This document shows, in pieces, positions 1-47,545 of a stretch of DNA of 47,545 nt (positions within the stretch are counted from its first letter, which is position 1; each line of letters begins with the position of its first letter). The notes below the pieces were generated by a model. The model searched no databases. It was not told the DNA's origin and worked only from the letters and a program-made list of their open reading frames with translations. The position numbers were made by a program, and so were the translations under genes. Source of the DNA: Pseudomonadota bacterium (GTDB lineage Bacteria; Pseudomonadota; Gammaproteobacteria; Burkholderiales; Rhodocyclaceae); the NCBI GenBank assembly GCA_040386295.1, contig JAZKFR010000038.1:4933-52477 (forward strand), in the 5' to 3' direction.

Positions 1-1157
1 CGAGTGACTCAGCCGAGCGCAGCACCCAAGTTTATTTCGTCGCACCCAACGCAGCTCATGCTGGCGTAGAAGCGCATCAGCACGGCGCAAAACAAGCCAG
101 CGCGACAAACAGTAGTGGGCGCTCACGCCCTAGCTTTGTCTTGCCAGAGCAAGCTCAAATAATCTACGTCAACCCCTACAGCGGCGAAGTCCTCGGCCAG
201 CTCGGCCAACAAGAACGCTTCAATCAATGGGCAAAAAAATTGCATTCTCGCCTGCTCCAAAGCGAGTCTTGGCGTTGGCTGATCGAGCTCGCGGCGAGTT
301 GTTTATTGCTGATGTTGCTCAGTGGAATTTATCTAGGCTGGCCACGCCGTAATCAGCAACTATCGAGCGCATCGCCCTCTGATTCAATGCAGGTGGCACG
401 TCGCCACGTCTGGCGGCGCTGGCACATCTGGATCGGTCTGGGCTTAGCCCTGCTTAGCTTCGTTATGCTCAGCACTGGGCTCACTTGGAGTCAATACGCC
501 GGCGGACAAATTAGAGTCTTACGTGACGCGCTAGGACAAGCTCCCGCGCCAGCGCCAAAAAATTTGCGCTCACCAGCAGCGTCAGCGCATACACCCCTGT
601 CTTGGCAAGCGGCTTGGCAAATCACGCGCGAACAAGCACCCAAGGTCAGCGTGCAATTGATCCCGCCCAGCGATAGCACAGGCGTTTGGCGTGCCAGTAG
701 TTTCGATCGTGCGCAGCCAGGCAAACGCTTCGATTTAATTTTCGACGCCTACCATGGCAACACGCTCTACTACGCCGATTGGGCTGAACAAAAAGCCTTT
801 GGCAAAGCCACCGCCCTGGGCATTCCTTTTCACCGTGGTGAATTTGGCTGGTGGAATCAAGCGTTGGTACTGCTTTTTGGCCTCGGCCTGATTGGCTCAA
901 TTGTGTCAGCTTGGCTCATGTTTTATCAACGCTACCGCGCTGCGCGATCTGCAACGCAAACGCAAGCCAAGCTCTTGTTACTTCTGCCCAGCGCACTCGC
1001 GTCCGGCGCTTGGCGCGCCCTACCGATTTACCTGTGGCTAATGGCCACTCTGCTCTGCTGGCTCATTCCCTTGCTCGTACCGCTGGCCCTGGCAGTCGCA
1101 CTCCTGGAATACGGCTTGCACTTGGCTTGGCGTCAGCGTTTGGCTGCAGGGATTTGA
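1..1157 (+). CDS. PepSY-associated transmembrane protein (PiuB-like), 5'-truncated by the window edge
   Basis: Frame 3 is open from base 3 to the TGA at 1155-1157, so the tracked ORF 141..1157 is only the part after an internal TTG. PepSY-like soluble stretches (IIYVNPYSGEVLGQL) alternate with hydrophobic helices. The C-terminal FHRGEFGWWNQALVLLFGLGLIGSIVSAWLMFYQR is typical of this family. Confidence 0.7.
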   Translation, partial: SDSAERSTQVYFVAPNAAHAGVEAHQHGAKQASATNSSGRSRPSFVLPEQAQIIYVNPYSGEVLGQLGQQERFNQWAKKLHSRLLQSESWRWLIELAASCLLLMLLSGIYLGWPRRNQQLSSASPSDSMQVARRHVWRRWHIWIGLGLALLSFVMLSTGLTWSQYAGGQIRVLRDALGQAPAPAPKNLRSPAASAHTPLSWQAAWQITREQAPKVSVQLIPPSDSTGVWRASSFDRAQPGKRFDLIFDAYHGNTLYYADWAEQKAFGKATALGIPFHRGEFGWWNQALVLLFGLGLIGSIVSAWLMFYQRYRAARSATQTQAKLLLLLPSALASGAWRALPIYLWLMATLLCWLIPLLVPLALAVALLEYGLHLAWRQRLAAGI

Positions 1158-1170
1158 GATTTGCCGTGCT

Positions 1171-1190
1171 CGCTGGACAGCAGTCCAGCG
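1171..1190. terminator. Perfect 8-bp stem / 4-nt loop hairpin between convergent genes (possible bidirectional terminator)
   Basis: CGCTGGAC-AGCA-GTCCAGCG lies in the 50-nt gap between the stop at 1157 (+) and the stop at 1208 (-). There is no flanking U-tract on either strand, so the call is weak. Confidence 0.3.
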
Positions 1191-1207
1191 ATGCTGCACG
1201 CAGCCGC

Positions 1208-4200
1208 CTAAACCGCACCTTCAGGCAAAGCTCTTGGCTCAATCAAATTACCGAGCACTTCAAAGGTGATCTGCCAAGCATGCATTTGCGACTTGCCGCT
1301 GACGGTGTCACTGAACGGCCAGGGGATTGGCGCCGAATGCGAGAAGTGGCTTCCTTTGCCCGATCCCGCACCGGTGTCTTTCACGGCAACTTTGGCGAAA
1401 TAAGCCGCCAGCGCAGCGCAAAATGCTTGTTGTTGCTCGTCACTCAATTCAAGCAGCCTCGGCTGCGGCAACTTGTCTGCGGCAAAGGCTTCTTTCAGCA
1501 TGACGAGGCTCTCTTCCAGATTGGCAAAAGTGACTTCTTCTAAAGTGGGCTGCTGGCTTCTGGGTCGGCTGCGCTGCTTTGCACCATGCTTGAACGAGTC
1601 GAGGAGCCTACTCTCAGGCATCAGCTTTTGTTTCTGACGGAGCGCTTTAACTTCTTCGGCGCTTGGCTTAGTCATACGCGCAATTTGCGCAGCATTTGGA
1701 AACAGCTCGGGGTTAGCCTCGATCAATGCGAAGAAAGGCCCTAGATGCGTATTGCTCAGCGCTTCTCGAACTTCTTTAGGCACTTCGTCCGCTGCGCGCA
1801 GTTCATCATCTTCCTCTTCTTCGGAAGGCGTCAGATGGGAGAGAATTTCCCCTGCTTGCAGCGCCAAGCCTTGCTTGAGGGCTTGTTCGTTACGCAGCAA
1901 GGTACTCCGCCCTGAGATTGAGCTAGCCGCCACGCTCGGCGCACCGGCTTGCGGTGGCTCTACGCCTTCAATACCAAGCTCTGTCAGGGTTGCTATTGCG
2001 GCGGCAAGACTTTCCTTCGGTGGATGTGTTTCAAAATGCCGCAGCAGCAGCGGAATTGAGGGCGCATTCGCAGGCTCTATCAATAAATTTTGCGCTATTC
2101 GATAGACGTTTCTGCACTGCTGAACAGTACGCTCAAACTCCGCCATCGATCGATTGAGTTCTCCCCAGCGCTCTAGAAGAGCGTCTATTTCGCCTTTCTG
2201 CAATGAGGCGATTGCACCCAAGGTTGCGCTCCCTAGGCTTTGCAATTCTCCTTGTAGTGCTCCAAACTGGCTGGTTACCTCCTCTGCTGTTGTGGTATCG
2301 GGCAGCGTTTTCTTTGTGGCGCTAAAAGCGCTGGTAACTGCCTGCGGAATTTTTGCTTGTGGTGGGTTTTGCAGCGGTCTGTTGCCAGGCATAACCGGAG
2401 GCAGCGGTAGTGCTAATTTTGCTGGCAGCGCAACGACAAACGCACGTACTGCATTCAATAGCGCGTCATCGACTTGCCGGTACGCTTCGAGCACGCTGGC
2501 AATTTTTACGCTGAGCTTTTTCTCCTCTGCTTGAACCTTGTTTTCTATTGAGCGGGTGGCGAGTGCTTCTTCAATTTTCTTTAGCGCAGCGCTTTGCGCA
2601 GCAACGTCGCTCAGCGCAACTGCTTTCAGTAAAGCTTGCCAGTGATCAGCCTTTAGATCGTCGGCAACGCCTTGTAAAGCCGTCCTCTCCAGCGTGTACT
2701 CTGCTGCCAGTAACGGTAACGGGAGACGTCTGTATTCGTCTGCGCCATCCCCTGTGCTGGTGCCCGGATCGAGTTTGATTTCAAGACGTGCTTGGGGGTT
2801 CTTGCCTTTACTCACGCCGACATTGACGACGAAGAACGGGTAGTTGCTGAGCGCCGTTTGCAGAGTTGCAGCTTGTTGCTCAAGCGCGCGCATTTTGGCT
2901 TCTTTCAGATGCGGAGCAAATTGCGTGAACGCATCATCAAGTACGAGCACGTCGAACCAGCCGGTATCGTCTTCAATACTTGCAATCTGGGCTTTAAGCG
3001 TTGAGGGAATGCTCTGTAGAAAATTATTGAGTTCGGCAGATTTAAGGTTCGCGCTTACGCCCACACGCAAAACAGAAAGACTACTCAATCCGCTAAGCTC
3101 AATTGCCTTAAGCTGCGCCACGCTCAGACCGCGTAAATCCAAGGTGCGGATTTGGCTTTTAAGCTCAGGCGTGAGGTGCTTCAGCAGGGTTGCCAATTCC
3201 TCTGGTTTGCACTCTTTTAGCGCCGACAGGTCTAGAAGCTGTCTTGCTGTATCGACAAATAAGCCGCAGTAGATTTGTTTCACACTGAGTTGGATAGAAA
3301 TTGGGCTGGTCGAAGTCTTTGCTGGCGCGCTCGACCCATGAACCGTGAGCGGTGTGTTCTTAACCGCCTTCTCCATTTGGCCAATCACCTCCAGAACGGA
3401 AGGACTAAGGGGTCTGTGCTTACCTAGAACACTAGCGACAAAAGGTGCGCGCTGCGCCTCTGGCAAGCGGTCTCGGAGCGAGTGCAAAAGCTTGCCGTAA
3501 GCAATCAAAGCTCCTTCACTACCCGACGCCATCATGCTCAATATCAGCGATGACTCAGACGGATTATCCGGTCGCATCAATAATTCGAGCGTCTCGTTGA
3601 GTCCCTGGGTGGGTAAGTATTCCAGCAATGAGATCAGCAGCTCGCCGTAAGCCTCGACAAAAGGTACTTTGTTATTACGCAGTGCATGTGCAGAACCTAT
3701 CGTGTTGCGATCAGCTGGCGCAAGTAAGAAGCGCGTTATGTACTCTTTACACGCTTCTAGCGGCAAGCCATGGATTAGAAATTTCAATAAGTCGCCGCAA
3801 ATCTTTACCACCTCGGGGTTTTTTCCAACCATCGCAGCAGAAAATGCTGTTATGACACGCTCATCTTTCAGGGTGAATAATATTGCTTCTATCCAACGCG
3901 CTCTGCTGGCTGCAGTAGGCTCCGTCCCAATCGCTGATTTCACTAACTCGCTGTAAGCGAGAATTGTCGGAATATCCTGCGCTTCAGCATGGGTAATGCG
4001 TCCAAACAGCGACTCTTCGGCAAGAACCAGAGCCAACATGTCGTGGTCTCTAGCTGCTTCATTGACGGCGTCTCTGGGTGGTAGAAGGTCGTTTATACTT
4101 ATTAAGAATTCGCGATAGCAATCAACGATCAGCGATTGCTGGCGCGAGATCCCCGTGAGGAGCGCTGGAGACGACAGTTCTTCGCACTTATCATCGTAGC

Positions 4201-4555
4201 GAACGAGTAAGCTACTTTTCACGTAGCTTAATCTGTCATTAATCGGGGTCAGCCCTAAGATAAAAAGCAACACAGAGGCATAACGATTAAATCTCTCAAC
4301 ATCACCTTGTTGCATCGCAGCATGCACCGCATAATCCCTTGTCTGCAACAAACCAAGCGTTTCTTTCGCCAGCCTTAGCGCGTAGATGCTGCCCAGCTCA
4401 TGACTGAGCTTTGGTAACGACCAACGCATAGATTCCGAAGACGTATGGCTTAAGTGATCAGCTGATTTTCTTATAACCTCATCATATTGGGCGGGATTGA
4501 GACAAGGATTTTTTACTTGGCCATTGGTAACTTGGTCCATTGATTTCCCCAACAA
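1208..4555 (-). CDS. Large orphan protein (1115 aa) with N-terminal ~50-aa helical repeats; no recognisable catalytic motif
   Basis: A single uninterrupted 3.3-kb ORF; every overlapping opposite-strand ORF is short. About six repeats of the pattern (A/C)Y(G/S)ELLxxLxxxLP fall near aa 92, 147, 201, 254, 303 and 353. No signal peptide or TM helix is evident. There is an acidic run (SEEEEDDE) and coiled-coil-like Ala/Gln/Leu-rich stretches. Confidence 0.8.
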   Translation of the reverse strand: MLGKSMDQVTNGQVKNPCLNPAQYDEVIRKSADHLSHTSSESMRWSLPKLSHELGSIYALRLAKETLGLLQTRDYAVHAAMQQGDVERFNRYASVLLFILGLTPINDRLSYVKSSLLVRYDDKCEELSSPALLTGISRQQSLIVDCYREFLISINDLLPPRDAVNEAARDHDMLALVLAEESLFGRITHAEAQDIPTILAYSELVKSAIGTEPTAASRARWIEAILFTLKDERVITAFSAAMVGKNPEVVKICGDLLKFLIHGLPLEACKEYITRFLLAPADRNTIGSAHALRNNKVPFVEAYGELLISLLEYLPTQGLNETLELLMRPDNPSESSLILSMMASGSEGALIAYGKLLHSLRDRLPEAQRAPFVASVLGKHRPLSPSVLEVIGQMEKAVKNTPLTVHGSSAPAKTSTSPISIQLSVKQIYCGLFVDTARQLLDLSALKECKPEELATLLKHLTPELKSQIRTLDLRGLSVAQLKAIELSGLSSLSVLRVGVSANLKSAELNNFLQSIPSTLKAQIASIEDDTGWFDVLVLDDAFTQFAPHLKEAKMRALEQQAATLQTALSNYPFFVVNVGVSKGKNPQARLEIKLDPGTSTGDGADEYRRLPLPLLAAEYTLERTALQGVADDLKADHWQALLKAVALSDVAAQSAALKKIEEALATRSIENKVQAEEKKLSVKIASVLEAYRQVDDALLNAVRAFVVALPAKLALPLPPVMPGNRPLQNPPQAKIPQAVTSAFSATKKTLPDTTTAEEVTSQFGALQGELQSLGSATLGAIASLQKGEIDALLERWGELNRSMAEFERTVQQCRNVYRIAQNLLIEPANAPSIPLLLRHFETHPPKESLAAAIATLTELGIEGVEPPQAGAPSVAASSISGRSTLLRNEQALKQGLALQAGEILSHLTPSEEEEDDELRAADEVPKEVREALSNTHLGPFFALIEANPELFPNAAQIARMTKPSAEEVKALRQKQKLMPESRLLDSFKHGAKQRSRPRSQQPTLEEVTFANLEESLVMLKEAFAADKLPQPRLLELSDEQQQAFCAALAAYFAKVAVKDTGAGSGKGSHFSHSAPIPWPFSDTVSGKSQMHAWQITFEVLGNLIEPRALPEGAV

Positions 4556-4708
4556 AGATCAAAATGACTACAAAGATTAGTGGTCTCTCAAAGCAAAAAG
4601 TTCATTAAATTTGTAATAAATTCGCTCCTTCCTCACTGAGGAACAGAGCTTAGCAGCCCCACGAACGCAGTCAGCCGAGATAATTTGAGCTATAACGCAC
4701 AATTCATT

Positions 4709-4737
4709 TTGACGAAGCAGACGAGACTCGTTATACT
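4709..4737 (+). promoter_or_regulatory. Sigma70-type promoter for tRNA-Phe
   Basis: TTGACG (4709-4714), a 17-nt spacer, then TATACT (4732-4737). A GC-rich discriminator (GCGCGTCC) follows, and the tRNA 5' end is at 4749. Confidence 0.6.
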
Positions 4738-4748
4738 GCGCGTCCTTT

Positions 4749-4824
<76 letters not shown>

Positions 4825-4833
4825 AATCAAAAA

Positions 4834-4861
4834 GCCCAACTAATCTCAGTTGGGCTTTTTG
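4834..4861 (+). terminator. Rho-independent terminator after tRNA-Phe
   Basis: Stem GCCCAACT (4834-4841), loop AATCTC, stem AGTTGGGC (4848-4855), followed by TTTTT. Confidence 0.8.
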
Positions 4862-5035
4862 CGTTGAGCATGCTTGCTACTCTGTCACCCGCTTCTCGCC
4901 AATCCAAAGCCCACCGCTTGTTAATACAGGCTACGGATGTCTTGCCGACAACGCCTCAGACACCGCCTACAAAAAGTAGCGCCTAAGCCCAAGAAAAAAC
5001 ATAGTTTGACGATTTGCTCAGCGCCAGCACTTGCG

Positions 5036-5064
5036 TTGCTGCAGCGGAAGCCAATGGGTAAAAT
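5036..5064 (+). promoter_or_regulatory. Candidate sigma70 promoter of rfaH
   Basis: TTGCTG (5036-5041), a 17-nt spacer, then TAAAAT (5059-5064). An AGGAG Shine-Dalgarno sits at 5085-5089. Confidence 0.45.
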
Positions 5065-5096
5065 CCTGCCAATCAAGGCAACCTTAGGAGATGGTG

Positions 5097-5609
5097 ATGC
5101 ATTGGTATCTCGCTTATACCAAACCCCGGCAAGAGAAATGCGCGCTGCAAAACTTAGAACGACAGGGTTATCAGTGTTATCTCCCAATGCTTGCTGCAGA
5201 GAAACTGCGTCAAGGCACGTTGATGATGCAAGATGAAGCGCTATTTCCACGCTATTTGTTCATCCGTCTGGGGCGCGACAATTCAGCAAAGAGCTGGGCA
5301 CCCATTCGTTCAACAAAAGGGGTCACCGGGCTAGTGAGTTTTGGGGCAGAGCCAGCGAAAGTCGACGATCGTTTAATTAAGCTGCTGAGAAAACAAGAAG
5401 CCGCAGGGCAAGCCGAACCGGAACGTCTGTTCAAACACGGCGAGCGGGTACGCTTAACCGAAGCACCTTTTGCCGGAATTGGGGGGGCTGGAATTGAAGC
5501 GGTCTATCAAATGGCCGATGGCGAGCGCCGAGCTATGGTGCTCATCGAACTCCTGAGCAAACCTGTTGCTGTACGGGTATCGCCAAGCAGCTTGCAAAAA
5601 ACAAGCTGA
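5097..5609 (+). CDS. rfaH: RfaH-type (NusG paralog) operon-specific transcription antiterminator
   Basis: The N-terminus MHWYLAYTKPRQEKCALQNLERQGYQCYLPM...EALFPRYLFIRL tracks E. coli RfaH (MQSWYLLYCKRGQ...EPLFPNYLFVEF, recalled from memory). A C-terminal KOW segment reads GERVRLTEAPFAG...ADGERRAMVLIELL. I prefer the start at ATG 5097 (7 nt after AGGAG) over the tracked 5091. Confidence 0.85.
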   Translation: MHWYLAYTKPRQEKCALQNLERQGYQCYLPMLAAEKLRQGTLMMQDEALFPRYLFIRLGRDNSAKSWAPIRSTKGVTGLVSFGAEPAKVDDRLIKLLRKQEAAGQAEPERLFKHGERVRLTEAPFAGIGGAGIEAVYQMADGERRAMVLIELLSKPVAVRVSPSSLQKTS

Positions 5610-5991
5610 AGCACTGCCAGTGTGGCCAACACGCAGGCAGAACACTCGACTAAGGCAGATAGCATGGTCTGCCTGCTGCGCCGGAGCAAGTCATAAAACA
5701 GCTCGCGACACGATGCAGAATCAGTAAAACAGCACGCAGGCACTCGCCCAAAAACCTAAAATTTCAGCTTCATTTCTTGCCTTAAGCCGCATCGCCAGCA
5801 TGCCAGCAGCACTGCGCGATTGCCCTGGCTGATCGGCAAAAACATTCCGTCTGCCTATGAAAATATGGGACAATTCCGCCCCGCTCGTTAGGCGAGCCAG
5901 CGCGCTGGCTACGCAATTTTGGCAGCCGCCTTTTGCCTACCACACCCCAGTTTTGTATCGTCCCCCGCGCTTGCTGATCGTGATACAGCAT

Positions 5992-6003
5992 GGCGGTAGC
6001 CTG
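5992..6003 (+). promoter_or_regulatory. ops (operon polarity suppressor) element, the RfaH recruitment site
   Basis: GGCGGTAGCCTG lies on the coding strand. It matches the GGCGGTAG core plus T11 of the E. coli ops consensus GGCGGTAGnnTG. It is 228 nt upstream of the first gene of the glycan operon. Confidence 0.75.
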
Positions 6004-6230
6004 CCAAAAACGATCAAATACACTTGGGCGCTTAAATATATTGGCGTCTAGCATCCGCCCTGGCACAGCAAAATATTGCCTCGAATGCCAAGTGCAATAC
6101 GCAATACGCAATGCGCACCTAGAGATTTAAGAACCCCCCATTTGCCAGGGGTTTTCTGCATTGCTTGTGCTACAGCCTGAACGCCAGAAGCCCGAACGCC
6201 GCATCAAATTCAAGCAGGAAATAATCGAAG

Positions 6231-8006
6231 TTGGAACACTCTAGCCAGTCGATCACAAGTTTGCTACGCCGCCTCTGGAGTCATGTTGGCAAGCGCCGTC
6301 GCGTCCAATTGTTTGCGCTGTTTATGCTCATAGCCTGCACCTCTTTTGTTGAGGTCGTCAGCATCGGCGCGGTTTTGCCCTTTTTGGGCTTGCTGACCGC
6401 GCCAGAACGCGTCTTTGCACACCCATTTGCGCAGTACATTATCCAGCCACTTGGGATAGAAAGCGCGCAAGCGCTATTACTGCCGATGACGGTTATTTTT
6501 GCTGCCATCGCCTTCCTGTCTGGTTTTATGCGCTTACTGCTGCTATGGGTACAGACACGCCTGAGTCACGCGATTGGTTCTGATTTCAGTTTGGGCATGT
6601 ATAGAAGGACGCTTTACCAGGCTTACTCCGTGCACCTTGCGCGCAACAGCAGCGAGGTGATTGCCGGAATATCTAATAAAGCTAAGGCAATTGTCGGCAG
6701 CACGCTACTGCCGTTGATGGTCATTATCAGTTCAGTCATGTTGCTGGGGACTATCTTTGTTGCCTTGCTTAGCCTAGAGCCGATGATCGCGCTCATCGCC
6801 TTTAGCGGCTTCGGGATTATCTACGCAGTGGTGATTCTGGCGACCAAAAGACGAATGCTGCGCTATAGCCAAGCAATCAGCCAAGGCCATAACGATGTAG
6901 TCAGGGTCTTGCAAGAGGGCTTAGGCGGCATCAGAGATGTCTTGATCGACGGCACACAGGACACTTATTGCAACATCTACCAGGCCGTCGATGCGCCCAT
7001 GCGTCAGGCAATGGCAAACGTCCAGATCATCAGCATCAGCCCACGGTACGGGGTAGAGGCTTTGGGCATGGTCTTGATTTCCGCCTTGGCTTACCTGCTC
7101 ACGCTCAGCAGCAGCGGAATCGCCAGCGCTATTCCGGTACTTGGCGCCTTGGCCATGGGCGCACAACGCATGCTGCCCATGCTGCAACAGGCTTACTCAA
7201 GCTGGGCGTCGATCCGTAGCGGACAAATATCGCTAAGCGACGCGCTGGATTTGATGGATCAGCCACTCCCCCCTGATGCAGATAAACCTTCTCCCGCTGC
7301 GCTGCGCTTCAACAACTCTATTGTGTTGCGCAATGTCTCGTTTACATACACTCCAGAAAAACCAGAAGTCCTTCGTTGTTTCGACATTTCGATCGCCAAA
7401 GGGTGTCGGCTTGGCATCGTCGGCAGTACTGGCAGCGGCAAAAGCACCTTTCTCGATATCTTCATGGGCTTATTGTCGCCAACACAGGGTGAGATGCTGG
7501 TAGATGGGCAAAAGATAAGCGCAGAGAACCGGCGGGCGTGGCAGGCGCACATTGCGCATGTCCCGCAAAGCATCTTTCTTTCAGACGCTAGCATTGCCGA
7601 AAACATCGCATTAGGCGTACCGAAAGCGGAAATCGATTGGACGCGGCTGCGTGCGGCTGCAGAAAAAGCCCAGATCGCCGATGTGATTGCAGCACTTGAA
7701 GATGGATACGACACCCGTGTCGGTGAACGCGGTGTTCGCTTATCGGGAGGGCAGCGGCAAAGAATTGGCATCGCCAGGGCGCTCTACAAAAATGCGGATG
7801 TCATTGTTTTTGACGAAGCAACCAGCGCCTTAGACAGCGATACCGAGCGCAAAGTGATGCAGGCAATCAACACGCTAGGCAATAACCTGACCCTCATCAT
7901 CGTTGCGCATCGCGTCAGTACGCTCAAAAATTGTGACCAAATCATTGAGATTGGTGCGGGCAGAGTTGAAAGAACGGGCACTTACGATGAAATCATCTGC
8001 CCCTGA
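6231..8006 (+). CDS. Fused TMD-NBD ABC exporter (MsbA/PglK-type half transporter)
   Basis: About 300 aa with 5-6 hydrophobic helices precede Walker A GSTGSGKST, signature LSGGQRQR and Walker B VIVFDEATSALD. The TTG start at 6231 is provisional. Confidence 0.85.
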   Translation: MEHSSQSITSLLRRLWSHVGKRRRVQLFALFMLIACTSFVEVVSIGAVLPFLGLLTAPERVFAHPFAQYIIQPLGIESAQALLLPMTVIFAAIAFLSGFMRLLLLWVQTRLSHAIGSDFSLGMYRRTLYQAYSVHLARNSSEVIAGISNKAKAIVGSTLLPLMVIISSVMLLGTIFVALLSLEPMIALIAFSGFGIIYAVVILATKRRMLRYSQAISQGHNDVVRVLQEGLGGIRDVLIDGTQDTYCNIYQAVDAPMRQAMANVQIISISPRYGVEALGMVLISALAYLLTLSSSGIASAIPVLGALAMGAQRMLPMLQQAYSSWASIRSGQISLSDALDLMDQPLPPDADKPSPAALRFNNSIVLRNVSFTYTPEKPEVLRCFDISIAKGCRLGIVGSTGSGKSTFLDIFMGLLSPTQGEMLVDGQKISAENRRAWQAHIAHVPQSIFLSDASIAENIALGVPKAEIDWTRLRAAAEKAQIADVIAALEDGYDTRVGERGVRLSGGQRQRIGIARALYKNADVIVFDEATSALDSDTERKVMQAINTLGNNLTLIIVAHRVSTLKNCDQIIEIGAGRVERTGTYDEIICP

Positions 8007-8027
8007 TCAGATGAGACACAGAGCGCA

Positions 8028-9899
8028 ATGAGCCTCATCAAACAACGCGTTCTCTGGGCTAACTACCCAGGAGAAGTGCTGGCAAAAGAATTGCTTCCCT
8101 GCTTCCCGAGCTTAGCGTCTACAACTTATCGCCTCGATCAATCCGAGGTCAGATTTCTGATGACCGCGCTATCCCCGCTTTACTCGCAAATGCTAGAGAC
8201 ACTGGCTAATCCGGTGGCCGCAGCCAGCGGAGTGGAGCCAGAGCAATGCAAAATAATTCTGCGCGAATCGGTCGTACTGATCACCTACACCCTGTTTGAC
8301 AGGATGTTTAGGCTGGCCAAAATTTTGGCGGATGAAAATTTAGAGGGCCTCGTCGTAGCGACGCAGCAAGGAATTTATCCCACGAGCAACGGCCAGCTAA
8401 GCGCTTTGACCGATGGATCTCCTGAGTTTAATCAATACCTGATTGTTCAGCTTGCCGCCTCAATCTGGGCAATCCCTGAAGTTCGTTTAGCCTCCCCCAT
8501 GCTGAATGACGTAAGAAACACTAAAAAAACAAATAATCTAAATTTTGCCCAGCCCGGACTGTGGCAGCGCGTACGCCGTAAATGGAGCAAGATCATCTCA
8601 AGGCAATTCGGCACCTTCCCCACTTTAAGGCTAGCCAATATTGACGATCCTTTGCTCGACGGTGGTCTTTATGCAGCAGGCCAGCTCTTATGGCTGGAAG
8701 ACCTGAGCCATGAGAACGACACGCAGAGAGACCACGCGCTTCGGAACACTCTGGCAGAGCAGCTCAAAGCAGGTTTTTTTAGTGTTTTGACTGATCAGAT
8801 TCTTTCTCGGCTTGGCAAGCTCGCGCCATTCGTGCCGGCACGAGTCGCTGCCATATATTCCAAGCTATTGTCAGAATTGATTCCGCCAGAACGGCTAGAG
8901 GGAATAGCCGCTTACCCAAAATATGAAGCAAAGCTGGCCTCACTTTCTGCGCCTGCACTCTTCTTTTGTGCGATGCCGGGCGGGCAAGATATCCACTGGA
9001 TTGCCGCAGCAAAAAAATTACGTATCCCCGTCGTTGGCGTGCAACATGGTGCCCACTATGGGTTTTCCAGCCAGCCCTGTTTCCTAGATACCGAGTTCGC
9101 TTATTGCGATAAATTTGTTACTTGGGGATGGTCGGATTTTCCGCAACATCCTTTGTCGTCAAAGATCAGGGCAATAGCCTTACCTAGCCCCTGGCTAAGC
9201 GAACGAGCAAGTCTGTGGAAGCAAATCCAGACTTTGCGTCAGGGTCAAGGACAGAGACAGCGCCGCCCGCATGATGTCTTGCTGATGTCTGATCGGATAC
9301 AAGTCTTCCCGCCCTCAGTGAGCACCTTGCGCATGTCGAGGGTAGATTTCCTACCTGAAATAAATCGCACACTCCAAGCGCTGGTCAGCGAGTTAGCGCA
9401 GCGCAAGATTCGTCTTCTGAATAAGCCTTTTAACTACACATCGAGAGATATACAGCGCCAAGTGCTTGATGGCTTGTTGCACGAATTTCCAGAGCACTAC
9501 GCTGAATACGAAAAATTAGACAAAGGCTTGACGCAAAATTTGCTTGAGCGTGCTTGGCTGGTTCTGTGGGATGAGCCTGGCACAGGGTTTTTTGAGTGCT
9601 TAGTCGGCGGCATTCCGTGCATGGTTTGCTGGGAAAGAATGACTTCCTGCGAAGAAGATTACGCTAGACCCTATTTCCAGAAACTTGAAGATGTTGGGCT
9701 GCTGCATTCCTCGCCCACGAGCCTCGCCAAAGCAATCCAGTGCTTCCTAAATGAGCCAGAAGCTTGGCTGAATGACCGTGAGAGAAACACGGTCATTCGC
9801 CAGGTGACGGATCGTTTCGCGCAGACAGACAAAGCTTGGAACATCGCTTGGAAAGCAGCGCTAAAGACGCTTGCAAGCGACGGTTTGATTGGCCCTTAA
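8028..9899 (+). CDS. Orphan 623-aa protein, possible GT-B-like transferase
   Basis: A long ORF starting 21 nt after the ABC gene. The C-terminal half has a Rossmann-like beta-alpha pattern (IPVVGVQHGAHYG, VLLMSD, LVLWDEPGTGFFECLVGGIPCMV). I can name no diagnostic motif. Confidence 0.55.
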   Translation: MSLIKQRVLWANYPGEVLAKELLPCFPSLASTTYRLDQSEVRFLMTALSPLYSQMLETLANPVAAASGVEPEQCKIILRESVVLITYTLFDRMFRLAKILADENLEGLVVATQQGIYPTSNGQLSALTDGSPEFNQYLIVQLAASIWAIPEVRLASPMLNDVRNTKKTNNLNFAQPGLWQRVRRKWSKIISRQFGTFPTLRLANIDDPLLDGGLYAAGQLLWLEDLSHENDTQRDHALRNTLAEQLKAGFFSVLTDQILSRLGKLAPFVPARVAAIYSKLLSELIPPERLEGIAAYPKYEAKLASLSAPALFFCAMPGGQDIHWIAAAKKLRIPVVGVQHGAHYGFSSQPCFLDTEFAYCDKFVTWGWSDFPQHPLSSKIRAIALPSPWLSERASLWKQIQTLRQGQGQRQRRPHDVLLMSDRIQVFPPSVSTLRMSRVDFLPEINRTLQALVSELAQRKIRLLNKPFNYTSRDIQRQVLDGLLHEFPEHYAEYEKLDKGLTQNLLERAWLVLWDEPGTGFFECLVGGIPCMVCWERMTSCEEDYARPYFQKLEDVGLLHSSPTSLAKAIQCFLNEPEAWLNDRERNTVIRQVTDRFAQTDKAWNIAWKAALKTLASDGLIGP

Positions 9900-10010
9900 T
9901 TCATGCCCAATGATCACGCTCTGGAAGCGGTTCAGCCACCTTACGTTGGTGCGAAATACCGGCATTGTCCTGCTGATTCGTCAGCACACTTGAGCGAAAA
10001 GAAGTAGCAG

Positions 10011-10354
10011 GTGCTGTTTAGTTCTTACGAATTTCTATTGCTCTTTCTGCCTGCAGCGTGGCTTGCGTATGGCGCAATGCGCAGGCAAAACCACAACGCC
10101 GCTCTGGGTGTGTGTTATGCGCATTTTCGATTATTTTTTACGCCTGGTGGAGCAGCGCCTTTCTGCTGCTACTGGCAGGCTCGATCGTGTTCAACTTCAC
10201 TGTCGGCGGCTTCCTCTCAAACACAGCGAGTCAGCACGCCGAGTACAAGAAGACGGCTCTTATCGTTGGTATTGCCGCCAATTTGGCGCTCTTAGCCTAT
10301 TTCAAGTATGCAGATTTTTTTGCGCGCAACATAAGTTGCAGGAACTCCGCGTGA
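10011..10354 (+). pseudogene. MBOAT (AlgI/DltB-type O-acyltransferase) remnant: frameshifted and truncated after about 105 codons
   Basis: Frame 0 starts with a classic MBOAT N-terminus (MLFSSYEFLLLFLP...). Frame 2 continues it (SIIFYAWWSSAFLLLLAGSIVFNF...LALLAYFKYADFF) and then stops. Intact MBOATs are about 470 aa. Confidence 0.7.
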
Positions 10355-10668
10355 TCCAACGATACTGTGTAGAAAACAAACTGAGATGTGTTTTTCTATC
10401 GTGTCCTGTCCATGCGTCTGCCTATATTGACCTGCAGAAGCAGATGCAGAAGTTTTTCGCTGGGTTCCCTCAGTTTGATCAACATTTTCACCTTGATCTT
10501 TCAGCTCATGAATTCCCAAACACATGGATGGGCGACACGATAGATCACATTGAGCCAGAACGAAAAGCAGAGACAACGAAGCTTTATTGGGCAAATTTTT
10601 CCCAGTACGTGCAGGATTGAAACTCAGGCTGGCCGAACTGTTTAACTGAGGTATTTTTGGAGGATGCT

Positions 10669-11346
10669 ATGGTAAAAGTTTTTATTGGATATGACCCTCG
10701 GGAAGCTGTGGCATACCATGTTTGCGCGAACAGCATTATTCGCCACGCTAGCGTCCCAATATCACTGACGCCCCTTGCCCTAAACAATCTAAAAAGCTAT
10801 CGAGAAACCCATACGGACGGCAGCAACCAGTTTATCTACAGCCGCTTCATGGTGCCTTATCTCGAGGATTATCAAGGCTGGGCCATTTTTATGGACGGCG
10901 ATATGTTGCTACGTTCTGATATCGCTGAGCTGTGGTCTCTACGCGACGAATCAAAAGCGCTTATGTGCGTTCATCATGACTACAAGACTAAAGCCGTGCA
11001 GAAATATCTAGGCGCCCAGAATCAAAACTACCCGCGCAAAAACTGGTCTAGTGTTGTTCTATGGAATTGTGGGCATCCGGCTAATCGGGTAGTTACCCCA
11101 GAGTTCATTGAGAACGCTACGGGAGCGCAGCTGCACCGTTTTACCTGGCTTACGGACGAACTAATTGGGGAGCTGCCAAAGGTCTGGAACTGGCTGCCCG
11201 ACGAGTTTGGCGCGAACCCTGACGCAAAGCTCTTGCACTGGACTTTAGGGACGCCTTGTTTTCACGAGTATGCTGCAGCCCCCATGGCCGAGGAATGGCA
11301 TCGCGAGGCGCTGCTCGCAAACTACTCACTACAATTCAAGGCATGA
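10669..11346 (+). CDS. GT-A fold (GT8-like) glycosyltransferase
   Basis: VFIGYDPRE...YSRFMVP...IFMDGDML gives a DxD motif in a nucleotide-diphospho-sugar transferase layout. The start is set at ATG 10669, 5 nt after GGAGGA. Confidence 0.55.
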   Translation: MVKVFIGYDPREAVAYHVCANSIIRHASVPISLTPLALNNLKSYRETHTDGSNQFIYSRFMVPYLEDYQGWAIFMDGDMLLRSDIAELWSLRDESKALMCVHHDYKTKAVQKYLGAQNQNYPRKNWSSVVLWNCGHPANRVVTPEFIENATGAQLHRFTWLTDELIGELPKVWNWLPDEFGANPDAKLLHWTLGTPCFHEYAAAPMAEEWHREALLANYSLQFKA

Positions 11347-11404
11347 AGCAGCATCTGTATCAATACTCAGCTTGGACGATCGAATGATCAGGTGCTTGCA
11401 ATAA

Positions 11405-12106
11405 ATGTCCTTTAGAGCGAAAAAAGTGATTGCGCTGATCCCCGCCAGGGGCGGCTCAAAAGGAGTTCACCGCAAGAATTTGCGCCTTATCCAGGGGCGC
11501 CCTCTTGTCGCGCACAGCCTTCAGGCTGCACTCGATTGCACGCTAATTGATCAGGTTGTTCTCTCATCGGACGACGCGGAAATTTTGGCAGTCGGGCGCC
11601 ATCTAGGCGTGCAGCTGCACCAACGCTCGCCCGCAGCAGCCAGTGATAGCGCGACGGCCAATGAGGTGATGCATGATTTTTTAGCCGGGCTGCCACGCGA
11701 TGTGCTTGCGGCTGACCCGTTCGTGGTTTTTTTGCAGCCGACTTCCCCGCTCCGCACGGGCAAAGATATTGATGCTGCATTCGCTTTGCTTGAGTCGAGC
11801 CAGGCCGAGCTGTGTATTAGTGTTGTTGAAGTCAACAAAACGCCGTTCAAGTCATTCACGCTGGGCGCAACGGGCTGTCTTCAAGCCTTGTTTGACGAGA
11901 GCATGACGAATGCTAATCGACAGACTTTGCCGAAAATTTTTTACCCTAACGGGGCAATTTATATTTTCCCGCTGCACGCTTTCGTCAACAAGGGAGGATT
12001 CCCTTCAAATGGTGCAATTCCTTACGTGATGCCCGAGTCGCGTAGTATCGATGTCGATTCGGAAGAAGACTTACAAGCTATTGAGAGACTATGTCCAGAG
12101 AAATGA
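11405..12106 (+). CDS. neuA: CMP-nonulosonic acid synthetase (acylneuraminate cytidylyltransferase), copy 1
   Basis: IALIPARGGSKGVHRKNL and LQPTSPLR motifs of the CTP_transf_3 / NeuA family; 233 aa. Confidence 0.8.
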   Translation: MSFRAKKVIALIPARGGSKGVHRKNLRLIQGRPLVAHSLQAALDCTLIDQVVLSSDDAEILAVGRHLGVQLHQRSPAAASDSATANEVMHDFLAGLPRDVLAADPFVVFLQPTSPLRTGKDIDAAFALLESSQAELCISVVEVNKTPFKSFTLGATGCLQALFDESMTNANRQTLPKIFYPNGAIYIFPLHAFVNKGGFPSNGAIPYVMPESRSIDVDSEEDLQAIERLCPEK

Positions 12107-13134
12107 TCATTCAAGGGCGGGCGATTGGTGCCGAACACCCGCCTATCGTGATTGCCGAAATCGGCATCAATCACGAGGGTTCGCTCGCAACAGCCATCGC
12201 CATGGCCGATGCTGCAATCGACGCTGGCGCCGAAATCATTAAGCATCAAACGCATATCGTCGACGACGAAATGTCTGAAGAAGCGAAGTCCGTGATCCCC
12301 GGTAATGCCGATGTTTCGATTCACGAAATCATGGCACGTTGCGCGCTATCGGAGGCTGACGAAAAAACTTTGATGCAGCACGTGCAGGCGCGTGCTGCCA
12401 TTTTCATCAGTACGCCTTTCTCTCGAGCGGCAGCTGAACGGCTGATTCGCTTCGATATCCCAGCCTTTAAAATTGGCTCGGGCGAATGCAATAATTACCC
12501 CTTGATTCGCCATATCGCACGTGCTGGCAAACCCGTGATCATCAGTACCGGGATGAACAGTATCGAGTCGATTGCACCATCGGTCGCTATTCTGCGGCAG
12601 GCAGGCGTCCCCTACGCCTTGCTTCACTGCACCAACGTCTACCCGACGCCCGCCCATTTGGTGCGCTTAGGCGCGATGGTGAAATTGCAAGAGGCATTCC
12701 CTGACGCCATCGTTGGCCTTTCGGATCACACCGTTGGCAACTACACCTGTCTCGGCGCGGTGGCGCTTGGCGCATCCATTCTTGAGCGCCATTTTACGGA
12801 TCGCATGGATCGTCCGGGACCAGACATCGTTTGTTCGATGGATCCGGGTGCACTGAAGACGCTGATAGAGGGATCGAAGGTGATCTGGTCGGCGCGTGGC
12901 GGAGATAAAACAGCGATTGCAGCTGAAGCACCAACCATCGCGTTTGCCTTTGCCTCGGTGGTCGCTATTCGAGACATTGCTGCGGGTGAGTTATTGAGCG
13001 AGGAAAATATCTGGGTCAAGCGACCCGGTGGCGGTGATTACCTGGCTAAAGACTACGAGTCGCTCCTGGGAAAAACGGCGGTAAGCAATATCCGCAGCGG
13101 TTTCCAGTTGAGGAAAGCAGACGTATTGGTATGA
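12091..13134 (+). CDS. neuB: Nonulosonic acid synthase (NeuB family), copy 1
   Basis: Motifs IAEIGINHEG, KHQTH, STPFS, KIGSGE, STGM, LLHCTNVYPTP, GLSDHT and ERHFT, plus a C-terminal SAF domain. An alternative start at 12103 would give an ATGA overlap with neuA. Confidence 0.85.
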   Translation: MSREMIIQGRAIGAEHPPIVIAEIGINHEGSLATAIAMADAAIDAGAEIIKHQTHIVDDEMSEEAKSVIPGNADVSIHEIMARCALSEADEKTLMQHVQARAAIFISTPFSRAAAERLIRFDIPAFKIGSGECNNYPLIRHIARAGKPVIISTGMNSIESIAPSVAILRQAGVPYALLHCTNVYPTPAHLVRLGAMVKLQEAFPDAIVGLSDHTVGNYTCLGAVALGASILERHFTDRMDRPGPDIVCSMDPGALKTLIEGSKVIWSARGGDKTAIAAEAPTIAFAFASVVAIRDIAAGELLSEENIWVKRPGGGDYLAKDYESLLGKTAVSNIRSGFQLRKADVLV

Positions 13135-14267
13135 GCGATCAAGCTATCCGTAAGATCGTTTTTCTGACGGGAACCCGCGCTGATTTCGGCAAACTCAAGT
13201 CTTTGATGCTGCAGTTACAGGCAGACGCCTGCTTCGAGGTCCATGTCTTTGTTACTGGGATGCACATGCTGTCCAAGTACGGCTCAACCTGGGAGGAAGT
13301 GCGTAAAGCCGGCCTGAACAATCTTTACTGCTTCATCAATCAGAACGAACATGACTCGATGGATCATATCCTGGCCAAAACAATTGCCGGATTGTCCGAT
13401 TATGTGAAAGAAATGTCCCCCGACCTCATCGTCGTGCACGGTGATCGTCTAGAGGCGCTGGCAGGCGCGATTGTCGGCGCGTTTAACAACATTCGCGTTG
13501 CCCACATCGAAGGGGGCGAGGTGTCGGGCACGATTGACGAAGTCATTCGGCATTCAATCTCAAAGATGTCGCATCTCCACTTCGTTGCGAATGATCAAGC
13601 GAAGCGACGGTTGATCCAGCTGGGCGAGCGGGATGAGACAATCCACGTGATTGGTTCTCCCGATGTTGATGTAATGAATTCTTCTGCCTTGCCCTCGCTG
13701 GAGGAAGTGCAGCGCTATTACGAATTTAATTTTGCCGAATACGCCATTCTGATGTTCCACCCGGTAACGACCGAGCTGCGTCTGATCCGCAATCAGATAG
13801 CAACACTCGTCGATGTGATTCTCGAGTCGGGACAAAACTTCGTTGTTCTGTATCCGAACAACGATCATGGTACGGATATTATTTTGGACGAATACGAGCG
13901 GCTACGTGACTGTGCGCGGATTGCCCTCTACCCGTCTATGCGCTTTGAGTATTTCCTAACGCTGCTCAAGCGCGCTCGTTACATGATCGGCAACTCAAGC
14001 GCGGGCATCCGTGAAGCACCCCACTTTGGCGTTCCTACCATCAATTTAGGTTCAAGGCAGCACAGACGAGTGCAAACGCCTTCTGTGTTGGATGTCACGA
14101 TCACGCATGAGGCTATTCGAGACGCCATTGCGCGCGCGCCCTCGGCACCGAGAACACCGCAGATTCTGTTTGGCGATGGCAACAGTGCTTCTGCTTTTCA
14201 CCAAGTACTGCGCGCCAAAGAGACCTGGCTTAGGGAAATTCAGAAGCATTTTGTCGATTACATGTAA
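13131..14267 (+). CDS. neuC: Hydrolysing NDP-HexNAc 2-epimerase (NeuC family), copy 1
   Basis: Motifs FLTGTRADFGKL, HGDRLEALAGA, HIEGGEVSGTIDE, RHSISKMSHLHF and GNSSAGIREAP. The start forms an ATGA overlap with neuB. Confidence 0.85.
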   Translation: MSDQAIRKIVFLTGTRADFGKLKSLMLQLQADACFEVHVFVTGMHMLSKYGSTWEEVRKAGLNNLYCFINQNEHDSMDHILAKTIAGLSDYVKEMSPDLIVVHGDRLEALAGAIVGAFNNIRVAHIEGGEVSGTIDEVIRHSISKMSHLHFVANDQAKRRLIQLGERDETIHVIGSPDVDVMNSSALPSLEEVQRYYEFNFAEYAILMFHPVTTELRLIRNQIATLVDVILESGQNFVVLYPNNDHGTDIILDEYERLRDCARIALYPSMRFEYFLTLLKRARYMIGNSSAGIREAPHFGVPTINLGSRQHRRVQTPSVLDVTITHEAIRDAIARAPSAPRTPQILFGDGNSASAFHQVLRAKETWLREIQKHFVDYM

Positions 14268-14305
14268 GCAAAAAGCAGCACTTTGCTGACCAGCAAATTT
14301 TTTGG

Positions 14306-15532
14306 ATGAACTCATTGATTATGTCTACTGCATATTTTGGCCTGCCTGAAAAGGTGGTGTTCTGCAAATCCTGCGTTATCTCCAATCAACGCCCGAACTC
14401 AACGGTTGAGTTCAAGCACACGCAAGACGAACGAAAAGCCACGATTGGTTTTGGTGACGACGGCATTTGTGACGCTTGCCGATACGGCAAAGAAAAGGCA
14501 GCCAACATCAACTGGACTGAGCGGGAGGATCGCTTGGTTGCCCTGCTCGACAAGCACCGTAAAAATGCGGGCGGATACGACGTGATTGTGCCAGGCAGCG
14601 GGGGCAAAGACAGCGCATACACCTCGCATATATTGAAGTACCGCTACGGCATGAACCCGCTGACCGTCACCTGGGCGCCCCACAAGTACACGGAAATTGG
14701 CTGGAAGAATTTTGAGAATTGGATGCACGTTGGGGGCTTGGACAACATTTTGTTCACGCCGAACGGTCGGCTTCACCGTTACTTGACGCGGATCGCCTTT
14801 CTCAACCTACTTCATCCGTTTCAACCCTTTATTGTCGGCCAGAGAATCATTGGCCCGCTGATGGCGGCAAAGTTCGGTGTTCCCTTGGTCATGTACGGCG
14901 AAAATCAGGCCGAGTATGGCAACAACCCCGATGACAACTATGTTCCGACCATGGACAGGAAGTTTTTCTCTGTGACTAAGGCCGAGGATATCGTTCTCGG
15001 CGGCAGGTCGATCGGCGAGATTGTCGGCACAGGCGAATTCAAGCTGAATGATTTTGCCCCTTATATTCCGCCCAGCGCGGACTATCTTGAGCGCCAGGGC
15101 GTCGAGGTGCACTACCTTGGTTACTACCTGCCGTGGGATCCACAAGAATGCTACTACTACGCTGCCGAACACACCGGCTTCCAAGCCAACTCGGAGCGTA
15201 CGGAAGGAACTTACTCGAAGTACAGCAGCATTGATGATCGCGTCGACATGTTCCACTACTACACAACGCTGATTAAATTTGGTATTGGGCGCGCCACCTA
15301 CGACGCAGCTCAAGAAATCCGCAATGGCAAGATCACGCGCGAAGAAGGGGAGCAGTTGGTGCGTCGTTACGACCAAGAGTTTCCGAAGAAATACTTCCAA
15401 GATTTTCTCGACTACGTCTCTCTAAGCGAAGAGGAATTTCACACGACCGTGGATAAATTTCGTTCGCCACACCTGTGGGAACAACTCAACGGTACGTGGC
15501 AACTAAAGCATACGGTTTGGCAACCTAAGTGA
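14306..15532 (+). CDS. N-acetyl sugar amidotransferase (WbuX/PseA/WbpG family)
   Basis: An N-terminal CxxC...CxxC pair (CKSC, CDAC) is followed by the PP-loop SGGKDS. It lies immediately upstream of HisF/HisH paralogs. Confidence 0.8.
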   Translation: MNSLIMSTAYFGLPEKVVFCKSCVISNQRPNSTVEFKHTQDERKATIGFGDDGICDACRYGKEKAANINWTEREDRLVALLDKHRKNAGGYDVIVPGSGGKDSAYTSHILKYRYGMNPLTVTWAPHKYTEIGWKNFENWMHVGGLDNILFTPNGRLHRYLTRIAFLNLLHPFQPFIVGQRIIGPLMAAKFGVPLVMYGENQAEYGNNPDDNYVPTMDRKFFSVTKAEDIVLGGRSIGEIVGTGEFKLNDFAPYIPPSADYLERQGVEVHYLGYYLPWDPQECYYYAAEHTGFQANSERTEGTYSKYSSIDDRVDMFHYYTTLIKFGIGRATYDAAQEIRNGKITREEGEQLVRRYDQEFPKKYFQDFLDYVSLSEEEFHTTVDKFRSPHLWEQLNGTWQLKHTVWQPK

Positions 15533-16362
15533 GTATGCAGCGTCAATCCAATCAAGCCGATCAATCCAGTCAGCCCAGCAAACCCAGTACGCAGCGCAAC
15601 GTCAGGCTAATCGCACGCCTAGACATTAAGGGATCGAATCTGATCAAAGGGATCCATCTCGAGGGTCTGCGCGTGATTGGCTCAGCGCAGGAGCACGCGC
15701 TCAAGTATTACCTACAAGGCGCAGACGAACTGATCTACATGGATTGTGTTGCCAGTCTGTATGGGCGCAATCATCTTGCTGAGATCATCAGTCAGGCCGC
15801 GCGTGACATCTTCGTGCCAATGACCGTCGGTGGCGGCATTCGTTCGGTAGAAGATGCAACGCAAATTTTGCGCGCTGGCGCCGACAAAGTGGCGGTCAAC
15901 ACCGCTGCAGTCGCGAATCCAGACTTGATTAGCCGCATCGCCCAGCGCTTCGGCAGCCAATGTATGGTGCTGTCAGTTGAAGCCAAACAGATTGCCCCGG
16001 GTTGCTGGGAGGCTTACGCCGACAATGGCCGCGAGCGTAGCGGCAGGGACGTTGTGGCCTGGGTGAAAGAGGCAGTTGCGCTAGGAGCAGGCGAAGTCCT
16101 CATCACGTCGATTGATCGTGAGGGAACACGCAAAGGCTTCGATGTTGCCCTCGTGCAGGCGGTCACTGCGGCGGTCAGCGTACCGGTGATTGCGAGTGGC
16201 GGCATGGGGCGGCTAGAAGACTTCTCGGATGTGGTGAGTAACGGGGGCGCCGATGCTGTTGCGATGGCGGACATCCTGCATTACAACCGCGCATCGATTG
16301 GTGAAATTCGCGAGCAGGCTTGTCGCTCTGGCATCGCAGTGAGGCATTATGTGCGCCGCTAA
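15529..16362 (+). CDS. HisF-like cyclase subunit paralog (WbuZ-type)
   Basis: RLIARLDIKG...VGGGIRS...VLITSIDREGT...IASGG, a (beta/alpha)8 HisF signature. The GTG start overlaps the upstream stop. Confidence 0.8.
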   Translation: MSMQRQSNQADQSSQPSKPSTQRNVRLIARLDIKGSNLIKGIHLEGLRVIGSAQEHALKYYLQGADELIYMDCVASLYGRNHLAEIISQAARDIFVPMTVGGGIRSVEDATQILRAGADKVAVNTAAVANPDLISRIAQRFGSQCMVLSVEAKQIAPGCWEAYADNGRERSGRDVVAWVKEAVALGAGEVLITSIDREGTRKGFDVALVQAVTAAVSVPVIASGGMGRLEDFSDVVSNGGADAVAMADILHYNRASIGEIREQACRSGIAVRHYVRR

Positions 16363-16993
16363 AGTCGCCCTGATTGACTACGGCATGGGAAATCTACTCA
16401 GTGTCCAGCGCGGCTTGGAGCGCGTGGGTGCCGAGGTTCACGTCACTTCCGAGCCCGAGCACATTCTGTCTGCCGATAGAGTGGTTCTGCCCGGTGTCGG
16501 CGCTTTCCCTGACGCTATGGACGAACTTGAGCGGCGTGGACTGGTGCCAGTGATGCGCACTCTGGCGAAGCAAGGAACGCCCTTGCTCGGGATCTGTCTC
16601 GGCATGCAAATTCTCTTCGACGTAGGACTTGAGTTTGGCGAAACAGCGGGACTTGGCCTGATTCCCGGCCGCGTTCTGCCGATGCCTAAAGTATCCGCCC
16701 AGGGTGATCTGCTGAAAATTCCGCACATCGGCTGGAACTCGCTACATCCGGCAGGCGACAGCGATTGGCAGACGGGCGTACTCGCCGAACTTGAATCGGG
16801 CGAAGCGGTTTATTTTGTGCACTCTTTCATGGCGCAGCCGCAAGAAGCGCGGTTTAGCATTGCCCACTGTTTTTACGGCGGGATTCCGATTGCTGCGGTC
16901 GTCGGCAGAAATAAAGTGCTTGGCTGCCAATTTCATCCAGAGAAAAGTGGTGAAGTGGGTCTGCGCGTTTTACGCGGATTTCTGTCGCTTTGA
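16349..16993 (+). CDS. HisH-like class I glutamine amidotransferase paralog (WbuY-type)
   Basis: VALIDYGMGNL, LPGVGAF, GICLGMQ (nucleophile Cys) and FHPEKS. Confidence 0.8.
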   Translation: MCAAKVALIDYGMGNLLSVQRGLERVGAEVHVTSEPEHILSADRVVLPGVGAFPDAMDELERRGLVPVMRTLAKQGTPLLGICLGMQILFDVGLEFGETAGLGLIPGRVLPMPKVSAQGDLLKIPHIGWNSLHPAGDSDWQTGVLAELESGEAVYFVHSFMAQPQEARFSIAHCFYGGIPIAAVVGRNKVLGCQFHPEKSGEVGLRVLRGFLSL

Positions 16994-17024
16994 GCAACCA
17001 CGATTCGATTGGAGCAGGCTGACG

Positions 17025-18191
17025 GTGTCACCTTACTTAAAAAAATTGGCCGCTTTCTGCTCGTATTTTTGGCACGCTAAAAAGACTTGGTCTTGGCCGA
17101 AGAAAAGCGACATTCTTATTTTTGATGCTTGCGGAGAAGCGCTGCTGCGCGAATATCTAAGCGACTGGTCGATTGAGGTTTTGCCTGTTCGTGGCGAACG
17201 GATCAATGTGCCACTCATGCTCGCCAGTTTGTTTGTTTCCGGGCGCAGGTCAGAAGCTTATTTTGATCTCTACGTGCGCAAGGTTGCGCCCAAATTGATC
17301 ATCACGTTTATCGACAACACTCCCGCCTTTTATCGACTCACAGTGCGGCATCCTGGGGTGAAAACGATGTTCATACAGAACGGCTGGCGTAGTCGTTATG
17401 GCGACGTTTTCGAGTTATTGACAGAGCCCGCGCCAAGCCAGAAAAACGCACTGGCGGTTGACTACATGATGTGTTTCGGCTCTGCGATAGGCGCCCATTT
17501 CCAGCGTTACATCGCAGGCGAAGTTATGGCGATCGGCGCGCTACGCAACAACCGTCAGCCACAGCTCGCCAGCAAAGCGGCCGGGACAATCGCTTTTATT
17601 TCGCAATGGAGTCGACATGGCGTGCAGCTAGCGGGCAAAACTTATTCTCAGGATGCGTTTATGGGTACAGCAGATCGCTGCATTCTCGCTTTCCTGTCCA
17701 AGTACGCAGCCGAGCACAAAAAAAAGCTGTATATCATTCCGCGCACGCACGTCGGCAGCGTCGATCGCCGCGATGAGACAAGCTACTATTCGGCCTTACT
17801 CGGCAAAGCCTGTTCTTTCCTAGAATACGACACGCCAGGATCGTCCTATCAAGCGATCGACGTTGCCGAAGTCGTTGTCGGGGTTGATTCAACCCTGGTC
17901 TATGAAACCATCGCGCGTGGGAACAAGGCAGCGGTGTTCGCCATCAGAAGTGCATTGATGGGCGTCGAGGGCTTTGAATATGGTTGGCCGGCGCCGCTCG
18001 CGGCAGAGGGCGCGTTCTGGACTAACTCACCATCGCCTGAGCGATTTAGAGCGGTTTTAGATTATTTATTCTCGACCAGCGAAGCGCAGTGGCGCGCTGA
18101 ACTTAAGCGTGTTTCGTTTGAGCAACTCATGGTTTTTGATCCTGATAACACAATCCTAAAAACAACCCTAACTCAGGTGTTACGCAGCTGA
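17025..18191 (+). CDS. Orphan 388-aa protein, possible GT-B-like (NulO?) transferase
   Basis: The tracked ORF (from 16791) overlaps hisH-like by 200 nt and has no early ATG. The in-frame GTG at 17025, 10 nt after GGAG, is the likely start. The layout looks Rossmann-like (LIITFIDN, IAFISQW, LYIIPRTH, VVVGVDSTLVYE). Confidence 0.55.
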   Translation: MSPYLKKLAAFCSYFWHAKKTWSWPKKSDILIFDACGEALLREYLSDWSIEVLPVRGERINVPLMLASLFVSGRRSEAYFDLYVRKVAPKLIITFIDNTPAFYRLTVRHPGVKTMFIQNGWRSRYGDVFELLTEPAPSQKNALAVDYMMCFGSAIGAHFQRYIAGEVMAIGALRNNRQPQLASKAAGTIAFISQWSRHGVQLAGKTYSQDAFMGTADRCILAFLSKYAAEHKKKLYIIPRTHVGSVDRRDETSYYSALLGKACSFLEYDTPGSSYQAIDVAEVVVGVDSTLVYETIARGNKAAVFAIRSALMGVEGFEYGWPAPLAAEGAFWTNSPSPERFRAVLDYLFSTSEAQWRAELKRVSFEQLMVFDPDNTILKTTLTQVLRS

Positions 18192-18239
18192 ATCGTCAAT
18201 CTAAAAATCGAAAAATCAAAGTATCGAGGTAGGGAAAAA

Positions 18240-19235
18240 ATGAAGGTATTAGTCACTGGCGCGGATGGCTTCATCGGTTCGCACCTGACCGAGGCGCTGG
18301 TTGAAGCAGGTTACGCAACCAAAGCGTTCGTCTTGTACAACTCGTTTAACTCCTGGGGATGGCTAGATCATACGCGCCCGGAAATTAAGCAAAGCCTCGA
18401 GGTATTTGCCGGCGACGTGCGCGATCCGCATGGGGTGAAAGCCGCGATGAAAGGCTGCGATGTCGTGCTCCATCTGGCCTCGCTGATTGCGATTCCGTAC
18501 TCGTACCATTCGCCGGACACCTACGTTGAGACGAATATCAAGGGCACTTTGAACATCCTACAGGCGGCTCGTGAACTGGGCGTATCACGCGTGGTGCATA
18601 CCTCAACCAGCGAGGTCTATGGGAGTGCGCGCTTTGTCCCAATTACCGAAGAGCACCCCTTACAAGGACAATCGCCCTACTCGGCGAGCAAGATTGCCGC
18701 CGACCAACTGGCTTATTCGTTTTACGCTTCTTTTGGCCTGCCCGTAACCATAGCGCGTCCCTTCAATACCTATGGCCCACGGCAGTCGGCTCGCGCCGTG
18801 ATTCCTACGATCATTACGCAAATTGCCCAGGGCAAGAAGCAAATCAAATTAGGTGCTGTTTCCCCAACACGCGACTTCAACTATGTGCAGGACACGGTTG
18901 CCGGATTCCTGGCAGCGATGCGTTCGGACTTGGGATTGGGCGAGGTAGTGAACTTCGGTAGCAACTTTGAAATCTCGATTGGCGACACGGTTGAACTGAT
19001 CGCTGCAGTGATGGGCGAGCAGATCGAGGTGCTCACCGATGAAGCAAGACTGCGCCCGCAAACCTCGGAGGTAGAGCGCCTGTGGGCCGCAAACGAGAAG
19101 GCAGCTCGCTTATTCAACTGGCGGCCCGCTTATGGCGGACGTGATGGTTTTCGCCGAGGCTTAAGCGAAACGATTTCCTGGTTTCTGCGCCCAGAAAATC
19201 TGCGCACTTACAAAGCAGATACCTACAACATCTGA
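18240..19235 (+). CDS. legB: NAD-dependent NDP-HexNAc 4,6-dehydratase (extended SDR, LegB-like)
   Basis: VLVTGADGFIGSHL Rossmann motif, catalytic YSASK, and the YNSFNSWGWLD segment I associate with LegB-type enzymes. Confidence 0.7.
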   Translation: MKVLVTGADGFIGSHLTEALVEAGYATKAFVLYNSFNSWGWLDHTRPEIKQSLEVFAGDVRDPHGVKAAMKGCDVVLHLASLIAIPYSYHSPDTYVETNIKGTLNILQAARELGVSRVVHTSTSEVYGSARFVPITEEHPLQGQSPYSASKIAADQLAYSFYASFGLPVTIARPFNTYGPRQSARAVIPTIITQIAQGKKQIKLGAVSPTRDFNYVQDTVAGFLAAMRSDLGLGEVVNFGSNFEISIGDTVELIAAVMGEQIEVLTDEARLRPQTSEVERLWAANEKAARLFNWRPAYGGRDGFRRGLSETISWFLRPENLRTYKADTYNI

Positions 19236-19238
19236 GCC

Positions 19239-20411
19239 ATGAAAACCTCGACACCGCTTGCTGAAAAGGTAGTCAGCGCCCTGCGCTCTGCATTGGGTAG
19301 CGCACCGGCAGGACTACACGAGCCTCGCTTTCGTGGCAACGAGTGGGTTTACCTCAAAGAATGTCTCGACAGCACTTTTGTCTCTTCTGTCGGCCAGTAC
19401 GTCAATCGATTTGAAGCAGAATTGGCCGAGTACACGGGCGCGCGCCATGCAATTGCCGTGGTCAATGGGACGGCGGCGCTGCATATCGCTTTGTTGCTGG
19501 CCAAAGTTCAGGCTGGCGACGAGGTTCTGGTGCCCGCACTAAGCTTTGTTGCAACGGCAAATGCGGTTAGCTACTGTGGCGCGACCCCGCATTTTGTCGA
19601 CAGCGAAAGCAGTACGCTGGGCTTAGGCGCCGCTCGTCTGCGCGACTACCTAGCGGCGATCAGCGAACGCCAGAATGGGCACTGCGTTAACAAACGAACG
19701 GGACGCATCATTCGTGCCCTGGTGCCGATGCATACCTTTGGTCACCCTGCCGATCTGGATGCTTTATTAGCCGTCGCTTACGACTATCAGCTGACGTTGA
19801 TTGAGGATGCTGCCGAATCTTTGGGCAGCCGCTATCGCGGACGGCATACCGGCACCTTTGGCGAGAGTGGTGTCCTCAGCTTCAATGGCAACAAAACGAT
19901 CACGACCGGAGGCGGCGGCGCGCTTCTGACCAACAATTCTGAACTGGCGAAAAGCGCCAAACACATCACGACCACGGCAAAGCTAGCGCATCGCTGGGAA
20001 TACCGTCATGACGAAGTTGGCTACAACTACCGGATGCCTAATCTGAACGCCGCTTTAGGCTGTGCGCAACTTGAGCAGTTAGCGCATTTTTTGGCCAGCA
20101 AGCGCGCCCTGCATGCGACGTATACCCGTGCTTTTGCAGGGGTAGAAGAACTTGCTTTGGTTAACGAGCCGCAAGCAGCATGCAGCAATTATTGGCTCCA
20201 GGCTTTACTGCTCAAACCCGAGTTTGCCCCGTCACGCGATGCGATTCTGCAGGCAACGAACGATGCAGGATTCATGACTCGTCCTGTTTGGACACTGCTC
20301 TCTCAGCTACCCCAGTTTGCCGCTTGCCCCAGCATGGAACTGCCTGTCGCAATCGATTTGGCAGAGCGTTTAATTAACATCCCAAGCAGTGCCGACTTGG
20401 TCGCTGCATGA
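19239..20411 (+). CDS. legC: DegT/DnrJ/EryC1-family PLP aminotransferase (LegC-like)
   Basis: AVVNGTAALHIAL, EDAAESLGS and SFNGNKTITTGGGGAL (PLP lysine). Confidence 0.75.
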   Translation: MKTSTPLAEKVVSALRSALGSAPAGLHEPRFRGNEWVYLKECLDSTFVSSVGQYVNRFEAELAEYTGARHAIAVVNGTAALHIALLLAKVQAGDEVLVPALSFVATANAVSYCGATPHFVDSESSTLGLGAARLRDYLAAISERQNGHCVNKRTGRIIRALVPMHTFGHPADLDALLAVAYDYQLTLIEDAAESLGSRYRGRHTGTFGESGVLSFNGNKTITTGGGGALLTNNSELAKSAKHITTTAKLAHRWEYRHDEVGYNYRMPNLNAALGCAQLEQLAHFLASKRALHATYTRAFAGVEELALVNEPQAACSNYWLQALLLKPEFAPSRDAILQATNDAGFMTRPVWTLLSQLPQFAACPSMELPVAIDLAERLINIPSSADLVAA

Positions 20412-21007
20412 GCCAGCCTAATCTGATCCTGCTTGGCGCAGGCGGACACGCCCGAGCCTGCATTGACGTGATTGAACAACAAGGGCTGTATCGACTTGCC
20501 GGATTGATTGCGCCGCCGAGCGAAGTCGGCACTCTCCACTGCGGGCATCGGGTCATAGCCAGCGATAACGAACTCGCAGCCTTGAGCCAACGGTATCCCT
20601 ACGCGTTCATTGGCATCGGCCAGCTTCGTTCGCCTACGATAAGGATACGGATGTTCCACCAGTTGCTTGATTTGGGTTTTCAGCTGCCGACCCTCATCGC
20701 GCCAGATGCCTACGTTTCTCCGCACGCTTCAATCGGCTCGGGCAGCATCATCATGCACGGTGCGATTATCAATGCCGGTGCCAAGGTAGGGCGCAATTGC
20801 ATCATTAACAGCCGCGCACTCGTTGAACACGACGCTCAAATAGACGATCACTGCCATCTGTCGACAGGCGCCATCCTCAACGGCGGCGTCAGGCTCGGCG
20901 AAGGCAGCTTCGTCGGGAGCGCAAGCGTCGTTAAGGAGGGCGTCACGCTTCCCCCGGGCAGCCTACTCGGCATGGGGTCGATGATCAAAAATGCGCAGCA
21001 AGCATGA
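20408..21007 (+). CDS. NeuD/PglD-family N-acetyltransferase (LegH-equivalent)
   Basis: An N-terminal LILLGAGGHA Rossmann-like domain plus a C-terminal hexapeptide left-handed beta-helix (IGSGSIIMHGAIINAGAKVGRNCIINS...). Confidence 0.75.
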   Translation: MSQPNLILLGAGGHARACIDVIEQQGLYRLAGLIAPPSEVGTLHCGHRVIASDNELAALSQRYPYAFIGIGQLRSPTIRIRMFHQLLDLGFQLPTLIAPDAYVSPHASIGSGSIIMHGAIINAGAKVGRNCIINSRALVEHDAQIDDHCHLSTGAILNGGVRLGEGSFVGSASVVKEGVTLPPGSLLGMGSMIKNAQQA

Positions 21008-21043
21008 GCAATTGCCGATAAAGACAGAATTGAGAAAGATCAG

Positions 21044-22051
21044 ATGAAGCAGCAAACCATCCTCATCGCAGAGGCCGGCGTAAACCATAACGGCGACCTC
21101 AATATGGCCAAGCGCCTCATTGATGTCGCCGCTGACGCCGGCGCCGATTACGTTAAGTTTCAGACTTTCAGCGCCGAGCGCCAGGTGACCCGCTACGCGC
21201 AAAAAGCGAATTATCAGATCGCCACGACGGACAGCGCTGAGTCGCATTACGCGATGCTGAAGAAGCTTGAGCTTTCAGCCGAGATGCACCACGCGCTGCT
21301 CGCGCATTGCCAACAACGCGCGATCGGATTTCTGTCGACGGGCTTCGATATTGAGGCAGTCAAGTTTCTCCACTCGCTCGGTGTACGCCTGTTCAAAATC
21401 CCCTCCGGCGAAGTCACTAATCTCCCCTATTTGCGCTATGTCGGTAGCTTAGGCGGCGACATTATTTTATCCACGGGGATGTGTTCACTAGGCGAGGTGG
21501 AAGCGGCGCTGACGCTACTTGAACAAGCCGGTACGGCACGCACACGCGTCACCGTGCTGCACTGCACCACCGAGTACCCGGCGCCGATGCACGAAGTAAA
21601 TCTACGCGCCATGCACAACATCGGCCTGGCCTTCGGCGTCAGAACAGGCTATTCAGACCATACGCAGGGTATCGAAGTGGCGATTGCTGCGGTTGCGCTC
21701 GGCGCCTGCTTGATCGAGAAACACTTCACCCTTGATCGAAGCTTGCCCGGACCAGACCATCAAGCAAGCCTGGAACCGCATCAATTAAAAGAAATGGTTT
21801 TAGCCATACGCAACATCGAGCTTGCGCTGGGCGACGGCATCAAACGCCTTGCTTCTGCCGAGCGCGACAACCTTGCCGTCGCAAGAAAATCAATCGTTGC
21901 CGCGCGCGCAATTCGCCAAGGCGAAGCCTTCTCGTGCGAAAACCTGTGCACCAAACGACCCGGCAACGGAATCTCACCGATGTGCTGGGACGAATTACTC
22001 GGCGAACTCGCGAGCCGCGACTTCGCGCCCGACGAGCTGATCGAACGCTGA
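21044..22051 (+). CDS. legI: Nonulosonic acid synthase (NeuB family), copy 2 (LegI-like)
   Basis: IAEAGVNHNGD, KFQTF, KIPSGE, STGM, VLHCTTEYPAP, GYSDHT and EKHFT, plus a SAF domain. It is clearly divergent from copy 1. Confidence 0.8.
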   Translation: MKQQTILIAEAGVNHNGDLNMAKRLIDVAADAGADYVKFQTFSAERQVTRYAQKANYQIATTDSAESHYAMLKKLELSAEMHHALLAHCQQRAIGFLSTGFDIEAVKFLHSLGVRLFKIPSGEVTNLPYLRYVGSLGGDIILSTGMCSLGEVEAALTLLEQAGTARTRVTVLHCTTEYPAPMHEVNLRAMHNIGLAFGVRTGYSDHTQGIEVAIAAVALGACLIEKHFTLDRSLPGPDHQASLEPHQLKEMVLAIRNIELALGDGIKRLASAERDNLAVARKSIVAARAIRQGEAFSCENLCTKRPGNGISPMCWDELLGELASRDFAPDELIER

Positions 22052-22089
22052 GGCGCGCGCTATGAATTGGCCAATATGAGTCGACAAAG

Positions 22090-23268
22090 ATGAATCGGAA
22101 AATCTGCTTTATCACCGGGACACGCGCCGAATACGGGCTGTTGCGTGGCGTCATGCAAGCCACACTGAACGAAGCCTCGTTCACGCTTCAACTGATTGCC
22201 ACGGGCAGCCATTTGTCCCCCGAGTTCGGCCTTACGTATCGTGAAATTGAAGACGATGGCTTTGCCATAGACCGCAAGCTGGAACTCCTGCTCAGCTCTG
22301 ATAGCGCACAAGGCACCGCCAAATCGATGGGTCTGGGCATGATTGCGTTCGCTGATGCGTTCGCTTCATTGAAGCCCGATTTACTCGTTGTCTTGGGCGA
22401 TCGCTTCGAGATTTTCGCGGCAGTCGCTGCCGCACTGGTGGCAAAAATTCCTGTTGCGCACCTGCATGGCGGCGAAGTGACTGAAGGCGCTTTCGACGAC
22501 GCGTTGCGACACGCCATCACCAAAATGTCGCACCTGCATTTCGTCGCGGCGGAAGACTATCGAAGACGCGTCATCCAGCTGGGCGAAGACCCGCAGCGGG
22601 TTTTTAATGTGGGCGGCTTGGGCGTGGACGCCATTGCGCATACGCAATTGCTATCGCGTAGCGAACTCGAGGCATCTTTAGATTTCCGCTTACGTGAGCA
22701 AAATTTACTGGTGACCTTTCATCCGCCAACGCTGGACGAAACCGACGCCACGCAGCAAATGGACGCCATGCTGACAGCACTGGCAGAGTTGCCGGAGCTT
22801 GGCTTAATCATCACGCTACCGAACGCGGATGTCGGGGGACGCGCGCTGATCAAATTGATCCACGATTTCGCCGCCGAGCACGCGAATACCGTTGTATTCC
22901 CCTCGCTCGGCCGGGTGCGTTACCTGTCTTGCCTGGCGCAAGTCGACGGCGTACTGGGTAATTCGTCCAGCGGCTTGTTGGAAGCACCGACCTACCGCAA
23001 AGGCACGATCAACATCGGTAATCGCCAACAGGGACGGCTGAAAGCAGAGAGCGTGATTGACTGTGCAGCGGACGTTCAAGCCATTAGCCAGGCGATCCAG
23101 CGCCTTTTCTCCGCAGAGTTCCAGTCCACTCTGCTTAAGGTAGTCAGCCCTTATGGCGAAGCGGGGGCAAGCTATAAAATTATCGATCAATTACGCCAAC
23201 TCGACTTCCGTGCTTTGACTAAAAAAAGCTTTTACAACCTCACTGATTCTGCGGCGGGGATAAAGTGA
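22090..23268 (+). CDS. legG: Hydrolysing NDP-HexNAc 2-epimerase (NeuC family), copy 2 (LegG-like)
   Basis: FITGTRAEYGLL, LGDRFE, HLHGGEVTEGAFDD, RHAITKMSHLHF and GNSSSGLLEAP. Confidence 0.8.
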   Translation: MNRKICFITGTRAEYGLLRGVMQATLNEASFTLQLIATGSHLSPEFGLTYREIEDDGFAIDRKLELLLSSDSAQGTAKSMGLGMIAFADAFASLKPDLLVVLGDRFEIFAAVAAALVAKIPVAHLHGGEVTEGAFDDALRHAITKMSHLHFVAAEDYRRRVIQLGEDPQRVFNVGGLGVDAIAHTQLLSRSELEASLDFRLREQNLLVTFHPPTLDETDATQQMDAMLTALAELPELGLIITLPNADVGGRALIKLIHDFAAEHANTVVFPSLGRVRYLSCLAQVDGVLGNSSSGLLEAPTYRKGTINIGNRQQGRLKAESVIDCAADVQAISQAIQRLFSAEFQSTLLKVVSPYGEAGASYKIIDQLRQLDFRALTKKSFYNLTDSAAGIK

Positions 23269-23284
23269 TCCGAGGTGATTCTAG

Positions 23285-24343
23285 GTGGTTCGAGGTGATC
23301 AATTGAAAGATGAGTCCTGGCGGCGCGCCATTCTTCCCTTGCAGGCAACGCTGCAAGACGCGATTCGTAATTTGACTGAGGTCGCGATCAAAATCGTCCT
23401 CATCACGGACACGGCGGAGCGCTTCATCGGTACGATTTCCGACGGCGATATTCGTCGCGGACTCCTGCGCGGCTTGACGCTGAGCAGTCCGATCAGCGAA
23501 GTAATCCATCGTAATGCCTTGGTTTTGCCACCGGCTGTCGCGCACGATTTGGTCATGCGCCTGATGGCTGTCAATAAAATTCAACAGATCCCGATTGTCG
23601 ATGAAACGAACCGGCTCGTCGGTTTGCATCTTTGGGATCAAATGGCCGCACCGCAAGGGCGGGCAAACCTGATGGTGATCATGGCCGGCGGCAAGGGAAC
23701 ACGCTTACATCCGCATACCGAAGCTTGTCCGAAGCCGATGTTGCAGGTGTCTGGCAAGCCCATGCTTGAACACATCATTCAACGGGCAAAACTCGAGGGC
23801 TTCAGCAATTTTGTTCTCGCCATTCACTACCTCGGCCACATGGTCGAAGCGCATTTCGGCGACGGCAGCAACTGGGGTGTGCGTATCGATTACCTGCGTG
23901 AGCAATCGCCTTTGGGCACGGCGGGCGCACTGAGCCTGCTCGACCCGGTGCCCGAGCTGCCCTTCGTCGTAACCAACGGCGATGTGTTGACCGATATACG
24001 CTACGGCGAACTACTCGATTTTCACTCTATGCACAACGCTTCGGCGACCATGGCTGTGTGCGTGCACGAATGGCAGCATCCTTTCGGCGTGGTACACATC
24101 GACGGCGTCAACATCGTTGGCTTTGACGAAAAGCCGATTGCACGTAGCCACATCAATGCGGGCGTTTACGTACTCAACGGCAAGGCACTCACGCTGCTCG
24201 AGTCAGCTCAGCCTTGCGATATGCCGGCCTTATTTCAGCGTTTGCAGACGCAAGGCAAGCGCACCGTCGCTTATCCCATGCACGAGCCTTGGCTAGATGT
24301 TGGTCGCCCCGAAGATTTGCGACGGGCGCGCAATGGAGAGTAG
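23285..24343 (+). CDS. ptmE: CBS-domain sugar-1-phosphate nucleotidyltransferase (PtmE-like)
   Basis: An N-terminal CBS pair (ISDGDIRRG, IPIVDE) is followed by the NTP-transferase motif IMAGGKGTRL...KPML. The GTG start lies 5 nt after GAGGTGAT. Confidence 0.7.
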   Translation: MVRGDQLKDESWRRAILPLQATLQDAIRNLTEVAIKIVLITDTAERFIGTISDGDIRRGLLRGLTLSSPISEVIHRNALVLPPAVAHDLVMRLMAVNKIQQIPIVDETNRLVGLHLWDQMAAPQGRANLMVIMAGGKGTRLHPHTEACPKPMLQVSGKPMLEHIIQRAKLEGFSNFVLAIHYLGHMVEAHFGDGSNWGVRIDYLREQSPLGTAGALSLLDPVPELPFVVTNGDVLTDIRYGELLDFHSMHNASATMAVCVHEWQHPFGVVHIDGVNIVGFDEKPIARSHINAGVYVLNGKALTLLESAQPCDMPALFQRLQTQGKRTVAYPMHEPWLDVGRPEDLRRARNGE

Positions 24344-25385
24344 GCATCAGCGTTCGCCGATTGAGCGTGTTCTGATCGTCGGGCTGGGCAGCATTGGTCG
24401 ACGTCATCTCGCGCTGGCGCGGGAACTGCTGCCGCAAGCGGACATCAGAGTGCTGCGCCGCACCAAGCACGCAGAGCTTGCACCGGGGGCGAATGCGCTT
24501 TTCTCTGCCTTGCCAGATGCCGTCGCCTTTGCACCGCAGCTCAGCATTATTGCCAACCCGGCGCCATTCCATCTGCCCGTAGCGATGGCATTAGCTGAAG
24601 CAGGTTCGCACCTACTGCTGGAAAAACCTATTGCGCACTCGAGTCGCGGCGTGGCTGAGCTGATCGCACTGAGCGCGCGACGCAAGGTGCGTCTGCACAT
24701 TGCCTACAATCTCCGCTTCTTGGCGAGTTTGCAGCGTTTTCGCGAATGCGTTCACAGTGGCCAAATTGGTCATGTGCACACCATACGCTGCGAGGTCGGG
24801 CAATACCTGCCAAGCTGGCGGCCAGAACAAGACTATCGCGCTACGGTGTCGGCGCAAGCTGCACTAGGCGGAGGGGTCTTGCTTGAATTGAGTCACGAGA
24901 TTGATTATCTGCGCTGGATTTTTGGCGAGCTTGAATGGGTGCATGGCAACTTGCTGCGGCAGGGCGCATTGGAAATTGATGTCGAAGACAGCGCGCACTT
25001 GCTCTTAGGCTTTGTTCCGCGCGCAGGGGAGCAGCAGGCGGTAGCCAATGTCAGCCTCGATTTCATCCGTCGTGACACGACTCGCTATTGCCTTGCTCTG
25101 GGCTCAGAAGGCAGTCTGCGTTGGGACGGCATTTCTGGCCAGCTGATGCACTACACGCCAGAGCAGGCGGAATGGCGCGAACTATTTGCCCACACGCCGA
25201 AGCGGGACGATACCTACAGGATGCAGCTCGAGAACATGCTCGACGGCATTGCTAGCGGCGTAGCGCCAGCGGTCACCGGCAGCGATGCTTTGGCCGTGAT
25301 GCAGATCATTGAAGCGATTCGCCTCTCGGCACAAGAAGGGGGCAGACGAATGTCAGTCTATGCGCAGAACAGGCAGGTGCCGTGA
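24333..25385 (+). CDS. ptmF: Gfo/Idh/MocA-family oxidoreductase-fold protein (PtmF-like)
   Basis: VLIVGLGSIGRRHL Rossmann N-terminus and an EKP motif (LLEKPIA). I prefer the start at ATG 24333, an 11-nt overlap with the upstream gene. Confidence 0.65.
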   Translation: MESRHQRSPIERVLIVGLGSIGRRHLALARELLPQADIRVLRRTKHAELAPGANALFSALPDAVAFAPQLSIIANPAPFHLPVAMALAEAGSHLLLEKPIAHSSRGVAELIALSARRKVRLHIAYNLRFLASLQRFRECVHSGQIGHVHTIRCEVGQYLPSWRPEQDYRATVSAQAALGGGVLLELSHEIDYLRWIFGELEWVHGNLLRQGALEIDVEDSAHLLLGFVPRAGEQQAVANVSLDFIRRDTTRYCLALGSEGSLRWDGISGQLMHYTPEQAEWRELFAHTPKRDDTYRMQLENMLDGIASGVAPAVTGSDALAVMQIIEAIRLSAQEGGRRMSVYAQNRQVP

Positions 25386-26083
25386 TGGGCTACAGCGCGT
25401 TTATTTTCGCGCGGGGCGGCTCGAAAGGACTGCCCGGTAAGAATCTCAGACCACTAGCGGGTAAACCGCTGATCGCTTGGTCAATCGAACAGGCGCTAGC
25501 CGTGACGCGCATTGAACGGGTGATCGTCTCAACGGACTCGCCCGAGATCGCCTCGGTAGCACTTGATTATGGCGCGCAAGTACCTTTTTTACGGCCAGCA
25601 GAACTGGCGCGTGACGACAGCGCCGAATGGCTGGCTTGGCGTCACGCCCTGGGTTATTTGCAAGCGCATGAACTGAAGATGCCGACGGCGCTGCTTTCTC
25701 TTCCCGCAACAGCCCCCTTGCGCGCAAGCTGCGACATAGAGAAGTGCTTGGACGAGTATGAAACAGGCGCCTTCGATATTGTCGTCACGATCACTGAAGC
25801 GAGTCGAAGTCCTTACTTCAACATGGTCAAATTCAACACAGATCAGTCGGTCAGCCTCGTCATTCCCCCCGCCAATGGCATCACGCGCAGACAAGATGCG
25901 CCGCCCGTATTTGACATGACGACGGTGGCCTACGTAGCGAATTCTGCTTTTGTGATGGCGCAGACTGGCACGTTTGCCGGACGCGTTGGCGCCGTAAGGG
26001 TTCCGCGCGAAAGGGCACTGGATATCGATACCCTGCTCGATTTTAGGTTTGCCGAGTTTCTGCTACAAAACGGAGGAAAGTAG
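25382..26083 (+). CDS. legF: CMP-nonulosonic acid synthetase, copy 2 (LegF-like)
   Basis: FIFARGGSKGLPGKNL and a CTP_transf_3 layout; 233 aa. The start is GTGATG, overlapping the upstream stop. Confidence 0.8.
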   Translation: MMGYSAFIFARGGSKGLPGKNLRPLAGKPLIAWSIEQALAVTRIERVIVSTDSPEIASVALDYGAQVPFLRPAELARDDSAEWLAWRHALGYLQAHELKMPTALLSLPATAPLRASCDIEKCLDEYETGAFDIVVTITEASRSPYFNMVKFNTDQSVSLVIPPANGITRRQDAPPVFDMTTVAYVANSAFVMAQTGTFAGRVGAVRVPRERALDIDTLLDFRFAEFLLQNGGK

Positions 26084-26084
26084 T

Positions 26085-26888
26085 GTGGCAACACTCAAAG
26101 AGAAACTAGACCTATCGGGACGCCTGGCTTTGGTCACGGGCGCCACCGGCAATATCGGCAAGCTCATGGCGCTGACGCTAGCCGAGATGGGCGCTGACTT
26201 ACTTTTGCTCGACCGGCCTAATGCGCCGTTTGCACCCTTGCAAGAAGAAATAGCGGCGCTTGCCTCTGTGCGCGTTGATTGCCTGCCCTGCGATCTTGAG
26301 TCTGGCGAACAACGGCAAGCGCTGATCGCAACGCTCGTGGAGTCCAAGCGGGCGCTGCATGTGCTGGTCAACAACGCAGCCTTTGTTGGCAGCTCAGACC
26401 TCGAGGGCTGGGCAGTTCCGTTTGCCGAACAGCGGATCGATACGTGGCGGCGCGCGTTTGAAGTTAACCTCACCGCCGTCTTTGAGCTATGCCAAGGACT
26501 ACTGCCGCTGATGCAAGCCTCGACCGGCGCTAGCATCGTCAATATCGGATCGATTTACGGAATCTGCGGGCCTGATTGGTCGCTCTACGCAGGCACCAGC
26601 ATGGCGAATCCCGCTGCCTATGCTGCTTCAAAAGGCGGGCTGATCCAGCTGACGCGCTGGTTGGCGACAACGCTAGCACCCGGCGTTAGGGTCAATGCAA
26701 TTTCCCCCGGCGGGGTCTGGCGCAACCAGCCTGAATCCTTTGTCGACAAATATCAATCGCGTACCCCGCTTGGCCGGATGGCGAGCGAAGACGATTTCGC
26801 CGGAGCGCTCGCCTACTTGGCTTCGGACTTATCTGCCTACGTCACGGGGCAAAACCTGGTCGTCGATGGCGGCTGGAGCGCTTGGTAG
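26085..26888 (+). CDS. ptmA: Classical short-chain dehydrogenase/reductase-fold protein (PtmA-like)
   Basis: [15 protein letters not shown] and YAASK motifs. The GTG start at 26085 lies 8 nt after GGAGGA. Confidence 0.7.
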
Positions 26889-26899
26889 GGAACAAATCT

Positions 26900-27532
26900 A
26901 TGCTGCTCAATGAACTGCTCGAATTGCTGCGCTTTTGGCGCAAAGCTGATCGCCTCGGCCCCGACATCCCCCTCACGCACTGGCGACTGCATGTGAAATC
27001 ACTGATGCGTCCGCTTTGCCAAGCCAAGTTCCAGCATTTTGGCGAGGGTGCGGAATTTAGAGCGGGCGCCTACGCCGTCTGCTGCTCAAAAATCAGTCTA
27101 GGTAAACGGGTGGTCGTGCGACCGGGCAGCATGTTGTTTGCCGATCCGCGCCCCGATGGCGCCGGCATTCTGATTGAAGATGACGTGATGATGGGTTCTG
27201 GCGTGCATATTTACGTTCATAACCACCGCTTTGACGATCTGGATTTGCCTATTATTGACCAGGGCTATTTCCCCTCTCGTCCGGTGATACTTGAGCGTGG
27301 CTGCTGGCTGGGTGCGCAGACGGTAGTGCTACCGGGCGTACGCGTCGGACGCAACGCGGTGGTCGCTGCCGGCTCGGTAGTGACCAAGGACGTGCCTGCC
27401 GGCGTTGTAGTTGCGGGTGTGCCAGCGCGCCTGATCAGACAGATTGGCGGCGGCTACGCTGAGCAAGTCGAGGCTGGCCTAGTAGCGGCAGCGGAAGTCG
27501 ACAAACCCGCTGCGCTAAGCGCGCAGGCATGA
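26900..27532 (+). CDS. Hexapeptide-repeat (LbH) acetyltransferase, Mac/LacA-like
   Basis: A C-terminal left-handed beta-helix ([45 protein letters not shown]). The start could be ATG 26900 or TTG 26882. Confidence 0.75.
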
Positions 27533-28677
27533 TGCGCGTCGTTTATCTGTCCTGCATTCCCTTGAGCGCGAAAGTAGCACGCGACTGGTATATCGACCAC
27601 TTGCTTGATTCCGGCGTCGACCTTCAATTCTGGGACATCACCCAGCTGTTGCGCGGCAAGGTCAATGAACATCATCAGCAGCAAGCAGCTTATGTTCGAG
27701 AGCTTGATGCACTACCTCTGCTTGAACAAGCAATCATCGCCTACCGTGACGCCGTTTTTGTCCTCCTCGTGCCTAAGACCTGGCAGTTTAAATCAGTGTT
27801 TCGCCTACTTTCTCGCCATCTCTGCAAAACTGCCATCGTCAAATGGGGGGCGATGCCAAGCTACGCGCCTAGCTCGCGTAACACTGTGCTCCATCTGCTG
27901 CGCTCACCGTATCTCTTGTTGTCAAAAATCAAAAATCGCTGCCACGCTTTTTTGCTGAACAGTCCGCGCTATGGACGACGCTATGACCTCGTCTTTGCTG
28001 CCGGACAGGTGATGTTGGCGCAAAGCGGAGCGGCAGCTAAGACGGTAGCTATTGGCTTGTGCGACTACGACCAATACACGCTGGCGTGTAGCAGCGAGCG
28101 CCTTGTAGCCTCTCGGTACGCAGTTTTTCTCGACATCTATCTACCCTATCAGTCGGATCTTCCCCTGGTAGGCATGCAAGCGGTCAATCCGGCAACTTAT
28201 TTCGCCGCGTTGCACCGTTTTTTTTCCTTAATCGAGTCGCGCTATGGGCTTGAGGTGGTCATCGCCACGCATCCCAAAGCGCGCTACCTGGACAATGAGT
28301 ACCGAGGTAGAAAGCTGATCCACGGCAAGACGCCCGAGCTGGTCAAAGATGCCGAACTCGTGCTTTGCCACGCCAGTACCTCGGTAAGCTATGCGGTACT
28401 CAACCGAAAACCGCTCTGGCTGATCTACACAGACGAGATGGCTCGCCTGTATGAACAAAATTTCATGCGGCAAATAAGGAATTTGGCCGCTTACCTGAAG
28501 ACGCCCTTACTCAATGCCACTCAGGCAGAGCAGAACGACCTGCCGCCTCTTGAGCCACCCAACGAAGAAGCTTATGCCAACTATCAGCGCGACTTTATCG
28601 TCACGCCCGACGTCACCGGCGGGCAAAGCAAAGAGATTTTTTTGCGCGCGCTGCGTGCACTTGCGCATAGCGCTTGA
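27529..28677 (+). CDS. Orphan 382-aa protein, possible sialyltransferase-like GT-B enzyme
   Basis: The start forms an ATGA overlap with the acetyltransferase stop. The pattern is Rossmann-like ([35 protein letters not shown]). The ATHPK segment resembles the HP motif of bacterial sialyltransferases. Confidence 0.5.
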
Positions 28678-28699
28678 TTTTTGCCTCGGGACAAACTGA

Positions 28700-29530
28700 A
28701 TGAGTCATGAAAATAATGCACCAACGGATCTGAGCCGCTTTTATGCTGAATGGTCCAGCAAGAGCGCACAAGACATCGCCTTTGACATCGGCTCAGCTGA
28801 GCGTAAGGCCGAAGCAATGCTCAGGCTGATCCCAAGCCCGCTGCTGGGTTCGCTGCGTCGACTGCTTGATTTTGGCTGTGGCTACGGTGCGCTTATTTTG
28901 AATTTGCAGCGTCTGCTTCCTACCAACATCGAATCGGCACTGGGCATCGATTTTTCTGAAGCGGCGATTACGGTTGCACGCGCGCGCTGCGATCACCCGT
29001 CGCTGCGCTATGAAAAATTGCCGCAACTCGACATCCGCGACAACATGACTTTTTTAGAGGAACACTTATCTGACGGTGTAGACGCAATTTTGCTCATTGA
29101 TCTGCTCGAGCACGTACCCGATTGCCGTAGCCTGATCGCAGCCTTGGCACCGTTCACGCGACTGTTTCTGATCAAACTGCCGGTTGAGTCCTCACTGCTA
29201 GACAATTACCTTCTGCCAAAAGAGTATCCAAGCTCGACGCACAGCAACGGACACCTACGTGAATTCGACGCAAACAACGTGCACTATTTCATTCGCAGCC
29301 TGGGCTTAACACCCGTTTTCGAGACACTATACCGCTACGAATCAGTCGACTCGTTCCCCCCACTACCCGCAGGAACGTCAATCAAGAGACGCTTCGCCCG
29401 TCAACTCATCAAGTCGATCAAGACCCTGCTCTCCTGGCTACTGCCGACTAAGCTTTTTCTGCGTTTGGTCGGCGGTGGCGGTTATCTCTGTGTTGCGAGC
29501 TTCAACGCGCAACATGTGTTGAAGCCTTGA
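28700..29530 (+). CDS. Class I SAM-dependent methyltransferase
   Basis: Motif I LLDFGCGYGAL and a post-motif ILLIDLLEHV. Confidence 0.75.
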   Translation: MSHENNAPTDLSRFYAEWSSKSAQDIAFDIGSAERKAEAMLRLIPSPLLGSLRRLLDFGCGYGALILNLQRLLPTNIESALGIDFSEAAITVARARCDHPSLRYEKLPQLDIRDNMTFLEEHLSDGVDAILLIDLLEHVPDCRSLIAALAPFTRLFLIKLPVESSLLDNYLLPKEYPSSTHSNGHLREFDANNVHYFIRSLGLTPVFETLYRYESVDSFPPLPAGTSIKRRFARQLIKSIKTLLSWLLPTKLFLRLVGGGGYLCVASFNAQHVLKP

Positions 29531-29562
29531 TTGACGCTTAATTAATGTCTAATTGAACGCTA

Positions 29563-30246
29563 ATGTACGAACAAAAACGCTTAACTTTCGCGCGCGGCCA
29601 GCGCAAAAGCATGGATGGCCTGATGCAGGAGCAGATTGCCACCTTTTTGCCAAGCGCCCCTGTTGCTCGGGTGCTCGATTACGGTGCTGGCAATTCGCCC
29701 TACCGTCATGTTATTTGCTGCGAGCATTATCTTCGCGCTGACCTTAGCCAGAACCTCGCGGGGGATATTGATCAACTGATCATTCCCGGAGAACAACTGC
29801 CATTTGCGCCTGCCTCCTTCAACCTCATTCTCTTGCTCGACGTACTCGAACATCTTGCCGACCCCGCTTTCGTTCTCCGCGACATCAAACGTCTACTCGC
29901 ACCGCAAGGGCGTTTGATCATCAGCGTGCCTTTTCTCTACCGAGAGCACGAAACACCGCATGATTTCGCTCGTTATACGGCCTTCGGCATACGTCAATTG
30001 ATCGCTAATCAAGAAGGGACAGTGCTTCGGCTTAAAAAGGTAGGTAATGTTTTCTATACCTTGCTCTCGCTATTTCTTGAGCGCGGTATCGTCAATGGTG
30101 AACGCAACCGCCTCGGCTTGCCTGGGCGAATCGTCAATCGTGTTGCGTGCTGGCTCGTGCCCTTGCTGGCACCGCTACTACACAGCCCAGCGAGCGCCGA
30201 CGCCGGGATCTACCATCATCTGTTGCTGGAGGTCGGCTTCAGTTGA
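29563..30246 (+). CDS. Class I SAM-dependent methyltransferase
   Basis: VLDYGAGNSPY (motif I) and ILLLDVLEHLADP. Confidence 0.75.
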   Translation: MYEQKRLTFARGQRKSMDGLMQEQIATFLPSAPVARVLDYGAGNSPYRHVICCEHYLRADLSQNLAGDIDQLIIPGEQLPFAPASFNLILLLDVLEHLADPAFVLRDIKRLLAPQGRLIISVPFLYREHETPHDFARYTAFGIRQLIANQEGTVLRLKKVGNVFYTLLSLFLERGIVNGERNRLGLPGRIVNRVACWLVPLLAPLLHSPASADAGIYHHLLLEVGFS

Positions 30247-31547
30247 GAACCGCCTTCTTCACGCAAAACATCAAGCAGGGCGGACTCGATACCTTCGTCC
30301 TGAATTTGCTGAGCAGCTGGCCTGGAGCTGAAGAGATCGTCCTCTTTTGCAATCGTTCGCATCCCGGATTCGACACACTGCACCAACAGTTGGCCGGGAA
30401 AGCGACCGTTGTGCCGTACGATTTCTTCATCGCTCAGGACATCAGCCTGCGTTTGGCGCGGGCGCCTAGCCTACTCCGCCTCGGCTTCCGCGCGGCTTTC
30501 TGGTTGTTTGGTTTTCCTTATCTGGTTTTTAAAACAGCGCAGCTCTTCAAGCAGTTTGATCCCGACCGTTTGCTCGTGATTAACGGCGGCTATCCTGGTG
30601 GCGATGCCTGTCTGGCGGCGACCGTGGCGTGGGGTTGGCAATACCGTGGGCGCAAACAACGCGCCTGGCATAATTTTCATAATTTAGTGCTGCCTTATTC
30701 GCGGCAGCCGCTACGCAGATTTAAAGAACAACTGATTGATCGATTGGTCGCGCGCACGGCTGCCGGTTTTGTCACCGTATCGCAAGCGTGCATGGCGACG
30801 CTTGATAGCAGAGCGCCCTTGGCGACAGCGCAGAGAAGCTTCATTTATAACGGGATCGCGCCGTTGGCTGCAAAGACCGAAGCCAAAGCTGAGACGGCGC
30901 TGCTCAGCGAGCTAAGTTTGCCGGCCGATACACGCCTGATTCTCATGCTCGCCGTCTATGAGCCGAGGAAGGGGCACGCGTTTATCATCCACGCGATGGA
31001 CGAGTTAGTGCGTCTTTGCCCGACGGCAGCGCTCCTAATTTGTGGCGATGGCAACGCGGCAGAAGTAGCCGCAGTTCAACGCTTGCGTGACGCGTCTGCG
31101 GTGGCGCAGCGGATTGTTTTGCAAGGCCACCGTCAGGACATCGCTCATTTGTTGGCACAGGCCAAGGTGCTGGTGCTGCCCTCGCAGGAACAAGAATCCT
31201 TCGGCTACACTGCTGCCGAAGCCATGTCCTGCGGCTGCCCGGTGGTGGTCACCGAGGTAGGTGGCTTACCCGAGGTCGTCGACGACGGGGGCAGCGGCTA
31301 CGTTGTGCCACGTGCAGATGCGTCTGCACTGGTAGCGCGGATTGCCGCGTTGCTCCAGGATGAGACGCTGAGGCAACGCATGGGCGACGCAGGTAAAGCC
31401 CGTTATCACGCCTTATTCCGCGCTGCCTGCATGTCGGCTCAGTATTTTCGTCTGCTGGAAACGTCGGATCAAACAAACGACGCTGCGGCAAGGCAAGCGC
31501 AGGCAAGCCCCCCCAATCAGTCGGCTCAACCCACACGGGCTGAATAA
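30243..31547 (+). CDS. GT4-family (GT-B) glycosyltransferase
   Basis: EQESFGYTAAEAMSCGCPVVVTEVGGLPEVV, the E-x7-E retaining GT-B signature. The likely TTG start at 30243 overlaps the upstream TGA. The tracked 30147 start would overlap the methyltransferase by 100 nt. Confidence 0.75.
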   Translation: MRTAFFTQNIKQGGLDTFVLNLLSSWPGAEEIVLFCNRSHPGFDTLHQQLAGKATVVPYDFFIAQDISLRLARAPSLLRLGFRAAFWLFGFPYLVFKTAQLFKQFDPDRLLVINGGYPGGDACLAATVAWGWQYRGRKQRAWHNFHNLVLPYSRQPLRRFKEQLIDRLVARTAAGFVTVSQACMATLDSRAPLATAQRSFIYNGIAPLAAKTEAKAETALLSELSLPADTRLILMLAVYEPRKGHAFIIHAMDELVRLCPTAALLICGDGNAAEVAAVQRLRDASAVAQRIVLQGHRQDIAHLLAQAKVLVLPSQEQESFGYTAAEAMSCGCPVVVTEVGGLPEVVDDGGSGYVVPRADASALVARIAALLQDETLRQRMGDAGKARYHALFRAACMSAQYFRLLETSDQTNDAAARQAQASPPNQSAQPTRAE

Positions 31548-31575
31548 GCCTACTTAAATCATCAGCGAGGTAGCA

Positions 31576-32352
31576 ATGAAAGTAGTCATTCTCTGTGGCG
31601 GTTACGGCACGCGCATACGTGACGTGAGCGACGATATTCCCAAGCCCATGATTCCGATTGGCCGTTTTCCTATTCTCTGGCACATCATGAAGTACTACGC
31701 GAGCTACGGTCATCGCGACTTTGTGCTTTGCCTCGGATACAAAAGCCATGTAATCAAGGATTTCTTCCTGAACTACGAAGCGCATACCAAGGATTTCACG
31801 ATCGATCTTGGGCGCAAAGATAAGCTCACCTTCCATACCGAGCATGAGGAATCTGACTGGACAGTGACGCTCGCCGAGACCGGGCTCGGCGCCATGACGG
31901 GGGCACGCATCAAGCGTATCCAAAAATATGTAGGTGACGAGGATTTCATGCTGACCTACGGCGATGGCGTCGGCAACGTCGATCTTGACGCCTTGCTCAA
32001 GACCCACCAGCAACACGGTCGGGCGCTCACCGTAACCGGCGTTCGTCCACCCGGACGTTTTGGCGAGCTCAGGCACAGCGAGGGCGTAATCACTGAATTC
32101 AACGAGAAACCGCAAGCCACCGGAGGCCGCATTTCGGGCGGCTATTTTGTCGCCACGCGCAAATTATTCGATTATTTGAACGATGACGAAACACTGGTTT
32201 TCGAGCAGCAACCGATGCGTGAGCTCGTTACCGAGCGGCAATTGGGCGTCTTTGAACACGATGGCTTCTGGCAGCCGATGGATACCAGCCGCGAATACCA
32301 GTTGCTTAATTCGCTTTACGATCACGGAGGTGCGCCTTGGGTACGTTGGTAA
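31576..32352 (+). CDS. rfbF: Glucose-1-phosphate cytidylyltransferase
   Basis: MKVVILCGGYGTRIRD...IPKPMIPIG...LCLGYK; the length and motifs match RfbF/DdhA. Confidence 0.85.
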   Translation: MKVVILCGGYGTRIRDVSDDIPKPMIPIGRFPILWHIMKYYASYGHRDFVLCLGYKSHVIKDFFLNYEAHTKDFTIDLGRKDKLTFHTEHEESDWTVTLAETGLGAMTGARIKRIQKYVGDEDFMLTYGDGVGNVDLDALLKTHQQHGRALTVTGVRPPGRFGELRHSEGVITEFNEKPQATGGRISGGYFVATRKLFDYLNDDETLVFEQQPMRELVTERQLGVFEHDGFWQPMDTSREYQLLNSLYDHGGAPWVRW

Positions 32353-33422
32353 AAGATGCTTACCTAGGCGTTTTTCGCGGCAAACGCGTTCTGGTAACGG
32401 GGCATACTGGATTCAAAGGCTCCTGGCTGACCCTATTACTCACCTCTTTAGGTGCTGAAGTGATGGGTTATGCGCTGCCGGCTCAAGATGCAGAAAGCCA
32501 CTTCGCCTGCCTGGGTCTCGAAGACTCAATTCGCCACATCACGGGGGATATTCGTGATGGTGCACGCGTGCTGGCCGAAGTCTCGGCTTTTCAGCCAGAA
32601 ATCGTTTTTCATTTGGCGGCACAGGCGCTAGTGCGACCGTCCTACTTTGACCCCAAAACAACTTTTGACGTCAATCTTGGCGGCGGGGTCAATCTTCTAG
32701 AAGCGGTGCGGCAATGCGCTAGCGTGCGCGCACTGGTCTTTGTCACCTCTGATAAGTGTTACGAAAATCTAGAGTGGATATGGGGCTACCGCGAATCGGA
32801 CACGCTCGGCGGACACGATCCTTACAGCGCCTCCAAAGGCGCCGTCGAACTGGTCTTCTCGTCGTATTTGCGCTCGTTCTTCGCGCAGCGAGCAGACTTC
32901 GGCGCCGCCAGCGTGCGCGCGGGTAACGTCATCGGGGGCGGGGATTGGGCGGCAGATCGTATTGTCCCCGACTGCATTCGCGCCCTACGCGCCGGGCAGC
33001 CGATCATTATTCGCAGCCCTGAGGCGACACGCCCTTGGCAGCACGTACTCGAACCGCTATCGGGCTACCTCAAGTTGGCGGCGAGTTTATACGAGCACGG
33101 ACACGCTTACGCTGGCGCTTGGAATTTTGGCCCGCATGTGGGCGATGTGCGCACGGTGCTCGACGTAGCCAAGACCCTTGCGGCGCAATTTGAGCAGGCG
33201 CAAGTGCTTGTCGATGCGCCACAACACAAAGTACACGAAGCGCAGTTGCTTCAACTCAACAGCGACAAGGCGCGCCAGCGCTTAAACTGGGACACGCGCT
33301 GGGATTTTGCACAAACCTTGGCGGCGACGGGTGGCTGGTACAAAGCAGTGCTGATCGAGGGCAAACCAGCCACGCTCGTTTCGCGCGAACAAATTTCTCA
33401 ATACTACGGAGGCCAACTGTGA
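32337..33422 (+). CDS. rfbG: CDP-glucose 4,6-dehydratase
   Basis: VLVTGHTGFKGSWL, YSASK and a 361-aa length, directly downstream of rfbF. The TTG start is provisional. Confidence 0.85.
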   Translation: MGTLVKDAYLGVFRGKRVLVTGHTGFKGSWLTLLLTSLGAEVMGYALPAQDAESHFACLGLEDSIRHITGDIRDGARVLAEVSAFQPEIVFHLAAQALVRPSYFDPKTTFDVNLGGGVNLLEAVRQCASVRALVFVTSDKCYENLEWIWGYRESDTLGGHDPYSASKGAVELVFSSYLRSFFAQRADFGAASVRAGNVIGGGDWAADRIVPDCIRALRAGQPIIIRSPEATRPWQHVLEPLSGYLKLAASLYEHGHAYAGAWNFGPHVGDVRTVLDVAKTLAAQFEQAQVLVDAPQHKVHEAQLLQLNSDKARQRLNWDTRWDFAQTLAATGGWYKAVLIEGKPATLVSREQISQYYGGQL

Positions 33423-33868
33423 TTGATGGCGTCATCGTGACCCCCTTAAAACAAATCGCCGACGAGCGGGGAAAAGTCATGCACATGCTGCGCAACGATG
33501 CGCCGCATTTTGCTGGCTTCGGCGAAATCTATTTCTCTACCGTCCATCCCGGCGCAATCAAGGGCTGGCACGTGCATCAGCGGATGATCCTGAATTACGC
33601 AGTACCGCAGGGCATGATCAAATTCGTTCTCTACGACGACCGCCCTGGCAGTAAAACGCAAGGCGTGGTGCAGGAGCTCTTTCTCGGCGTCGACAACTAC
33701 TGTTTGGTCACCGTGCCGCCCAGGGTTTGGAACGGCTTTAAGGGGATCGGTACGGAGACCGCACTGGTGGCCAATTGCGCGAGTATTGCGCACGACCCGT
33801 ATGAGATCGAACGCAAAGATCCGTTCGATCCTGCGATTCCCTACGACTGGGCGATCAAACACCGATGA
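33419..33868 (+). CDS. Short RmlC-like cupin NDP-4-keto-6-deoxyhexose epimerase
   Basis: GEIYFSTVHPGAIKGWHVHQRM...; a 149-aa cupin. The GTGA start overlaps the rfbG stop. Confidence 0.7.
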   Translation: MIDGVIVTPLKQIADERGKVMHMLRNDAPHFAGFGEIYFSTVHPGAIKGWHVHQRMILNYAVPQGMIKFVLYDDRPGSKTQGVVQELFLGVDNYCLVTVPPRVWNGFKGIGTETALVANCASIAHDPYEIERKDPFDPAIPYDWAIKHR

Positions 33869-33875
33869 AACACCA

Positions 33876-34862
33876 ATGAAACAGCGCGTCCTAATTACCG
33901 GCGGCCTTGGCTACGTCGGCGGTCGCATCGCGCAAGCGCTGCTTACAGCGGGCCATTCAGTACGTTGCGGCACGCGCCGCGCAAACTTGTCGGCACCGGC
34001 GTGGCTGCCTGAGATGGCACTGGTCAGGCTCGACTGGGCGTCGCCCGATTCGCTCGCTGAGGCCTGTCGCGGCATCGAATGCGTTATTCATCTGGCCGCC
34101 ATGAACGAAATCGAATCAGCGCAAGATCCGCTAGGTGCTTTGCAGATGAATGGCTTAGCCAGCTTGCGCCTACTCGAAGCCGCCAAACACGCCGCTGTTC
34201 GACGCTTTATTTATTTTTCAACGGCGCATGTCTATGGCGCACCGTTGCAAGGTGAGATTAGCGAAACCAGCCTGCCGCGACCGATCCATCCTTACGCCAT
34301 CACGCACAAAGTGGCCGAAGATTTTGTGTCGGCTGCACACGATCAGAAGCAAATCGAAGGGCTGGTCATTCGCCTATCGAATGGCTTTGGCGCACCACTG
34401 ACGGCACAAATCGATCGCTGGACGCTGTTAGTCAACGATCTATGCCGCCAAGCCGTGACTCGGGGTGAACTCAGTTTGAACAGCGCAGGCACTCAGTTGC
34501 GCGACTTCATTACGCTAGCCGACGTTGCGCGCGCGGTGAATCATCTGTTGCAACTCGATGTAACCCAGCTCGGCGATGGTTTGTTCAATTTAGGCAGCGG
34601 CGAATCCGTGTCTATCTTCGCAATGGCGCAACGCATTGCTGGACGTTGGCACGCGTTGAGCGGGCAAACTGCGCCCATCATCAGACCAGAACCGAAGCCA
34701 GCAGCAAACTCGAACAGCAATAGTCTCACCGTAGCGGCGCTCAACTACCGTTGCGCTAAGCTCGCTGCGACTGGCTTTGCGCTTACTTCGCAAGTCGACC
34801 GCGAGATCGACGACACCCTGCGTTTGTGCACACAAGCGTTTGGCCAGCAAAGAAAAATATGA
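33876..34862 (+). CDS. NAD(P)-dependent epimerase/reductase (extended SDR), likely a 4-ketoreductase
   Basis: VLITGGLGYVGGRI and YAITK. The start is at ATG 33876, because the tracked 33786 start overlaps the cupin gene. Confidence 0.7.
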   Translation: MKQRVLITGGLGYVGGRIAQALLTAGHSVRCGTRRANLSAPAWLPEMALVRLDWASPDSLAEACRGIECVIHLAAMNEIESAQDPLGALQMNGLASLRLLEAAKHAAVRRFIYFSTAHVYGAPLQGEISETSLPRPIHPYAITHKVAEDFVSAAHDQKQIEGLVIRLSNGFGAPLTAQIDRWTLLVNDLCRQAVTRGELSLNSAGTQLRDFITLADVARAVNHLLQLDVTQLGDGLFNLGSGESVSIFAMAQRIAGRWHALSGQTAPIIRPEPKPAANSNSNSLTVAALNYRCAKLAATGFALTSQVDREIDDTLRLCTQAFGQQRKI

Positions 34863-35746
34863 CCAATCCACGCGTCTCGATTGTCATCCCGACCTATAAC
34901 CATGCGCACTTCTTACGCACGGCGCTAGATTCAATCCTGGCGCAGACCGTGCAGGATTGGGAAGCCATCGTCGTCAATAACTTTTCTACTGACGATACGA
35001 TCGAGGTAGTTCAGTCCTACGACGACGCGCGCATCAAACTGGTTAATTTTGCTAACCACGGAATCATCTCTGCTGCGCGCAATCATGGCCTATCTTTGAC
35101 GCAAGCCCCGCTCGTCGCGTTTCTCGACTCGGACGACGCTTGGTATCCAAACAAGCTCGCGCTGTGTTTGGACAAACTGGCGCAAGGATATGACCTGGTG
35201 TGCCATGGCGAACTTTGGTTAGGGCCTGAGCAAAGGCGACGTACAGTGCACTACGGCCCTGCCGCCAGGGCGAGCTACGCAAGCTTGCTCCTGCAAGGTA
35301 ATTGCCTGTCGACCTCAGCTGTGGTCGTGCGCAGGGAATGCCTGGAGCAGGTTGGCGCGTTCAGCGTTCTGCCAGAATTTGTCACTGCCGAAGATTACGA
35401 ACTGTGGCTTAAATTAGCGCGCGCAGGCGTGCGCATCGCCTTCCTTGAAGACATCCTGGGTGAATACTTGATTCATGAGGCGAACCAAAGCCGCGCCGCA
35501 TTGCGCAATATGCAGGCGGTCATGGCCGTCTTCAAAGAGCATAGCGCGGCGCTGCCTGAGCAGGTTCCGGCGCGGCGTTTGCGTCGGCGCGAAGCCATTA
35601 TTTTTTATAGCGGCGCACGCGGTTTACAAGACAGCGGACAGTACCGGCAGGCATGGCCGTATTTTTTCAAAGCAGTGCTGCATTACCCCTGGGTTCTGCG
35701 CTTTTATGCCGCGATGCTGCTTAATGCCCTCGGGCGACGACCATGA
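34859..35746 (+). CDS. GT2-family glycosyltransferase
   Basis: VSIVIPTYNHAHFL...FLDSDD (GT-A DxD). The ATGA start overlaps the upstream stop. Confidence 0.8.
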   Translation: MTNPRVSIVIPTYNHAHFLRTALDSILAQTVQDWEAIVVNNFSTDDTIEVVQSYDDARIKLVNFANHGIISAARNHGLSLTQAPLVAFLDSDDAWYPNKLALCLDKLAQGYDLVCHGELWLGPEQRRRTVHYGPAARASYASLLLQGNCLSTSAVVVRRECLEQVGAFSVLPEFVTAEDYELWLKLARAGVRIAFLEDILGEYLIHEANQSRAALRNMQAVMAVFKEHSAALPEQVPARRLRRREAIIFYSGARGLQDSGQYRQAWPYFFKAVLHYPWVLRFYAAMLLNALGRRP

Positions 35747-35758
35747 AGGCTTAAGCGG

Positions 35759-36538
35759 ATGAGACTGCGTCGTTTTATTACGCGATCGATTGCGCAAGCG
35801 ATCGCTGCTGCCAATTGCTTTCGCTTGCCGCCAGAAGGTTTACGCGTGCTCATGTATCACGCGATCGGGACGCCCGCGCTGGGCGATCAATTAGGTTTAT
35901 TTTCCTTATCGCGCGAACGCTTTCAGCAGCATATGCGTTGGCTTGCAGCGCAAGCGCGCTTTAAGGTCGTCGCGCTGACGGAAAGCGTACTCGCGGCGCA
36001 GGGGCGCCGCGTTGCGATTAGCTTTGACGACGGCTATCTAGACAACCTGGAAGTCGCAGCGCCCATTCTGAGCGAGCTAGGCTTACCGTTTACGGTGTTC
36101 GTCACTTCAGAATTTGTCCGTACCGGCAAGCCAGGCTTTCTCTCTCCGTCGGCTCTGCGTAGCTTGGCCGCTTTACCCGGCGCGCAAATCGGCGCACACG
36201 GGGCAAATCACCTAGACCTAGCGCAATGCGACGAGCCGACTTTGCACGCCGAATTGCGCTCCAGCCGAGACTACCTAGAAGATGTGCTGGGCAGCCCGGT
36301 GCGCATGCTGGCGTATCCGTATGGCGCAGCCAATCTCCGTGTCAGAGCAGCTGCGCTGGCGGCGGGTTATCGACTCGGAGCCTGTAGTCAGGCGGGCATT
36401 AACCGCGCTCAGCGTGATCCTCTGTTATTGCGCCGCACTGAAGTGCTCGCTTGCGATAACGCACGCGTATTTGCGCAAAAGCTACATGGCGATTGGGATT
36501 GGTATCGTTGGCGCAGGCAGGATCCGGCATGTTTTTAA
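35759..36538 (+). CDS. Polysaccharide deacetylase (NodB homology, CE4)
   Basis: ISFDDGYLDN (Asp-Asp metal/catalytic motif), GAHGANH and LAYPYG. Confidence 0.8.
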   Translation: MRLRRFITRSIAQAIAAANCFRLPPEGLRVLMYHAIGTPALGDQLGLFSLSRERFQQHMRWLAAQARFKVVALTESVLAAQGRRVAISFDDGYLDNLEVAAPILSELGLPFTVFVTSEFVRTGKPGFLSPSALRSLAALPGAQIGAHGANHLDLAQCDEPTLHAELRSSRDYLEDVLGSPVRMLAYPYGAANLRVRAAALAAGYRLGACSQAGINRAQRDPLLLRRTEVLACDNARVFAQKLHGDWDWYRWRRQDPACF

Positions 36539-37530
36539 ACTCGCCCCTTATTTCTGCCAGCGCTTTTCCCGTGACGCTGGTCATCCCGATTCTGAATGAG
36601 GCCGAGTCCTTGCCTGAATTGCTGCAGGCGATCAAGGCACAAAAGCATCGTCCCGACGAGATGATTTTTTCTGATGCCGGATCATCCGATGGCAGCGTCG
36701 CCTTAATCGAGGCTTGGTGGCAACGCGAAGCCTGGGTCGGAGCGGCGTGTCGGGTGCTTGTTCTACCCGGCGCGATGCCGGGCGCCGGGCGCAACGCAGG
36801 GGTACGCCTTGCACGCAACGGCTGGATTGCTTTTCTCGACGGCGGCATCACGCCGCACCACGATTGGTTGCAACAGCTGTGTCGTCATGCCCGAGAAAAC
36901 AAAGCGCTGGCCGTCTTCGGTCTATGCCATTTTTCAGCACAGAGCTCGTTTGCCAAAACAGTCTGCGCTTTGTCCTATGGCTACGGCGCGCTACACCCGG
37001 TGATCCCAGCTTCTTTGTTCGCGCGCCCGCTCTTTGAAGCCATCGGCTTCTTTCCTGAACACTTACGTGCTGGCGAAGATATTGTTTGGGTCAATGCCTT
37101 AGTCGCGCGCTATGGTTCGCGCGAAGTGTGCAGCGCGGCGCGCGTTGAGTACACGCACTTCCCGCAGGGCTGGCGCCAGGTGGTACGCAAGTGGCGCTTG
37201 ACCGAAGCGCATTGCGTATTCGCCGGGGTCAGAACAACACAACAAGCGCTCTATTTACTCGGCTTGCCCACCCTGTATCTACTGCTAGGTTTCGGCGGCA
37301 GCGTAGGCTTAGCCACCTTCACCGCTTATCTTGCCTTGCGCGGGGTGATCGACCCGATACGACGTAGTGCGGATCGCCCTTGGTGGCGCGGACGTCCCAG
37401 CGCAGCGCTGAGGGCACCGCTGCTAGTCCTTGCCCTAGACCTCAGCAAATGGTTCGGGATCATGCAAGGTATCGCGCTCAAATGCTGGCGCAAGCTTGCG
37501 CTTAGCGAGGAACAAAATGCTCGCCGTTGA
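36529..37530 (+). CDS. GT2-family glycosyltransferase with C-terminal membrane helices
   Basis: TLVIPILNEAESL, SDAGSSDGS and FLDGG, followed by hydrophobic ALYLLGLPTLYLLLGFGGSVGLATFTAYLAL. Confidence 0.75.
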   Translation: MFLNSPLISASAFPVTLVIPILNEAESLPELLQAIKAQKHRPDEMIFSDAGSSDGSVALIEAWWQREAWVGAACRVLVLPGAMPGAGRNAGVRLARNGWIAFLDGGITPHHDWLQQLCRHARENKALAVFGLCHFSAQSSFAKTVCALSYGYGALHPVIPASLFARPLFEAIGFFPEHLRAGEDIVWVNALVARYGSREVCSAARVEYTHFPQGWRQVVRKWRLTEAHCVFAGVRTTQQALYLLGLPTLYLLLGFGGSVGLATFTAYLALRGVIDPIRRSADRPWWRGRPSAALRAPLLVLALDLSKWFGIMQGIALKCWRKLALSEEQNARR

Positions 37531-38527
37531 ACCTCGGGAAGTACTGTTTCCCAGCGACACCCAGCTGCGTTATTACAGTTTGGCGCGCTATGCCCTGATC
37601 GATGCGCTACACCTGGCCGGGATTGGCCACGGCAGTCGCGTGCTGTTGCCCGGCTACCTATGCCGTGATCTGCTGGCACCGCTGCATTTATTAGGTGCTC
37701 TCGCCTGTTGGTACGAAGTCGCGCCAGATTTATCACCGGCACAATCACCCGAGCTGTGGCCACAAGCGGACGCTGTGTTAGCCATCAATTACTTCGGTTT
37801 TGCGCAAGATCTAAGGCCATTCCAAAGCTATGCGCAGCGTACTGGCGCAGTGCTTATCGAAGACAACGCACACGGTTATCTGAGTCGAGATCAAGACGGT
37901 TGCTGGCTCGGCTGTCGTGCCACTTTGGGACTGTTTAGCCTGCGTAAAACCTTGCGTATTCCTGACGGTGCTGTGCTGTGGTTTAGCGCACTGCCCAGTA
38001 CACGCACAATCCCGCAACAACTTCCGTTCTCTGGACACGGGCTTAATCCAGCGCAACTGAGCAAAGCCCGTTTGCGCCGCCTACCGCTGATCGGCGAAAC
38101 GCTCTATCGGAGCTCAATAGCGCTCGCTCGATGGCTACGTAAGCAACGCACAGGCAGTGCAACGCCGACGACAGACCCAAACTCTGAATATTTAGTACCT
38201 GGCTCGCCACAACCCTGGTCTGGATTACGCGCCGCACTAGCTGCTTGCGTCGCATCAAGAGAAATTGAACGACGTCGAACAGCCTATCTACGCTGTGCAG
38301 AAATCGGCGTGCGCGTCGGCGCGCGGCCTATCTTTAGTCACTTACCCGATTATTGCGCGCCCTACGCCTTCGCCTTTCGCGCCGACCAAACAGCGCTCGA
38401 CGCGATGCGACGCTATGCTGCCGAGCAGGGCTTCGATCTAGTCAGCTGGCCAGATCTACCTGAAGAAATCGTCAGCCAAGCGCCAACGCATTATTGCAAC
38501 GTATTTTTGATCAATTTCTTATGGTGA
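37517..38527 (+). CDS. DegT-like PLP-fold protein, N-terminally short and atypical
   Basis: ARYALIDALHLAGIGHGSRVLLPGY, LIEDNAHGY and LFSLRKTLRIPDGAVL parallel the DegT/DnrJ core, including a candidate PLP lysine. The usual first ~40 aa are absent. Confidence 0.5.
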   Translation: MLAVEPREVLFPSDTQLRYYSLARYALIDALHLAGIGHGSRVLLPGYLCRDLLAPLHLLGALACWYEVAPDLSPAQSPELWPQADAVLAINYFGFAQDLRPFQSYAQRTGAVLIEDNAHGYLSRDQDGCWLGCRATLGLFSLRKTLRIPDGAVLWFSALPSTRTIPQQLPFSGHGLNPAQLSKARLRRLPLIGETLYRSSIALARWLRKQRTGSATPTTDPNSEYLVPGSPQPWSGLRAALAACVASREIERRRTAYLRCAEIGVRVGARPIFSHLPDYCAPYAFAFRADQTALDAMRRYAAEQGFDLVSWPDLPEEIVSQAPTHYCNVFLINFLW

Positions 38528-39501
38528 TTTGGACACAATATCGGGGCTCAGCGTCTGCCTGGGACGAACACGTAGCGGCCTTGTCCGGGGGTTTCTACCA
38601 GAGCTATGGCTGGGCTGAGGTACGCCGGGTCGCTGGCTGGCAAGCCTTACGTATGCTGGCAAAACAAGATGGGCAGCTTGTTTGCGCCGCCAGCATCTTG
38701 GTCAAACGCAAGCTTGGCGTCGCGGTGTGTTGGATTCCCGGCGGTCCGCTAGGCTCAGCTCAGCTGCTCGACGATCACTTTCGCTCGGCCTTGAGCCAAG
38801 CCCTCGGAACGCCTGCCGTCTATTGTCGCCTGAGCCTGCTACGGCCTGCGCAGACAGGGGAAGAGACCTTTCTGCGCGCTTCAAGCTGGACGCGACCCGC
38901 TGTCGCCATGAGTAGCGGACTGACGATGTGTTACTCGCTCGCAGGCGATGAAAGCGAACGTTTAAAGCGGACGAGTGGTAATTGGCGGCACAACTTAAAG
39001 CGCTCTGGACGCTACGGACTGCGCATTGAACATTGGGCGCACCCCGATCTGGCCGCCATTTCTGCTCTGTACCGAGAAATGGAAGCGCTCAAAGGCTTAC
39101 CCGTACAACATAGCGAGACCGAGCTGGCTGCGATGTTTGCACAGTGCGGCAAACAGATCGTCATTTATCGTTGTCTCGATAGCGCAGGACGTTTGTTGGC
39201 GCTACGGGCCGCTGGTTTGTGTGCTACGACGGCGATGGATTTGCTCGCCGCAGCTGGCGGCGAAGCACGTAAGGTGTATGCCTCGCACGCCACACTTTGG
39301 GGCTTACTCGATCATTGCAGCCAGCTCGGATTAGTTGACTACGATTTGAGCGGCGTTGACCCCGAAGGAAACAAAGGCGTATTTGATTTCAAACACGGCA
39401 CAGGCGCTGTATTAACGCAATGCTTGGGTGAGTGGGAGTGGGCTTCGCTACCGGGTTTATGCTCAGCCGTTAATTACTTGCTCAAACGCAAAGGCGTTTG
39501 A
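38521..39501 (+). CDS. FemAB-like / GNAT-fold aminoacyl or acyl transferase
   Basis: FYQSYGWAEV, NWRHNLKRS and FDFKHGTGA resemble the FemABX / Acetyltransf_6 layout. It is the last gene of the operon. Confidence 0.6.
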   Translation: MVIWTQYRGSASAWDEHVAALSGGFYQSYGWAEVRRVAGWQALRMLAKQDGQLVCAASILVKRKLGVAVCWIPGGPLGSAQLLDDHFRSALSQALGTPAVYCRLSLLRPAQTGEETFLRASSWTRPAVAMSSGLTMCYSLAGDESERLKRTSGNWRHNLKRSGRYGLRIEHWAHPDLAAISALYREMEALKGLPVQHSETELAAMFAQCGKQIVIYRCLDSAGRLLALRAAGLCATTAMDLLAAAGGEARKVYASHATLWGLLDHCSQLGLVDYDLSGVDPEGNKGVFDFKHGTGAVLTQCLGEWEWASLPGLCSAVNYLLKRKGV

Positions 39502-39517
39502 GCAAGGTACTGCGACA

Positions 39518-40738
39518 TTACGGCGCTTTGGCGCTGGGCGCGGGCGCTTGTCGCCGCAAAGGTGGCGGACTCATTGACGCGGCCAAGAATAGCCAGACTA
39601 GGGCAAGCAGCGAACTCAGCACAAAAATAGCGCCAGTGCCCACGTTCTGACTCAACCATCCGCCCAAACTACCGCCTAGAAACAAACCGCAGGCTTGCAT
39701 GGTGTTGTACACGCCCAGGGCAAAGCCGCGTGCGTGCGCCGGAGCGGTACGCGAAATCAACGACGGTAGGCTGGCTTCAAGCACATTAAAAGCCAAAAAG
39801 AAGCAGACCATTAGCCCGCACAGCGCAGGAAAGCTCTCGCGCCCAAAGAGAAAGCCAATTTGCGTTAGCAACAACAGCGTAATCGCGGCCAGAAATACTT
39901 GTTTTACCTTGCCGTGGCGTTCAGAAAAAAGAATCACCGGAACCATCAATACAAAAGAAAGCAGAATCGCGGGCAAGTAGATTTTCCAGTGCTCAGCCAA
40001 AGGCAAATCACCGCTAAAACGTAAAGCCTGAGGGACCACGACAAACATCGCCATCTGCATTAAGTGCAAACAAAAAATACCAAAATTAAGGCGTAGCAAC
40101 TGTGGGTTGCGCAAGACCTCGGCTTTACGCATAACAGTTTGCGGCTTGATCAACGGCGGCGCAGGCGGCACCAAATAGAGCACCAGCAAAATAGCGCCCA
40201 AGGCTAAAACTCCCGTCAACGCAAACAATCCTGACAGGCCAATCAAGGCGTAGAGCAAAGGTGCGGCAACAAGCGAACCAGCAAAGACTAAGCCAATCGA
40301 CGAGCCGATCATCGCCATCACTTTGGTGCGATGTTGCTCACGCGTCAGATCAGCCGCAAGCGCACTGACCGCCGCCGAGATAGCGCCCGCGCCCTGCACT
40401 ATGCGCCCGGCCAAAATGCCGTATAAATCGGTAGAAAAAGCAGCGAGTAGGCTGCCTAAGGCAAACAGAATCAAACCAAAAACGATCACCGGTTTGCGCC
40501 CAAACCGATCCGACGCCATGCCAAACGGAATTTGAAACAGCGCTTGAGTCAGCCCGTAAGCACCGAGCGCAAGCCCCACCAAGGTGAGATTGTCCCCGCC
40601 CGGCAGTGCGCGCGCGGCAACCGAAAAAACCGGCAGTATCAAAAACAGCCCGAGCATGCGCAGGCCAAAAATAGCGGCCAAACTAACGCCAGCGCGGCGT
40701 TCGGCGGAGGTCATTCGGTCTTTAGTTGGGGAATACAT
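39518..40738 (-). CDS. MFS transporter, YajR-like
   Basis: MTSAERRAGVSLAAIFGLRMLGLFLILPV...GLTQALFQIPFGMASDRFGRKP...DLTREQHRTK tracks E. coli YajR as I recall it; about 12 TM helices. Confidence 0.8.
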   Translation of the reverse strand: MYSPTKDRMTSAERRAGVSLAAIFGLRMLGLFLILPVFSVAARALPGGDNLTLVGLALGAYGLTQALFQIPFGMASDRFGRKPVIVFGLILFALGSLLAAFSTDLYGILAGRIVQGAGAISAAVSALAADLTREQHRTKVMAMIGSSIGLVFAGSLVAAPLLYALIGLSGLFALTGVLALGAILLVLYLVPPAPPLIKPQTVMRKAEVLRNPQLLRLNFGIFCLHLMQMAMFVVVPQALRFSGDLPLAEHWKIYLPAILLSFVLMVPVILFSERHGKVKQVFLAAITLLLLTQIGFLFGRESFPALCGLMVCFFLAFNVLEASLPSLISRTAPAHARGFALGVYNTMQACGLFLGGSLGGWLSQNVGTGAIFVLSSLLALVWLFLAASMSPPPLRRQAPAPSAKAP

Positions 40739-41141
40739 GGATGGCGAGACTCGAAAATAGACTGTGATTTACCGCCTAGTGCGCAAACTAAGACAAGCCG
40801 GCACACAGGCAGTCGTGCATCTTATCAGCTTGCTGACACCTTCCGCCATCCGGGAATGCGGCGGAATGATATGCGCAGGAAGAAACCAAAGAGCAGCCAA
40901 AAGGATGCGCTGAACGCACATAAGCGCTTTGCCTTGGCTCGGAGAAGCGCTGTGTATTGACACAGAACAGAGGAACTGTTTACAGTCCAGCCCATGTCTA
41001 ACCACGCCTCTCCCCTCTATTATTTTTTCCGCGAAGTGTCCTTCTGCGGTCTGCTTGCGCGCCCTCTGCTGCGCCCAGCGCGCTAAAAATCCCCCACCCC
41101 TTCGTTGCATCCTTGTATTTATCCGCTGTTCAACACTGGCA

Positions 41142-41200
41142 GTTGTAGCGGGCGGTTGCAACGGGCAATTGTTGCAGGCGTTGTAACGGGCGTTACAACG
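41142..41200 (+). promoter_or_regulatory. Five tandem GTTGYARCGGGC-type repeats / nested palindromes in the leuA leader
   Basis: GTTGTAGCGGGC, GTTGCAACGGGC, GTTGCAGGC, GTTGTAACGGGC and GTTACAACG occur in tandem. TTGTAAC-GGGC-GTTACAA forms a perfect hairpin. The array ends about 80 nt upstream of the leuA ATG. Confidence 0.4.
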
Positions 41201-41281
41201 TATTGAAGCTTTCGTACGCGCAGCGCCGAGCGTTAACTTAGACCGATCTAAAAATTCCGCCGTCATCACTTTGGAGCCCCC

Positions 41282-42814
41282 ATGAAAAATCAACTCATCA
41301 TTTTTGACACCACCTTGCGCGATGGCGAACAAAGCCCAGGCGCTTCAATGACCAAGGAAGAAAAAATCCGCGTCGCCTGGCAATTAGAGCGCCTCAAAGT
41401 CGATGTCATCGAGGCGGGTTTTGCGGCTGCCTCGCCGGGTGATTTCGACGCTATCCGTTCGATTGCAGAAACAATCAAAGACTCGACCATTTGCTCGCTC
41501 GCACGCGCTAACGAGAACGATGTGCGACGCGCAGGCGAGGCGATCAAGCCAGCGGCACGCGGACGAATTCATACTTTCATTGCCACCAGTCCGATCCACA
41601 TGGAGAAGAAGCTGCGTATGACGCCCGACCAAGTGGTCGAAGCGGCCGTTAAAGCGGTGCGCTGGGCGCAGGAATACACCGATGATGTCGAGTTTTCAGC
41701 CGAAGACGCCGGTCGCTCGGACTTTGATTTTCTCTGTCGCATTTTTGACGCCGTGATCAAAGCCGGAGCACGCACGATCAATGTGCCAGACACCGTCGGC
41801 TACAACGTCCCAGCCGTTTGGGGCGAGCATATGCGCCGCTTGATCGAACGAGTGCCTGGCGCCGATACGGTAATTTGGTCCACGCACTGCCATAACGACC
41901 TCGGCATGGCTGTTGCTAACTCACTCGCTGCCGTTCTGGCTGGCGCAAGACAAGTTGAATGCACCATCAATGGCTTGGGCGAACGCGCTGGCAATGCAGC
42001 GCTTGAAGAAATTGTCATGGCCGTGAATACGCGCAGCGATTTGTTCGGGGTAGAAACGCGCATCGACACCACACAAATCGTGCCCAGCTCAAAACTGGTA
42101 GCGCAAATCACGGGGTATCCCGTGCAACCGAACAAAGCCATTGTCGGCGCCAACGCGTTTGCGCACGAATCAGGAATTCATCAAGACGGCGTACTCAAGC
42201 ACCGTGAAACCTACGAAATCATGCGCGCCGAAGACGTTGGCTGGACACAAAACAAACTCGTGCTAGGCAAACACTCAGGCCGTAACGCATTTAAAAACCG
42301 GCTGAGCGAACTCGGCATTGTGCTCGCCGGCGACGCCGCGCTGAACGCCGCCTTTGCCCGCTTCAAAGTCCTCGCCGACAAAAAACATGAGATTTTTGAC
42401 GAAGACTTACAGGCACTGGTTTCGGACGAAGCCGTGCTGCCCGAAGGCGAGCCATACAAACTGGTTTATTCACACGTCTGCTCTGAAACCGGAGAAGCCT
42501 CAATCGCGCATGTCACCTTAGACATAGAAGGCAACGAGAAAAAAGGCGCCGGCGAAGGCGACGGCCCTGTCGACGCCGTATTCAAAGCAATCGAACAAAT
42601 CACCCAGAGCGAAGCGGAGCTCTTGCTCTACTCGGTCAATGCCATCACGACCGGCACCGACGCCCAAGGTGAAGTGACAGTTCGCCTGGCCAAAGGCGGG
42701 CGCATCGTCAACGGTAACGGAGCCGATACCGACATCGTTGTCGCCTCAGTCAAAGCCTATCTCAACGCACTCAACAAACTGCACTCTGCACGCGAACGCG
42801 TGCGCCCTCAGTAA
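41282..42814 (+). CDS. leuA: 2-isopropylmalate synthase
   Basis: [26 protein letters not shown] and HESGIHQDG, plus a C-terminal LeuA allosteric domain; 510 aa. Confidence 0.95.
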
Positions 42815-42823
42815 AGGCAAGGC

Positions 42824-42853
42824 GCGCTGCGGCAGTGGGCATAGCCGCAGCGC
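42824..42853 (+). terminator. 10-bp stem hairpin after leuA (terminator-like, no U-tract)
   Basis: GCGCTGCGGC, a 10-nt loop, then GCCGCAGCGC, beginning 10 nt after the leuA stop. Confidence 0.35.
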
Positions 42854-43073
42854 CTAGCTAATTCCAATTTGCCCTAAAACGGAACACAAACCGCGCATGG
42901 CGGAAACATCATGGCGGCAGGGAACTTTTTGCTAATTTTTGTCCCTAATTTAATGACGTGCCACGCTTGCCATTTTGCTATTGCGAATGACTGAAACAAC
43001 TTGCGACGGCAGGCGGCAACAAACTGCATCGAGCTCTAACACACTCAAAACGAATTCACTTAAGGCTTAACTC

Positions 43074-45236
43074 ATGCCGAATAACGCAATCACCAGCACC
43101 TTGCCAAGTTTCCAGCCGATTGCTTGGTCTCTGCCGAAGGAGGATGTAAGGAACCAGCTCGGGCATCTCCCCCTGGCTGAGTTAGGGGGCTTGGTCGATC
43201 AAGTAGAGACTTTCCTCATGGCATCTGCAGAGAGCAAGCCGCACATGCCAGTTCCGCCCTTGGTCTTAAGCATCTTGGACGATATGGGGTTTTCTGAACA
43301 CCAGCTTGATCTTAGCTTTTTGGCGCGCAGCTTATTGCAAGCGGGCGACAGCGCAAATGCTCAAGCGCCTAAATTCCAAGCAGTAAGAGAAGAGCTATTG
43401 CATCGATTGCATTTTTGCGCAGCCAAAACCCATCCCTGGCCATACAGCCCAGAAGAGGGAAACAGAGCATTGAACGCCCACGCGGGAACAAAGGGCTTCG
43501 CCAACATTCAAGATGCACCGTTTGACGAGATTACGGCGAAACTCGAGACCGATACGATAAACAGCGCGTTGGCTGAGTTAAGCATCCTCACCGAGCTTCA
43601 GCTTAGCCATACAGAAACCTATGCCCAGGCAGAAGCAATCTATAAGCAAAAAAATTACCAAGAAACCATTCAGCTATGTCACGAAGCAATCGACCAGGGC
43701 ACTGCAGATGCTCGTTTTTACGCCTTAAAAGGCCAAGCAGAATATGCCTTGTGTCAATACAAAGAGGCGAGCCAAAGTTTTAGTGCCGCGCTTGAGCGTG
43801 GCGATAGACGACCTCTGCTTTATGCTGCATTGGGGAAGGCGCAGCGGCGATGCGGTCAGTATGCTGAAGCAGTGCATAGTTTGTGCTCTGCGCTTTATTT
43901 TTGCGGAGACAAAGACGAGCTGACTTACGAAGTCACGTTGGCGCGAATACAGGCTAGACAATACGAGAGCAAGATAGATTTTAAAAAACTATCCGATACG
44001 CAGTTGAGCGAGTTAGCGCCACTACTCGACCAAAATGGACGGGCAGCAATGGCTGATCGGATCGCAGGAATTTTCGGGGTGGGCGGGGTGAGCGCGGCTG
44101 ACGTACTCGCCAATTTGCGCGCAGAACAAGAGGCACGGCAGAAGTTTGATCAAATCGCAGTGAATGCTTTCCATGTGTCATCAACAGCGCTTAAGCTCGA
44201 ACTTGGACAGGGGATGCAGGCGCTCAACCCCCCTCTAACAGAGGCTGCGCAGAGAAAACTTGCGGGTGAAGCGTTTGCCCAAAGCTTTAGTCGATTCCTA
44301 CAGCAGACGACAGGATTAGATGCAGAGCCCGAAAGTAATGCGGCACTGGCTAGAAAACTCTGTGCTGCATTGGGTATTCCAGAAGGTTTTTGCTTTGAGC
44401 TACTGTGTTTCCAGAAAGCGTTCCAGGCCTGGCGAAACTGCTCAGAAATTTCAGAAGCCTTGCGCCTGCGTCCAGATTTCGAGAATAGGCTCAAAAAATC
44501 CGAATCGGAGATCACTGACATTTCGCGTGAGGAATTCGTGTCAGTGCTGACCGTACCCAGCTATCGTGCAGCACTCATTGAGAAATATCAGCCTTTAGCT
44601 CAAAGAGCAGCGCAATTTATAAAGAATACTTATGCCGGGCTAATTGTCTCAGATGACGCTGTTTTCTTGAGTAGCTCACGGTCTACAGAGTTACGCGCAG
44701 CCCTGCAGAGGGGCGATTTAAAAGTGCAGCTGAGGGCGTATTTTCAGGCTGTCGCCGAAGGGGGCTCCGTAGCCAATTATGCGAATCTCTCAAGCTACAA
44801 CGAGCTTGCCCTGGCAGAAATTCAGGCGATTGCAAGGCAATATCAAGCTTATTTGGCGCCCATCCCCTCTCAAACGTTAGCGGATTTTAAGCGTGCCCTT
44901 AGCGAGAAAATAGCCCTGCATCAAACCGCTTCGGGACAAGCCAACGCTCGCATCAGGCAATTGCATGATCGGCCACCTCAAGACGGAACGACAGCCGCAG
45001 AACGCCTGCGTATCTTGGATCAATCTATGCTCGAAGCTGAAGATTTAAGCGCCAAACAGAGCTATCTAATGAAAGCCTTAGACTTGCCTCCAACAACTAG
45101 CCAAATCTATTTGTCCATCATAAAAATGAATCCAGGCTGGCTGACGCATATCCCAGAAGATGTTGCAAAGACTAAGTTCACCGAGGTTCTAGTTGAGACC
45201 GTTGTTCAGTGCATCCAAAACAACGATCCAGCCTAA
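43074..45236 (+). CDS. Orphan 720-aa protein: shared N-terminal domain, 2-3 TPR units, unique C-terminal region
   Basis: A long ORF with an N-terminus rich in Ser/Thr/Pro/Asn. TPR-like units include GTADARFYALKGQAEYALCQYKEASQSFSAALER and GDRRPLLYAALGKAQRRCGQYAEAVHSL. The N-terminal ~110 aa are paralogous to the next gene. Confidence 0.8.
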   Translation: MPNNAITSTLPSFQPIAWSLPKEDVRNQLGHLPLAELGGLVDQVETFLMASAESKPHMPVPPLVLSILDDMGFSEHQLDLSFLARSLLQAGDSANAQAPKFQAVREELLHRLHFCAAKTHPWPYSPEEGNRALNAHAGTKGFANIQDAPFDEITAKLETDTINSALAELSILTELQLSHTETYAQAEAIYKQKNYQETIQLCHEAIDQGTADARFYALKGQAEYALCQYKEASQSFSAALERGDRRPLLYAALGKAQRRCGQYAEAVHSLCSALYFCGDKDELTYEVTLARIQARQYESKIDFKKLSDTQLSELAPLLDQNGRAAMADRIAGIFGVGGVSAADVLANLRAEQEARQKFDQIAVNAFHVSSTALKLELGQGMQALNPPLTEAAQRKLAGEAFAQSFSRFLQQTTGLDAEPESNAALARKLCAALGIPEGFCFELLCFQKAFQAWRNCSEISEALRLRPDFENRLKKSESEITDISREEFVSVLTVPSYRAALIEKYQPLAQRAAQFIKNTYAGLIVSDDAVFLSSSRSTELRAALQRGDLKVQLRAYFQAVAEGGSVANYANLSSYNELALAEIQAIARQYQAYLAPIPSQTLADFKRALSEKIALHQTASGQANARIRQLHDRPPQDGTTAAERLRILDQSMLEAEDLSAKQSYLMKALDLPPTTSQIYLSIIKMNPGWLTHIPEDVAKTKFTEVLVETVVQCIQNNDPA

Positions 45237-45283
45237 ACAAATTCAACGCGCTGGCAAAGTACCAAACCAACGTCTTCGCTATG

Positions 45284-45326
45284 ACCCCGACTGACCCGCT
45301 CACCCGGCGTCGCTCGGGGTTTTTTT
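45284..45326 (+). terminator. Rho-independent terminator
   Basis: ACCCCGA (45284-45290) pairs with TCGGGGT (45314-45320), followed by TTTTTT. Confidence 0.65.
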
Positions 45327-45507
45327 GGGCATTGATTCGCTAGCCCGGTTTCGCGATCTGTGCACCAGCGATGACCTGCCTGGCTCCCATCGCCCACAAG
45401 TGGGCGAGGGAATGATGCTGGTCAGTGAGCGCGTAGTCGCTTGTGCAGAGGTCTTTCGGTTTGCGCAGTCTCAATCCCGATAGACGTACGGTGGCCGTGA
45501 AAAAGTC

Positions 45508-45538
45508 TTGACAGTGATTGCTTAGCCATAGCTATGAT
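45508..45538 (+). promoter_or_regulatory. Candidate sigma70 promoter for the TPR-array gene
   Basis: Perfect -35 TTGACA (45508-45513) and TATGAT (45533-45538), but the spacer is a long 19 nt. Confidence 0.3.
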
Positions 45539-45714
45539 TGACGGATTGTGCACTTACGATCACCTGAGCATGACAACGAACTCGCCTAGGGAAGAAATCA
45601 CGGCGACACAGCGGGTGTTCGTCATGTTGCTGTCAACTGATTACAATGCGGCGGCTTGTCACTACGATGGCATGCGCCAAACCTTGAATAACTCAATCAA
45701 TAGACTCTTGACTT

Positions 45715-47545: not shown

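Follow-up and report, generated by a model that had tools for sequence, protein, structure and literature searches.

Whether an rfaH gene and the long polysaccharide operon that lies next to it can form a regulator-target pair is the question that this locus raises. In E. coli, the rfaH gene is monocistronic, and unlinked to the several operons that it serves (PMC7593976). In the DNA analysed here (the window, a whole stretch of 47,545 nt), an rfaH gene is followed on the same strand by a sequence resembling the ops element and then by a 33-kb set of polysaccharide genes, which the initial annotation had read as a linked pair. The three parts of this arrangement are as follows.

5097..5609, + strand: rfaH, 170 aa including a 5-aa KOW insertion, whose product passes two NCBIfam RfaH equivalog cut-offs
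5992..6003, + strand: ops element GGCGGTAGCCTG, exact consensus, with a predicted pause at T6002 (ops U11)
6231..39501, + strand: putative target operon, about 34 same-strand genes over 33 kb, from family scans

The ops element

The sequence GGCGGTAGCCTG, at 5992-6003 of the + strand, matches the ops consensus GGCGGTAGnnTG exactly, as had been claimed. It begins 382 nt past the rfaH stop codon and 228 nt ahead of the first operon gene, which starts at 6231, and the coordinates and distances given by the initial annotation are right. Its strand is the coding sense of the operon, that is, the non-template strand, and it carries the T11-G12 pause dinucleotide as well as G2, which are features of the consensus pause.

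Numbers by themselves say little about such a short motif. The search for further sites that the initial annotation had suggested, which covered the 2.39-Mb genome (188 contigs, 95.8% complete, 53.6% GC), returned seven exact 12-mers (GGCGGTAGnnTG) against 5.9 expected and 87 copies of the 8-mer GGCGGTAG against 95 expected, hence no genome-wide enrichment of either, and in 61 related genomes the longer ops pattern was about as frequent as a reversed-pattern control. Within the window, five sites with at most one mismatch were found where 2.4 are expected. The six other genomic 12-mers all lie within ORFs of 152-744 aa, the site studied here being alone in falling outside a long ORF, and a match by chance on the same strand of the leader between rfaH and the operon has P~8e-4. 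It is therefore from its position and from its conservation at orthologous loci (see below), rather than from its count, that the site draws its significance, and the observation of ops beside rfaH is confirmed. The second exact match in the window, at 39665-39676 of the - strand, lies inside an MFS transporter gene and was judged to be a chance occurrence; it has T at position 9, where an invariant C is expected, and is not matched by the covariance model (R1) described below.

The RfaH protein

The gene directly upstream, which the initial annotation had named rfaH, has an AGGAG box 8 nt ahead of its ATG (5097), and its identity is clear. The product of ORF 5097-5609 scores 163.6 bits against the RfaH family TIGR01955 (cut-off 144.5) and 136 bits against NF006534 (cut-off 124), and stays below the cut-offs of NusG (44.6, cut-off 135.7), UpxY (62.4, cut-off 100) and LoaP (33.4, cut-off 125). 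The closest solved structure is that of E. coli RfaH (E 5e-21, as against 2e-10 for NusG), with chains 5OND and 2OUG aligning from end to end, and betaproteobacterial homologues are 50-76% identical. An AF2 model comprises NGN and beta KOW domains (mean pLDDT 80.5); built on a 27-sequence alignment, it predicts the KOW domain as beta (pLDDT 52-80) and not as an alpha-hairpin, a single predicted state that is no bar to fold switching.

Alignment to E. coli RfaH shows which functional residues have been retained. The side chains that contact ops in E. coli are K10, H20, R23 and R73 (Zuber et al., 2018, PMC5995543). K10 is kept in the window protein and is invariant in its clade, and R23 is also kept, the clade having R or Q. 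The H20 position is an invariant N, and the R73 position is K in the window and K, R, Q, L, M or P in the clade, even at loci with a canonical ops. Neither Q24 nor T72 varies, and the N70 position is always occupied by Arg. Of the four side chains known to contact ops, two thus appear to have changed in a clade that has kept ops. As for the determinants of autoinhibition, which are E48, I93 and F130 according to the part of Wang et al. (2020, PMC7593976) that we use, the first two are kept and the third is conservatively replaced by Y. The window protein is unique among 27 homologues in having an insertion (or duplication) of five residues, AGIGG, in its KOW domain, at the position of E. coli F126 and four residues before the F130 equivalent, which may disturb autoinhibition.

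Linkage in related bacteria

RfaH-like genes are sporadic, occurring in 12 of the 61 related genomes, while the remainder have NusG alone. A whole-genome search found exact GGCGGTAG about 60-200 nt 3' of rfaH, on the same strand, in five relatives: L002 (genome G036, 76% identity), L003 (G035), L004 (G044), L006 (G026) and L008 (G001). A search of GTDB species genomes yielded 28 betaproteobacterial rfaH loci (50-71% identity), among whose titles are Noviherbaspirillum, Nitrosomonas, Comamonadaceae, Azoarcus, Rhodoferax, Polaromonas and Ferrovum. Thirteen of them have an exact same-strand ops within 1 kb (83-990 nt) of the rfaH stop, where chance would give 0.0012 per locus (binomial P~6e-31). 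There are also variants: L031 has a single mismatch at position 12, L037 a degenerate ops with one G missing, and in L058 ops is found upstream on the opposite strand, where it leads an operon divergent from rfaH. Across 17 aligned loci, positions G1-C9 and T11 are invariant and the flanks diverge. In L004, L042, L047 and L049-L051, the ops is followed by a MarR_EPS gene (TIGR04176).

A covariance model (R1), made from 16 units of hairpin and ops (48 nt), gives one strong match in the window genome (G000), with 63.7 bits and E 1e-14, the next match scoring 17.4 bits; that there is a single copy suggests a single dedicated target. Among the 61 relatives, R1 finds one copy per genome in seven genomes, adjacent to rfaH in six of the seven. 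The copy adjoins an rfaH gene or fragment in G000, G035, G036, G044, G026 and G050, and in G004, a genome where no RfaH was detected, it is located at the end of a contig, 3' of a pepN-like gene. Occurrence follows the regulator too, with GCNNGGCGGTAGCNTG present in 9 of the 12 RfaH-bearing genomes and in 12 of the 49 without RfaH (Fisher P=0.0018). The second rfaH copy of G036 was rejected as a linked pair, since it has no ops nearer than 3 kb and converges with its neighbours. The claim of a linked regulator-target pair is thus supported by the 13 of 28 loci, the five relatives and the single R1 copy per genome, and the rfaH-ops-operon layout is common to many related betaproteobacteria, which makes it almost certain that it is functional.

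Predicted promoters and leader

Transcription of the pair would depend on two promoters, both predicted from conservation, the second of which is followed by a small stem-loop.

5036..5064, + strand: predicted rfaH promoter, -35 TTGCTG (5036-5041), 17-nt spacer, -10 TAAAAT (5059-5064)
5866..5874, + strand: predicted operon promoter, extended -10, TG (5866-5867) and GACAAT (5869-5874)
5883..5897, + strand: 5'-proximal stem-loop GCUCGU-UAG-GCGAGC of the predicted transcript, fold -9.4 kcal/mol, z -1.8

A consensus scan of 4700-6400 for sigma-70 promoters and terminators returned only a tRNA promoter and two minus-strand hairpins, missing both promoters listed above, and found no terminator-like structure on the + strand from rfaH to ops. 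Comparison was more revealing. For rfaH, the pattern TTGCyn-N17/18-TAAAAT/TACAAT can be aligned in seven of the eight closer loci, L033 retaining the -10 alone. For the operon, in which the initial annotation had seen no convincing promoter between 5610 and 5990, alignment of the regions from rfaH stop to ops of 12 loci brought out a predicted one: in these otherwise poorly alignable leaders a block TGnNAnnAT stands out, with T87, G88 and T95 invariant and A91 conserved in at least 90%. Since the TG and the final T (hexamer position 6) are invariant and the A falls on hexamer position 2, this pattern is what marks an extended -10 promoter, and in short-leader relatives the block is the sole conserved element from rfaH to ops.

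In the window, the extended -10 comes about 260 nt past the rfaH stop and ends 118 nt ahead of ops, which predicts that the operon transcript starts at about 5880-5883 (near 5881). Such a start would place ops at about +112, and it revises the leader of about 620 nt that had been proposed: this figure holds for the spacer between rfaH and the operon (621 nt), and the transcribed leader is probably of about 350 nt. A promoter downstream of ops was considered and rejected, no conserved sequence being found after ops when the window was compared with L031, the one relative that shares its first operon gene (an ABC exporter). In five relatives, where MarR_EPS (TIGR04176) is the first gene, a mere 15-22 nt separate its start from ops, too few to accommodate a promoter 3' of ops.

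The stem-loop at 5883-5897 would sit at the very start of the predicted transcript, and relatives have palindromes, unlike it in sequence, at this spot (GTTCAAAATTGAAC, GTTCGTCCGTTGAAC); mRNA 5' protection or an operator would be plausible roles. A structured, riboswitch-like leader was rejected, 5881-6240 being no stabler than shuffled sequences (z 0.07).

A likely hairpin before ops

A further predicted element immediately precedes ops.

5972..5990, + strand: pre-ops hairpin, 5-bp stem TGCTG/CAGCA, 9-nt loop, found by comparison, with a 1-nt gap to ops

Over 17 loci, pairing is found in 86% of cells and falls to 22-47% once the 3' partner is displaced by sliding. Compensatory changes occur at two of the five pairs (e.g. 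T-A, C-G, T·G), a modest covariation that is matched by 20 of 500 shuffles. The MFE fold agrees with this hairpin, which by itself is not stabler than shuffled sequence (z +0.28). Because its stability is unexceptional, the support for it is comparative, and the pairing pattern makes it likely that the hairpin is real.

Its geometry recalls JUMPstart. A 39-nt sequence, which we take to be the E. coli JUMPstart, was located at 100% identity between E. coli galF and rfbB, and this rfb element folds with identical geometry, namely a 5-bp stem, a 9-nt loop, a 1-nt spacer and ops. The Rfam JUMPstart family (RF01707) gave no match at its gathering score (35 bits) and none at E<=10 on 5550-6300; across the genome its best score was 16.9 bits, elsewhere, while an E. 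coli control exceeded the cut-off. A scan with Rfam as a whole (gathering score; E<=10) found tRNA-Phe, and noise in the leader, and nothing else. The window element would therefore best be described as JUMPstart-like in layout and outside RF01707 as modelled.

The putative target operon

The genes that follow are those of a surface polysaccharide locus, and include (i) a fused MsbA/PglK-like ABC exporter and a LIC12162-family transferase, (ii) two sets of nonulosonic-acid synthase, epimerase and cytidylyltransferase (NeuB/NeuC/cytidylyltransferase), (iii) WbuX with a HisF/HisH amidotransferase module, together with aminotransferases, dehydratases and epimerases, and (iv) GT2, GT4 and GT8 glycosyltransferases, methyltransferases, a deacetylase and FemAB-like proteins. 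The description of a 33-kb operon with almost no intergenic space holds for gaps of at most 58 nt, with the exception of a 757-nt patch (9900-10656) that contains no intact gene. Promoter-like sites inside the operon are no more frequent than in shuffled sequences, and terminator-like sites are fewer than expected from shuffles in 6000-25000 (13 against 23.2) and somewhat more numerous in 25000-41500 (27 against 19.9, sd 4.7), counts that are compatible with a single long transcription unit. The GC content of 50-58% is close to the genome mean (53.6%), and the need for H-NS counter-silencing is therefore less evident than in E. coli.

A proposed mechanism and its alternatives

We consider it probable that these elements make up an antitermination module in which RfaH and ops are linked in cis. 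What was computed here is the set of sequence features, how they are conserved, that they co-occur with rfaH and that there is a single copy per genome; from these we infer the start of transcription, the pause, the loading of RfaH and its effect on distal genes. In this module, rfaH would be transcribed from its own sigma-70-type promoter (5036-5064), whereas the extended -10 (5866-5874) would start the polysaccharide transcript near 5881, and this transcript would open with the small stem-loop (5883-5897). The JUMPstart-like unit would come at about +92 to +123 (hairpin 5972-5990, one base, ops 5992-6003), where RNA polymerase would, by analogy with E. coli, pause at ops U11 (6002). The exposed non-template GGCGGTAG would then recruit RfaH made from the adjacent gene, and the hairpin, 12-13 nt behind the paused 3' end, could prolong the pause. 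Bound RfaH would exclude NusG and Rho-dependent termination and suppress pausing along the 33 kb and about 34 genes of the operon.

Points that were weighed against the module are the changes at H20 and R73, the KOW duplication and the beta KOW domain of the AF2 model, to which are added the G004 element without RfaH, the lack of motif enrichment, the unexceptional stability of the hairpin and an operon that is not AT-rich.

A bolder version of this mechanism, which we find doubtful, is that RfaH is loaded not by the 12-nt ops alone but by an ancient composite of hairpin and ops. The geometry of this composite would have been kept from gamma- to betaproteobacteria without sequence similarity, its stem trailing the paused 3' end by 12-13 nt, as the stem of a his-type pause hairpin does, and the RfaH of this clade would read the invariant GGCGGTAGC through a rebuilt pocket (H20N, a variable R73 and the new invariant Arg at the N70 position).

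Other readings of the locus concern either its transcription or its functionality. NusG paralogues inside their own target operons are well known, and rfaH and the glycan genes could likewise form one unit read from the rfaH promoter, rfaH being the first gene of its own target (as for UpxY and TaA) and TGnNAnnAT no promoter at all. The scan that found no + strand terminator-like structure between rfaH and ops would fit this, as would the short-leader relatives, in which rfaH ends about 25-30 nt before the conserved block. We nevertheless hold it to be unlikely, given that the invariance of TG, of A at position 2 and of T at position 6 is what is expected of an extended -10, that 260 nt of unconserved spacer separate rfaH from the block in the window, and that the ops-led operon of L058, where rfaH is divergent, must own a promoter. 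Read-through from rfaH and a separate operon promoter can coexist. That the pair is decaying, the KOW duplication having inactivated or deregulated RfaH, is more unlikely still: AGIGG is indeed absent from all 26 homologues and falls where E. coli F126 and F130 pack in the autoinhibited state, and the operon does contain a 757-nt patch without intact gene, but the rfaH frame is unbroken, promoter, hairpin and ops are all intact and equal those of relatives in score, and the other operon genes are intact.

The conserved block could also be functional and have nothing to do with RfaH, as a MarR_EPS operator or a cis-acting RNA, an idea prompted by the MarR_EPS gene (TIGR04176) that follows ops in L004, L042, L047 and L049-L051 and by G004, which has the block and no detected RfaH. 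We regard this as very improbable. There is no MarR_EPS gene in the window genome, where the block therefore cannot be a MarR_EPS operator and still scores 63.7 bits; the block co-occurs with rfaH and adjoins it; and its invariant core corresponds to the nine ops bases known to bind RfaH (PMC5995543). As for a mere chance occurrence of the ops match, it would be in keeping with genome counts that equal expectation and with the second exact match of the window, inside the MFS transporter gene, but is refuted by position-specific conservation over more than 18 loci (P~6e-31), and its probability is negligible. The cis-linked module hence remains our preferred reading.

Significance

If the module operates as proposed, it would be a compact RfaH system with one regulator and one target, in which promoter, 5' stem-loop, hairpin and ops are gathered within about 125 nt. 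To our knowledge, RfaH is unstudied in this lineage, which could be a natural test bed for understanding (i) which parts of JUMPstart matter beyond ops, (ii) how ops is read by an RfaH without H20 and R73 and (iii) how a KOW insertion affects autoinhibition. A more immediate use is in annotation, since in Burkholderiales-type genomes, in which the JUMPstart model of Rfam fails, a single conserved 48-nt model can mark polysaccharide operons predicted to depend on RfaH. For NusG paralogues in general, the picture stays as it was.

Comparison with known systems

In E. coli, RfaH acts on the waa, rfb, kps, hly and tra operons, which have ops/JUMPstart leaders. The similarities with this model are extensive: the window protein belongs to the same family, the ops consensus is identical, ops lies in what is predicted to be the 5' leader of a long operon for polysaccharide, and the hairpin has the 5-bp stem and 9-nt loop of the galF-rfbB leader, ending 1 nt before ops. 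The differences are that the window rfaH adjoins what is apparently its single target, that the hairpin sequence is unrelated to that of the E. coli JUMPstart (RF01707 being blind to the window element), that the protein has N for H20 and K for R73, and that the operon has a GC content near the genome mean, unlike the AT-rich xenogeneic targets of E. coli RfaH.

NusG paralogues that reside in operons are known as well, such as UpxY in Bacteroides, TaA in Myxococcus, LoaP in Bacillus and the plasmid-borne ActX/TraB type. These paralogues belong to separate subfamilies, are usually encoded at the head of the operon and rely on recruitment signals other than ops. The window shares with them a specialised NusG paralogue in cis with a long operon, its expected antitermination target. 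It differs in that the protein is RfaH proper, below the cut-offs of the UpxY and LoaP subfamilies, and in that the operon has a separate predicted promoter after rfaH and a canonical ops, unlike the UpxY/LoaP/TaA type.

The closest precedent is the survey of Wang et al. (2020, mBio 11:e02717-20, PMC7593976), which, in the part considered here, reports envelope-polysaccharide genes beside the rfaH genes of clusters CL2-CL8, and an HTH regulator beside those of CL4. The linked pair, which had been presented as unusual, is so by comparison with E. coli, where rfaH is unlinked, but less so by comparison with these clusters, distinct from the E. coli-type one, in which rfaH had already been reported beside envelope-polysaccharide genes (PMC7593976, same part). 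As in CL4, an HTH regulator is found beside rfaH in many relatives of the window and can be identified as MarR_EPS (TIGR04176). Our literature search found no paper tying RfaH or JUMPstart to betaproteobacteria. What that part of the survey describes is gene neighbourhoods, the mode of recruitment being left open there, and it is beyond this point that the present analysis goes, by placing a canonical ops, a promoter and a hairpin between rfaH and the cluster.

The linked rfaH-glycan layout is, in sum, a further example of a known design and not a new one. What is added here is (i) the combination, in many betaproteobacteria, of a canonical ops with a conserved predicted promoter and a putative JUMPstart-like hairpin between rfaH and the cluster, (ii) the presence of one hairpin and ops element per genome and (iii) an ops that seems to have stayed unchanged in a clade whose RfaH has probably altered two of the side chains that contact it in E. 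coli.

ops-like elements and rfaH copies outside the rfaH-ops pair

A second exact ops match, GGCGGTAGnnTG, which has a T at position 9, is found in the window at 39665-39676 on the minus strand, within a convergent MFS transporter gene. Model R1, the covariance model of the pre-ops hairpin plus ops built from 16 units, finds no match there, and the site is probably a chance occurrence. Among related genomes, G004, in which no RfaH was detected, holds a high-scoring hairpin-ops element (L067, G004:C19:130-177, minus strand; 54 bits) at the end of a contig, downstream of a pepN-like gene. Either the element is an orphan or the assembly has a gap. Another relative, G036, has a second copy of rfaH (L060 3001-3498, G036:C7:187206-187697; 65% identity) that may encode a trans-acting paralogue, because no ops is present within about 3 kb and the copy is convergent with its neighbouring genes.

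From ops to the first gene

The interval between ops and the first gene of the operon contains a weak terminator-like hairpin (6133-6160) with the sequence AACCCC...GGGGTT followed by TTCTGCATT, which could be an attenuator that is read through by RfaH-modified polymerase; its stability is not above that of shuffled sequence (z -0.8). In many relatives, ops is followed by the gene for the HTH regulator MarR_EPS (TIGR04176), of which there is no trace in the window and no copy anywhere in the genome it comes from. In five of these relatives (L047 at 732-768, L049, L050, L051 and L042), MarR_EPS starts 15-22 nt past the end of ops with no purine-rich Shine-Dalgarno visible before it, an arrangement consistent with possible ribosome recruitment to the first gene by RfaH. 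Downstream of ops in G036 (L002 2190-2600) and G035 (L003 2180-2520), there is a MarR_EPS-like sequence that may be a pseudogene remnant, since it appears to be split into short ORFs with stops.

Irregular features in the operon and its flanks

The strongest terminator-like site inside the operon is a GC-rich 10-bp palindrome with a short T-run (12375-12398, plus strand), located within the first neuB-like gene. Intact genes are missing from just one long stretch of the operon (9900-10656). This stretch, which may harbour an internal promoter, contains short overlapping ORFs in three frames, one of which (10063-10620) has no Pfam match. Two large ORFs also lack Pfam matches:

1208-4555, minus strand, 1115 aa, divergent from tRNA-Phe (4749-4824); no Pfam or NCBIfam match
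43074-45236, plus strand, 720 aa; no Pfam match

A duplication in the KOW domain of RfaH

The KOW domain of the window RfaH contains a 15-nt in-frame tandem duplication (5472-5501; AGIGG|AGIEA) that includes a run of seven Gs. None of the 26 aligned homologues has the resulting 5-aa insertion (AGIGG). Alternative consequences can be envisaged, that is, the G tract could promote slippage, or the insertion, which is at the position of F126 in E. coli RfaH, could affect autoinhibition.

Follow-up and report, generated by a model that had tools for sequence, protein, structure and literature searches.

The analyzed stretch of DNA, hereafter the window, has a length of 47,545 nt (47.5 kb). An ORF listing, together with Pfam and NCBIfam scans of every plus-strand ORF, revealed 33 intact genes and one pseudogene, all co-directional and closely packed, which span 33 kb (positions 6231–39501). 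Together they form a genuine bacterial operon, which serves to make a surface glycan with many sialic-acid-like sugars. The operon encodes two nonulosonic-acid pathways, an acetamidino-forming trio, a CDP-6-deoxyhexose pathway, several tailoring enzymes, and seven glycosyltransferase-like proteins, namely the GT8-like protein, the GT4, two GT2 and three orphans. These totals agree with the first-pass annotation, which had described about 30 co-directional coupled genes, at least three unusual-sugar pathways and at least five glycosyltransferase-like proteins. The features of the locus are as follows:

4749–4824, +, tRNA-Phe(GAA), the upstream locus boundary (ARAGORN; Rfam tRNA, 71 bits)
5091–5609, +, RfaH, an operon-specific NusG paralogue (antiterminator), above the equivalog cut-off (NCBIfam TIGR01955, 163.5 vs. 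144.5; PRK09014, 136.4 vs. 124; Pfam NusG)
5992–6003, +, ops element GGCGGTAGCCTG, a 12-mer found by pattern search, 228 nt 5' of the first operon gene (ABC)
6231–8006, +, fused TMD-NBD ABC exporter, PglK/Wzk-like, proposed flippase for a lipid-linked glycan (Pfam ABC_membrane and ABC_tran)
8028–9899, +, LIC12162-family protein, 623 aa, soluble GT-B fold, candidate nonulosonic-acid-associated transferase (partial TIGR04331 match, 112.9 bits, below 225)
10011–10620, +, MBOAT O-acyltransferase pseudogene
10657–11346, +, small GT8-like glycosyltransferase with a DxD motif (Pfam Glyco_transf_8, 25.9 bits, cut-off 24.3)
11405–14267, +, module 1: CMP-nonulosonate synthetase (11405–12106), NeuB-type synthase (12091–13134), NeuC-type hydrolysing 2-epimerase (13131–14267) (Pfam CTP_transf_3, NeuB and SAF, Epimerase_2)
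14306–16993, +, acetamidino-forming set (NCBIfam): WbuX amidotransferase (14306–15532), HisF/WbuZ-like protein (15529–16362), HisH-like glutaminase (16349–16993)
16791–18191, +, LA_1612-family putative O-antigen biosynthesis protein, soluble (TIGR04441, 313.7, above 150)
18240–27532, +, module 2: complete legionaminic-acid pathway, GDP-GlcNAc route (NCBIfam, Pfam)
27529–28677, +, orphan 382-aa protein, soluble GT-B fold, candidate transferase after the Leg genes (AlphaFold2 pLDDT 91.8; Foldseek)
28700–29530 and 29563–30246, +, two SAM-dependent methyltransferases (Pfam Methyltransf_23/31/12/25/11)
30147–31547, +, GT4 glycosyltransferase (Pfam Glycos_transf_1, 120 bits, domain from residue 45)
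31576–34862, +, module 3, CDP-6-deoxyhexose: glucose-1-P cytidylyltransferase, CDP-glucose 4,6-dehydratase, cupin epimerase, SDR reductase/epimerase (NCBIfam, Pfam)
34826–35746, +, soluble GT2 glycosyltransferase (Pfam Glycos_transf_2, 102 bits; no hydrophobic peak)
35759–36538, +, NodB-type polysaccharide deacetylase (Pfam Polysacc_deac_1, 82.8 bits)
36493–37530, +, GT2 with C-terminal hydrophobic segments at about residues 250–285 and 305–335 (Pfam Glycos_transf_2, 69 bits; hydropathy peaks at 255 and 310)
37496–38527, +, DegT-like protein, a weak match (Pfam DegT, 21.8 bits), which opens the tailoring tail 37496–39501
38494–39501, +, FemAB/GNAT-like acyl or aminoacyl transferase, the last operon gene (Pfam FemAB, 48.8 bits; Acetyltransf_6)

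The intergenic spacers range from −47 to +58 nt, with the exception of a 757-nt gap at the pseudogene and three larger overlaps (−83, −100 and −203 nt). Start calls placed too far upstream account for two or more of these overlaps. In the LA_1612-family ORF, TIGR04441 matches from residue 92 onward, and the true start is probably near 17064; that of the GT4 gene is probably later than 30147. The last operon gene is followed by a convergent MFS transporter gene (39518–40738).

The first-pass annotation had overlooked two features just 5' of the operon, the gene for RfaH and the ops element. The ops pattern has two matches in the window, with 0.06 expected. The motif is also found on the plus strand 5' of the ABC orthologue in five related loci (L001, L005, L008, L011 and L012), and RfaH-like genes are present in L005, L008 and L011.

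Sugar pathways, transferases and the MBOAT pseudogene

In module 1, the NeuC match passes its NCBIfam cut-off (421 vs. 236) and the NeuB match is slightly under it (373 vs. 399.65). This NeuA/NeuB/NeuC set is accompanied by WbuX (TIGR03573, 357.8 vs. 203.2), a HisF/WbuZ-like protein (271.4, below 299.7) and HisH (205.4 vs. 105.4). Module 2 contains LegB, LegC, a NeuD-type acetyltransferase, NeuB (LegI), NeuC (LegG), a CBS-nucleotidyltransferase (PtmE-like), a GFO oxidoreductase (PtmF-like), a CMP-transferase (LegF), an SDR (PtmA-like) and a hexapeptide acetyltransferase; the NCBIfam scores exceed the cut-offs for LegB (TIGR04180, 521 vs. 475), LegC (TIGR04181, 532 vs. 420), NeuD (190 vs. 161), NeuB (488 vs. 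400) and NeuC (470 vs. 236). The same is true of two module 3 matches, that of the glucose-1-P cytidylyltransferase (TIGR02623, 312.9 vs. 300.25) and that of the CDP-glucose 4,6-dehydratase (TIGR02622, 464.3 vs. 278.45).

The three orphan proteins have no TM segments, and GT-B folds were modelled for two of them. Homologues of the LIC12162-family protein bear PF27859, and its AlphaFold2 model (pLDDT 90) is matched by Foldseek to GT-B enzymes (MurG, SdgB, NGT and 2-epimerases). No sequence matches of the 382-aa orphan were found in Pfam, NCBIfam or PDB; its 172 homologues are all unnamed or labelled "hypothetical protein", none of them with a Pfam domain, and they share a His-Pro motif in which P249 is invariant and H248 near-invariant. 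Foldseek matched its model to GT1-type GT-B glycosyltransferases and 2-epimerases (E 5e-9). The LA_1612-family protein has no matches in Pfam or PDB. HMM searches found no known polymerase, flippase or initiating transferase among the orphan ORFs. The GT8-like gene is always linked to module 1, with synteny and 78–86% identity in L001, L021, L024, L025 and L026.

The MBOAT pseudogene arose by a deletion of about 2 kb, and its frameshifted N-terminal ~100 codons are fused to the last ~86 codons of a partner gene. By tblastn, the fragment 10058–10354 matches annotated MBOAT genes on 30 plasmids. In the related metagenome locus L021, the same position is occupied by an intact MBOAT of 510 aa (PF03062, 119 bits) together with a partner of 321 aa, which implies a glycan that reaches the periplasm.

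The membrane-associated products of the operon are the ABC exporter, one GT2 (36493–37530) and the MBOAT remnant, exactly the three named previously. Across the whole window, only three proteins are polytopic: the ABC exporter, the convergent MFS transporter and, at the 5' edge, a PepSY_TM protein. Pfam and NCBIfam scans of the window ORFs, in the operon and in the flanks, detected no Wzx, Wzy/WaaL, Wzz, WecA or WbaP-type transferase, ABC-2 permease or Kps families, and the operon has neither Wzm/Wzt nor a phosphoglycosyltransferase. The earlier statement that flippase, polymerase, chain-length regulator, WaaL, initiating transferase and Kps machinery are missing therefore stands, and the flanks inside the window contain no standard wzx/wzy or wzm/wzt set. 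A sub-threshold Polysacc_synt_C match (22 bits) on a soluble 149-aa cupin was regarded as spurious.

Relationship of the ABC exporter to PglK

The translation of the ABC gene contains Walker A, signature, Walker B and H-loop motifs. The best NCBIfam matches are MsbA, PglK and HepA, all under their equivalog cut-offs; MsbA comes first narrowly (278.6 vs. 273.5 bits for PglK). Identity with MsbA itself was ruled out (TIGR02203, 279 vs. a cut-off of 602). When the full-length protein was compared with PDB, PglK was the best homodimeric match, and with the membrane domain alone it was the sole match among solved structures (E 2e-6). A family profile of this domain places PglK (E 3.7e-8) about four orders of magnitude before TM287/288 (2e-4) and MsbA (0.02 or weaker), with all others at 2e-4 or weaker. 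This similarity is distant (30–36 bits), and the PglK equivalog score is far short of its cut-off (273 vs. 1000).

For PglK, functional relevance and probable pyrophosphate binding have been described for residues R86, R260 and R302 (PMC5395944). Their counterparts in the alignment with the ABC exporter are R101, R272 and R313, each of them invariant or conserved to 90% or more across the family, so that three of the four functionally relevant cavity arginines are kept, whereas the fourth, PglK R309, is an invariant glutamine here. This conservation is not fully discriminating for PglK because the arginine rings of MsbA also bind lipid A phosphates. Judged by its sequence, the ABC exporter is specifically PglK-like, and the earlier idea of a PglK-style lipid-linked glycan gains support from the membrane-domain match, the family profile and the aligned arginines.

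In Campylobacter, Neisseria and Haemophilus lipooligosaccharide, the lipid A-core is extended directly. If the transferases here acted in the same way at the cytoplasmic face, no starter, polymerase or ligase would be needed, and the exporter would be a specialised MsbA-like flippase for a bulky glycolipid. The lack of a starter transferase and ligase in the window, the lead of MsbA by a few bits and the sialic-acid genes of Campylobacter LOS loci fit this possibility. However, it is the membrane domain that determines the substrate, and this domain matches PglK rather than MsbA; the same clusters of relatives carry WecA-like, PglC-like and WaaL-type genes, and 33 genes with three sugar pathways are a large set for an LOS outer core; we give this possibility only a slim chance.

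Related loci and the route of glycan assembly

Many Beta- and Gammaproteobacteria have an orthologue of the ABC exporter (45–70% identity) at the head of a variable glycan cluster, and the sugar content of these clusters differs widely. This fits a flippase of relaxed cargo specificity, as was shown for Wzk (PMC2841628). Among 12 loci that were examined, L010 is the only one whose glycan cluster encodes a polytopic membrane protein besides the ABC protein. This locus has a WecA-like gene (PF00953) in the same gene string, two genes 5' of the ABC orthologue, and a divergent Wzy_C/WaaL-type gene (PF04932, a family that cannot tell WaaL from PglL or Wzy) about 6.6 kb 5' of it. L020 is syntenic with positions 18240–35746 of the window, module 2 included, and its final genes are PglC-like (polyprenyl glycosylphosphotransferase) and PglD-like. 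The literature searched contains no experimental test of any member of this ABC, LIC12162, LA_1612 or 382-aa family.

A Polysacc_synt (Wzx-type) gene lies about 10 kb 3' of the ABC orthologue in L002 (Thiobacillus), as would be expected if a conventional Wzx/Wzy or other exporter were encoded elsewhere and the ABC protein were accessory or exported something unrelated. Against this stand the first place of the ABC gene in the operon, 21 nt before the next gene, the consistent position of its orthologues in glycan clusters without another polytopic protein (L010 excepted) and the lack of Wzx or Wzy across 33 kb, which make such an arrangement very unlikely.

The ABC and LIC12162 genes are neighbours in the window, L001, L023 and L024, and lie about 3.5 kb apart in one cluster in L025; more distant ABC proteins adjoin LIC12162 genes in L028, L038 and L039. 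NeuA/NeuB-type genes accompany the LIC12162 gene in 15 of the 27 metagenome loci, the remainder being mostly short contigs; the association is nearly constant. The two proteins might form a dedicated module of a distinct, undescribed route. In such a route, a nonulosonic-acid chain would be polymerised and exported on some carrier that is not undecaprenyl pyrophosphate, much as in KpsMT/KpsCS capsules, with the outer-membrane components encoded elsewhere; the lack of a starter transferase in the window is compatible with this. Nevertheless, ABC orthologues of about 60% identity head clusters without LIC12162 or nonulosonic-acid genes (L002/L003, L005 and L012), relatives encode Und-P-dependent starter transferases, and no Kps-like component was found in the window. 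We consider this route improbable.

The window lacks both a starter transferase and a ligase, so that the lipid carrier and the acceptor given below are predictions. With modest confidence, we favor an RfaH/ops-controlled operon for a nonulosonic-acid-rich surface glycan, most likely an LPS O-antigen, assembled in the PglK/Wzk manner with starter and ligase encoded elsewhere. Given the established role of its family, RfaH would bind RNA polymerase paused at the ops element and carry transcription through the 33 genes. The operon would supply CMP-legionaminic acid, a second CMP-nonulosonic acid with an acetamidino group and a CDP-6-deoxyhexose; the enzyme families are clear, and the exact sugar structures are predicted from them. 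At the cytoplasmic face, undecaprenyl pyrophosphate may carry the growing glycan, which the seven soluble or peripherally anchored glycosyltransferase-like proteins would build; the primer would be made by a transferase of the WecA or PglC type whose gene lies outside the window, and the tailoring enzymes would add methyl, acetyl and possibly aminoacyl groups. A homodimer of the ABC exporter, its cavity arginines holding the pyrophosphate as in PglK, would then flip the finished lipid-linked glycan to the periplasm, where a WaaL-type ligase encoded elsewhere would attach it to the lipid A-core. Periplasmic O-acetylation by the MBOAT system was lost in this strain through the deletion.

After the same cytoplasmic assembly and PglK-like flipping, an oligosaccharyltransferase of the PglL or PglB type, encoded elsewhere, might instead transfer the glycan onto proteins such as pilin, flagellin or general O-glycoproteins; this is the less likely fate. 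PglK, the closest characterised relative of the exporter, serves N-glycosylation; about seven transferases fit a defined oligosaccharide, the Wzy_C-family protein of L010 could be of the PglL type, and the PglC-like and PglD-like genes end the L020 cluster as in pgl loci. On the other hand, from what is established about RfaH regulons, operons for O-antigen or capsule are the more usual setting for RfaH/ops control and for a cluster that is large and variable, and the window encodes no oligosaccharyltransferase. Homology leaves the acceptor undecided, since the H. pylori PglK homologue is proven for O-antigen (PMC2841628). Overall, protein glycosylation appears rather unlikely.

The first-pass annotation had proposed either that assembly and export are encoded elsewhere or that an undescribed ABC-dependent route operates. 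The evidence favors a mixture of the two: L010 and L020 support the former for the starter and attachment steps, and an ABC-dependent route is supported as well, but not its description as new: PglK/Wzk-type flippase routes are already known from Campylobacter and Helicobacter, and the passage of the Helicobacter pylori O-antigen from WecA through cytoplasmic glycosyltransferases and the PglK-homologous ABC flippase Wzk to WaaL was described in 2010 (PMC2841628). If a lipid A-linked glycan depends on an ABC exporter or a flippase, the absence of Wzz or an outer-membrane exporter is no anomaly. A PglK/Wzk-type ABC flippase is the simplest explanation for the seemingly absent export machinery of this operon; the enzymes for the starter and attachment steps would then be encoded elsewhere.

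Operon layout and the RfaH/ops pair

The glycan operon (+ strand, 6231-39501) comprises 33 intact ORFs and one pseudogene according to the ORF listing. The intergenic spacers range from −47 to +58 nt, with the exception of a 757-nt gap, which contains the pseudogene, and of larger overlaps at three junctions (−83, −100, and −203 nt), at least two of which stem from over-long upstream start calls. Pfam and NCBIfam scans were run on every ORF of the operon.

Features of the operon and its 5′ flank, with family scores and cut-offs
4749-4824: tRNA-Phe
5091-5609: RfaH gene (TIGR01955, 163.5 vs. cut-off 144.5)
5992-6003, +: exact ops element GGCGGTAGCCTG
6231-8006, +: ABC exporter with fused membrane and ATPase domains, TMD-NBD (Pfam/NCBIfam)
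8028-9899, +: LIC12162-family protein (Pfam/NCBIfam)
10011-10620, +: MBOAT remnant
10657-11346, +: GT8-like protein (Pfam/NCBIfam)
11405-14267, +: module 1, first part: CMP-transferase, NeuB-type synthase, NeuC-type epimerase
14306-16993, +: module 1, second part: WbuX amidotransferase (357.8 vs. cut-off 203.2), HisF/HisH-like proteins
16791-18191, +: LA_1612-family protein (313.7 vs. cut-off 150)
18240-27532, +: module 2, complete legionaminic-acid set: LegB (521 vs. 475), LegC (532 vs. 420), NeuD-type acetyltransferase, NeuB, NeuC, PtmE/F/A-like proteins, CMP-transferase, hexapeptide acetyltransferase
27529-28677, +: 382-aa orphan, followed by two methyltransferases and a GT4
31576-34862, +: module 3: glucose-1-P cytidylyltransferase, CDP-glucose 4,6-dehydratase, then cupin epimerase and reductase
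Operon end, up to 39501, +: GT2, polysaccharide deacetylase, GT2 with C-terminal hydrophobic segments, weak DegT-like protein, FemAB-like protein

The first-pass annotation overlooked the upstream context, namely the tRNA-Phe, the RfaH gene, and the ops element. The RfaH orthologue scores above its cut-off, and an ops element lies in the leader, 228 nt 5′ of the ABC gene; together they mark the operon as probably RfaH/ops-controlled. The motif searched for on the coding strand of the leader was GGCGGTAGnnT, for which 0.06 matches per window are expected, and two ops-type matches were found in the window. RfaH is an established marker of long operons for envelope and surface components (LPS, capsule, haemolysin, conjugative pilus). 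Given this role and the sugar-pathway content, the operon most probably encodes a surface polysaccharide. In five related loci, the ABC orthologue is likewise preceded by an ops element on the + strand, and in three of them also by an RfaH-like gene.

The second match, an exact ops-like 12-mer GGCGGTAGTTTG (39665-39676, minus strand), lies in the 3′ part of the convergent MFS transporter gene, which is followed by leuA; transcription from this site would run antisense into the glycan operon. The Rfam scan of the window returned tRNA only, with no match to the JUMPstart model, and consensus scans for promoters and terminators yielded no excess of sites over shuffled sequence. A small MarR-family "EPS-associated" regulator is encoded just 5′ of the ABC orthologue in three related loci (L001, 9526-9864; L005, 7502-7816; L010, 8090-8530, where TIGR04176 scores 135 vs. 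a cut-off of 88). It is absent from the window, where the ABC gene has just RfaH and ops ahead of it.

Several other genes deserve mention. A 1115-aa ORF adjoining the tRNA-Phe (1208-4555, minus strand) has one weak hydrophobic segment and no Pfam or NCBIfam match. Two paralogous TPR proteins (43074-45236 and 45712-47545) are 34% identical over their N-terminal ~290 aa and have no family match beyond weak TPR. The gene of the second protein continues past the window end, and its 34-aa TPR repeats account for the 102-nt tandem DNA array at 46367-47540, which proved to be coding sequence. Weak DegT-like and FemAB/GNAT-like proteins (37496-39501) close the operon behind the NodB-type deacetylase; one may speculate from these gene families that the three could N-deacetylate an amino sugar and then re-acylate it, possibly with an amino acid.

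The ABC exporter and the assembly machinery absent from the window

The first-pass annotation saw no recognisable Wzx/Wzy/Wzz, ligase, starter enzyme, or Kps/Wzm-Wzt machinery, and this picture is borne out by the Pfam/NCBIfam scans and hydropathy. In the operon and its flanks, no match was found to the Wzx, Wzy/WaaL, Wzz, WecA/MraY-type, WbaP/PglC-type, ABC-2 permease, KpsC/S, or Wza/KpsD families, the single exception being a Polysacc_synt_C match of 22 bits, below threshold, on a soluble 149-aa cupin. The latter was rejected as a Wzx fragment in view of its score below the cut-off, the lack of a TM segment, and its position in the CDP-sugar module. Hydropathy singles out just three polytopic proteins in the whole window: besides the ABC exporter, these are the MFS transporter and a PepSY_TM protein truncated at the 5′ edge. 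The other membrane-associated products of the operon are as first described, a GT2 with C-terminal helices and a dead MBOAT. This GT2 (36493-37530) was considered as a GtrB/ArnC-like or initiating enzyme and gave a weak ArnC match of 21.6 bits over 48 residues.

The MBOAT remnant retains ~100 frameshifted N-terminal codons and has no Pfam match and no intact PF03062 domain; 30 plasmids carry annotated MBOAT genes that match its fragment 10058-10354. In the related metagenome locus L021 (2607-5867), three genes lie between the LIC12162 and GT8 genes, coding for a methyltransferase, a complete MBOAT of 510 aa (PF03062, 119 bits), and a partner protein of 321 aa. The C-terminus of the partner matches window positions 10360-10620, its last ~86 codons being fused in the window to the MBOAT N-terminus. 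Comparison with this intact arrangement indicates that the window has lost ~2 kb by deletion.

No window ORF matches ABC2_membrane (PF01061), Capsule_synth, or Poly_export, as Wzm/Wzt or Kps export would require. A conventional Wzx/Wzy system might be encoded elsewhere, and the Pfam/NCBIfam scans found no polytopic MOP-family flippase, Wzy polymerase, or Wzz co-polymerase in the window; we regard such a system as very improbable. Nor does the 47.5-kb window encode a WaaL ligase or an Und-P starter transferase of the WecA, WbaP, or PglC type. The reading pursued here is instead PglK/Wzk-type export by the ABC protein encoded at 6231-8006.

This protein combines in one polypeptide a six-helix exporter-type membrane domain at the N-terminus and an ATPase at the C-terminus (Pfam ABC_membrane and ABC_tran; hydropathy), and its translation shows intact Walker A, signature, Walker B, and H-loop motifs. 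Its top NCBIfam matches are MsbA (278.6), PglK (273.5), and HepA (260.1), all far below the equivalog cut-offs. Given scores of 278.6 vs. a cut-off of 602 for TIGR02203 and 207 vs. 867 for PRK11176, it is not the housekeeping MsbA. Nor does it qualify as a curated orthologue of Campylobacter PglK, since it scores 273.5 bits against the PglK equivalog NF050066, the cut-off of which is 1000.

Among homodimeric transporters in the PDB, the best match is PglK, with an end-to-end alignment (exporter residues 13-579 with PglK 3-560, 222 bits). When the membrane domain alone (residues 1-348) was used, PglK was the sole PDB match at E ≤ 1e-3. A profile of this domain built from 11 family members gave E-values of 3.7e-8 for PglK, 2e-4 for TM287/288, and 0.02-0.08 for MsbA; it is the membrane domain that decides the substrate. 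Each PglK monomer has four functionally relevant cavity arginines (R86, R260, R302, and R309), which presumably contact the pyrophosphate group of its lipid-linked oligosaccharide substrate (PMC5395944). In the profile alignment, three of the four are conserved: R86 and R260 correspond to R101 and R272, both invariant in the family, and R302 corresponds to R313, conserved in at least 90% of members, whereas R309 is replaced by an invariant Gln320. The likeness to PglK is thus specific but distant, and supports a protein that probably works like PglK rather than being its orthologue.

Sugar modules and orphan transferase-like families

Module 2 contains the gene set of the GDP-GlcNAc (Campylobacter-type) route to legionaminic acid, the structure of the product being predicted from the genes. 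LegB and LegC exceed hypothetical-equivalog cut-offs, NeuD, NeuB, and NeuC exceed theirs, and the module also holds a CBS-nucleotidyltransferase of the kind expected for a PtmE-like guanylyltransferase, a GFO oxidoreductase, and an SDR. The CDP-6-deoxyhexose pathway of module 3 is identified by TIGR02623 (312.9 vs. 300.25) and TIGR02622 (464.3 vs. 278.45). In two related loci, L024 and L025, the LA_1612 gene is directly followed by a homologue of the 382-aa protein; judging from this gene order, the 9.3-kb legionaminic-acid module (18240-27532) looks like an insertion between these two genes relative to L024 and L025. Its G+C content is slightly higher than that of the upstream part (0.57 vs. 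0.52-0.535).

Module 1 with its linked GT8-like gene (10657-16993) is mostly 55-86% identical in the loci L001, L021, L024, and L025, and conservation is generally lower for the adjoining ABC (55-63%) and LIC12162 (43-55%) genes. In none of these four loci was module 1 found in linkage with a 4,6-dehydratase or a DegT-type aminotransferase. Given the lack of such an aminotransferase, the nonulosonic acid of module 1 may come from UDP-GlcNAc alone and yet gain an acetamidino group; we know of no described sugar of this kind.

Three soluble proteins of the operon are orphans. To our knowledge, the polymerases, flippases, ligases, and starter enzymes of surface glycans are all integral membrane proteins, so that the LIC12162-family, LA_1612-family, and 382-aa proteins, in which hydropathy shows no TM segment, cannot be any of these of known type. 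The HMM scans of the products that the first-pass annotation proposed agree with this: no orphan ORF matched a known polymerase, flippase, or initiating transferase. Profile–profile comparison revealed no significant relationship among the three families, and a PDB sequence search with two of the orphans gave no match.

The LIC12162-family protein scores 112.9 against TIGR04331 (cut-off 225), and PF27859 is the precomputed Pfam label of this protein and of all 28 homologues found. Its structural model (pLDDT 90, from 26 homologues) matches the GT-B enzymes MurG, SdgB, and NGT and UDP-GlcNAc 2-epimerases in Foldseek; this predicted GT-B fold is new here. The family of the 382-aa protein numbers 172 members, all unnamed or labelled "hypothetical" and none with a Pfam domain. 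The model of the window protein (pLDDT 91.8) matches GT1-type GT-B glycosyltransferases, and the family has a His–Pro pair in which P249 is invariant and H248 is conserved in at least 90% of members. Foldseek did not single out sialyltransferases for either of these two GT-B-superfamily orphans, so their donor specificity is read from the neighbourhood. On this basis, both are best read as candidate nonulosonic-acid transferases.

A LIC12162 gene was found in 27 metagenome loci, and NeuA/NeuB-type genes are present in 15 of them; most of the remaining loci are on contigs of insufficient length for a judgement. A gene of the LIC12162 family also adjoins neuABC in an LPS island of Herbaspirillum AU14040 (PMC6679464); this was the sole mention of LIC12162 in the literature found, with no functional study. 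The operon has one member each of the Leptospira rfb-locus families LIC12162 (TIGR04331/PF27859) and LA_1612 (TIGR04441), which were named from O-antigen loci and in the window are linked to nonulosonic-acid genes.

In six loci (L023, L024, L025, L028, L038, and L039), an ABC exporter gene is adjacent to the LIC12162 gene or lies a few kb from it, and the exporters of the last three are only ~28% identical to that of the window. A dedicated ABC–LIC12162 route using another carrier might be read into this linkage, and we consider it improbable. Equally doubtful is the joint case in which an ABC–LIC12162 nonulosonic-acid module would work without Und-PP and WaaL, and module 1 would make a novel acetamidino sugar of the sialic-acid type. 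If true, the ABC–LIC12162 module would be a fourth route of surface-glycan assembly, widespread in environmental Proteobacteria.

Relatives, described systems, and the proposed route

The search with the ABC protein returned at least 8000 matches at E ≤ 1e-20. The best 120 of these are 58-70% identical, and the named ones are from Methylopumilus, Thiobacillus, Methylococcales, and Sphingorhabdus. A scan of the genome collection gave 14 loci; 12 loci with orthologues at 45-63% identity were inspected, and one orthologue at 70% identity was viewed in the gene table only. All inspected orthologues sit in sugar-biosynthesis clusters, the contents of which differ widely. In L001 (Ca. Methylopumilus universalis), the window's order ABC, LIC12162, GT8, NeuA, NeuB, NeuC, WbuX, HisF, HisH recurs, and the Thiobacillus locus L002 combines CDP-sugar genes with methyltransferase and transferase genes and contains none for nonulosonic acids. 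A highly conserved exporter together with variable cargo is the pattern that a flippase of relaxed specificity would give.

The ABC protein is the sole polytopic membrane protein inside the glycan cluster in the inspected loci, with the exception of L010. In this locus, from another Methylopumilus genome, a WecA-like protein (PF00953) is encoded two genes 5′ of the ABC gene and in one gene string with it, and a Wzy_C/WaaL-type protein (PF04932) is encoded divergently ~6.6 kb upstream. The locus L020 (1.33-Mb genome) is syntenic with window 18240-35746 (Leg genes, 382-aa homologue, GT4, CDP-sugar genes, and GT2), and its cluster ends with a PglC-like polyprenyl glycosylphosphotransferase (PF02397) and a PglD-like acetyltransferase. 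The WecA-like and PglC-like genes indicate that this cluster family uses undecaprenyl-phosphate starter enzymes. Beside these starters and the WaaL-type gene, LOS-type assembly directly on the lipid A-core appears very unlikely.

In the model proposed for the operon, RfaH would load at ops and carry transcription through the genes. The operon would supply CMP-legionaminic acid, a CDP-6-deoxyhexose, and another CMP-nonulosonic acid, which bears an acetamidino group. Starting from a primer made by a WecA- or PglC-type enzyme encoded elsewhere, seven glycosyltransferase-like proteins would finish the glycan on undecaprenyl pyrophosphate together with the tailoring enzymes. The ABC homodimer would then flip the Und-PP-linked glycan in an ATP-dependent manner, as its likeness to PglK suggests, and a WaaL-type ligase encoded elsewhere would join it to the lipid A-core. 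As a whole, this model is moderately probable.

The closest described system is the Wzk pathway of H. pylori, in which the O-antigen is made by WecA, cytoplasmic glycosyltransferases, the Wzk ABC flippase, and WaaL (Hug et al. 2010, PMC2841628). The operon resembles it, by description rather than by direct alignment with Wzk, in that the sole candidate translocase is a fused ABC half-transporter homologous to PglK. Both systems are without Wzx, Wzy, Wzz, and Wzm/Wzt, both complete the glycan in the cytoplasm by soluble transferases (a prediction in the case of the operon), and in neither are the starter and ligase encoded beside the transferases. Wzk tolerates varied cargo (PMC2841628); for the present family, such tolerance is suggested by orthologues in clusters of differing content. 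Unlike the scattered H. pylori genes, the exporter heads a single 33-kb RfaH/ops operon; its cargo, judging from the genes, is rich in legionaminic-type acids and CDP-6-deoxyhexose rather than Lewis antigens, and the host lineage looks Beta- or Gammaproteobacterial, not Campylobacterota.

The closest characterised protein is C. jejuni PglK (PDB 5C73, 5C76, and 5C78), the lipid-linked oligosaccharide flippase of N-glycosylation. The exporter shares with it a TM1–TM2 segment of identical length and the equivalents of R86, R260, and R302; the replacement of R309 by Gln320 and the score below the NF050066 cut-off set it apart, and the glycan cluster of the window is far larger than the pgl locus. 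Protein glycosylation would leave the export step unchanged and differ in the acceptor. No PglB, PglC, or other pgl genes occur in the window, and this alternative to WaaL-mediated attachment is unlikely. Literature searches on PglK and O-antigen in Betaproteobacteria yielded no functional study.

A further parallel is offered by a large LPS locus. That of Legionella pneumophila spans ~30 kb and directs a legionaminic-acid homopolymer with a 5-acetamidino group; it has neuA/B/C-type genes, an amidotransferase/HisH/HisF-type set for the acetamidino group, and a two-component Wzm/Wzt ABC-2 transporter. The operon shares the large LPS-type cluster and the same neuABC plus amidotransferase/HisH/HisF logic, whereas its exporter is of the fused PglK type with no ABC-2 permease in the window, and it has in addition a second Leg pathway, which follows the Campylobacter-type route via GDP-GlcNAc.

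When the PglK/Wzk route is taken into account, the missing machinery is not anomalous. The first-pass annotation had left a choice between machinery encoded elsewhere and an undescribed ABC-dependent route. The starter and ligase genes in the relatives' clusters and the PglK-likeness of the exporter agree with its outline, and the word "undescribed" has to be dropped, the Wzk route having been described before. What differs from the described route is the RfaH operon, the nonulosonic-acid-rich cargo, the host lineage, and the score below the PglK equivalog threshold. The interest that remains lies in the three candidate transferase-like families and in the apparent abundance of the route in environmental Proteobacteria. 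The LIC12162, LA_1612, and 382-aa families are candidate transferases for legionaminic-type sugars; as far as we know, few enzymes for such sugars have been identified, and they are in demand in glycoengineering. The Wzk/PglK-type route is commonly regarded as peculiar to Helicobacter and Campylobacter; this locus and its relatives imply that it may be much more common, in environmental Proteobacteria. Surface glycans of this kind are prime determinants of susceptibility to phages and grazers, and a PglK-like flippase heading an RfaH-controlled variable cluster may be a common surface-glycan strategy of environmental Beta- and Gammaproteobacteria.

Follow-up and report, generated by a model that had tools for sequence, protein, structure and literature searches.

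A glycan operon with two probable, non-redundant pathways for CMP-activated nonulosonic acids, one of them within a Neu-plus-amidotransferase cassette

The window analysed here, a stretch of 47,545 nucleotides, carries 34 genes on the same strand between positions 6231 and 39501, with intergenic gaps of 163 bp or less and many overlaps. Among them are two triads, each encoding a nonulosonic acid (NulO) synthase (NeuB), a hydrolysing 2-epimerase (NeuC) and a CMP-NulO synthetase (NeuA) (Table 1). All six triad ORFs were intact and located on the + strand where an earlier note on this DNA had placed them, and the motifs named there were recovered: copy 1 carries IKHQTH and HFTDRMDRPGPDIVCSM, and copy 2 carries VKFQTF and HFTLDRSLPGPDHQASL. 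No terminator-like site was found in the intergenic gaps between the triads, and the label of one operon given in the note fits the gene array.

Table 1. Features of the glycan operon and its leader, with the evidence for each assignment.
Feature	Position	Strand	Evidence
tRNA-Phe (GAA)	4749-4824	+	Rfam tRNA 71 bits; ARAGORN
RfaH, operon-specific NusG paralogue (antiterminator)	5091-5609	+	TIGR01955 163.5 bits (cut-off 144.5); Pfam NusG domain
ops element	5992-6003	+	Pattern search
PglK/MsbA-type ABC exporter or flippase	6231-8006	+	ABC_membrane + ABC_tran
LIC12162-family protein, candidate NulO transferase	8028-9899	+	TIGR04331 112.9 bits, under cut-off 225
Small GT8-like glycosyltransferase, left edge of cassette insertion	10657-11346	+	Pfam Glyco_transf_8, weak, E=9e-6
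NeuA1, CMP-NulO synthetase	11405-12106	+	CTP_transf_3/PseF-like profile, positions 1-217 of 222
NeuB1, NulO synthase, N. meningitidis NeuB family	12091-13134	+	TIGR03569, positions 2-327 of 329
NeuC1, hydrolysing NDP-HexNAc 2-epimerase, classical sialic-acid-cluster type	13131-14267	+	TIGR03568 421 bits (cut-off 236), positions 1-365 of 365
WbuX/PseA/PtmG-family N-acetyl-sugar amidotransferase (forms acetamidino groups)	14306-15532	+	TIGR03573 357.8 bits (cut-off 203)
WbuZ, HisF-like amidotransferase partner, start codon uncertain	15529-16362	+	TIGR03572 271 bits, under cut-off 299.7; HisF 267 bits
HisH-like glutaminase (WbuY role), ammonia supply	16349-16993	+	TIGR01855 205 bits (cut-off 105)
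LA_1612-family protein (PF27908), GT-B fold, candidate NulO glycosyltransferase	17025-18191	+	TIGR04441 314 bits (cut-off 150)
LegB, NAD-dependent GDP-GlcNAc 4,6-dehydratase	18240-19235	+	TIGR04180 521 bits (cut-off 475)
LegC, PLP-dependent aminotransferase	19239-20411	+	TIGR04181 532 bits (cut-off 420)
LegH, NeuD/PglD-family N-acetyltransferase	20408-21007	+	TIGR03570 190 bits (cut-off 161)
NeuB2 (LegI), legionaminic acid synthase, by context	21044-22051	+	TIGR03569 488 bits, positions 2-329 of 329; NeuB + SAF domains
NeuC2 (LegG), hydrolysing GDP/UDP-diNAcBac 2-epimerase	22090-23268	+	TIGR03568 470 bits, positions 1-365 of 365
PtmE-like CBS-domain sugar-1-phosphate nucleotidylyltransferase (GlcN-1-P guanylyltransferase)	23285-24343	+	Nucleotidyltransferase profiles, residues 130-348; KpsF-type CBS region, 19-114
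Gfo/Idh/MocA-type oxidoreductase, PtmF position	24297-25385	+	Weak iolG and UDP-GlcNAc 3-dehydrogenase matches
NeuA2 (LegF, PtmB-type), CMP-legionaminic acid synthetase	25382-26083	+	CTP_transf_3/PseF profile, positions 2-220 of 222
Short-chain dehydrogenase (SDR), PtmA position	26049-26888	+	SDR family profiles
Hexapeptide-repeat O-acetyltransferase, possible NulO O-acetylase	26882-27532	+	Maltose/galactoside O-acetyltransferase-like profiles
Conserved 382-aa protein, candidate transferase	27529-28677	+	Synteny: after the CMP-synthetase in all backbone relatives
Two SAM-dependent methyltransferases (28700-29530, 29563-30246)	28700-30246	+	Pfam methyltransferase domains

The tRNA-Phe gene lies immediately 5' of rfaH and the operon. 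It is a possible island-insertion site and otherwise context only; no stretch of this gene 12 nt or longer recurs elsewhere in the window. The ops element, GGCGGTAGCCTG, is an exact match to GGCGGTAGNNTG and sits in the leader, 621 bp long, that separates rfaH from the operon's first gene; since the whole window held five matches with up to one mismatch against 2.4 expected, its weight derives from this position. The first operon gene encodes the ABC exporter, which scored 279 bits for MsbA and 274 bits for PglK, each under cut-off, and is 65% identical to the first gene product of L086, a relative that shares the legionaminic acid backbone of the operon. The LIC12162-family protein that follows is 56% identical to its L086 counterpart. 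PF27859 (LIC12162) is recorded on its homologues in L086 and in a further backbone relative, GCA_041445565.1, and NCBIfam describes the family as a transferase found in O-antigen loci of Leptospira.

In agreement with the earlier note, the triads do not stem from a recent duplication: pairwise identity was 38% for NeuB, 33% for NeuC and 31% for NeuA, indicating ancient paralogues or xenologues. The note was also right that only copy 2 is accompanied by a dehydratase, an aminotransferase and an N-acetyltransferase, which lie directly upstream of it. Together with the PtmE, PtmF-like and SDR genes, these make triad 2 part of a canonical legionaminic acid pathway of the GDP-dependent Campylobacter type. 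The order synthase, epimerase, PtmE, oxidoreductase, CMP-synthetase and SDR is that of C. jejuni Cj1327-Cj1332. The Cj numbers of legI, legG, ptmE and legF are given in PMC5378307, in which PtmE is the marker of the GDP-dependent route.

NeuC2 scored 347 bits against the solved hydrolysing GDP/UDP-N,N'-diacetylbacillosamine 2-epimerase (5ZLR/5XVS), compared with 222 bits for NeuC1, and fell in a separate, LegG-like clade in a neighbour-joining tree. NeuB2 shares only 34% identity with N. meningitidis NeuB and is closest among solved structures to B. subtilis SpsE (1VLI, 193 bits), the sps genes having been reported as a legionaminic acid pathway (PMC7439481). Compared with the synthase of L086 and of the Sphingorhabdus MAG L084, there the only or the second one, it shows 73-75% identity. 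The closest solved relative of NeuA2 was 9FTB, 'NeuA' (107 bits). Genes for PtmF-like, NeuA2-like and SDR proteins co-occur again in other loci; L086 has no counterpart of the oxidoreductase.

Triad 1 resembles classical sialic acid enzymes. NeuB1 matches the NeuB of N. meningitidis (1XUU) at 67% identity and 516 bits over residues 4-345 and retains the KHQTH, VIPGNADVSI, HCTN.YPTP, ERHFTDRMDRPGPDIVCSM and KRPG motifs. The likeness takes in the 70-85 loop, which contacts C4-C6 of ManNAc in the meningococcal Neu5Ac synthase (PMC7371886). Among solved structures, NeuA1 was closest to the CMP-N-acetylneuraminate synthetase 6IFD (154 bits), followed by that of N. meningitidis (1EYR, 98 bits).

NeuB1 alone is nevertheless no proof of Neu5Ac. 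NeuB phylogeny, put forward in the earlier note as the test of specificity, was not decisive, because synthases of the NeuB1 type were also found with LegB dehydratases, as the sole synthase in 14 other genomes. These are 63-84% identical to NeuB1 and 60-70% identical to N. meningitidis NeuB, which they resemble as closely as the classical members do, and no alignment column separated the two groups; a large published tree likewise failed to separate NeuB from LegI (PMC8208679). In L. pneumophila, moreover, NeuA, NeuB and NeuC make legionaminic acid with a dehydratase encoded outside the LPS locus (PMC3766260), so the lack of a nearby dehydratase does not prove that none is needed. The informative enzyme is instead the 2-epimerase. 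Over 81 species-level loci, LegB (at least 50% identity) lay within 10 kb of none of 59 NeuC1-type epimerases, all from other genomes, compared with 14 of 22 LegG-like ones (Fisher p=1.8e-10). In the neighbour-joining tree, whose anchors did not include the Legionella and E. coli K1 enzymes, NeuC1 grouped with the Neu-cluster NeuCs of Campylobacter, Moraxella and Alysiella, apart from the LegG-like epimerases. Triad 1 is thus classed as Neu-type, with UDP-GlcNAc the predicted substrate of NeuC1. The same lack of linkage, and the retention of a complete second enzyme set in every double locus, speak against a single 2,4-diamino intermediate feeding both triads, an alternative raised previously and not favoured here. 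The note's leading proposal, that the two products are Neu5Ac and legionaminic acid, has the strongest support in the present data as well.

Between the triads lie the WbuX/WbuZ/HisH trio (14306-16993) and the LA_1612-family gene, on which the earlier note was silent, as it was on the membership of triad 1 in a cassette with its own PseA/PtmG-type amidotransferase. The arrangement neuA1-neuB1-neuC1-(0-2 genes)-wbuX-wbuZ-hisH was contiguous in 24 of the 81 loci, from at least eight phyla or classes. The WbuX here is of the subtype that accompanies NeuB1-type synthases; its identity to other WbuX proteins is 68-87% in the 24 type A loci and L084 and 77-80% in type B and related loci. For WbuZ, identity to its counterparts in L084 and L086 is 83%. 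L086 and GCA_041445565.1 share the backbone but lack triad 1 and have a different WbuX, only 55% identical to that found here. A blastn search of window positions 11341-15593 against L086 found no collinear counterpart save two short WbuX patches. The GT8-like protein at the left edge is 86% identical to an L086 protein encoded immediately before WbuX, and 81% identical to one encoded immediately before NeuA1 in L062, a short contig that, like L084, shares the insertion. Triad 1 is therefore part of a widespread mobile cassette, with its own amidotransferase, inserted into a legionaminic acid cluster.

Around the 24 modules neither LegB nor a NeuD-type acetyltransferase was found; there was only one PseB/FnlA-type dehydratase, DegT-type genes made up 7 of 452 called ORFs, and the SDRs were of Gmd, Fcl and GalE types. 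Accordingly, the product of the adjacent triad is the only recurrent local N-acetyl sugar. As the WbuX came with this cassette, it would probably turn sialic acid into Neu5Am, its 5-acetamidino form. Members of the WbuX family act on sugars other than NulOs as well, for instance FucNAm in E. coli O145. The trio accompanies the legionaminic acid module in the backbone relatives also, so the single WbuX here may serve legionaminic acid, Neu or both. In C. jejuni, mass spectrometry has reportedly given peaks that would fit CMP-Neu5Am (bioRxiv 10.64898/2026.04.20.719630).

No transferase was found among the cassette contents, so that use of a Neu-type sugar would depend on an existing enzyme accepting it. 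The AlphaFold2 model of the LA_1612-family protein (64 sequences, pLDDT 94) matched GT-B enzymes in Foldseek, including TagF and the bacterial polysialyltransferase 5WCN (TM 0.45-0.53), and in relatives its gene always stands between the amidotransferase and legionaminic acid genes. The 382-aa protein had no match in Pfam or NCBIfam profiles, is 60% identical to the L086 protein at the same position and yielded an unusable single-sequence AlphaFold2 model (pLDDT 36).

Taken together, these data make it probable, though well short of certain, that the operon comprises two non-redundant routes to CMP-activated NulOs, together with amidination by the Neu cassette, RfaH/ops control and export. Judged from sequence, the operon most likely yields CMP-legionaminic acid together with CMP-Neu5Ac, the latter possibly amidinated to Neu5Am. 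In route 2 (18240-26888), GDP-GlcN(Ac) would come from PtmE, acting alongside the PtmF-like protein and the SDR; LegB would dehydrate it, LegC aminate at C4 and LegH acetylate to GDP-diNAcBac. LegG (NeuC2) would then remove GDP and epimerise C2, LegI (NeuB2) condense the product with PEP, and LegF (NeuA2) form CMP-Leg5Ac7Ac. Route 1 (11405-14267) would be a sialic acid route with no need for a deoxy-amino precursor, running from UDP-GlcNAc to ManNAc (NeuC1), Neu5Ac (NeuB1) and CMP-Neu5Ac (NeuA1). On arrival, its cassette would have replaced the backbone's own WbuX upstream of the ammonia-supplying partners WbuZ and HisH. The 34-gene array would be transcribed as a single RfaH/ops-dependent unit, and the LA_1612-family, LIC12162-family and 382-aa candidate transferases may pass the CMP-sugars to a lipid-linked surface glycan exported by the ABC transporter. 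Sequence cannot tell whether both sugars enter one glycan.

The note considered a glycan with two distinct NulOs unusual; two NulO pathways within a single locus are in themselves nothing unusual. More than one NulO pathway is present in the flagellar glycosylation locus Cj1311-Cj1331 of C. jejuni (PMC5378307) and in the NulO cluster of Leptospira interrogans (PMC3438082), and the LPS locus of L. pneumophila serogroup 1 carries a second neuB-family ORF (PMC3766260). The two-pathway arrangement is thus interesting but not unprecedented, and its novelty is moderate; the new element is the Neu-plus-amidotransferase cassette.

The methyltransferase pair likewise follows the 382-aa gene in GCA_041445565.1, and the two enzymes may N- or O-methylate a NulO.

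The earlier note had described two complete but divergent triads for nonulosonic acid (NulO) synthesis, each with synthase, 2-epimerase and CMP-activation genes, in one operon. All six genes were recovered on the + strand, each full length against its family profile, and the motifs quoted for both NeuB copies were found in the window. Identities between the copies of 38% for NeuB, 33% for NeuC and 31% for NeuA confirm that the triads are not recent duplicates. They belong to an array of 34 same-strand genes (6231-39501) with gaps of no more than 163 bp and many overlaps. Counts of internal promoters and terminators between the triads were mostly at or below shuffle expectation, with no terminator-like site in any intergenic gap there; terminator-like sites exceeded this expectation in 25000-41500 alone (27 versus 19.9). 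Given the same-strand array, the ops leader and the lack of an intergenic terminator between the triads, one operon is a fair description. The window has both an rfaH gene and, in the operon leader, an ops element, the two features of polysaccharide operons under RfaH/ops control. The ops consensus is matched exactly a second time by GGCGGTAGTTTG, on the - strand at 39665-39676 within an MFS transporter gene, probably by chance.

The upstream genes of the operon encode a PglK/MsbA-like ABC exporter, a LIC12162-family protein and a small GT8-like protein. The legionaminic acid (Leg) genes are followed by those for a conserved 382-aa unknown protein, two methyltransferases, GT4 and GT2 enzymes, a deoxyhexose pathway, a deacetylase and a FemAB-like protein. 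The operon ends with two genes (37496-39501) that encode a 343-aa protein with a weak, partial match to DegT aminotransferases and a FemAB/GNAT-like protein (38494-39501), the latter match originating from a relaxed Pfam scan of unknown ORFs; their products may add aminoacyl or acyl decoration to the glycan.

Coordinates of the triad genes, the control elements and the amidotransferase and candidate transferase genes in the window.
Feature	Position	Strand	Context	Evidence
NeuA1 (triad 1)	11405-12106	+		family profile
NeuB1 (triad 1)	12091-13134	+		family profile
NeuC1 (triad 1)	13131-14267	+		family profile
NeuB2 (triad 2)	21044-22051	+		family profile
NeuC2 (triad 2)	22090-23268	+		family profile
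NeuA2 (triad 2)	25382-26083	+		family profile
rfaH	5091-5609		precedes the array	TIGR01955, 163.5 bits (cut-off 144.5)
ops element, exact GGCGGTAGCCTG	5992-6003		operon leader, 228 bp upstream of the first gene	pattern search
WbuX/PseA/PtmG-family N-acetyl-sugar amidotransferase	14306-15532		directly after NeuC1	TIGR03573, 357.8 bits (cut-off 203.2)
WbuZ, HisF-like	15529-16362		expected position	TIGR03572, 271 bits, below the equivalog cut-off (299.7) yet the best-scoring family
HisH glutaminase	16349-16993			TIGR01855, 205 bits (cut-off 105)
LA_1612-family protein	17025-18191			AlphaFold model, pLDDT 94; GT-B fold
PtmE-type protein	23285-24343			CBS domain and nucleotidyltransferase architecture

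Gene content identifies triad 2 as a legionaminic acid pathway, with predicted substrates and products. The run that follows LA_1612 comprises LegB, LegC, LegH, NeuB2, NeuC2, the PtmE-type protein, a Gfo/Idh/MocA oxidoreductase, NeuA2, an SDR and a hexapeptide acetyltransferase. LegB (TIGR04180, 521 bits against a cut-off of 475) and LegC (TIGR04181, 532 against 420) were recognised by specific models, and the LegH/NeuD-type N-acetyltransferase scored 190 bits with TIGR03570 (cut-off 161). The solved GDP/UDP-N,N'-diacetylbacillosamine (diNAcBac) 2-epimerase (hydrolysing) 5ZLR yielded 347 bits with NeuC2 and only 222 with NeuC1. From synthase through epimerase, PtmE, oxidoreductase and CMP-synthetase to SDR, the genes run in the same order as Campylobacter jejuni Cj1327-Cj1332. 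The C. jejuni gene numbers of legI, legG, ptmE and legF follow PMC5378307, where a PtmE-type GlcN-1-P guanylyltransferase is the criterion for a GDP-linked Leg route. The PtmE homologue of the window points to GDP-linked intermediates, and the full set for such a pathway was found: LegB and LegC; N-acetyltransferase, diNAcBac 2-epimerase, synthase and CMP-synthetase; and PtmE. NeuB2 shares only 34% identity with the meningococcal Neu5Ac synthase; its best solved relative is Bacillus subtilis SpsE, part of a reported legionaminic acid pathway (PMC7439481). NeuB2 and NeuA2, both full length, were assigned as LegI and LegF by context, there being no LegI- or LegF-specific model among the profiles returned.

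Triad 1 is of Neu type, with CMP-Neu5Ac as its predicted product, and NeuB is not the enzyme that reveals this. NeuB1, which has the barrel and SAF domains of the synthase family, is 67% identical (516 bits) to Neisseria meningitidis NeuB (1XUU), with catalytic and sugar-contact motifs kept. Its segment 70-85, assigned in NeuB to C4-C6 recognition of ManNAc (PMC7371886), hardly differs from that of the ManNAc-specific meningococcal enzyme, and members of the same family are elsewhere also paired with LegB dehydratases. The best solved relative of NeuA1 is a CMP-Neu5Ac synthetase. NeuC1 scored 421 bits over the full TIGR03568 profile (cut-off 236), as expected of a NeuC-family hydrolysing UDP-GlcNAc 2-epimerase.

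A scan of one genome per species yielded 374 relatives, the best 80 of which (63-84% identical) were analysed alongside the proteins of the window. Among these 80, 35 loci carry a NeuC1-type epimerase without an amidotransferase and represent classical Neu triads, including those of Campylobacter, Moraxella and Alysiella. A further 24, termed type A, possess a contiguous neuA1-neuB1-neuC1-wbuX-wbuZ-hisH module with 0-2 genes between neuC1 and wbuX. In the 14 loci termed type B, a synthase of the NeuB1 kind accompanies a LegB-type dehydratase sharing 53-81% identity with the LegB of the window, a PtmE-like gene and a LegG-like epimerase. Meningococcal NeuB resembles the synthases of the three groups to the same degree (60-70%), and no alignment column was diagnostic in separating NeuB1-type synthases by Neu-type, LegB-linked or amidotransferase-linked context; the type A and B synthase groups have only lineage markers in common. 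NeuB could likewise not be separated from LegI in a tree of 13,941 sequences (PMC8208679). The NeuB phylogeny proposed earlier as a test of specificity would therefore not settle the question.

NeuC does distinguish between these contexts. In neighbour-joining trees, built on local alignments without biochemically anchored Legionella or Escherichia coli sequences, NeuC1 and the type A epimerases nested among classical Neu epimerases, and NeuC2 and those of type B formed a separate LegG-like clade. Over the 10 kb examined on each side of the related loci, a LegB homologue (at least 50% identity) was found beside none of 59 NeuC1-type epimerases versus 14 of 22 LegG-like ones (Fisher p=1.8e-10); in the window itself, LegB, LegC and LegH sit approximately 4 kb downstream of triad 1. 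A blastn search with an AT-rich Campylobacter neuB query, aimed at the E. coli K1 neu genes, gave no match. NeuB1 scored below the curated cut-off of the equivalog TIGR03569 'N-acetylneuraminate synthase' (373 against 399.65) and NeuB2 passed it (488). That a protein 67% identical to a proven Neu5Ac synthase fails this model while the synthase in Leg context passes is an annotation pitfall; names derived from TIGR03569 do not indicate which NulO is made.

Between the triads lies an acetamidino-forming system, a WbuX-family amidotransferase adjoined by WbuZ and HisH-like partners; such a trio converts acetamido into acetamidino groups. Within 10 kb, the 24 type A loci contained neither a LegB-type dehydratase nor a NeuD-type acetyltransferase, and only 7 of the 452 ORFs called were of DegT type. 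The SDRs near these modules were Gmd, Fcl, GalE and TviC-like, with only one PseB/FnlA-like protein, which rules out an E. coli O145-like role in which WbuX would make FucNAm from UDP-L-FucNAc. The missing local gene set argues against a hidden supply of diNAcBac as well, although in Legionella pneumophila the dehydratase can be encoded elsewhere (PMC3766260). Apart from what the adjacent triad makes, no N-acetyl sugar recurs locally, and we therefore infer that the amidotransferase of type A modules yields 5-acetamidino neuraminic acid (Neu5Am). The acetamidino form of CMP-Neu5Ac would be about 1 Da lighter than CMP-Neu5Ac itself, and acid turns amidines into acetamides by hydrolysis. Mass-spectrometric peaks consistent with CMP-Neu5Am were reported for C. 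jejuni in a 2026 preprint, which suggested that the amidotransferase prefers nucleotide sugars (10.64898/2026.04.20.719630). A full-text literature search returned no other mention of Neu5Am, and no structural description of this zwitterionic sialic acid in a glycan was found in the literature. The cassette is present in approximately 30% of genomes with meningococcal-type NeuB (best 80 of 374 relatives), spread over Proteobacteria, Bacteroidota, Chlorobi, Verrucomicrobiota and Fibrobacteria. The type A module of Azonexus hydrophilus (CP151406; L002:7657-18291) has an extra methyltransferase gene between neuC and wbuX, lies beside an MptE-like (Maf-type, PF01973) gene that is transcribed divergently, and has an IS66 element after it; from this neighbourhood, the cassette may serve flagellin glycosylation in that organism. 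Steroidobacter agaridevorans and Methylophilus luteus are further carriers of the type A module with complete genomes.

Three informative loci were reached via homologues of LA_1612. Two of them, the JGI metagenome contig L086 and a contig of GCA_041445565.1, carry the backbone of the window without triad 1, in the order ABC exporter, LIC12162 and, after other genes, GT8, WbuX, WbuZ, HisH, LA_1612, LegB, LegC, LegH, LegI, LegG, PtmE, CMP-synthetase and 382-aa protein (plus methyltransferases). Protein identities between L086 and the window were 86% for GT8, 83% for WbuZ, 87% for LegB, 74% for LegC, 73% for NeuB2 and 67% for NeuC2, but only 55% for WbuX; HisH is 67% identical to its backbone homologue. 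By blastn, 10360-11340 and 15594-23088 are collinear with L086, and the intervening 11341-15593 (NeuA1, NeuB1, NeuC1 and WbuX) has no collinear counterpart there except for two short patches within WbuX (14585-14727 and 15100-15322). The WbuX of the window is 68-87% identical to those accompanying NeuB1-type synthases elsewhere, in type A loci and in the third locus, L084. In the simplest history, recombination brought a neuA-neuB-neuC-wbuX segment of a type A module into a Leg cluster, where it displaced the resident wbuX. A second replacement relative to L086, equally without collinear counterpart by blastn, spans 24310-27528 (PtmF-like oxidoreductase, PtmB-type NeuA2, SDR and hexapeptide acetyltransferase); L086 has at this position a different CMP-synthetase, 36% identical to NeuA2.

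The same fusion occurs in L084, a Sphingorhabdus sp. MAG (NeuB1 84%, NeuC1 84%, WbuX 87%, LegB 88% and NeuB2 75% identical), which has in addition a further methyltransferase and a third synthase module. This module (L084:463-9304, GCA_041919355.1) encodes a 343-aa NeuB homologue, a HAD phosphatase, an SDR, an aldehyde dehydrogenase, a methyltransferase, a CTP_transf_3 enzyme and a transketolase-like protein; it sits upstream of the Neu-type and Leg modules, giving three ulosonic-acid synthases in one cluster. The junction between GT8 and NeuA1 is common to the window and the short contig L062, and two synthases within 10 kb were also found in Bordetella ansorpii (L059), L017 and a SAR86 genome (L031). 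A tRNA-Phe gene, a classic site of island insertion, lies at 4749-4824; downstream of it, after 266 bp, come rfaH and then the 33-kb glycan operon. No att-like repeat of it of at least 12 nt delimiting an island was found in the window, and the GC content there is not clearly different from that of the flanks.

The structural model of the LA_1612-family protein resembles GT4 enzymes, TagF and a bacterial polysialyltransferase with a TM score of approximately 0.5, which fits a transferase without being proof of one. The 382-aa protein gave an unusable single-sequence model (pLDDT 36), and a relaxed Pfam scan returned nothing informative for the candidate transferases. LA_1612 proved unrelated to the 382-aa protein or LIC12162 by BLASTP and hhalign. 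The single-pathway relatives already have all three, and the cassette therefore brought no transferase with it. Neu5Ac and Leg5Ac7Ac are both of D-glycero-D-galacto configuration and several sialyltransferases take both donors; an existing transferase could thus use the new donor, which would lead to a mixed glycan or one containing two NulOs.

As the only WbuX of the window stands at the junction of both modules, it may act on Neu, Leg or both. The main reading, more likely than not, is that the operon makes CMP-Neu5Ac, or its acetamidino form, together with CMP-Leg5Ac7Ac or CMP-Leg5Am7Ac. A bolder reading, somewhat less likely than not, is that neuA1-neuB1-neuC1-wbuX(-wbuZ-hisH) is a dedicated, horizontally mobile CMP-Neu5Am pathway and that the surface glycan of the operon would contain Neu5Am together with a legionaminic acid derivative. 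Triad 1 might instead make plain Neu5Ac while WbuX/WbuZ/HisH serves the Leg branch only, giving Leg5Am7Ac as in Legionella and C. jejuni, with the link between WbuX and triad 1 marking a recombination site rather than a function. This is rather unlikely, even though L086 and GCA_041445565.1, with a single pathway, carry WbuX-WbuZ-HisH directly upstream of LA_1612-LegB-LegC-LegH-LegI, the WbuZ and HisH of the window resemble those of this backbone (83% and 67%) and Leg amidination by PtmG homologues is established (PMC3766260). The WbuX of the window is of the subtype that accompanies NeuB1-type synthases, sharing 68-87% identity with the copies of type A loci and L084 but only 55% with that of the backbone, and this subtype adjoins Neu-type triads in 24 genomes, 23 of which, L031 being the exception, have no second synthase within 10 kb.

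The earlier note had also raised the possibility of a shared 2,4-diamino intermediate with two stereochemical outcomes; in the form considered here, diNAcBac from LegB/LegC/LegH would feed both triads, with triad 1 as a Legionella-type branch to the same sugar or to 4-epi- or 8-epi-legionaminic acid. In L. pneumophila, NeuC/NeuB/NeuA make CMP-Leg5Ac7Ac from one operon with a PtmG homologue (PMC3766260), NeuB and LegI are inseparable in large trees (PMC8208679), LegB dehydratases are paired with NeuB1-type synthases in 14 loci, and the cassette directly adjoins LegB, LegC and LegH in the window and L084. However, NeuC1 belongs to the clade of dehydratase-free Neu clusters (LegB in 0 of 59) and the LegB-linked loci use a different, LegG-like epimerase; type A modules have no dehydratase, aminotransferase and acetyltransferase set nearby; the C4-C6 contact region of NeuB1 is close to that of the ManNAc-specific enzyme; and a complete second enzyme set is kept in every double locus. 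Moreover, L. pneumophila NeuB was not among the 120 best matches, all of at least 70% identity, to the type A synthase of a Legionellaceae MAG (L051). A common precursor is improbable. Very improbable, too, is a functionally silent pathway: the cassette would be a recently acquired horizontal insertion lacking a transferase dedicated to its product, leaving only one NulO at the surface. The cassette brought no glycosyltransferase gene, the LIC12162, LA_1612 and 382-aa proteins all being present in single-pathway relatives, and neuB of the homologous contig L062 has a gap of approximately 150 bp. Against this, all cassette ORFs of the window are full length by profile and show the overlap of start and stop codons that is typical of translational coupling, the arrangement is kept in the distant L084 at 58-87% protein identity, which argues for selection, and sialyltransferases are known to accept both CMP-Neu5Ac and CMP-Leg5Ac7Ac, owing to the stereochemistry that the two sugars have in common.

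The earlier note had considered a glycan with two distinct NulOs unusual. Loci with several NulO pathways are documented in C. jejuni, Leptospira interrogans and L. pneumophila, and the window is thus not a new kind of system. The C. jejuni flagellar glycosylation locus (Cj1293-Cj1342) likewise holds two complete NulO pathways, each with its own synthase and CMP-synthetase, and WbuX-family amidotransferases (PseA and PtmG) with HisH/HisF-like partners. Its pse and leg genes lie together in Cj1311-Cj1331, and the Leg half (LegB, LegC, LegI, LegG, PtmE and LegF) matches genes of the window (PMC5378307). However, its second pathway is for pseudaminic acid rather than a Neu-type sugar, its Neu5Ac genes lie in a separate LOS locus, and its acceptor is flagellin via Maf proteins, whereas the window has a polysaccharide-type RfaH/ops operon with an ABC flippase. 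In Leptospira interrogans, several NulO synthases, CMP-synthetases and aminotransferases likewise share one cluster (Ricaldi et al. 2012, PMC3438082), both Neu5Ac and di-N-acetylated NulOs have been detected (PMC3438082), and the LA_1612 and LIC12162 families were defined on Leptospira O-antigen loci. The Neu synthase there is fused to a phosphatase (an animal-like route), whereas NeuB1 is stand-alone and meningococcal-type, in a triad with a dedicated amidotransferase.

The L. pneumophila serogroup 1 LPS locus combines neuA/B/C with a WbuX/PtmG homologue in one operon (ORF 21-28: aminotransferase, neuD, neuC, neuB, neuA and ptmG homologue), has a second neuB-family synthase homologue (ORF 9) and produces an acetamidino NulO in the O-antigen (PMC3766260). 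Its neuC/neuB/neuA act on UDP-diNAcBac to yield legionaminic acid, with aminotransferase and NeuD adjoining. Both are absent from the type A cassette, and the order of the genes is not that of the window. The E. coli O145 O-antigen cluster contains nnaA-D, fnlABC and wbuXYZ, its L-FucNAm being made from UDP-L-FucNAc by FnlABC. Neu5Ac genes and a WbuX/WbuY/WbuZ trio thus occur in one cluster as in the window, but the window has no FnlA/B/C set and a PseB/FnlA-like protein was found in only 1 of 24 type A neighbourhoods. Aliivibrio salmonicida makes both Neu5Ac and the acetamidino legionaminic-type 8eLeg5Am7Ac from two nab gene sets, resembling the predicted output of the window; the Neu and Leg nab clusters were analysed separately (PMC7371886), whereas in the window both pathways lie in one transcription unit with a single amidotransferase trio. 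What appears undescribed so far is that a Neu-type triad is tightly and widely coupled to an amidotransferase of its own, that this combination behaves as a cassette, and that it is fused with a Leg pathway of GDP type in a single RfaH/ops unit.

Sialic-acid-like sugars decide the recognition of bacterial surfaces by phages, predators and animal complement and Siglec systems. If the main reading is correct, the window represents a clean natural case of modular glycan-operon evolution, with a four-gene cassette entering a Leg cluster at its amidotransferase gene. The NulO made would then not be predictable from NeuB annotation or phylogeny, the hydrolysing 2-epimerase and the presence of LegB being better predictors, which would matter for genome-based surveys of 'sialic acid' producers. 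The cassette would also constitute a widespread gene set for an amidinated, charge-neutralised sialic acid hinted at so far only by mass-spectrometric peaks, and NeuC1, NeuB1, NeuA1 and WbuX would be directly usable in chemoenzymatic synthesis.

Type B modules are located at L009:8765-15029 and also in L012, L005, L006, L013, L019, L032, L033, L041 and L047, in the order LegB (538 bits, above cut-off), meningococcal-type NeuB, a 272-aa SDR-fold protein, LegG-like epimerase, CMP-synthetase and PtmE. Searches by tblastn with LegC and LegH gave no aminotransferase or N-acetyltransferase match within 10 kb in most of these loci. By its gene content, the module could be a route to a 9-deoxy, 7-hydroxy NulO by way of dehydratase and 4-reductase, a class which to our knowledge has not been described. 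Elsewhere in the window, a 1115-aa ORF (1208-4555, - strand) between a PepSY_TM protein gene and tRNA-Phe matched no Pfam or NCBIfam family, not even when the threshold was relaxed. LegB and the housekeeping LeuA (41282-42814) are both singleton clusters at 90% identity among 15 billion proteins, so that the source lineage lacks a close sequenced relative in that collection; an exact protein look-up likewise gave no record of NeuB1. At the right end, a gene for a 720-aa TPR-containing protein (43074-45236) precedes an ORF of more than 611 aa, which starts at approximately 45.7 kb and runs off the end of the window (47545).

Follow-up and report, generated by a model that had tools for sequence, protein, structure and literature searches.

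A DegT-like/Fem-like gene pair in an RfaH-linked glycan operon and its possible role in aminoacylation of an amino sugar

Introduction

Can a small gene cassette at the end of a glycan operon attach an amino acid to a sugar and, if so, which enzyme supplies the amine that is acylated? The question is raised by a 47,545-nucleotide stretch of a Pseudomonadota genome (GCA_040386295.1, JAZKFR010000038.1:4933-52477; hereafter the window), in which a CE4 deacetylase, a GT2 glycosyltransferase, a DegT-like protein and a FemAB-like protein are encoded side by side. The initial annotation proposed that the deacetylase bares an amine on an N-acetyl sugar and that the FemAB-like enzyme then aminoacylates it. 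The catalytic set of the CE4 protein and the FemX fold of its partner make this sequence of steps reasonable, but it is not new, and the amine may arise without the CE4 enzyme. Chemistry that had been considered uncharacterised has in fact been published for VimE with VimA (PMC7468200) and for BD-12 (PMC10156733, PMC12945691). The part that may be new is the pairing of the DegT-like and Fem-like genes; in the papers that could be searched, we found neither a description of this tight pairing nor a study of this PLP enzyme.

Results

The cassette and its operon

All four genes of the cassette (35759-39501) were confirmed by ORF calling at the positions listed in Table 1, all on the same strand, and the Pfam matches bear out the composition first proposed. 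Along the cassette, successive genes overlap by 10, 14 and 7 nt. The open frames begin at a TTG at 36493 for the GT2, at 37496 for the DegT-like gene and at 38494 for the Fem-like gene. The lengths of homologs back the starts at 37517 and 38521 (336 and 326 aa), and the GT2 likely starts at the ATG at 36529, overlapping the CE4 stop. Homologs of the DegT-like and Fem-like proteins, at 33-75% identity, number in the hundreds for each, so the cassette genes are not chance ORFs.

Table 1 Features of the cassette and its surroundings in the window
Feature	Position	Strand	Family match
rfaH and ops-like element, ahead of the operon that ends in the cassette	5091..6000	+	TIGR01955 RfaH, 3.7e-48
Upstream block: Glc-1-P cytidylyltransferase, CDP-Glc 4,6-dehydratase, RmlC-like cupin, SDR, soluble GT2 (GT2a)	31576..35746	+	
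CE4 (NodB-fold) de-N-acetylase, PgaB/IcaB/PplD type, predicted cytoplasmic	35759..36538	+	PF01522 Polysacc_deac_1, 2.5e-23
GT2 glycosyltransferase, weakly hydrophobic C-terminal region	36529..37530	+	PF00535 Glycos_transf_2, 5e-19
DegT-fold PLP-type protein, short and divergent, 336 aa	37517..38527	+	PF01041 DegT_DnrJ_EryC1, 1.3e-4
FemX-fold tandem-GNAT transferase, 326 aa	38521..39501	+	PF02388 FemAB, 6e-13; Acetyltransf_6 (PF13480)
MFS gene, convergent, directly 3' of the cassette	39518-40738	-	

The ORFs from 6231 to 39501 are all co-directional, and the operon context includes a PglK-like flippase and O-antigen families. The ops-like element ahead of them (GGCGGTAG, 5992-5999) was identified by a motif match. 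From these sequence features, the cassette most likely forms the tailoring part at the end of an LPS O-antigen or LOS operon under RfaH control. Its description as terminal holds in this genome, where the convergent MFS gene follows directly. In the block upstream, the cytidylyltransferase and the dehydratase matched TIGR02623 (1.6e-93) and TIGR02622 (2.5e-139), and the cupin matched 3ejk (2e-36). The block is co-conserved, and its order is kept across most related loci.

The cassette had also been associated with PEP-CTERM families, and this part of the earlier proposal had to be dropped. In an NCBIfam search TIGR03006 was absent from the matches of the CE4 protein, the Fem-like protein matched no family at E ≤ 0.01, the VimA family TIGR03019 included, and no exosortase (PF09721) was found in the genome, whose completeness is 95.8%.

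The CE4 protein carries the metal triad D91/H147/H151 together with catalytic D90 and H34 (the 'YH' motif); these residues, Y186-P187 and R226 show at least 93% conservation across 53 homologs. Its PgaB/PplD-type catalytic set is complete, which supports its identification as a deacetylase, and its best PDB match is 6dq3 (6.8e-13). Hydropathy analysis found no signal peptide, TM segment or hydrophobic N-terminus, so the enzyme should share a compartment with a tRNA-using enzyme. A CE4-DegT-like fusion among the related loci (P0309), an uninterrupted ORF found on three contigs, likewise argues for a shared compartment.

In the GT2, residues D61, D116 and E195-D196 are conserved among 29 homologs. 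That it is a membrane protein is weakly supported: KD-19 windows at residues 253-282 reach a marginal value of about 1.6, and the C-terminal tail is hydrophobic.

The Fem-like protein resembles aminoacyl-tRNA-dependent transferases

The Fem-like protein matches PF02388 with 48.8 bits (cut-off 24). Its AF2 model (pLDDT 94.6) has a pair of GNAT-like domains placed as in FemX, and Foldseek aligned it with FemX 1ne9 at a TM of 0.82 (rmsd 3.0) as well as with FemX 6snr, FemA 1lrz, 9wqx and Sbb17/Sba18. All 11 of the 11 best structural matches are aminoacyl-tRNA-dependent enzymes, and the Sbb17/Sba18 structures contain the amino sugar streptothrisamine. By alignment, F290-K291 corresponds to F304-K305 of FemX from Weissella viridescens and is invariant in 32 sequences; R35 stands at the position of FemX K36, and the basic helix NWRHNLKR is also invariant. 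The FemAB-like assignment is thus confirmed by the FemX-type tandem-GNAT fold and the Phe-Lys dyad, and the model and alignments make the protein a candidate aminoacyl-tRNA-dependent N-aminoacyltransferase.

With FemX of W. viridescens and FemX/FemA of S. aureus the Fem-like protein has in common the tandem-GNAT fold, the Phe-Lys dyad, the basic residue at the K36 position and the basic helix. It differs in that the UDP-binding residues R211 and D108 of FemX are not conserved (the R211 position is occupied by Q196/H197), in the lack of a coiled-coil insert and in the location of its gene in an LPS operon rather than a cell-wall operon. Its acceptor is presumably a sugar amine, not a peptide lysine.

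The DegT-like protein is divergent and probably active

The match of the DegT-like protein to PF01041 is marginal (21.8 bits, cut-off 19.8) and covers only profile positions 55-169 of 360. Its AF2 model has a pLDDT of 85, and the top Foldseek matches are all DegT-family aminotransferases. Relatives at E ≤ 1e-30 form 297 clusters. Two motifs are invariant, E115-D116-N117-x-H119-G120 and S141-x-R143-K144-T145, and K144 (the Schiff-base lysine) and D116 (the Asp that contacts the pyridine nitrogen) take the positions of the catalytic Lys and EDAAH Asp in ArnB and 9bgp, as in fold-type I enzymes. Conservation of the PLP lysine, which the initial annotation had singled out for checking, is therefore borne out by the invariance of K144. 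Because K144 is conserved together with D116 and H119, the sequence indicates that the protein is probably an active PLP enzyme.

The protein is also atypical, as had been noticed from its missing N-terminal segment: about 25-30 canonical N-terminal residues are absent, the phosphate loop reads S21-L-A-R24 instead of S-(G/A)-T, and two residues are deleted between the Ser and the Lys. These departures make an ordinary NDP-sugar aminotransferase activity uncertain.

The DegT-like gene is the tightest partner of the Fem-like gene

We compared about 90 related loci. In 60 of 64 the DegT-like and Fem-like genes are immediate neighbours, and in 38 of 42 a CE4 gene lies near the Fem-like gene. The DegT-like protein, at first treated as a side issue, is thus the tightest partner of the Fem-like gene. 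There are exceptions of several kinds: the pair occurs without a CE4 gene (L072-75, L089) and without a nearby dehydratase (L072, L025, L003), and the Fem-like gene occurs without the DegT-like gene (L010, L087). With one or another component missing in some loci, no single fixed three-enzyme scheme fits all of them. Since some loci hold the pair and no CE4 gene, the acceptor amine need not come from a deacetylase and may be provided by deacetylation, transamination or both. Most related loci end with a WbpM/PglF-like dehydratase gene, which may do no more than mark a conserved locus boundary.

Gene fusions were also observed. The DegT-like domain is joined to a methyltransferase or to a GT2 in further fusions, and tandem Fem-Fem fusions occur in three loci (L074-76), as expected with stepwise peptide building. 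In a separate locus (L096) a DAO-type oxidase gene comes right after the Fem-like gene.

Comparison with known systems

In P. gingivalis and T. forsythia, VimE (CE4) and VimA (Fem-type) generate 2-N-seryl or 2-N-glycyl sugars (Veith et al. 2020, PMC7468200), and exchanging vimA changed Ser to Gly, so that the transferase sets the amino acid added (PMC7468200). As in the cassette, a CE4 enzyme and a Fem-type transferase belong to an LPS-type glycan pathway that also holds a DegT-family aminotransferase (WbpE); the Wbp/Vim product is an amino sugar with N-linked Ser or Gly, and the linkage of CE4 and Fem-type genes recurs here in the same operon and in the related loci. The likeness lies in the enzymes and in the product proposed here; the aminoacyl donor is not established for VimA either. 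Several differences are apparent. The Fem-like protein falls outside the VimA family, and the module has no WbpA (UDP-GlcNAc dehydrogenase), WbpB-type oxidase, WbpD or WbpS and so lacks the Wbp gene set for a 2,3-diacetamido uronic acid; the sole Gfo/Idh/MocA gene lies inside the Leg cluster. The DegT-like protein is truncated, divergent and directly coupled to the Fem-like gene, and the setting is an RfaH-controlled O-antigen/LOS operon in a genome without exosortase.

PLP and Fem coupling has a precedent in DhpH, in which a PLP domain that makes the acceptor amine is fused to a FemX-like domain. The substrate of DhpH is a phosphonate amino acid, however, its parts are fused where here the genes are separate, and its PLP domain has not been shown to be of the DegT type. 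The FemX-like part of this dehydrophos enzyme, DhpH-C, uses Leu-tRNA (PMC12945691). In the BD-12 pathway, Fem-like Orf11 acylates with Gly-tRNA the C2 amine of an amino sugar bared by an N-acetyl-gulosamine deacetylase (PMC10156733, PMC12945691). Orf11/Sbb17/Sba18 of the BD-12 (streptothricin-type) pathway are structural neighbours of the Fem-like protein (TM about 0.69-0.78), but they belong to actinomycete secondary metabolism, act on a small-molecule acceptor and lack a DegT-like partner. The surface polysaccharide of the Caulobacter holdfast is tailored by a cytoplasmic CE4 deacetylase (HfsH) and a Fem-like GNAT, HfsK (PMC5362036). HfsK is a related Fem-like protein that the literature continues to call a putative acetyltransferase; it binds c-di-GMP, its gene is unlinked to hfsH, and it has no DegT partner.

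A candidate pathway and its alternatives

The analysis establishes the folds and catalytic residues of the proteins, the coupling of their genes in the operon, the linkage across loci and the gene fusions. Drawing on sequence, structural models and analogy, we give an even chance to the reading in which the cassette, at the tailoring end of the operon, joins an amino acid to an amino sugar through an amide bond. The preferred scheme is modelled on the Wbp/Vim diamino sugar. A keto-sugar would come from the CDP-Glc 4,6-dehydratase of the upstream block or from a WbpM/PglF-like dehydratase. The DegT-like protein, taken to be an active PLP enzyme that shares its sugar substrate with its usual partner, the Fem-like enzyme, would aminate it; the CE4 enzyme would then free a second amine by removing an N-acetyl group, the part that VimE plays for VimA; and the Fem-like enzyme would form the amide bond at one of the two amines, with the amino acid drawn from aminoacyl-tRNA. 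The acceptor would be a glycan linked to undecaprenyl (or to a nucleotide) at the cytoplasmic face, and the neighbouring GT2 enzymes would place the sugar. In this scheme we infer that tRNA donates the amino acid, and likewise which sugar accepts it, how the steps follow one another and which amino acid is attached.

The alternative that survives best, although we think it unlikely, is a purely Vim-type route along the lines of the initial annotation: the CE4 enzyme alone makes the amine, the Fem-like enzyme aminoacylates it and the DegT-like enzyme, rather than producing a sugar amine, then acts on the free alpha-amine of the attached residue, by epimerisation, transamination to a 2-oxoacyl group or beta-elimination. 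CE4 and Fem-type pairs do recur without a DegT enzyme (Vim, BD-12, holdfast, PEP-CTERM), the CE4-DegT-like fusion fits sequential action on one residue, and the methyltransferase-DegT fusions and the DAO-type oxidase resemble amine-tailoring enzymes. The loss of the usual N-terminal and phosphate-loop features points the same way, as do Fic25 and TlmJ among the Foldseek neighbours, both DegT-family enzymes acting on non-sugar amines. Against this stand the loci that hold the pair but no CE4 gene, and the gene order, with the DegT-like gene ahead of the Fem-like gene just as an aminotransferase gene usually precedes that of an N-acyltransferase. Nor are we aware of a DegT-family enzyme that takes an N-aminoacyl sugar as its substrate.

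In most amino-sugar pathways, aminotransferase and N-acyltransferase genes are adjacent (PglE/PglD, FdtB/FdtC, WbpE/WbpD). The Fem-like protein might by this token be an acyl-CoA-dependent N-acyltransferase that adds an acetyl or short acyl group to a dideoxy-amino sugar first aminated by the DegT-like enzyme, with the CE4 and GT2 enzymes modifying another residue. The PF13480 GNAT domain is matched at threshold, some homologs are named 'GNAT family N-acetyltransferase' (NCBI, JGI), and both HfsK and VimA carried an acetyltransferase annotation for a long time. We nevertheless consider this distinctly unlikely: the acyl-CoA pyrophosphate-binding motif Q/RxxGxG/A is not conserved in the catalytic C-terminal GNAT, CoA-using tandem GNATs align far less well in Foldseek (TM about 0.55) than Fem enzymes (0.8), the FemX Phe-Lys dyad and basic helix are invariant, and Fem-Fem fusions make little sense for acetylation.

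In a more speculative and, in our judgement, improbable reading, the DegT-like protein is not a sugar aminotransferase at all but a PLP enzyme dedicated to Fem-type transferases, with the task of editing the amino acid. PLP enzymes are known to act on aminoacyl-tRNA (SepSecS, SepCysS, SelA). If true, editing would take place on the aminoacyl-tRNA or, immediately once the residue has been transferred, on its free alpha-amine, a translation-derived L-aminoacyl group would become a D-, 2-oxo- or other non-proteinogenic N-acyl group on LPS, and 'PLP + Fem' would be a general two-enzyme machine.

Lastly, the four gene types map one-to-one on ArnB (DegT-like), the ArnA formyltransferase (Fem-like), ArnC (GT2) and ArnD (CE4), ArnB belongs to the best matches of the DegT-like protein in both sequence and structure, and the GT2 has a C-terminal hydrophobic region, but a carrier-lipid route of this kind (keto-sugar amination, transient N-acylation, GT2 transfer to undecaprenyl phosphate and CE4 deacylation before periplasmic transfer) is highly improbable: neither an ArnC-type GT2, an ArnT-type GT-C nor ArnE/F was found in the window, the GT2 being unlike ArnC (PRK10714 covers only 48 residues, E 9e-5; best PDB match GalT1), many related loci have a different GT2 or none, and it is implausible that an aminoacyl-tRNA would be spent on a group that protects only transiently.

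Linkage of the cassette genes across related loci

We compared 89 related loci (numbered with the prefix L) drawn from two exact-protein look-ups, a genome scan and a metagenome scan, in which the Fem-like genes are 33–75% identical to that of the window. Because some near-duplicate contigs were counted, the locus counts are not fully independent. The DegT-like gene ends at most 200 nt from the start of the Fem-like gene in 60 of the 64 loci with at least 1.1 kb of upstream sequence. The exceptions are L058, where a diverged DegT-like gene lies one gene further upstream, L040, where a DegT-like gene is located some 2.2 kb upstream and the gap could hold an inserted gene, and L010 and L087, which have no DegT-like gene. 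The DegT-like gene is tied to the Fem-like gene more closely than is the CE4 deacetylase gene, which lies at most a few kb away in 38 of 42 loci (it is missing from L072, L073, L074/L075 and L089).

The CE4–GT2 unit and the DegT-like/Fem-like unit exchange order between locus types (L002 versus L004). Upstream, most loci carry CDP-sugar genes and a soluble GT2 distinct from the GT2 of the cassette; these are missing in L003, L025 and L072. Downstream, many encode a GT4, a PglC- or WecA-like initiating transferase and a WbpM/PglF-like dehydratase, and no canonical DegT gene was found in those stretches. The minimal locus, L072, consists of genes for a PglC-like protein, a reductase-like SDR, a GT4, the DegT-like and Fem-like proteins and Wzy_C. 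A methyltransferase gene lies directly 5' of the DegT-like gene in L003.

The module is seldom seen in reference genomes, and most of its known occurrences are in metagenomes. A class-wide search recovered the Fem-like gene in one of 401 genomes, the window's own, and a scan of genome contigs with one protein gave five loci. The DegT-like family comprises 297 clusters (50% identity, E ≤ 1e-30); we found no paper on it, and its names in the protein collection are only generic. Nor did we find a DegT-like partner of Fem-like enzymes described in searchable papers, which likewise give no description of this near-universal PLP partner or of how the module has spread among the LPS operons of several phyla.

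Features of the cassette proteins

The Fem-like protein (326 aa) matches PF02388 at 6e-13. With its AF2 model (pLDDT 94.6), the best Foldseek match is Weissella viridescens FemX (TM 0.82, rmsd 3.0), followed by Staphylococcus aureus FemX, Sbb17/Sba18 and FemA, and then by aminoacyl-phosphatidylglycerol synthases; CoA-using tandem GNATs, by comparison, appear only at a TM of about 0.55. Sbb17/Sba18 are aminoacyl-tRNA-dependent and have structures with the amino sugar streptothrisamine. In the profile alignment, the invariant F290-K291 corresponds to FemX F304-K305 and R35 to K36, whereas FemX R211 and D108 have no conserved counterpart. By published description, K305 is the sole reactive active-site residue of FemX (PMC12945691). 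An invariant basic helix, N-W-R-H-N-L-K-R, is present, and the C-terminal GNAT half has no conserved Q/RxxGxG/A motif. These sequence and model features point to aminoacyl-tRNA-dependent amide formation.

The DegT-like protein (336 aa) is more divergent, with a Pfam match that is barely over the cut-off (21.8 bits, profile positions 55–169). The top PDB matches of its AF2 model (pLDDT 85) are all DegT-family proteins (4qgr, ArnB, TlmJ, WbpE, Fic25 and WecE, TM about 0.6), and its predicted membership of that family is by fold and core residues only. E-D-N-A-H-G (with D116 and H119) and F-S-L-R-K-T-L-R-I-P-D-G (with S141 and K144) are invariant in an alignment of 30 sequences. The protein is predicted to keep the Schiff-base lysine, the pyridine-nitrogen-binding Asp and the His/Gln position, because the family profile aligns 'FSL..RKTLRIPDG' to 'FSFHPRKTLTTGEGG' of the aminotransferase 9bgp and to the K188 region of ArnB. 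Conservation of the PLP-lysine, which the initial annotation had proposed to check, thus holds for K144. The suspicion that the protein lacks the usual N-terminal segment and may be non-canonical was also borne out: about 25–30 N-terminal residues are absent, S-L-A-R stands at the position of the S-G/A-T phosphate loop, and there are two residues fewer between Ser and Lys. We reject the reading of a dead pseudo-enzyme, given that the 30 sequences share K144, D116, H119 and about 70 further invariant positions.

In the CE4 protein, H34 (of a 'YH' motif), D90, D91, H147 and H151 are kept in at least 93% of 53 homologs from related loci. We take this set to be the catalytic acid, catalytic base and metal triad of a PgaB/IcaB-type enzyme (His55, Asp114, Asp115, His184 and His189 in PgaB). 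The N-termini are short and charged and lack hydrophobic character, so a cytoplasmic location is predicted for the enzyme. The CE4 and Fem-like proteins belong to the CE4 and FemABX superfamilies by fold and catalytic residues. The C-terminal hydrophobic windows of the cassette GT2 are marginal, and an ArnC-like identity was ruled out by profile and structure-relative comparisons.

Gene fusions

Gene fusions reinforce the case for coupling of the cassette genes. A CE4–DegT-like fusion of 666 aa (P0309) occurs on three contigs, with an uninterrupted ORF at L096:7995-10001 and again at L097:3802-5802. It has an N-terminal hydrophobic segment and is followed by a Fem-like gene and then by a gene for a DAO-family FAD oxidoreductase. 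This oxidase is reminiscent of the FAD enzyme responsible for modifying the glycyl group of BD-12, a streptothricin-type antibiotic. DegT-like domains are also fused to a Trm112-like zinc ribbon and a SAM methyltransferase (P0275, P0316) and to GT2 (P0402, P0418), and a GT2 is fused to a methyltransferase at L058:11786-13657. No single chain joining DegT-like and Fem-like domains was found in the homolog and locus searches. An apparent fusion of the soluble GT2 with Fem in L010 is spurious: the genes are in different frames, and a long open frame made them look joined.

Tandem Fem–Fem proteins, with the F-K motif kept in both halves, are encoded in L074, L075 and L076, which are without CE4. 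The single 703-aa ORF at L074:2745-4856 holds two complete FemX-like modules right after the DegT-like gene. This arrangement suggests stepwise amino-acid addition, giving a dipeptide rather than a single residue.

A candidate pathway for aminoacylation of an amino sugar

All functional statements made here are inferred from sequence, predicted structure and synteny. We give about an even chance to the general claim that the cassette puts an amide-linked amino acid on an amino sugar. By analogy, we prefer a Vim-like scheme in which the CE4, DegT-like and Fem-like enzymes would all tailor one diamino sugar. A keto-sugar would come from the co-conserved CDP-glucose 4,6-dehydratase or the WbpM/PglF-like dehydratase, the intact and predicted cytoplasmic CE4 enzyme would strip the acetyl group before amino-acid addition, and the Fem-like enzyme would form the amide using aminoacyl-tRNA.

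Two roles are plausible for the DegT-like protein. It may make the sugar amine, as WbpE does in the Wbp/Vim linking-sugar pathway of Porphyromonas and Tannerella; loci with the DegT-like/Fem-like pair and no CE4 favor this role. The PLP half of DhpH makes the amine for its fused FemX-like half. Alternatively, the DegT-like protein may act on the newly attached residue, at its free alpha-amine, a role favored by the fusions to CE4 and to methyltransferases, by the neighboring oxidase and by the lost N-terminal features. An Arn-like carrier-lipid route would fit the four gene types (ArnB/A/C/D), yet with a GT2 that is not ArnC-like and differs from locus to locus, we reject it as the leading interpretation.

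The preferred Vim-like scheme has published precedent. In Wbp/Vim, VimE (CE4) is proposed to take off the C2 acetyl and VimA (a TIGR03019 match) to add Ser or Gly, and replacing Porphyromonas gingivalis vimA with the Tannerella forsythia gene gave Gly in place of Ser as the sugar-linked residue (PMC7468200). The reference list of the BD-12 source paper names an N-acetyl-gulosamine deacetylase of streptothricin biosynthesis. The deacetylate-then-aminoacylate idea of the initial annotation is therefore sound, but its chemistry, described there as uncharacterised, had already been published, and would not surprise a specialist familiar with the Vim work. The cassette would resemble Wbp/Vim and BD-12 in its working, yet it is a member of neither. 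Unlike VimA, the window's Fem-like protein has no TIGR03019 match, and no Wbp genes accompany it. A suggested PEP-CTERM association also fails: no cassette protein matches TIGR03019 or TIGR03006, and no exosortase was found in the genome.

In bacterial O-antigens and capsules, some amino sugars carry amide-linked amino acids; to our knowledge, few of the enzymes responsible have been identified. If the cassette attaches such amino acids using aminoacyl-tRNA, its genes would mark the presence of these decorations in Proteobacteria, Nitrospira and freshwater methylotrophs, would extend Vim-type chemistry beyond Bacteroidota and would define a function for the DegT-like family, with its roughly 300 clusters. 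Free or aminoacylated amines alter surface charge, so effects on antimicrobial-peptide binding and on recognition by phages and predators would be expected.

Operon and genome setting

Features of the LPS locus in the window
Feature	Position	Strand	Details
tRNA-Phe(GAA)	4749-4824		Adjoins rfaH/LPS locus
rfaH	5091-5609	+	TIGR01955 at 3.7e-48
ops-like GGCGGTAG	5992-5999		Just before first operon gene
PglK/MsbA-like ABC flippase	6231 (start)	+	First operon gene
Two proteins matching Leptospira O-antigen families	8028-9899; 16791-18191	+	
CDP-glucose branch		+	TIGR02623 1.6e-93, TIGR02622 2.5e-139, then RmlC-like cupin, SDR
CE4 deacetylase	35759-36538	+	PF01522 at 2.5e-23; best solved relative 6dq3 (6.8e-13)
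GT2	36529-37530	+	ATG start; PF00535; D61, D116, E195-D196 conserved
DegT-like	37517-38527	+	
Fem-like	38521-39501	+	
MFS	39518-40738	− (convergent)	Right after cassette

All ORFs from 6231 to 39501 are on the + strand, and this 33-kb co-directional run is probably one RfaH-dependent transcript. The flippase and the Leptospira-type O-antigen families LIC12162 and LA_1612 are followed by a WbuX amidotransferase with HisH/F-like genes, two nonulosonic-acid gene sets, methyltransferases and a GT4, and then by the CDP-glucose branch, the soluble GT2 and the four cassette genes. An FdtA-type 3,4-ketoisomerase identity for the RmlC-like cupin is unsupported (best match 3ejk, then weak RmlC matches). 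The LIC12162 match covers the C-terminal part only and is under its cut-off, and the LA_1612 match is over its cut-off; rfb-type families common to the window and spirochaetes were unexpected. A tRNA gene next to the locus is the kind of hotspot at which variable surface-glycan loci are typically inserted.

Since the convergent MFS gene comes next, the description of the cassette as terminal is accurate for the window's genome. This assembly (2.39 Mb, 188 contigs), in which the window is C38:4933-52477, carries on other contigs an O-antigen ligase-type Wzy_C (C90), a GT4 (C94) and a WecA-like and WbpM/PglF-like pair (C177/C178). These short contigs (L092–L095) also include a second MsbA-like ABC transporter. 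In other genomes such genes come after the cassette; here the LPS locus is either split or broken by assembly. A second Acetyltransf_6/Fem-like match in the same genome lies outside the LPS locus (C44:835-1215, minus strand, 427-aa open frame).
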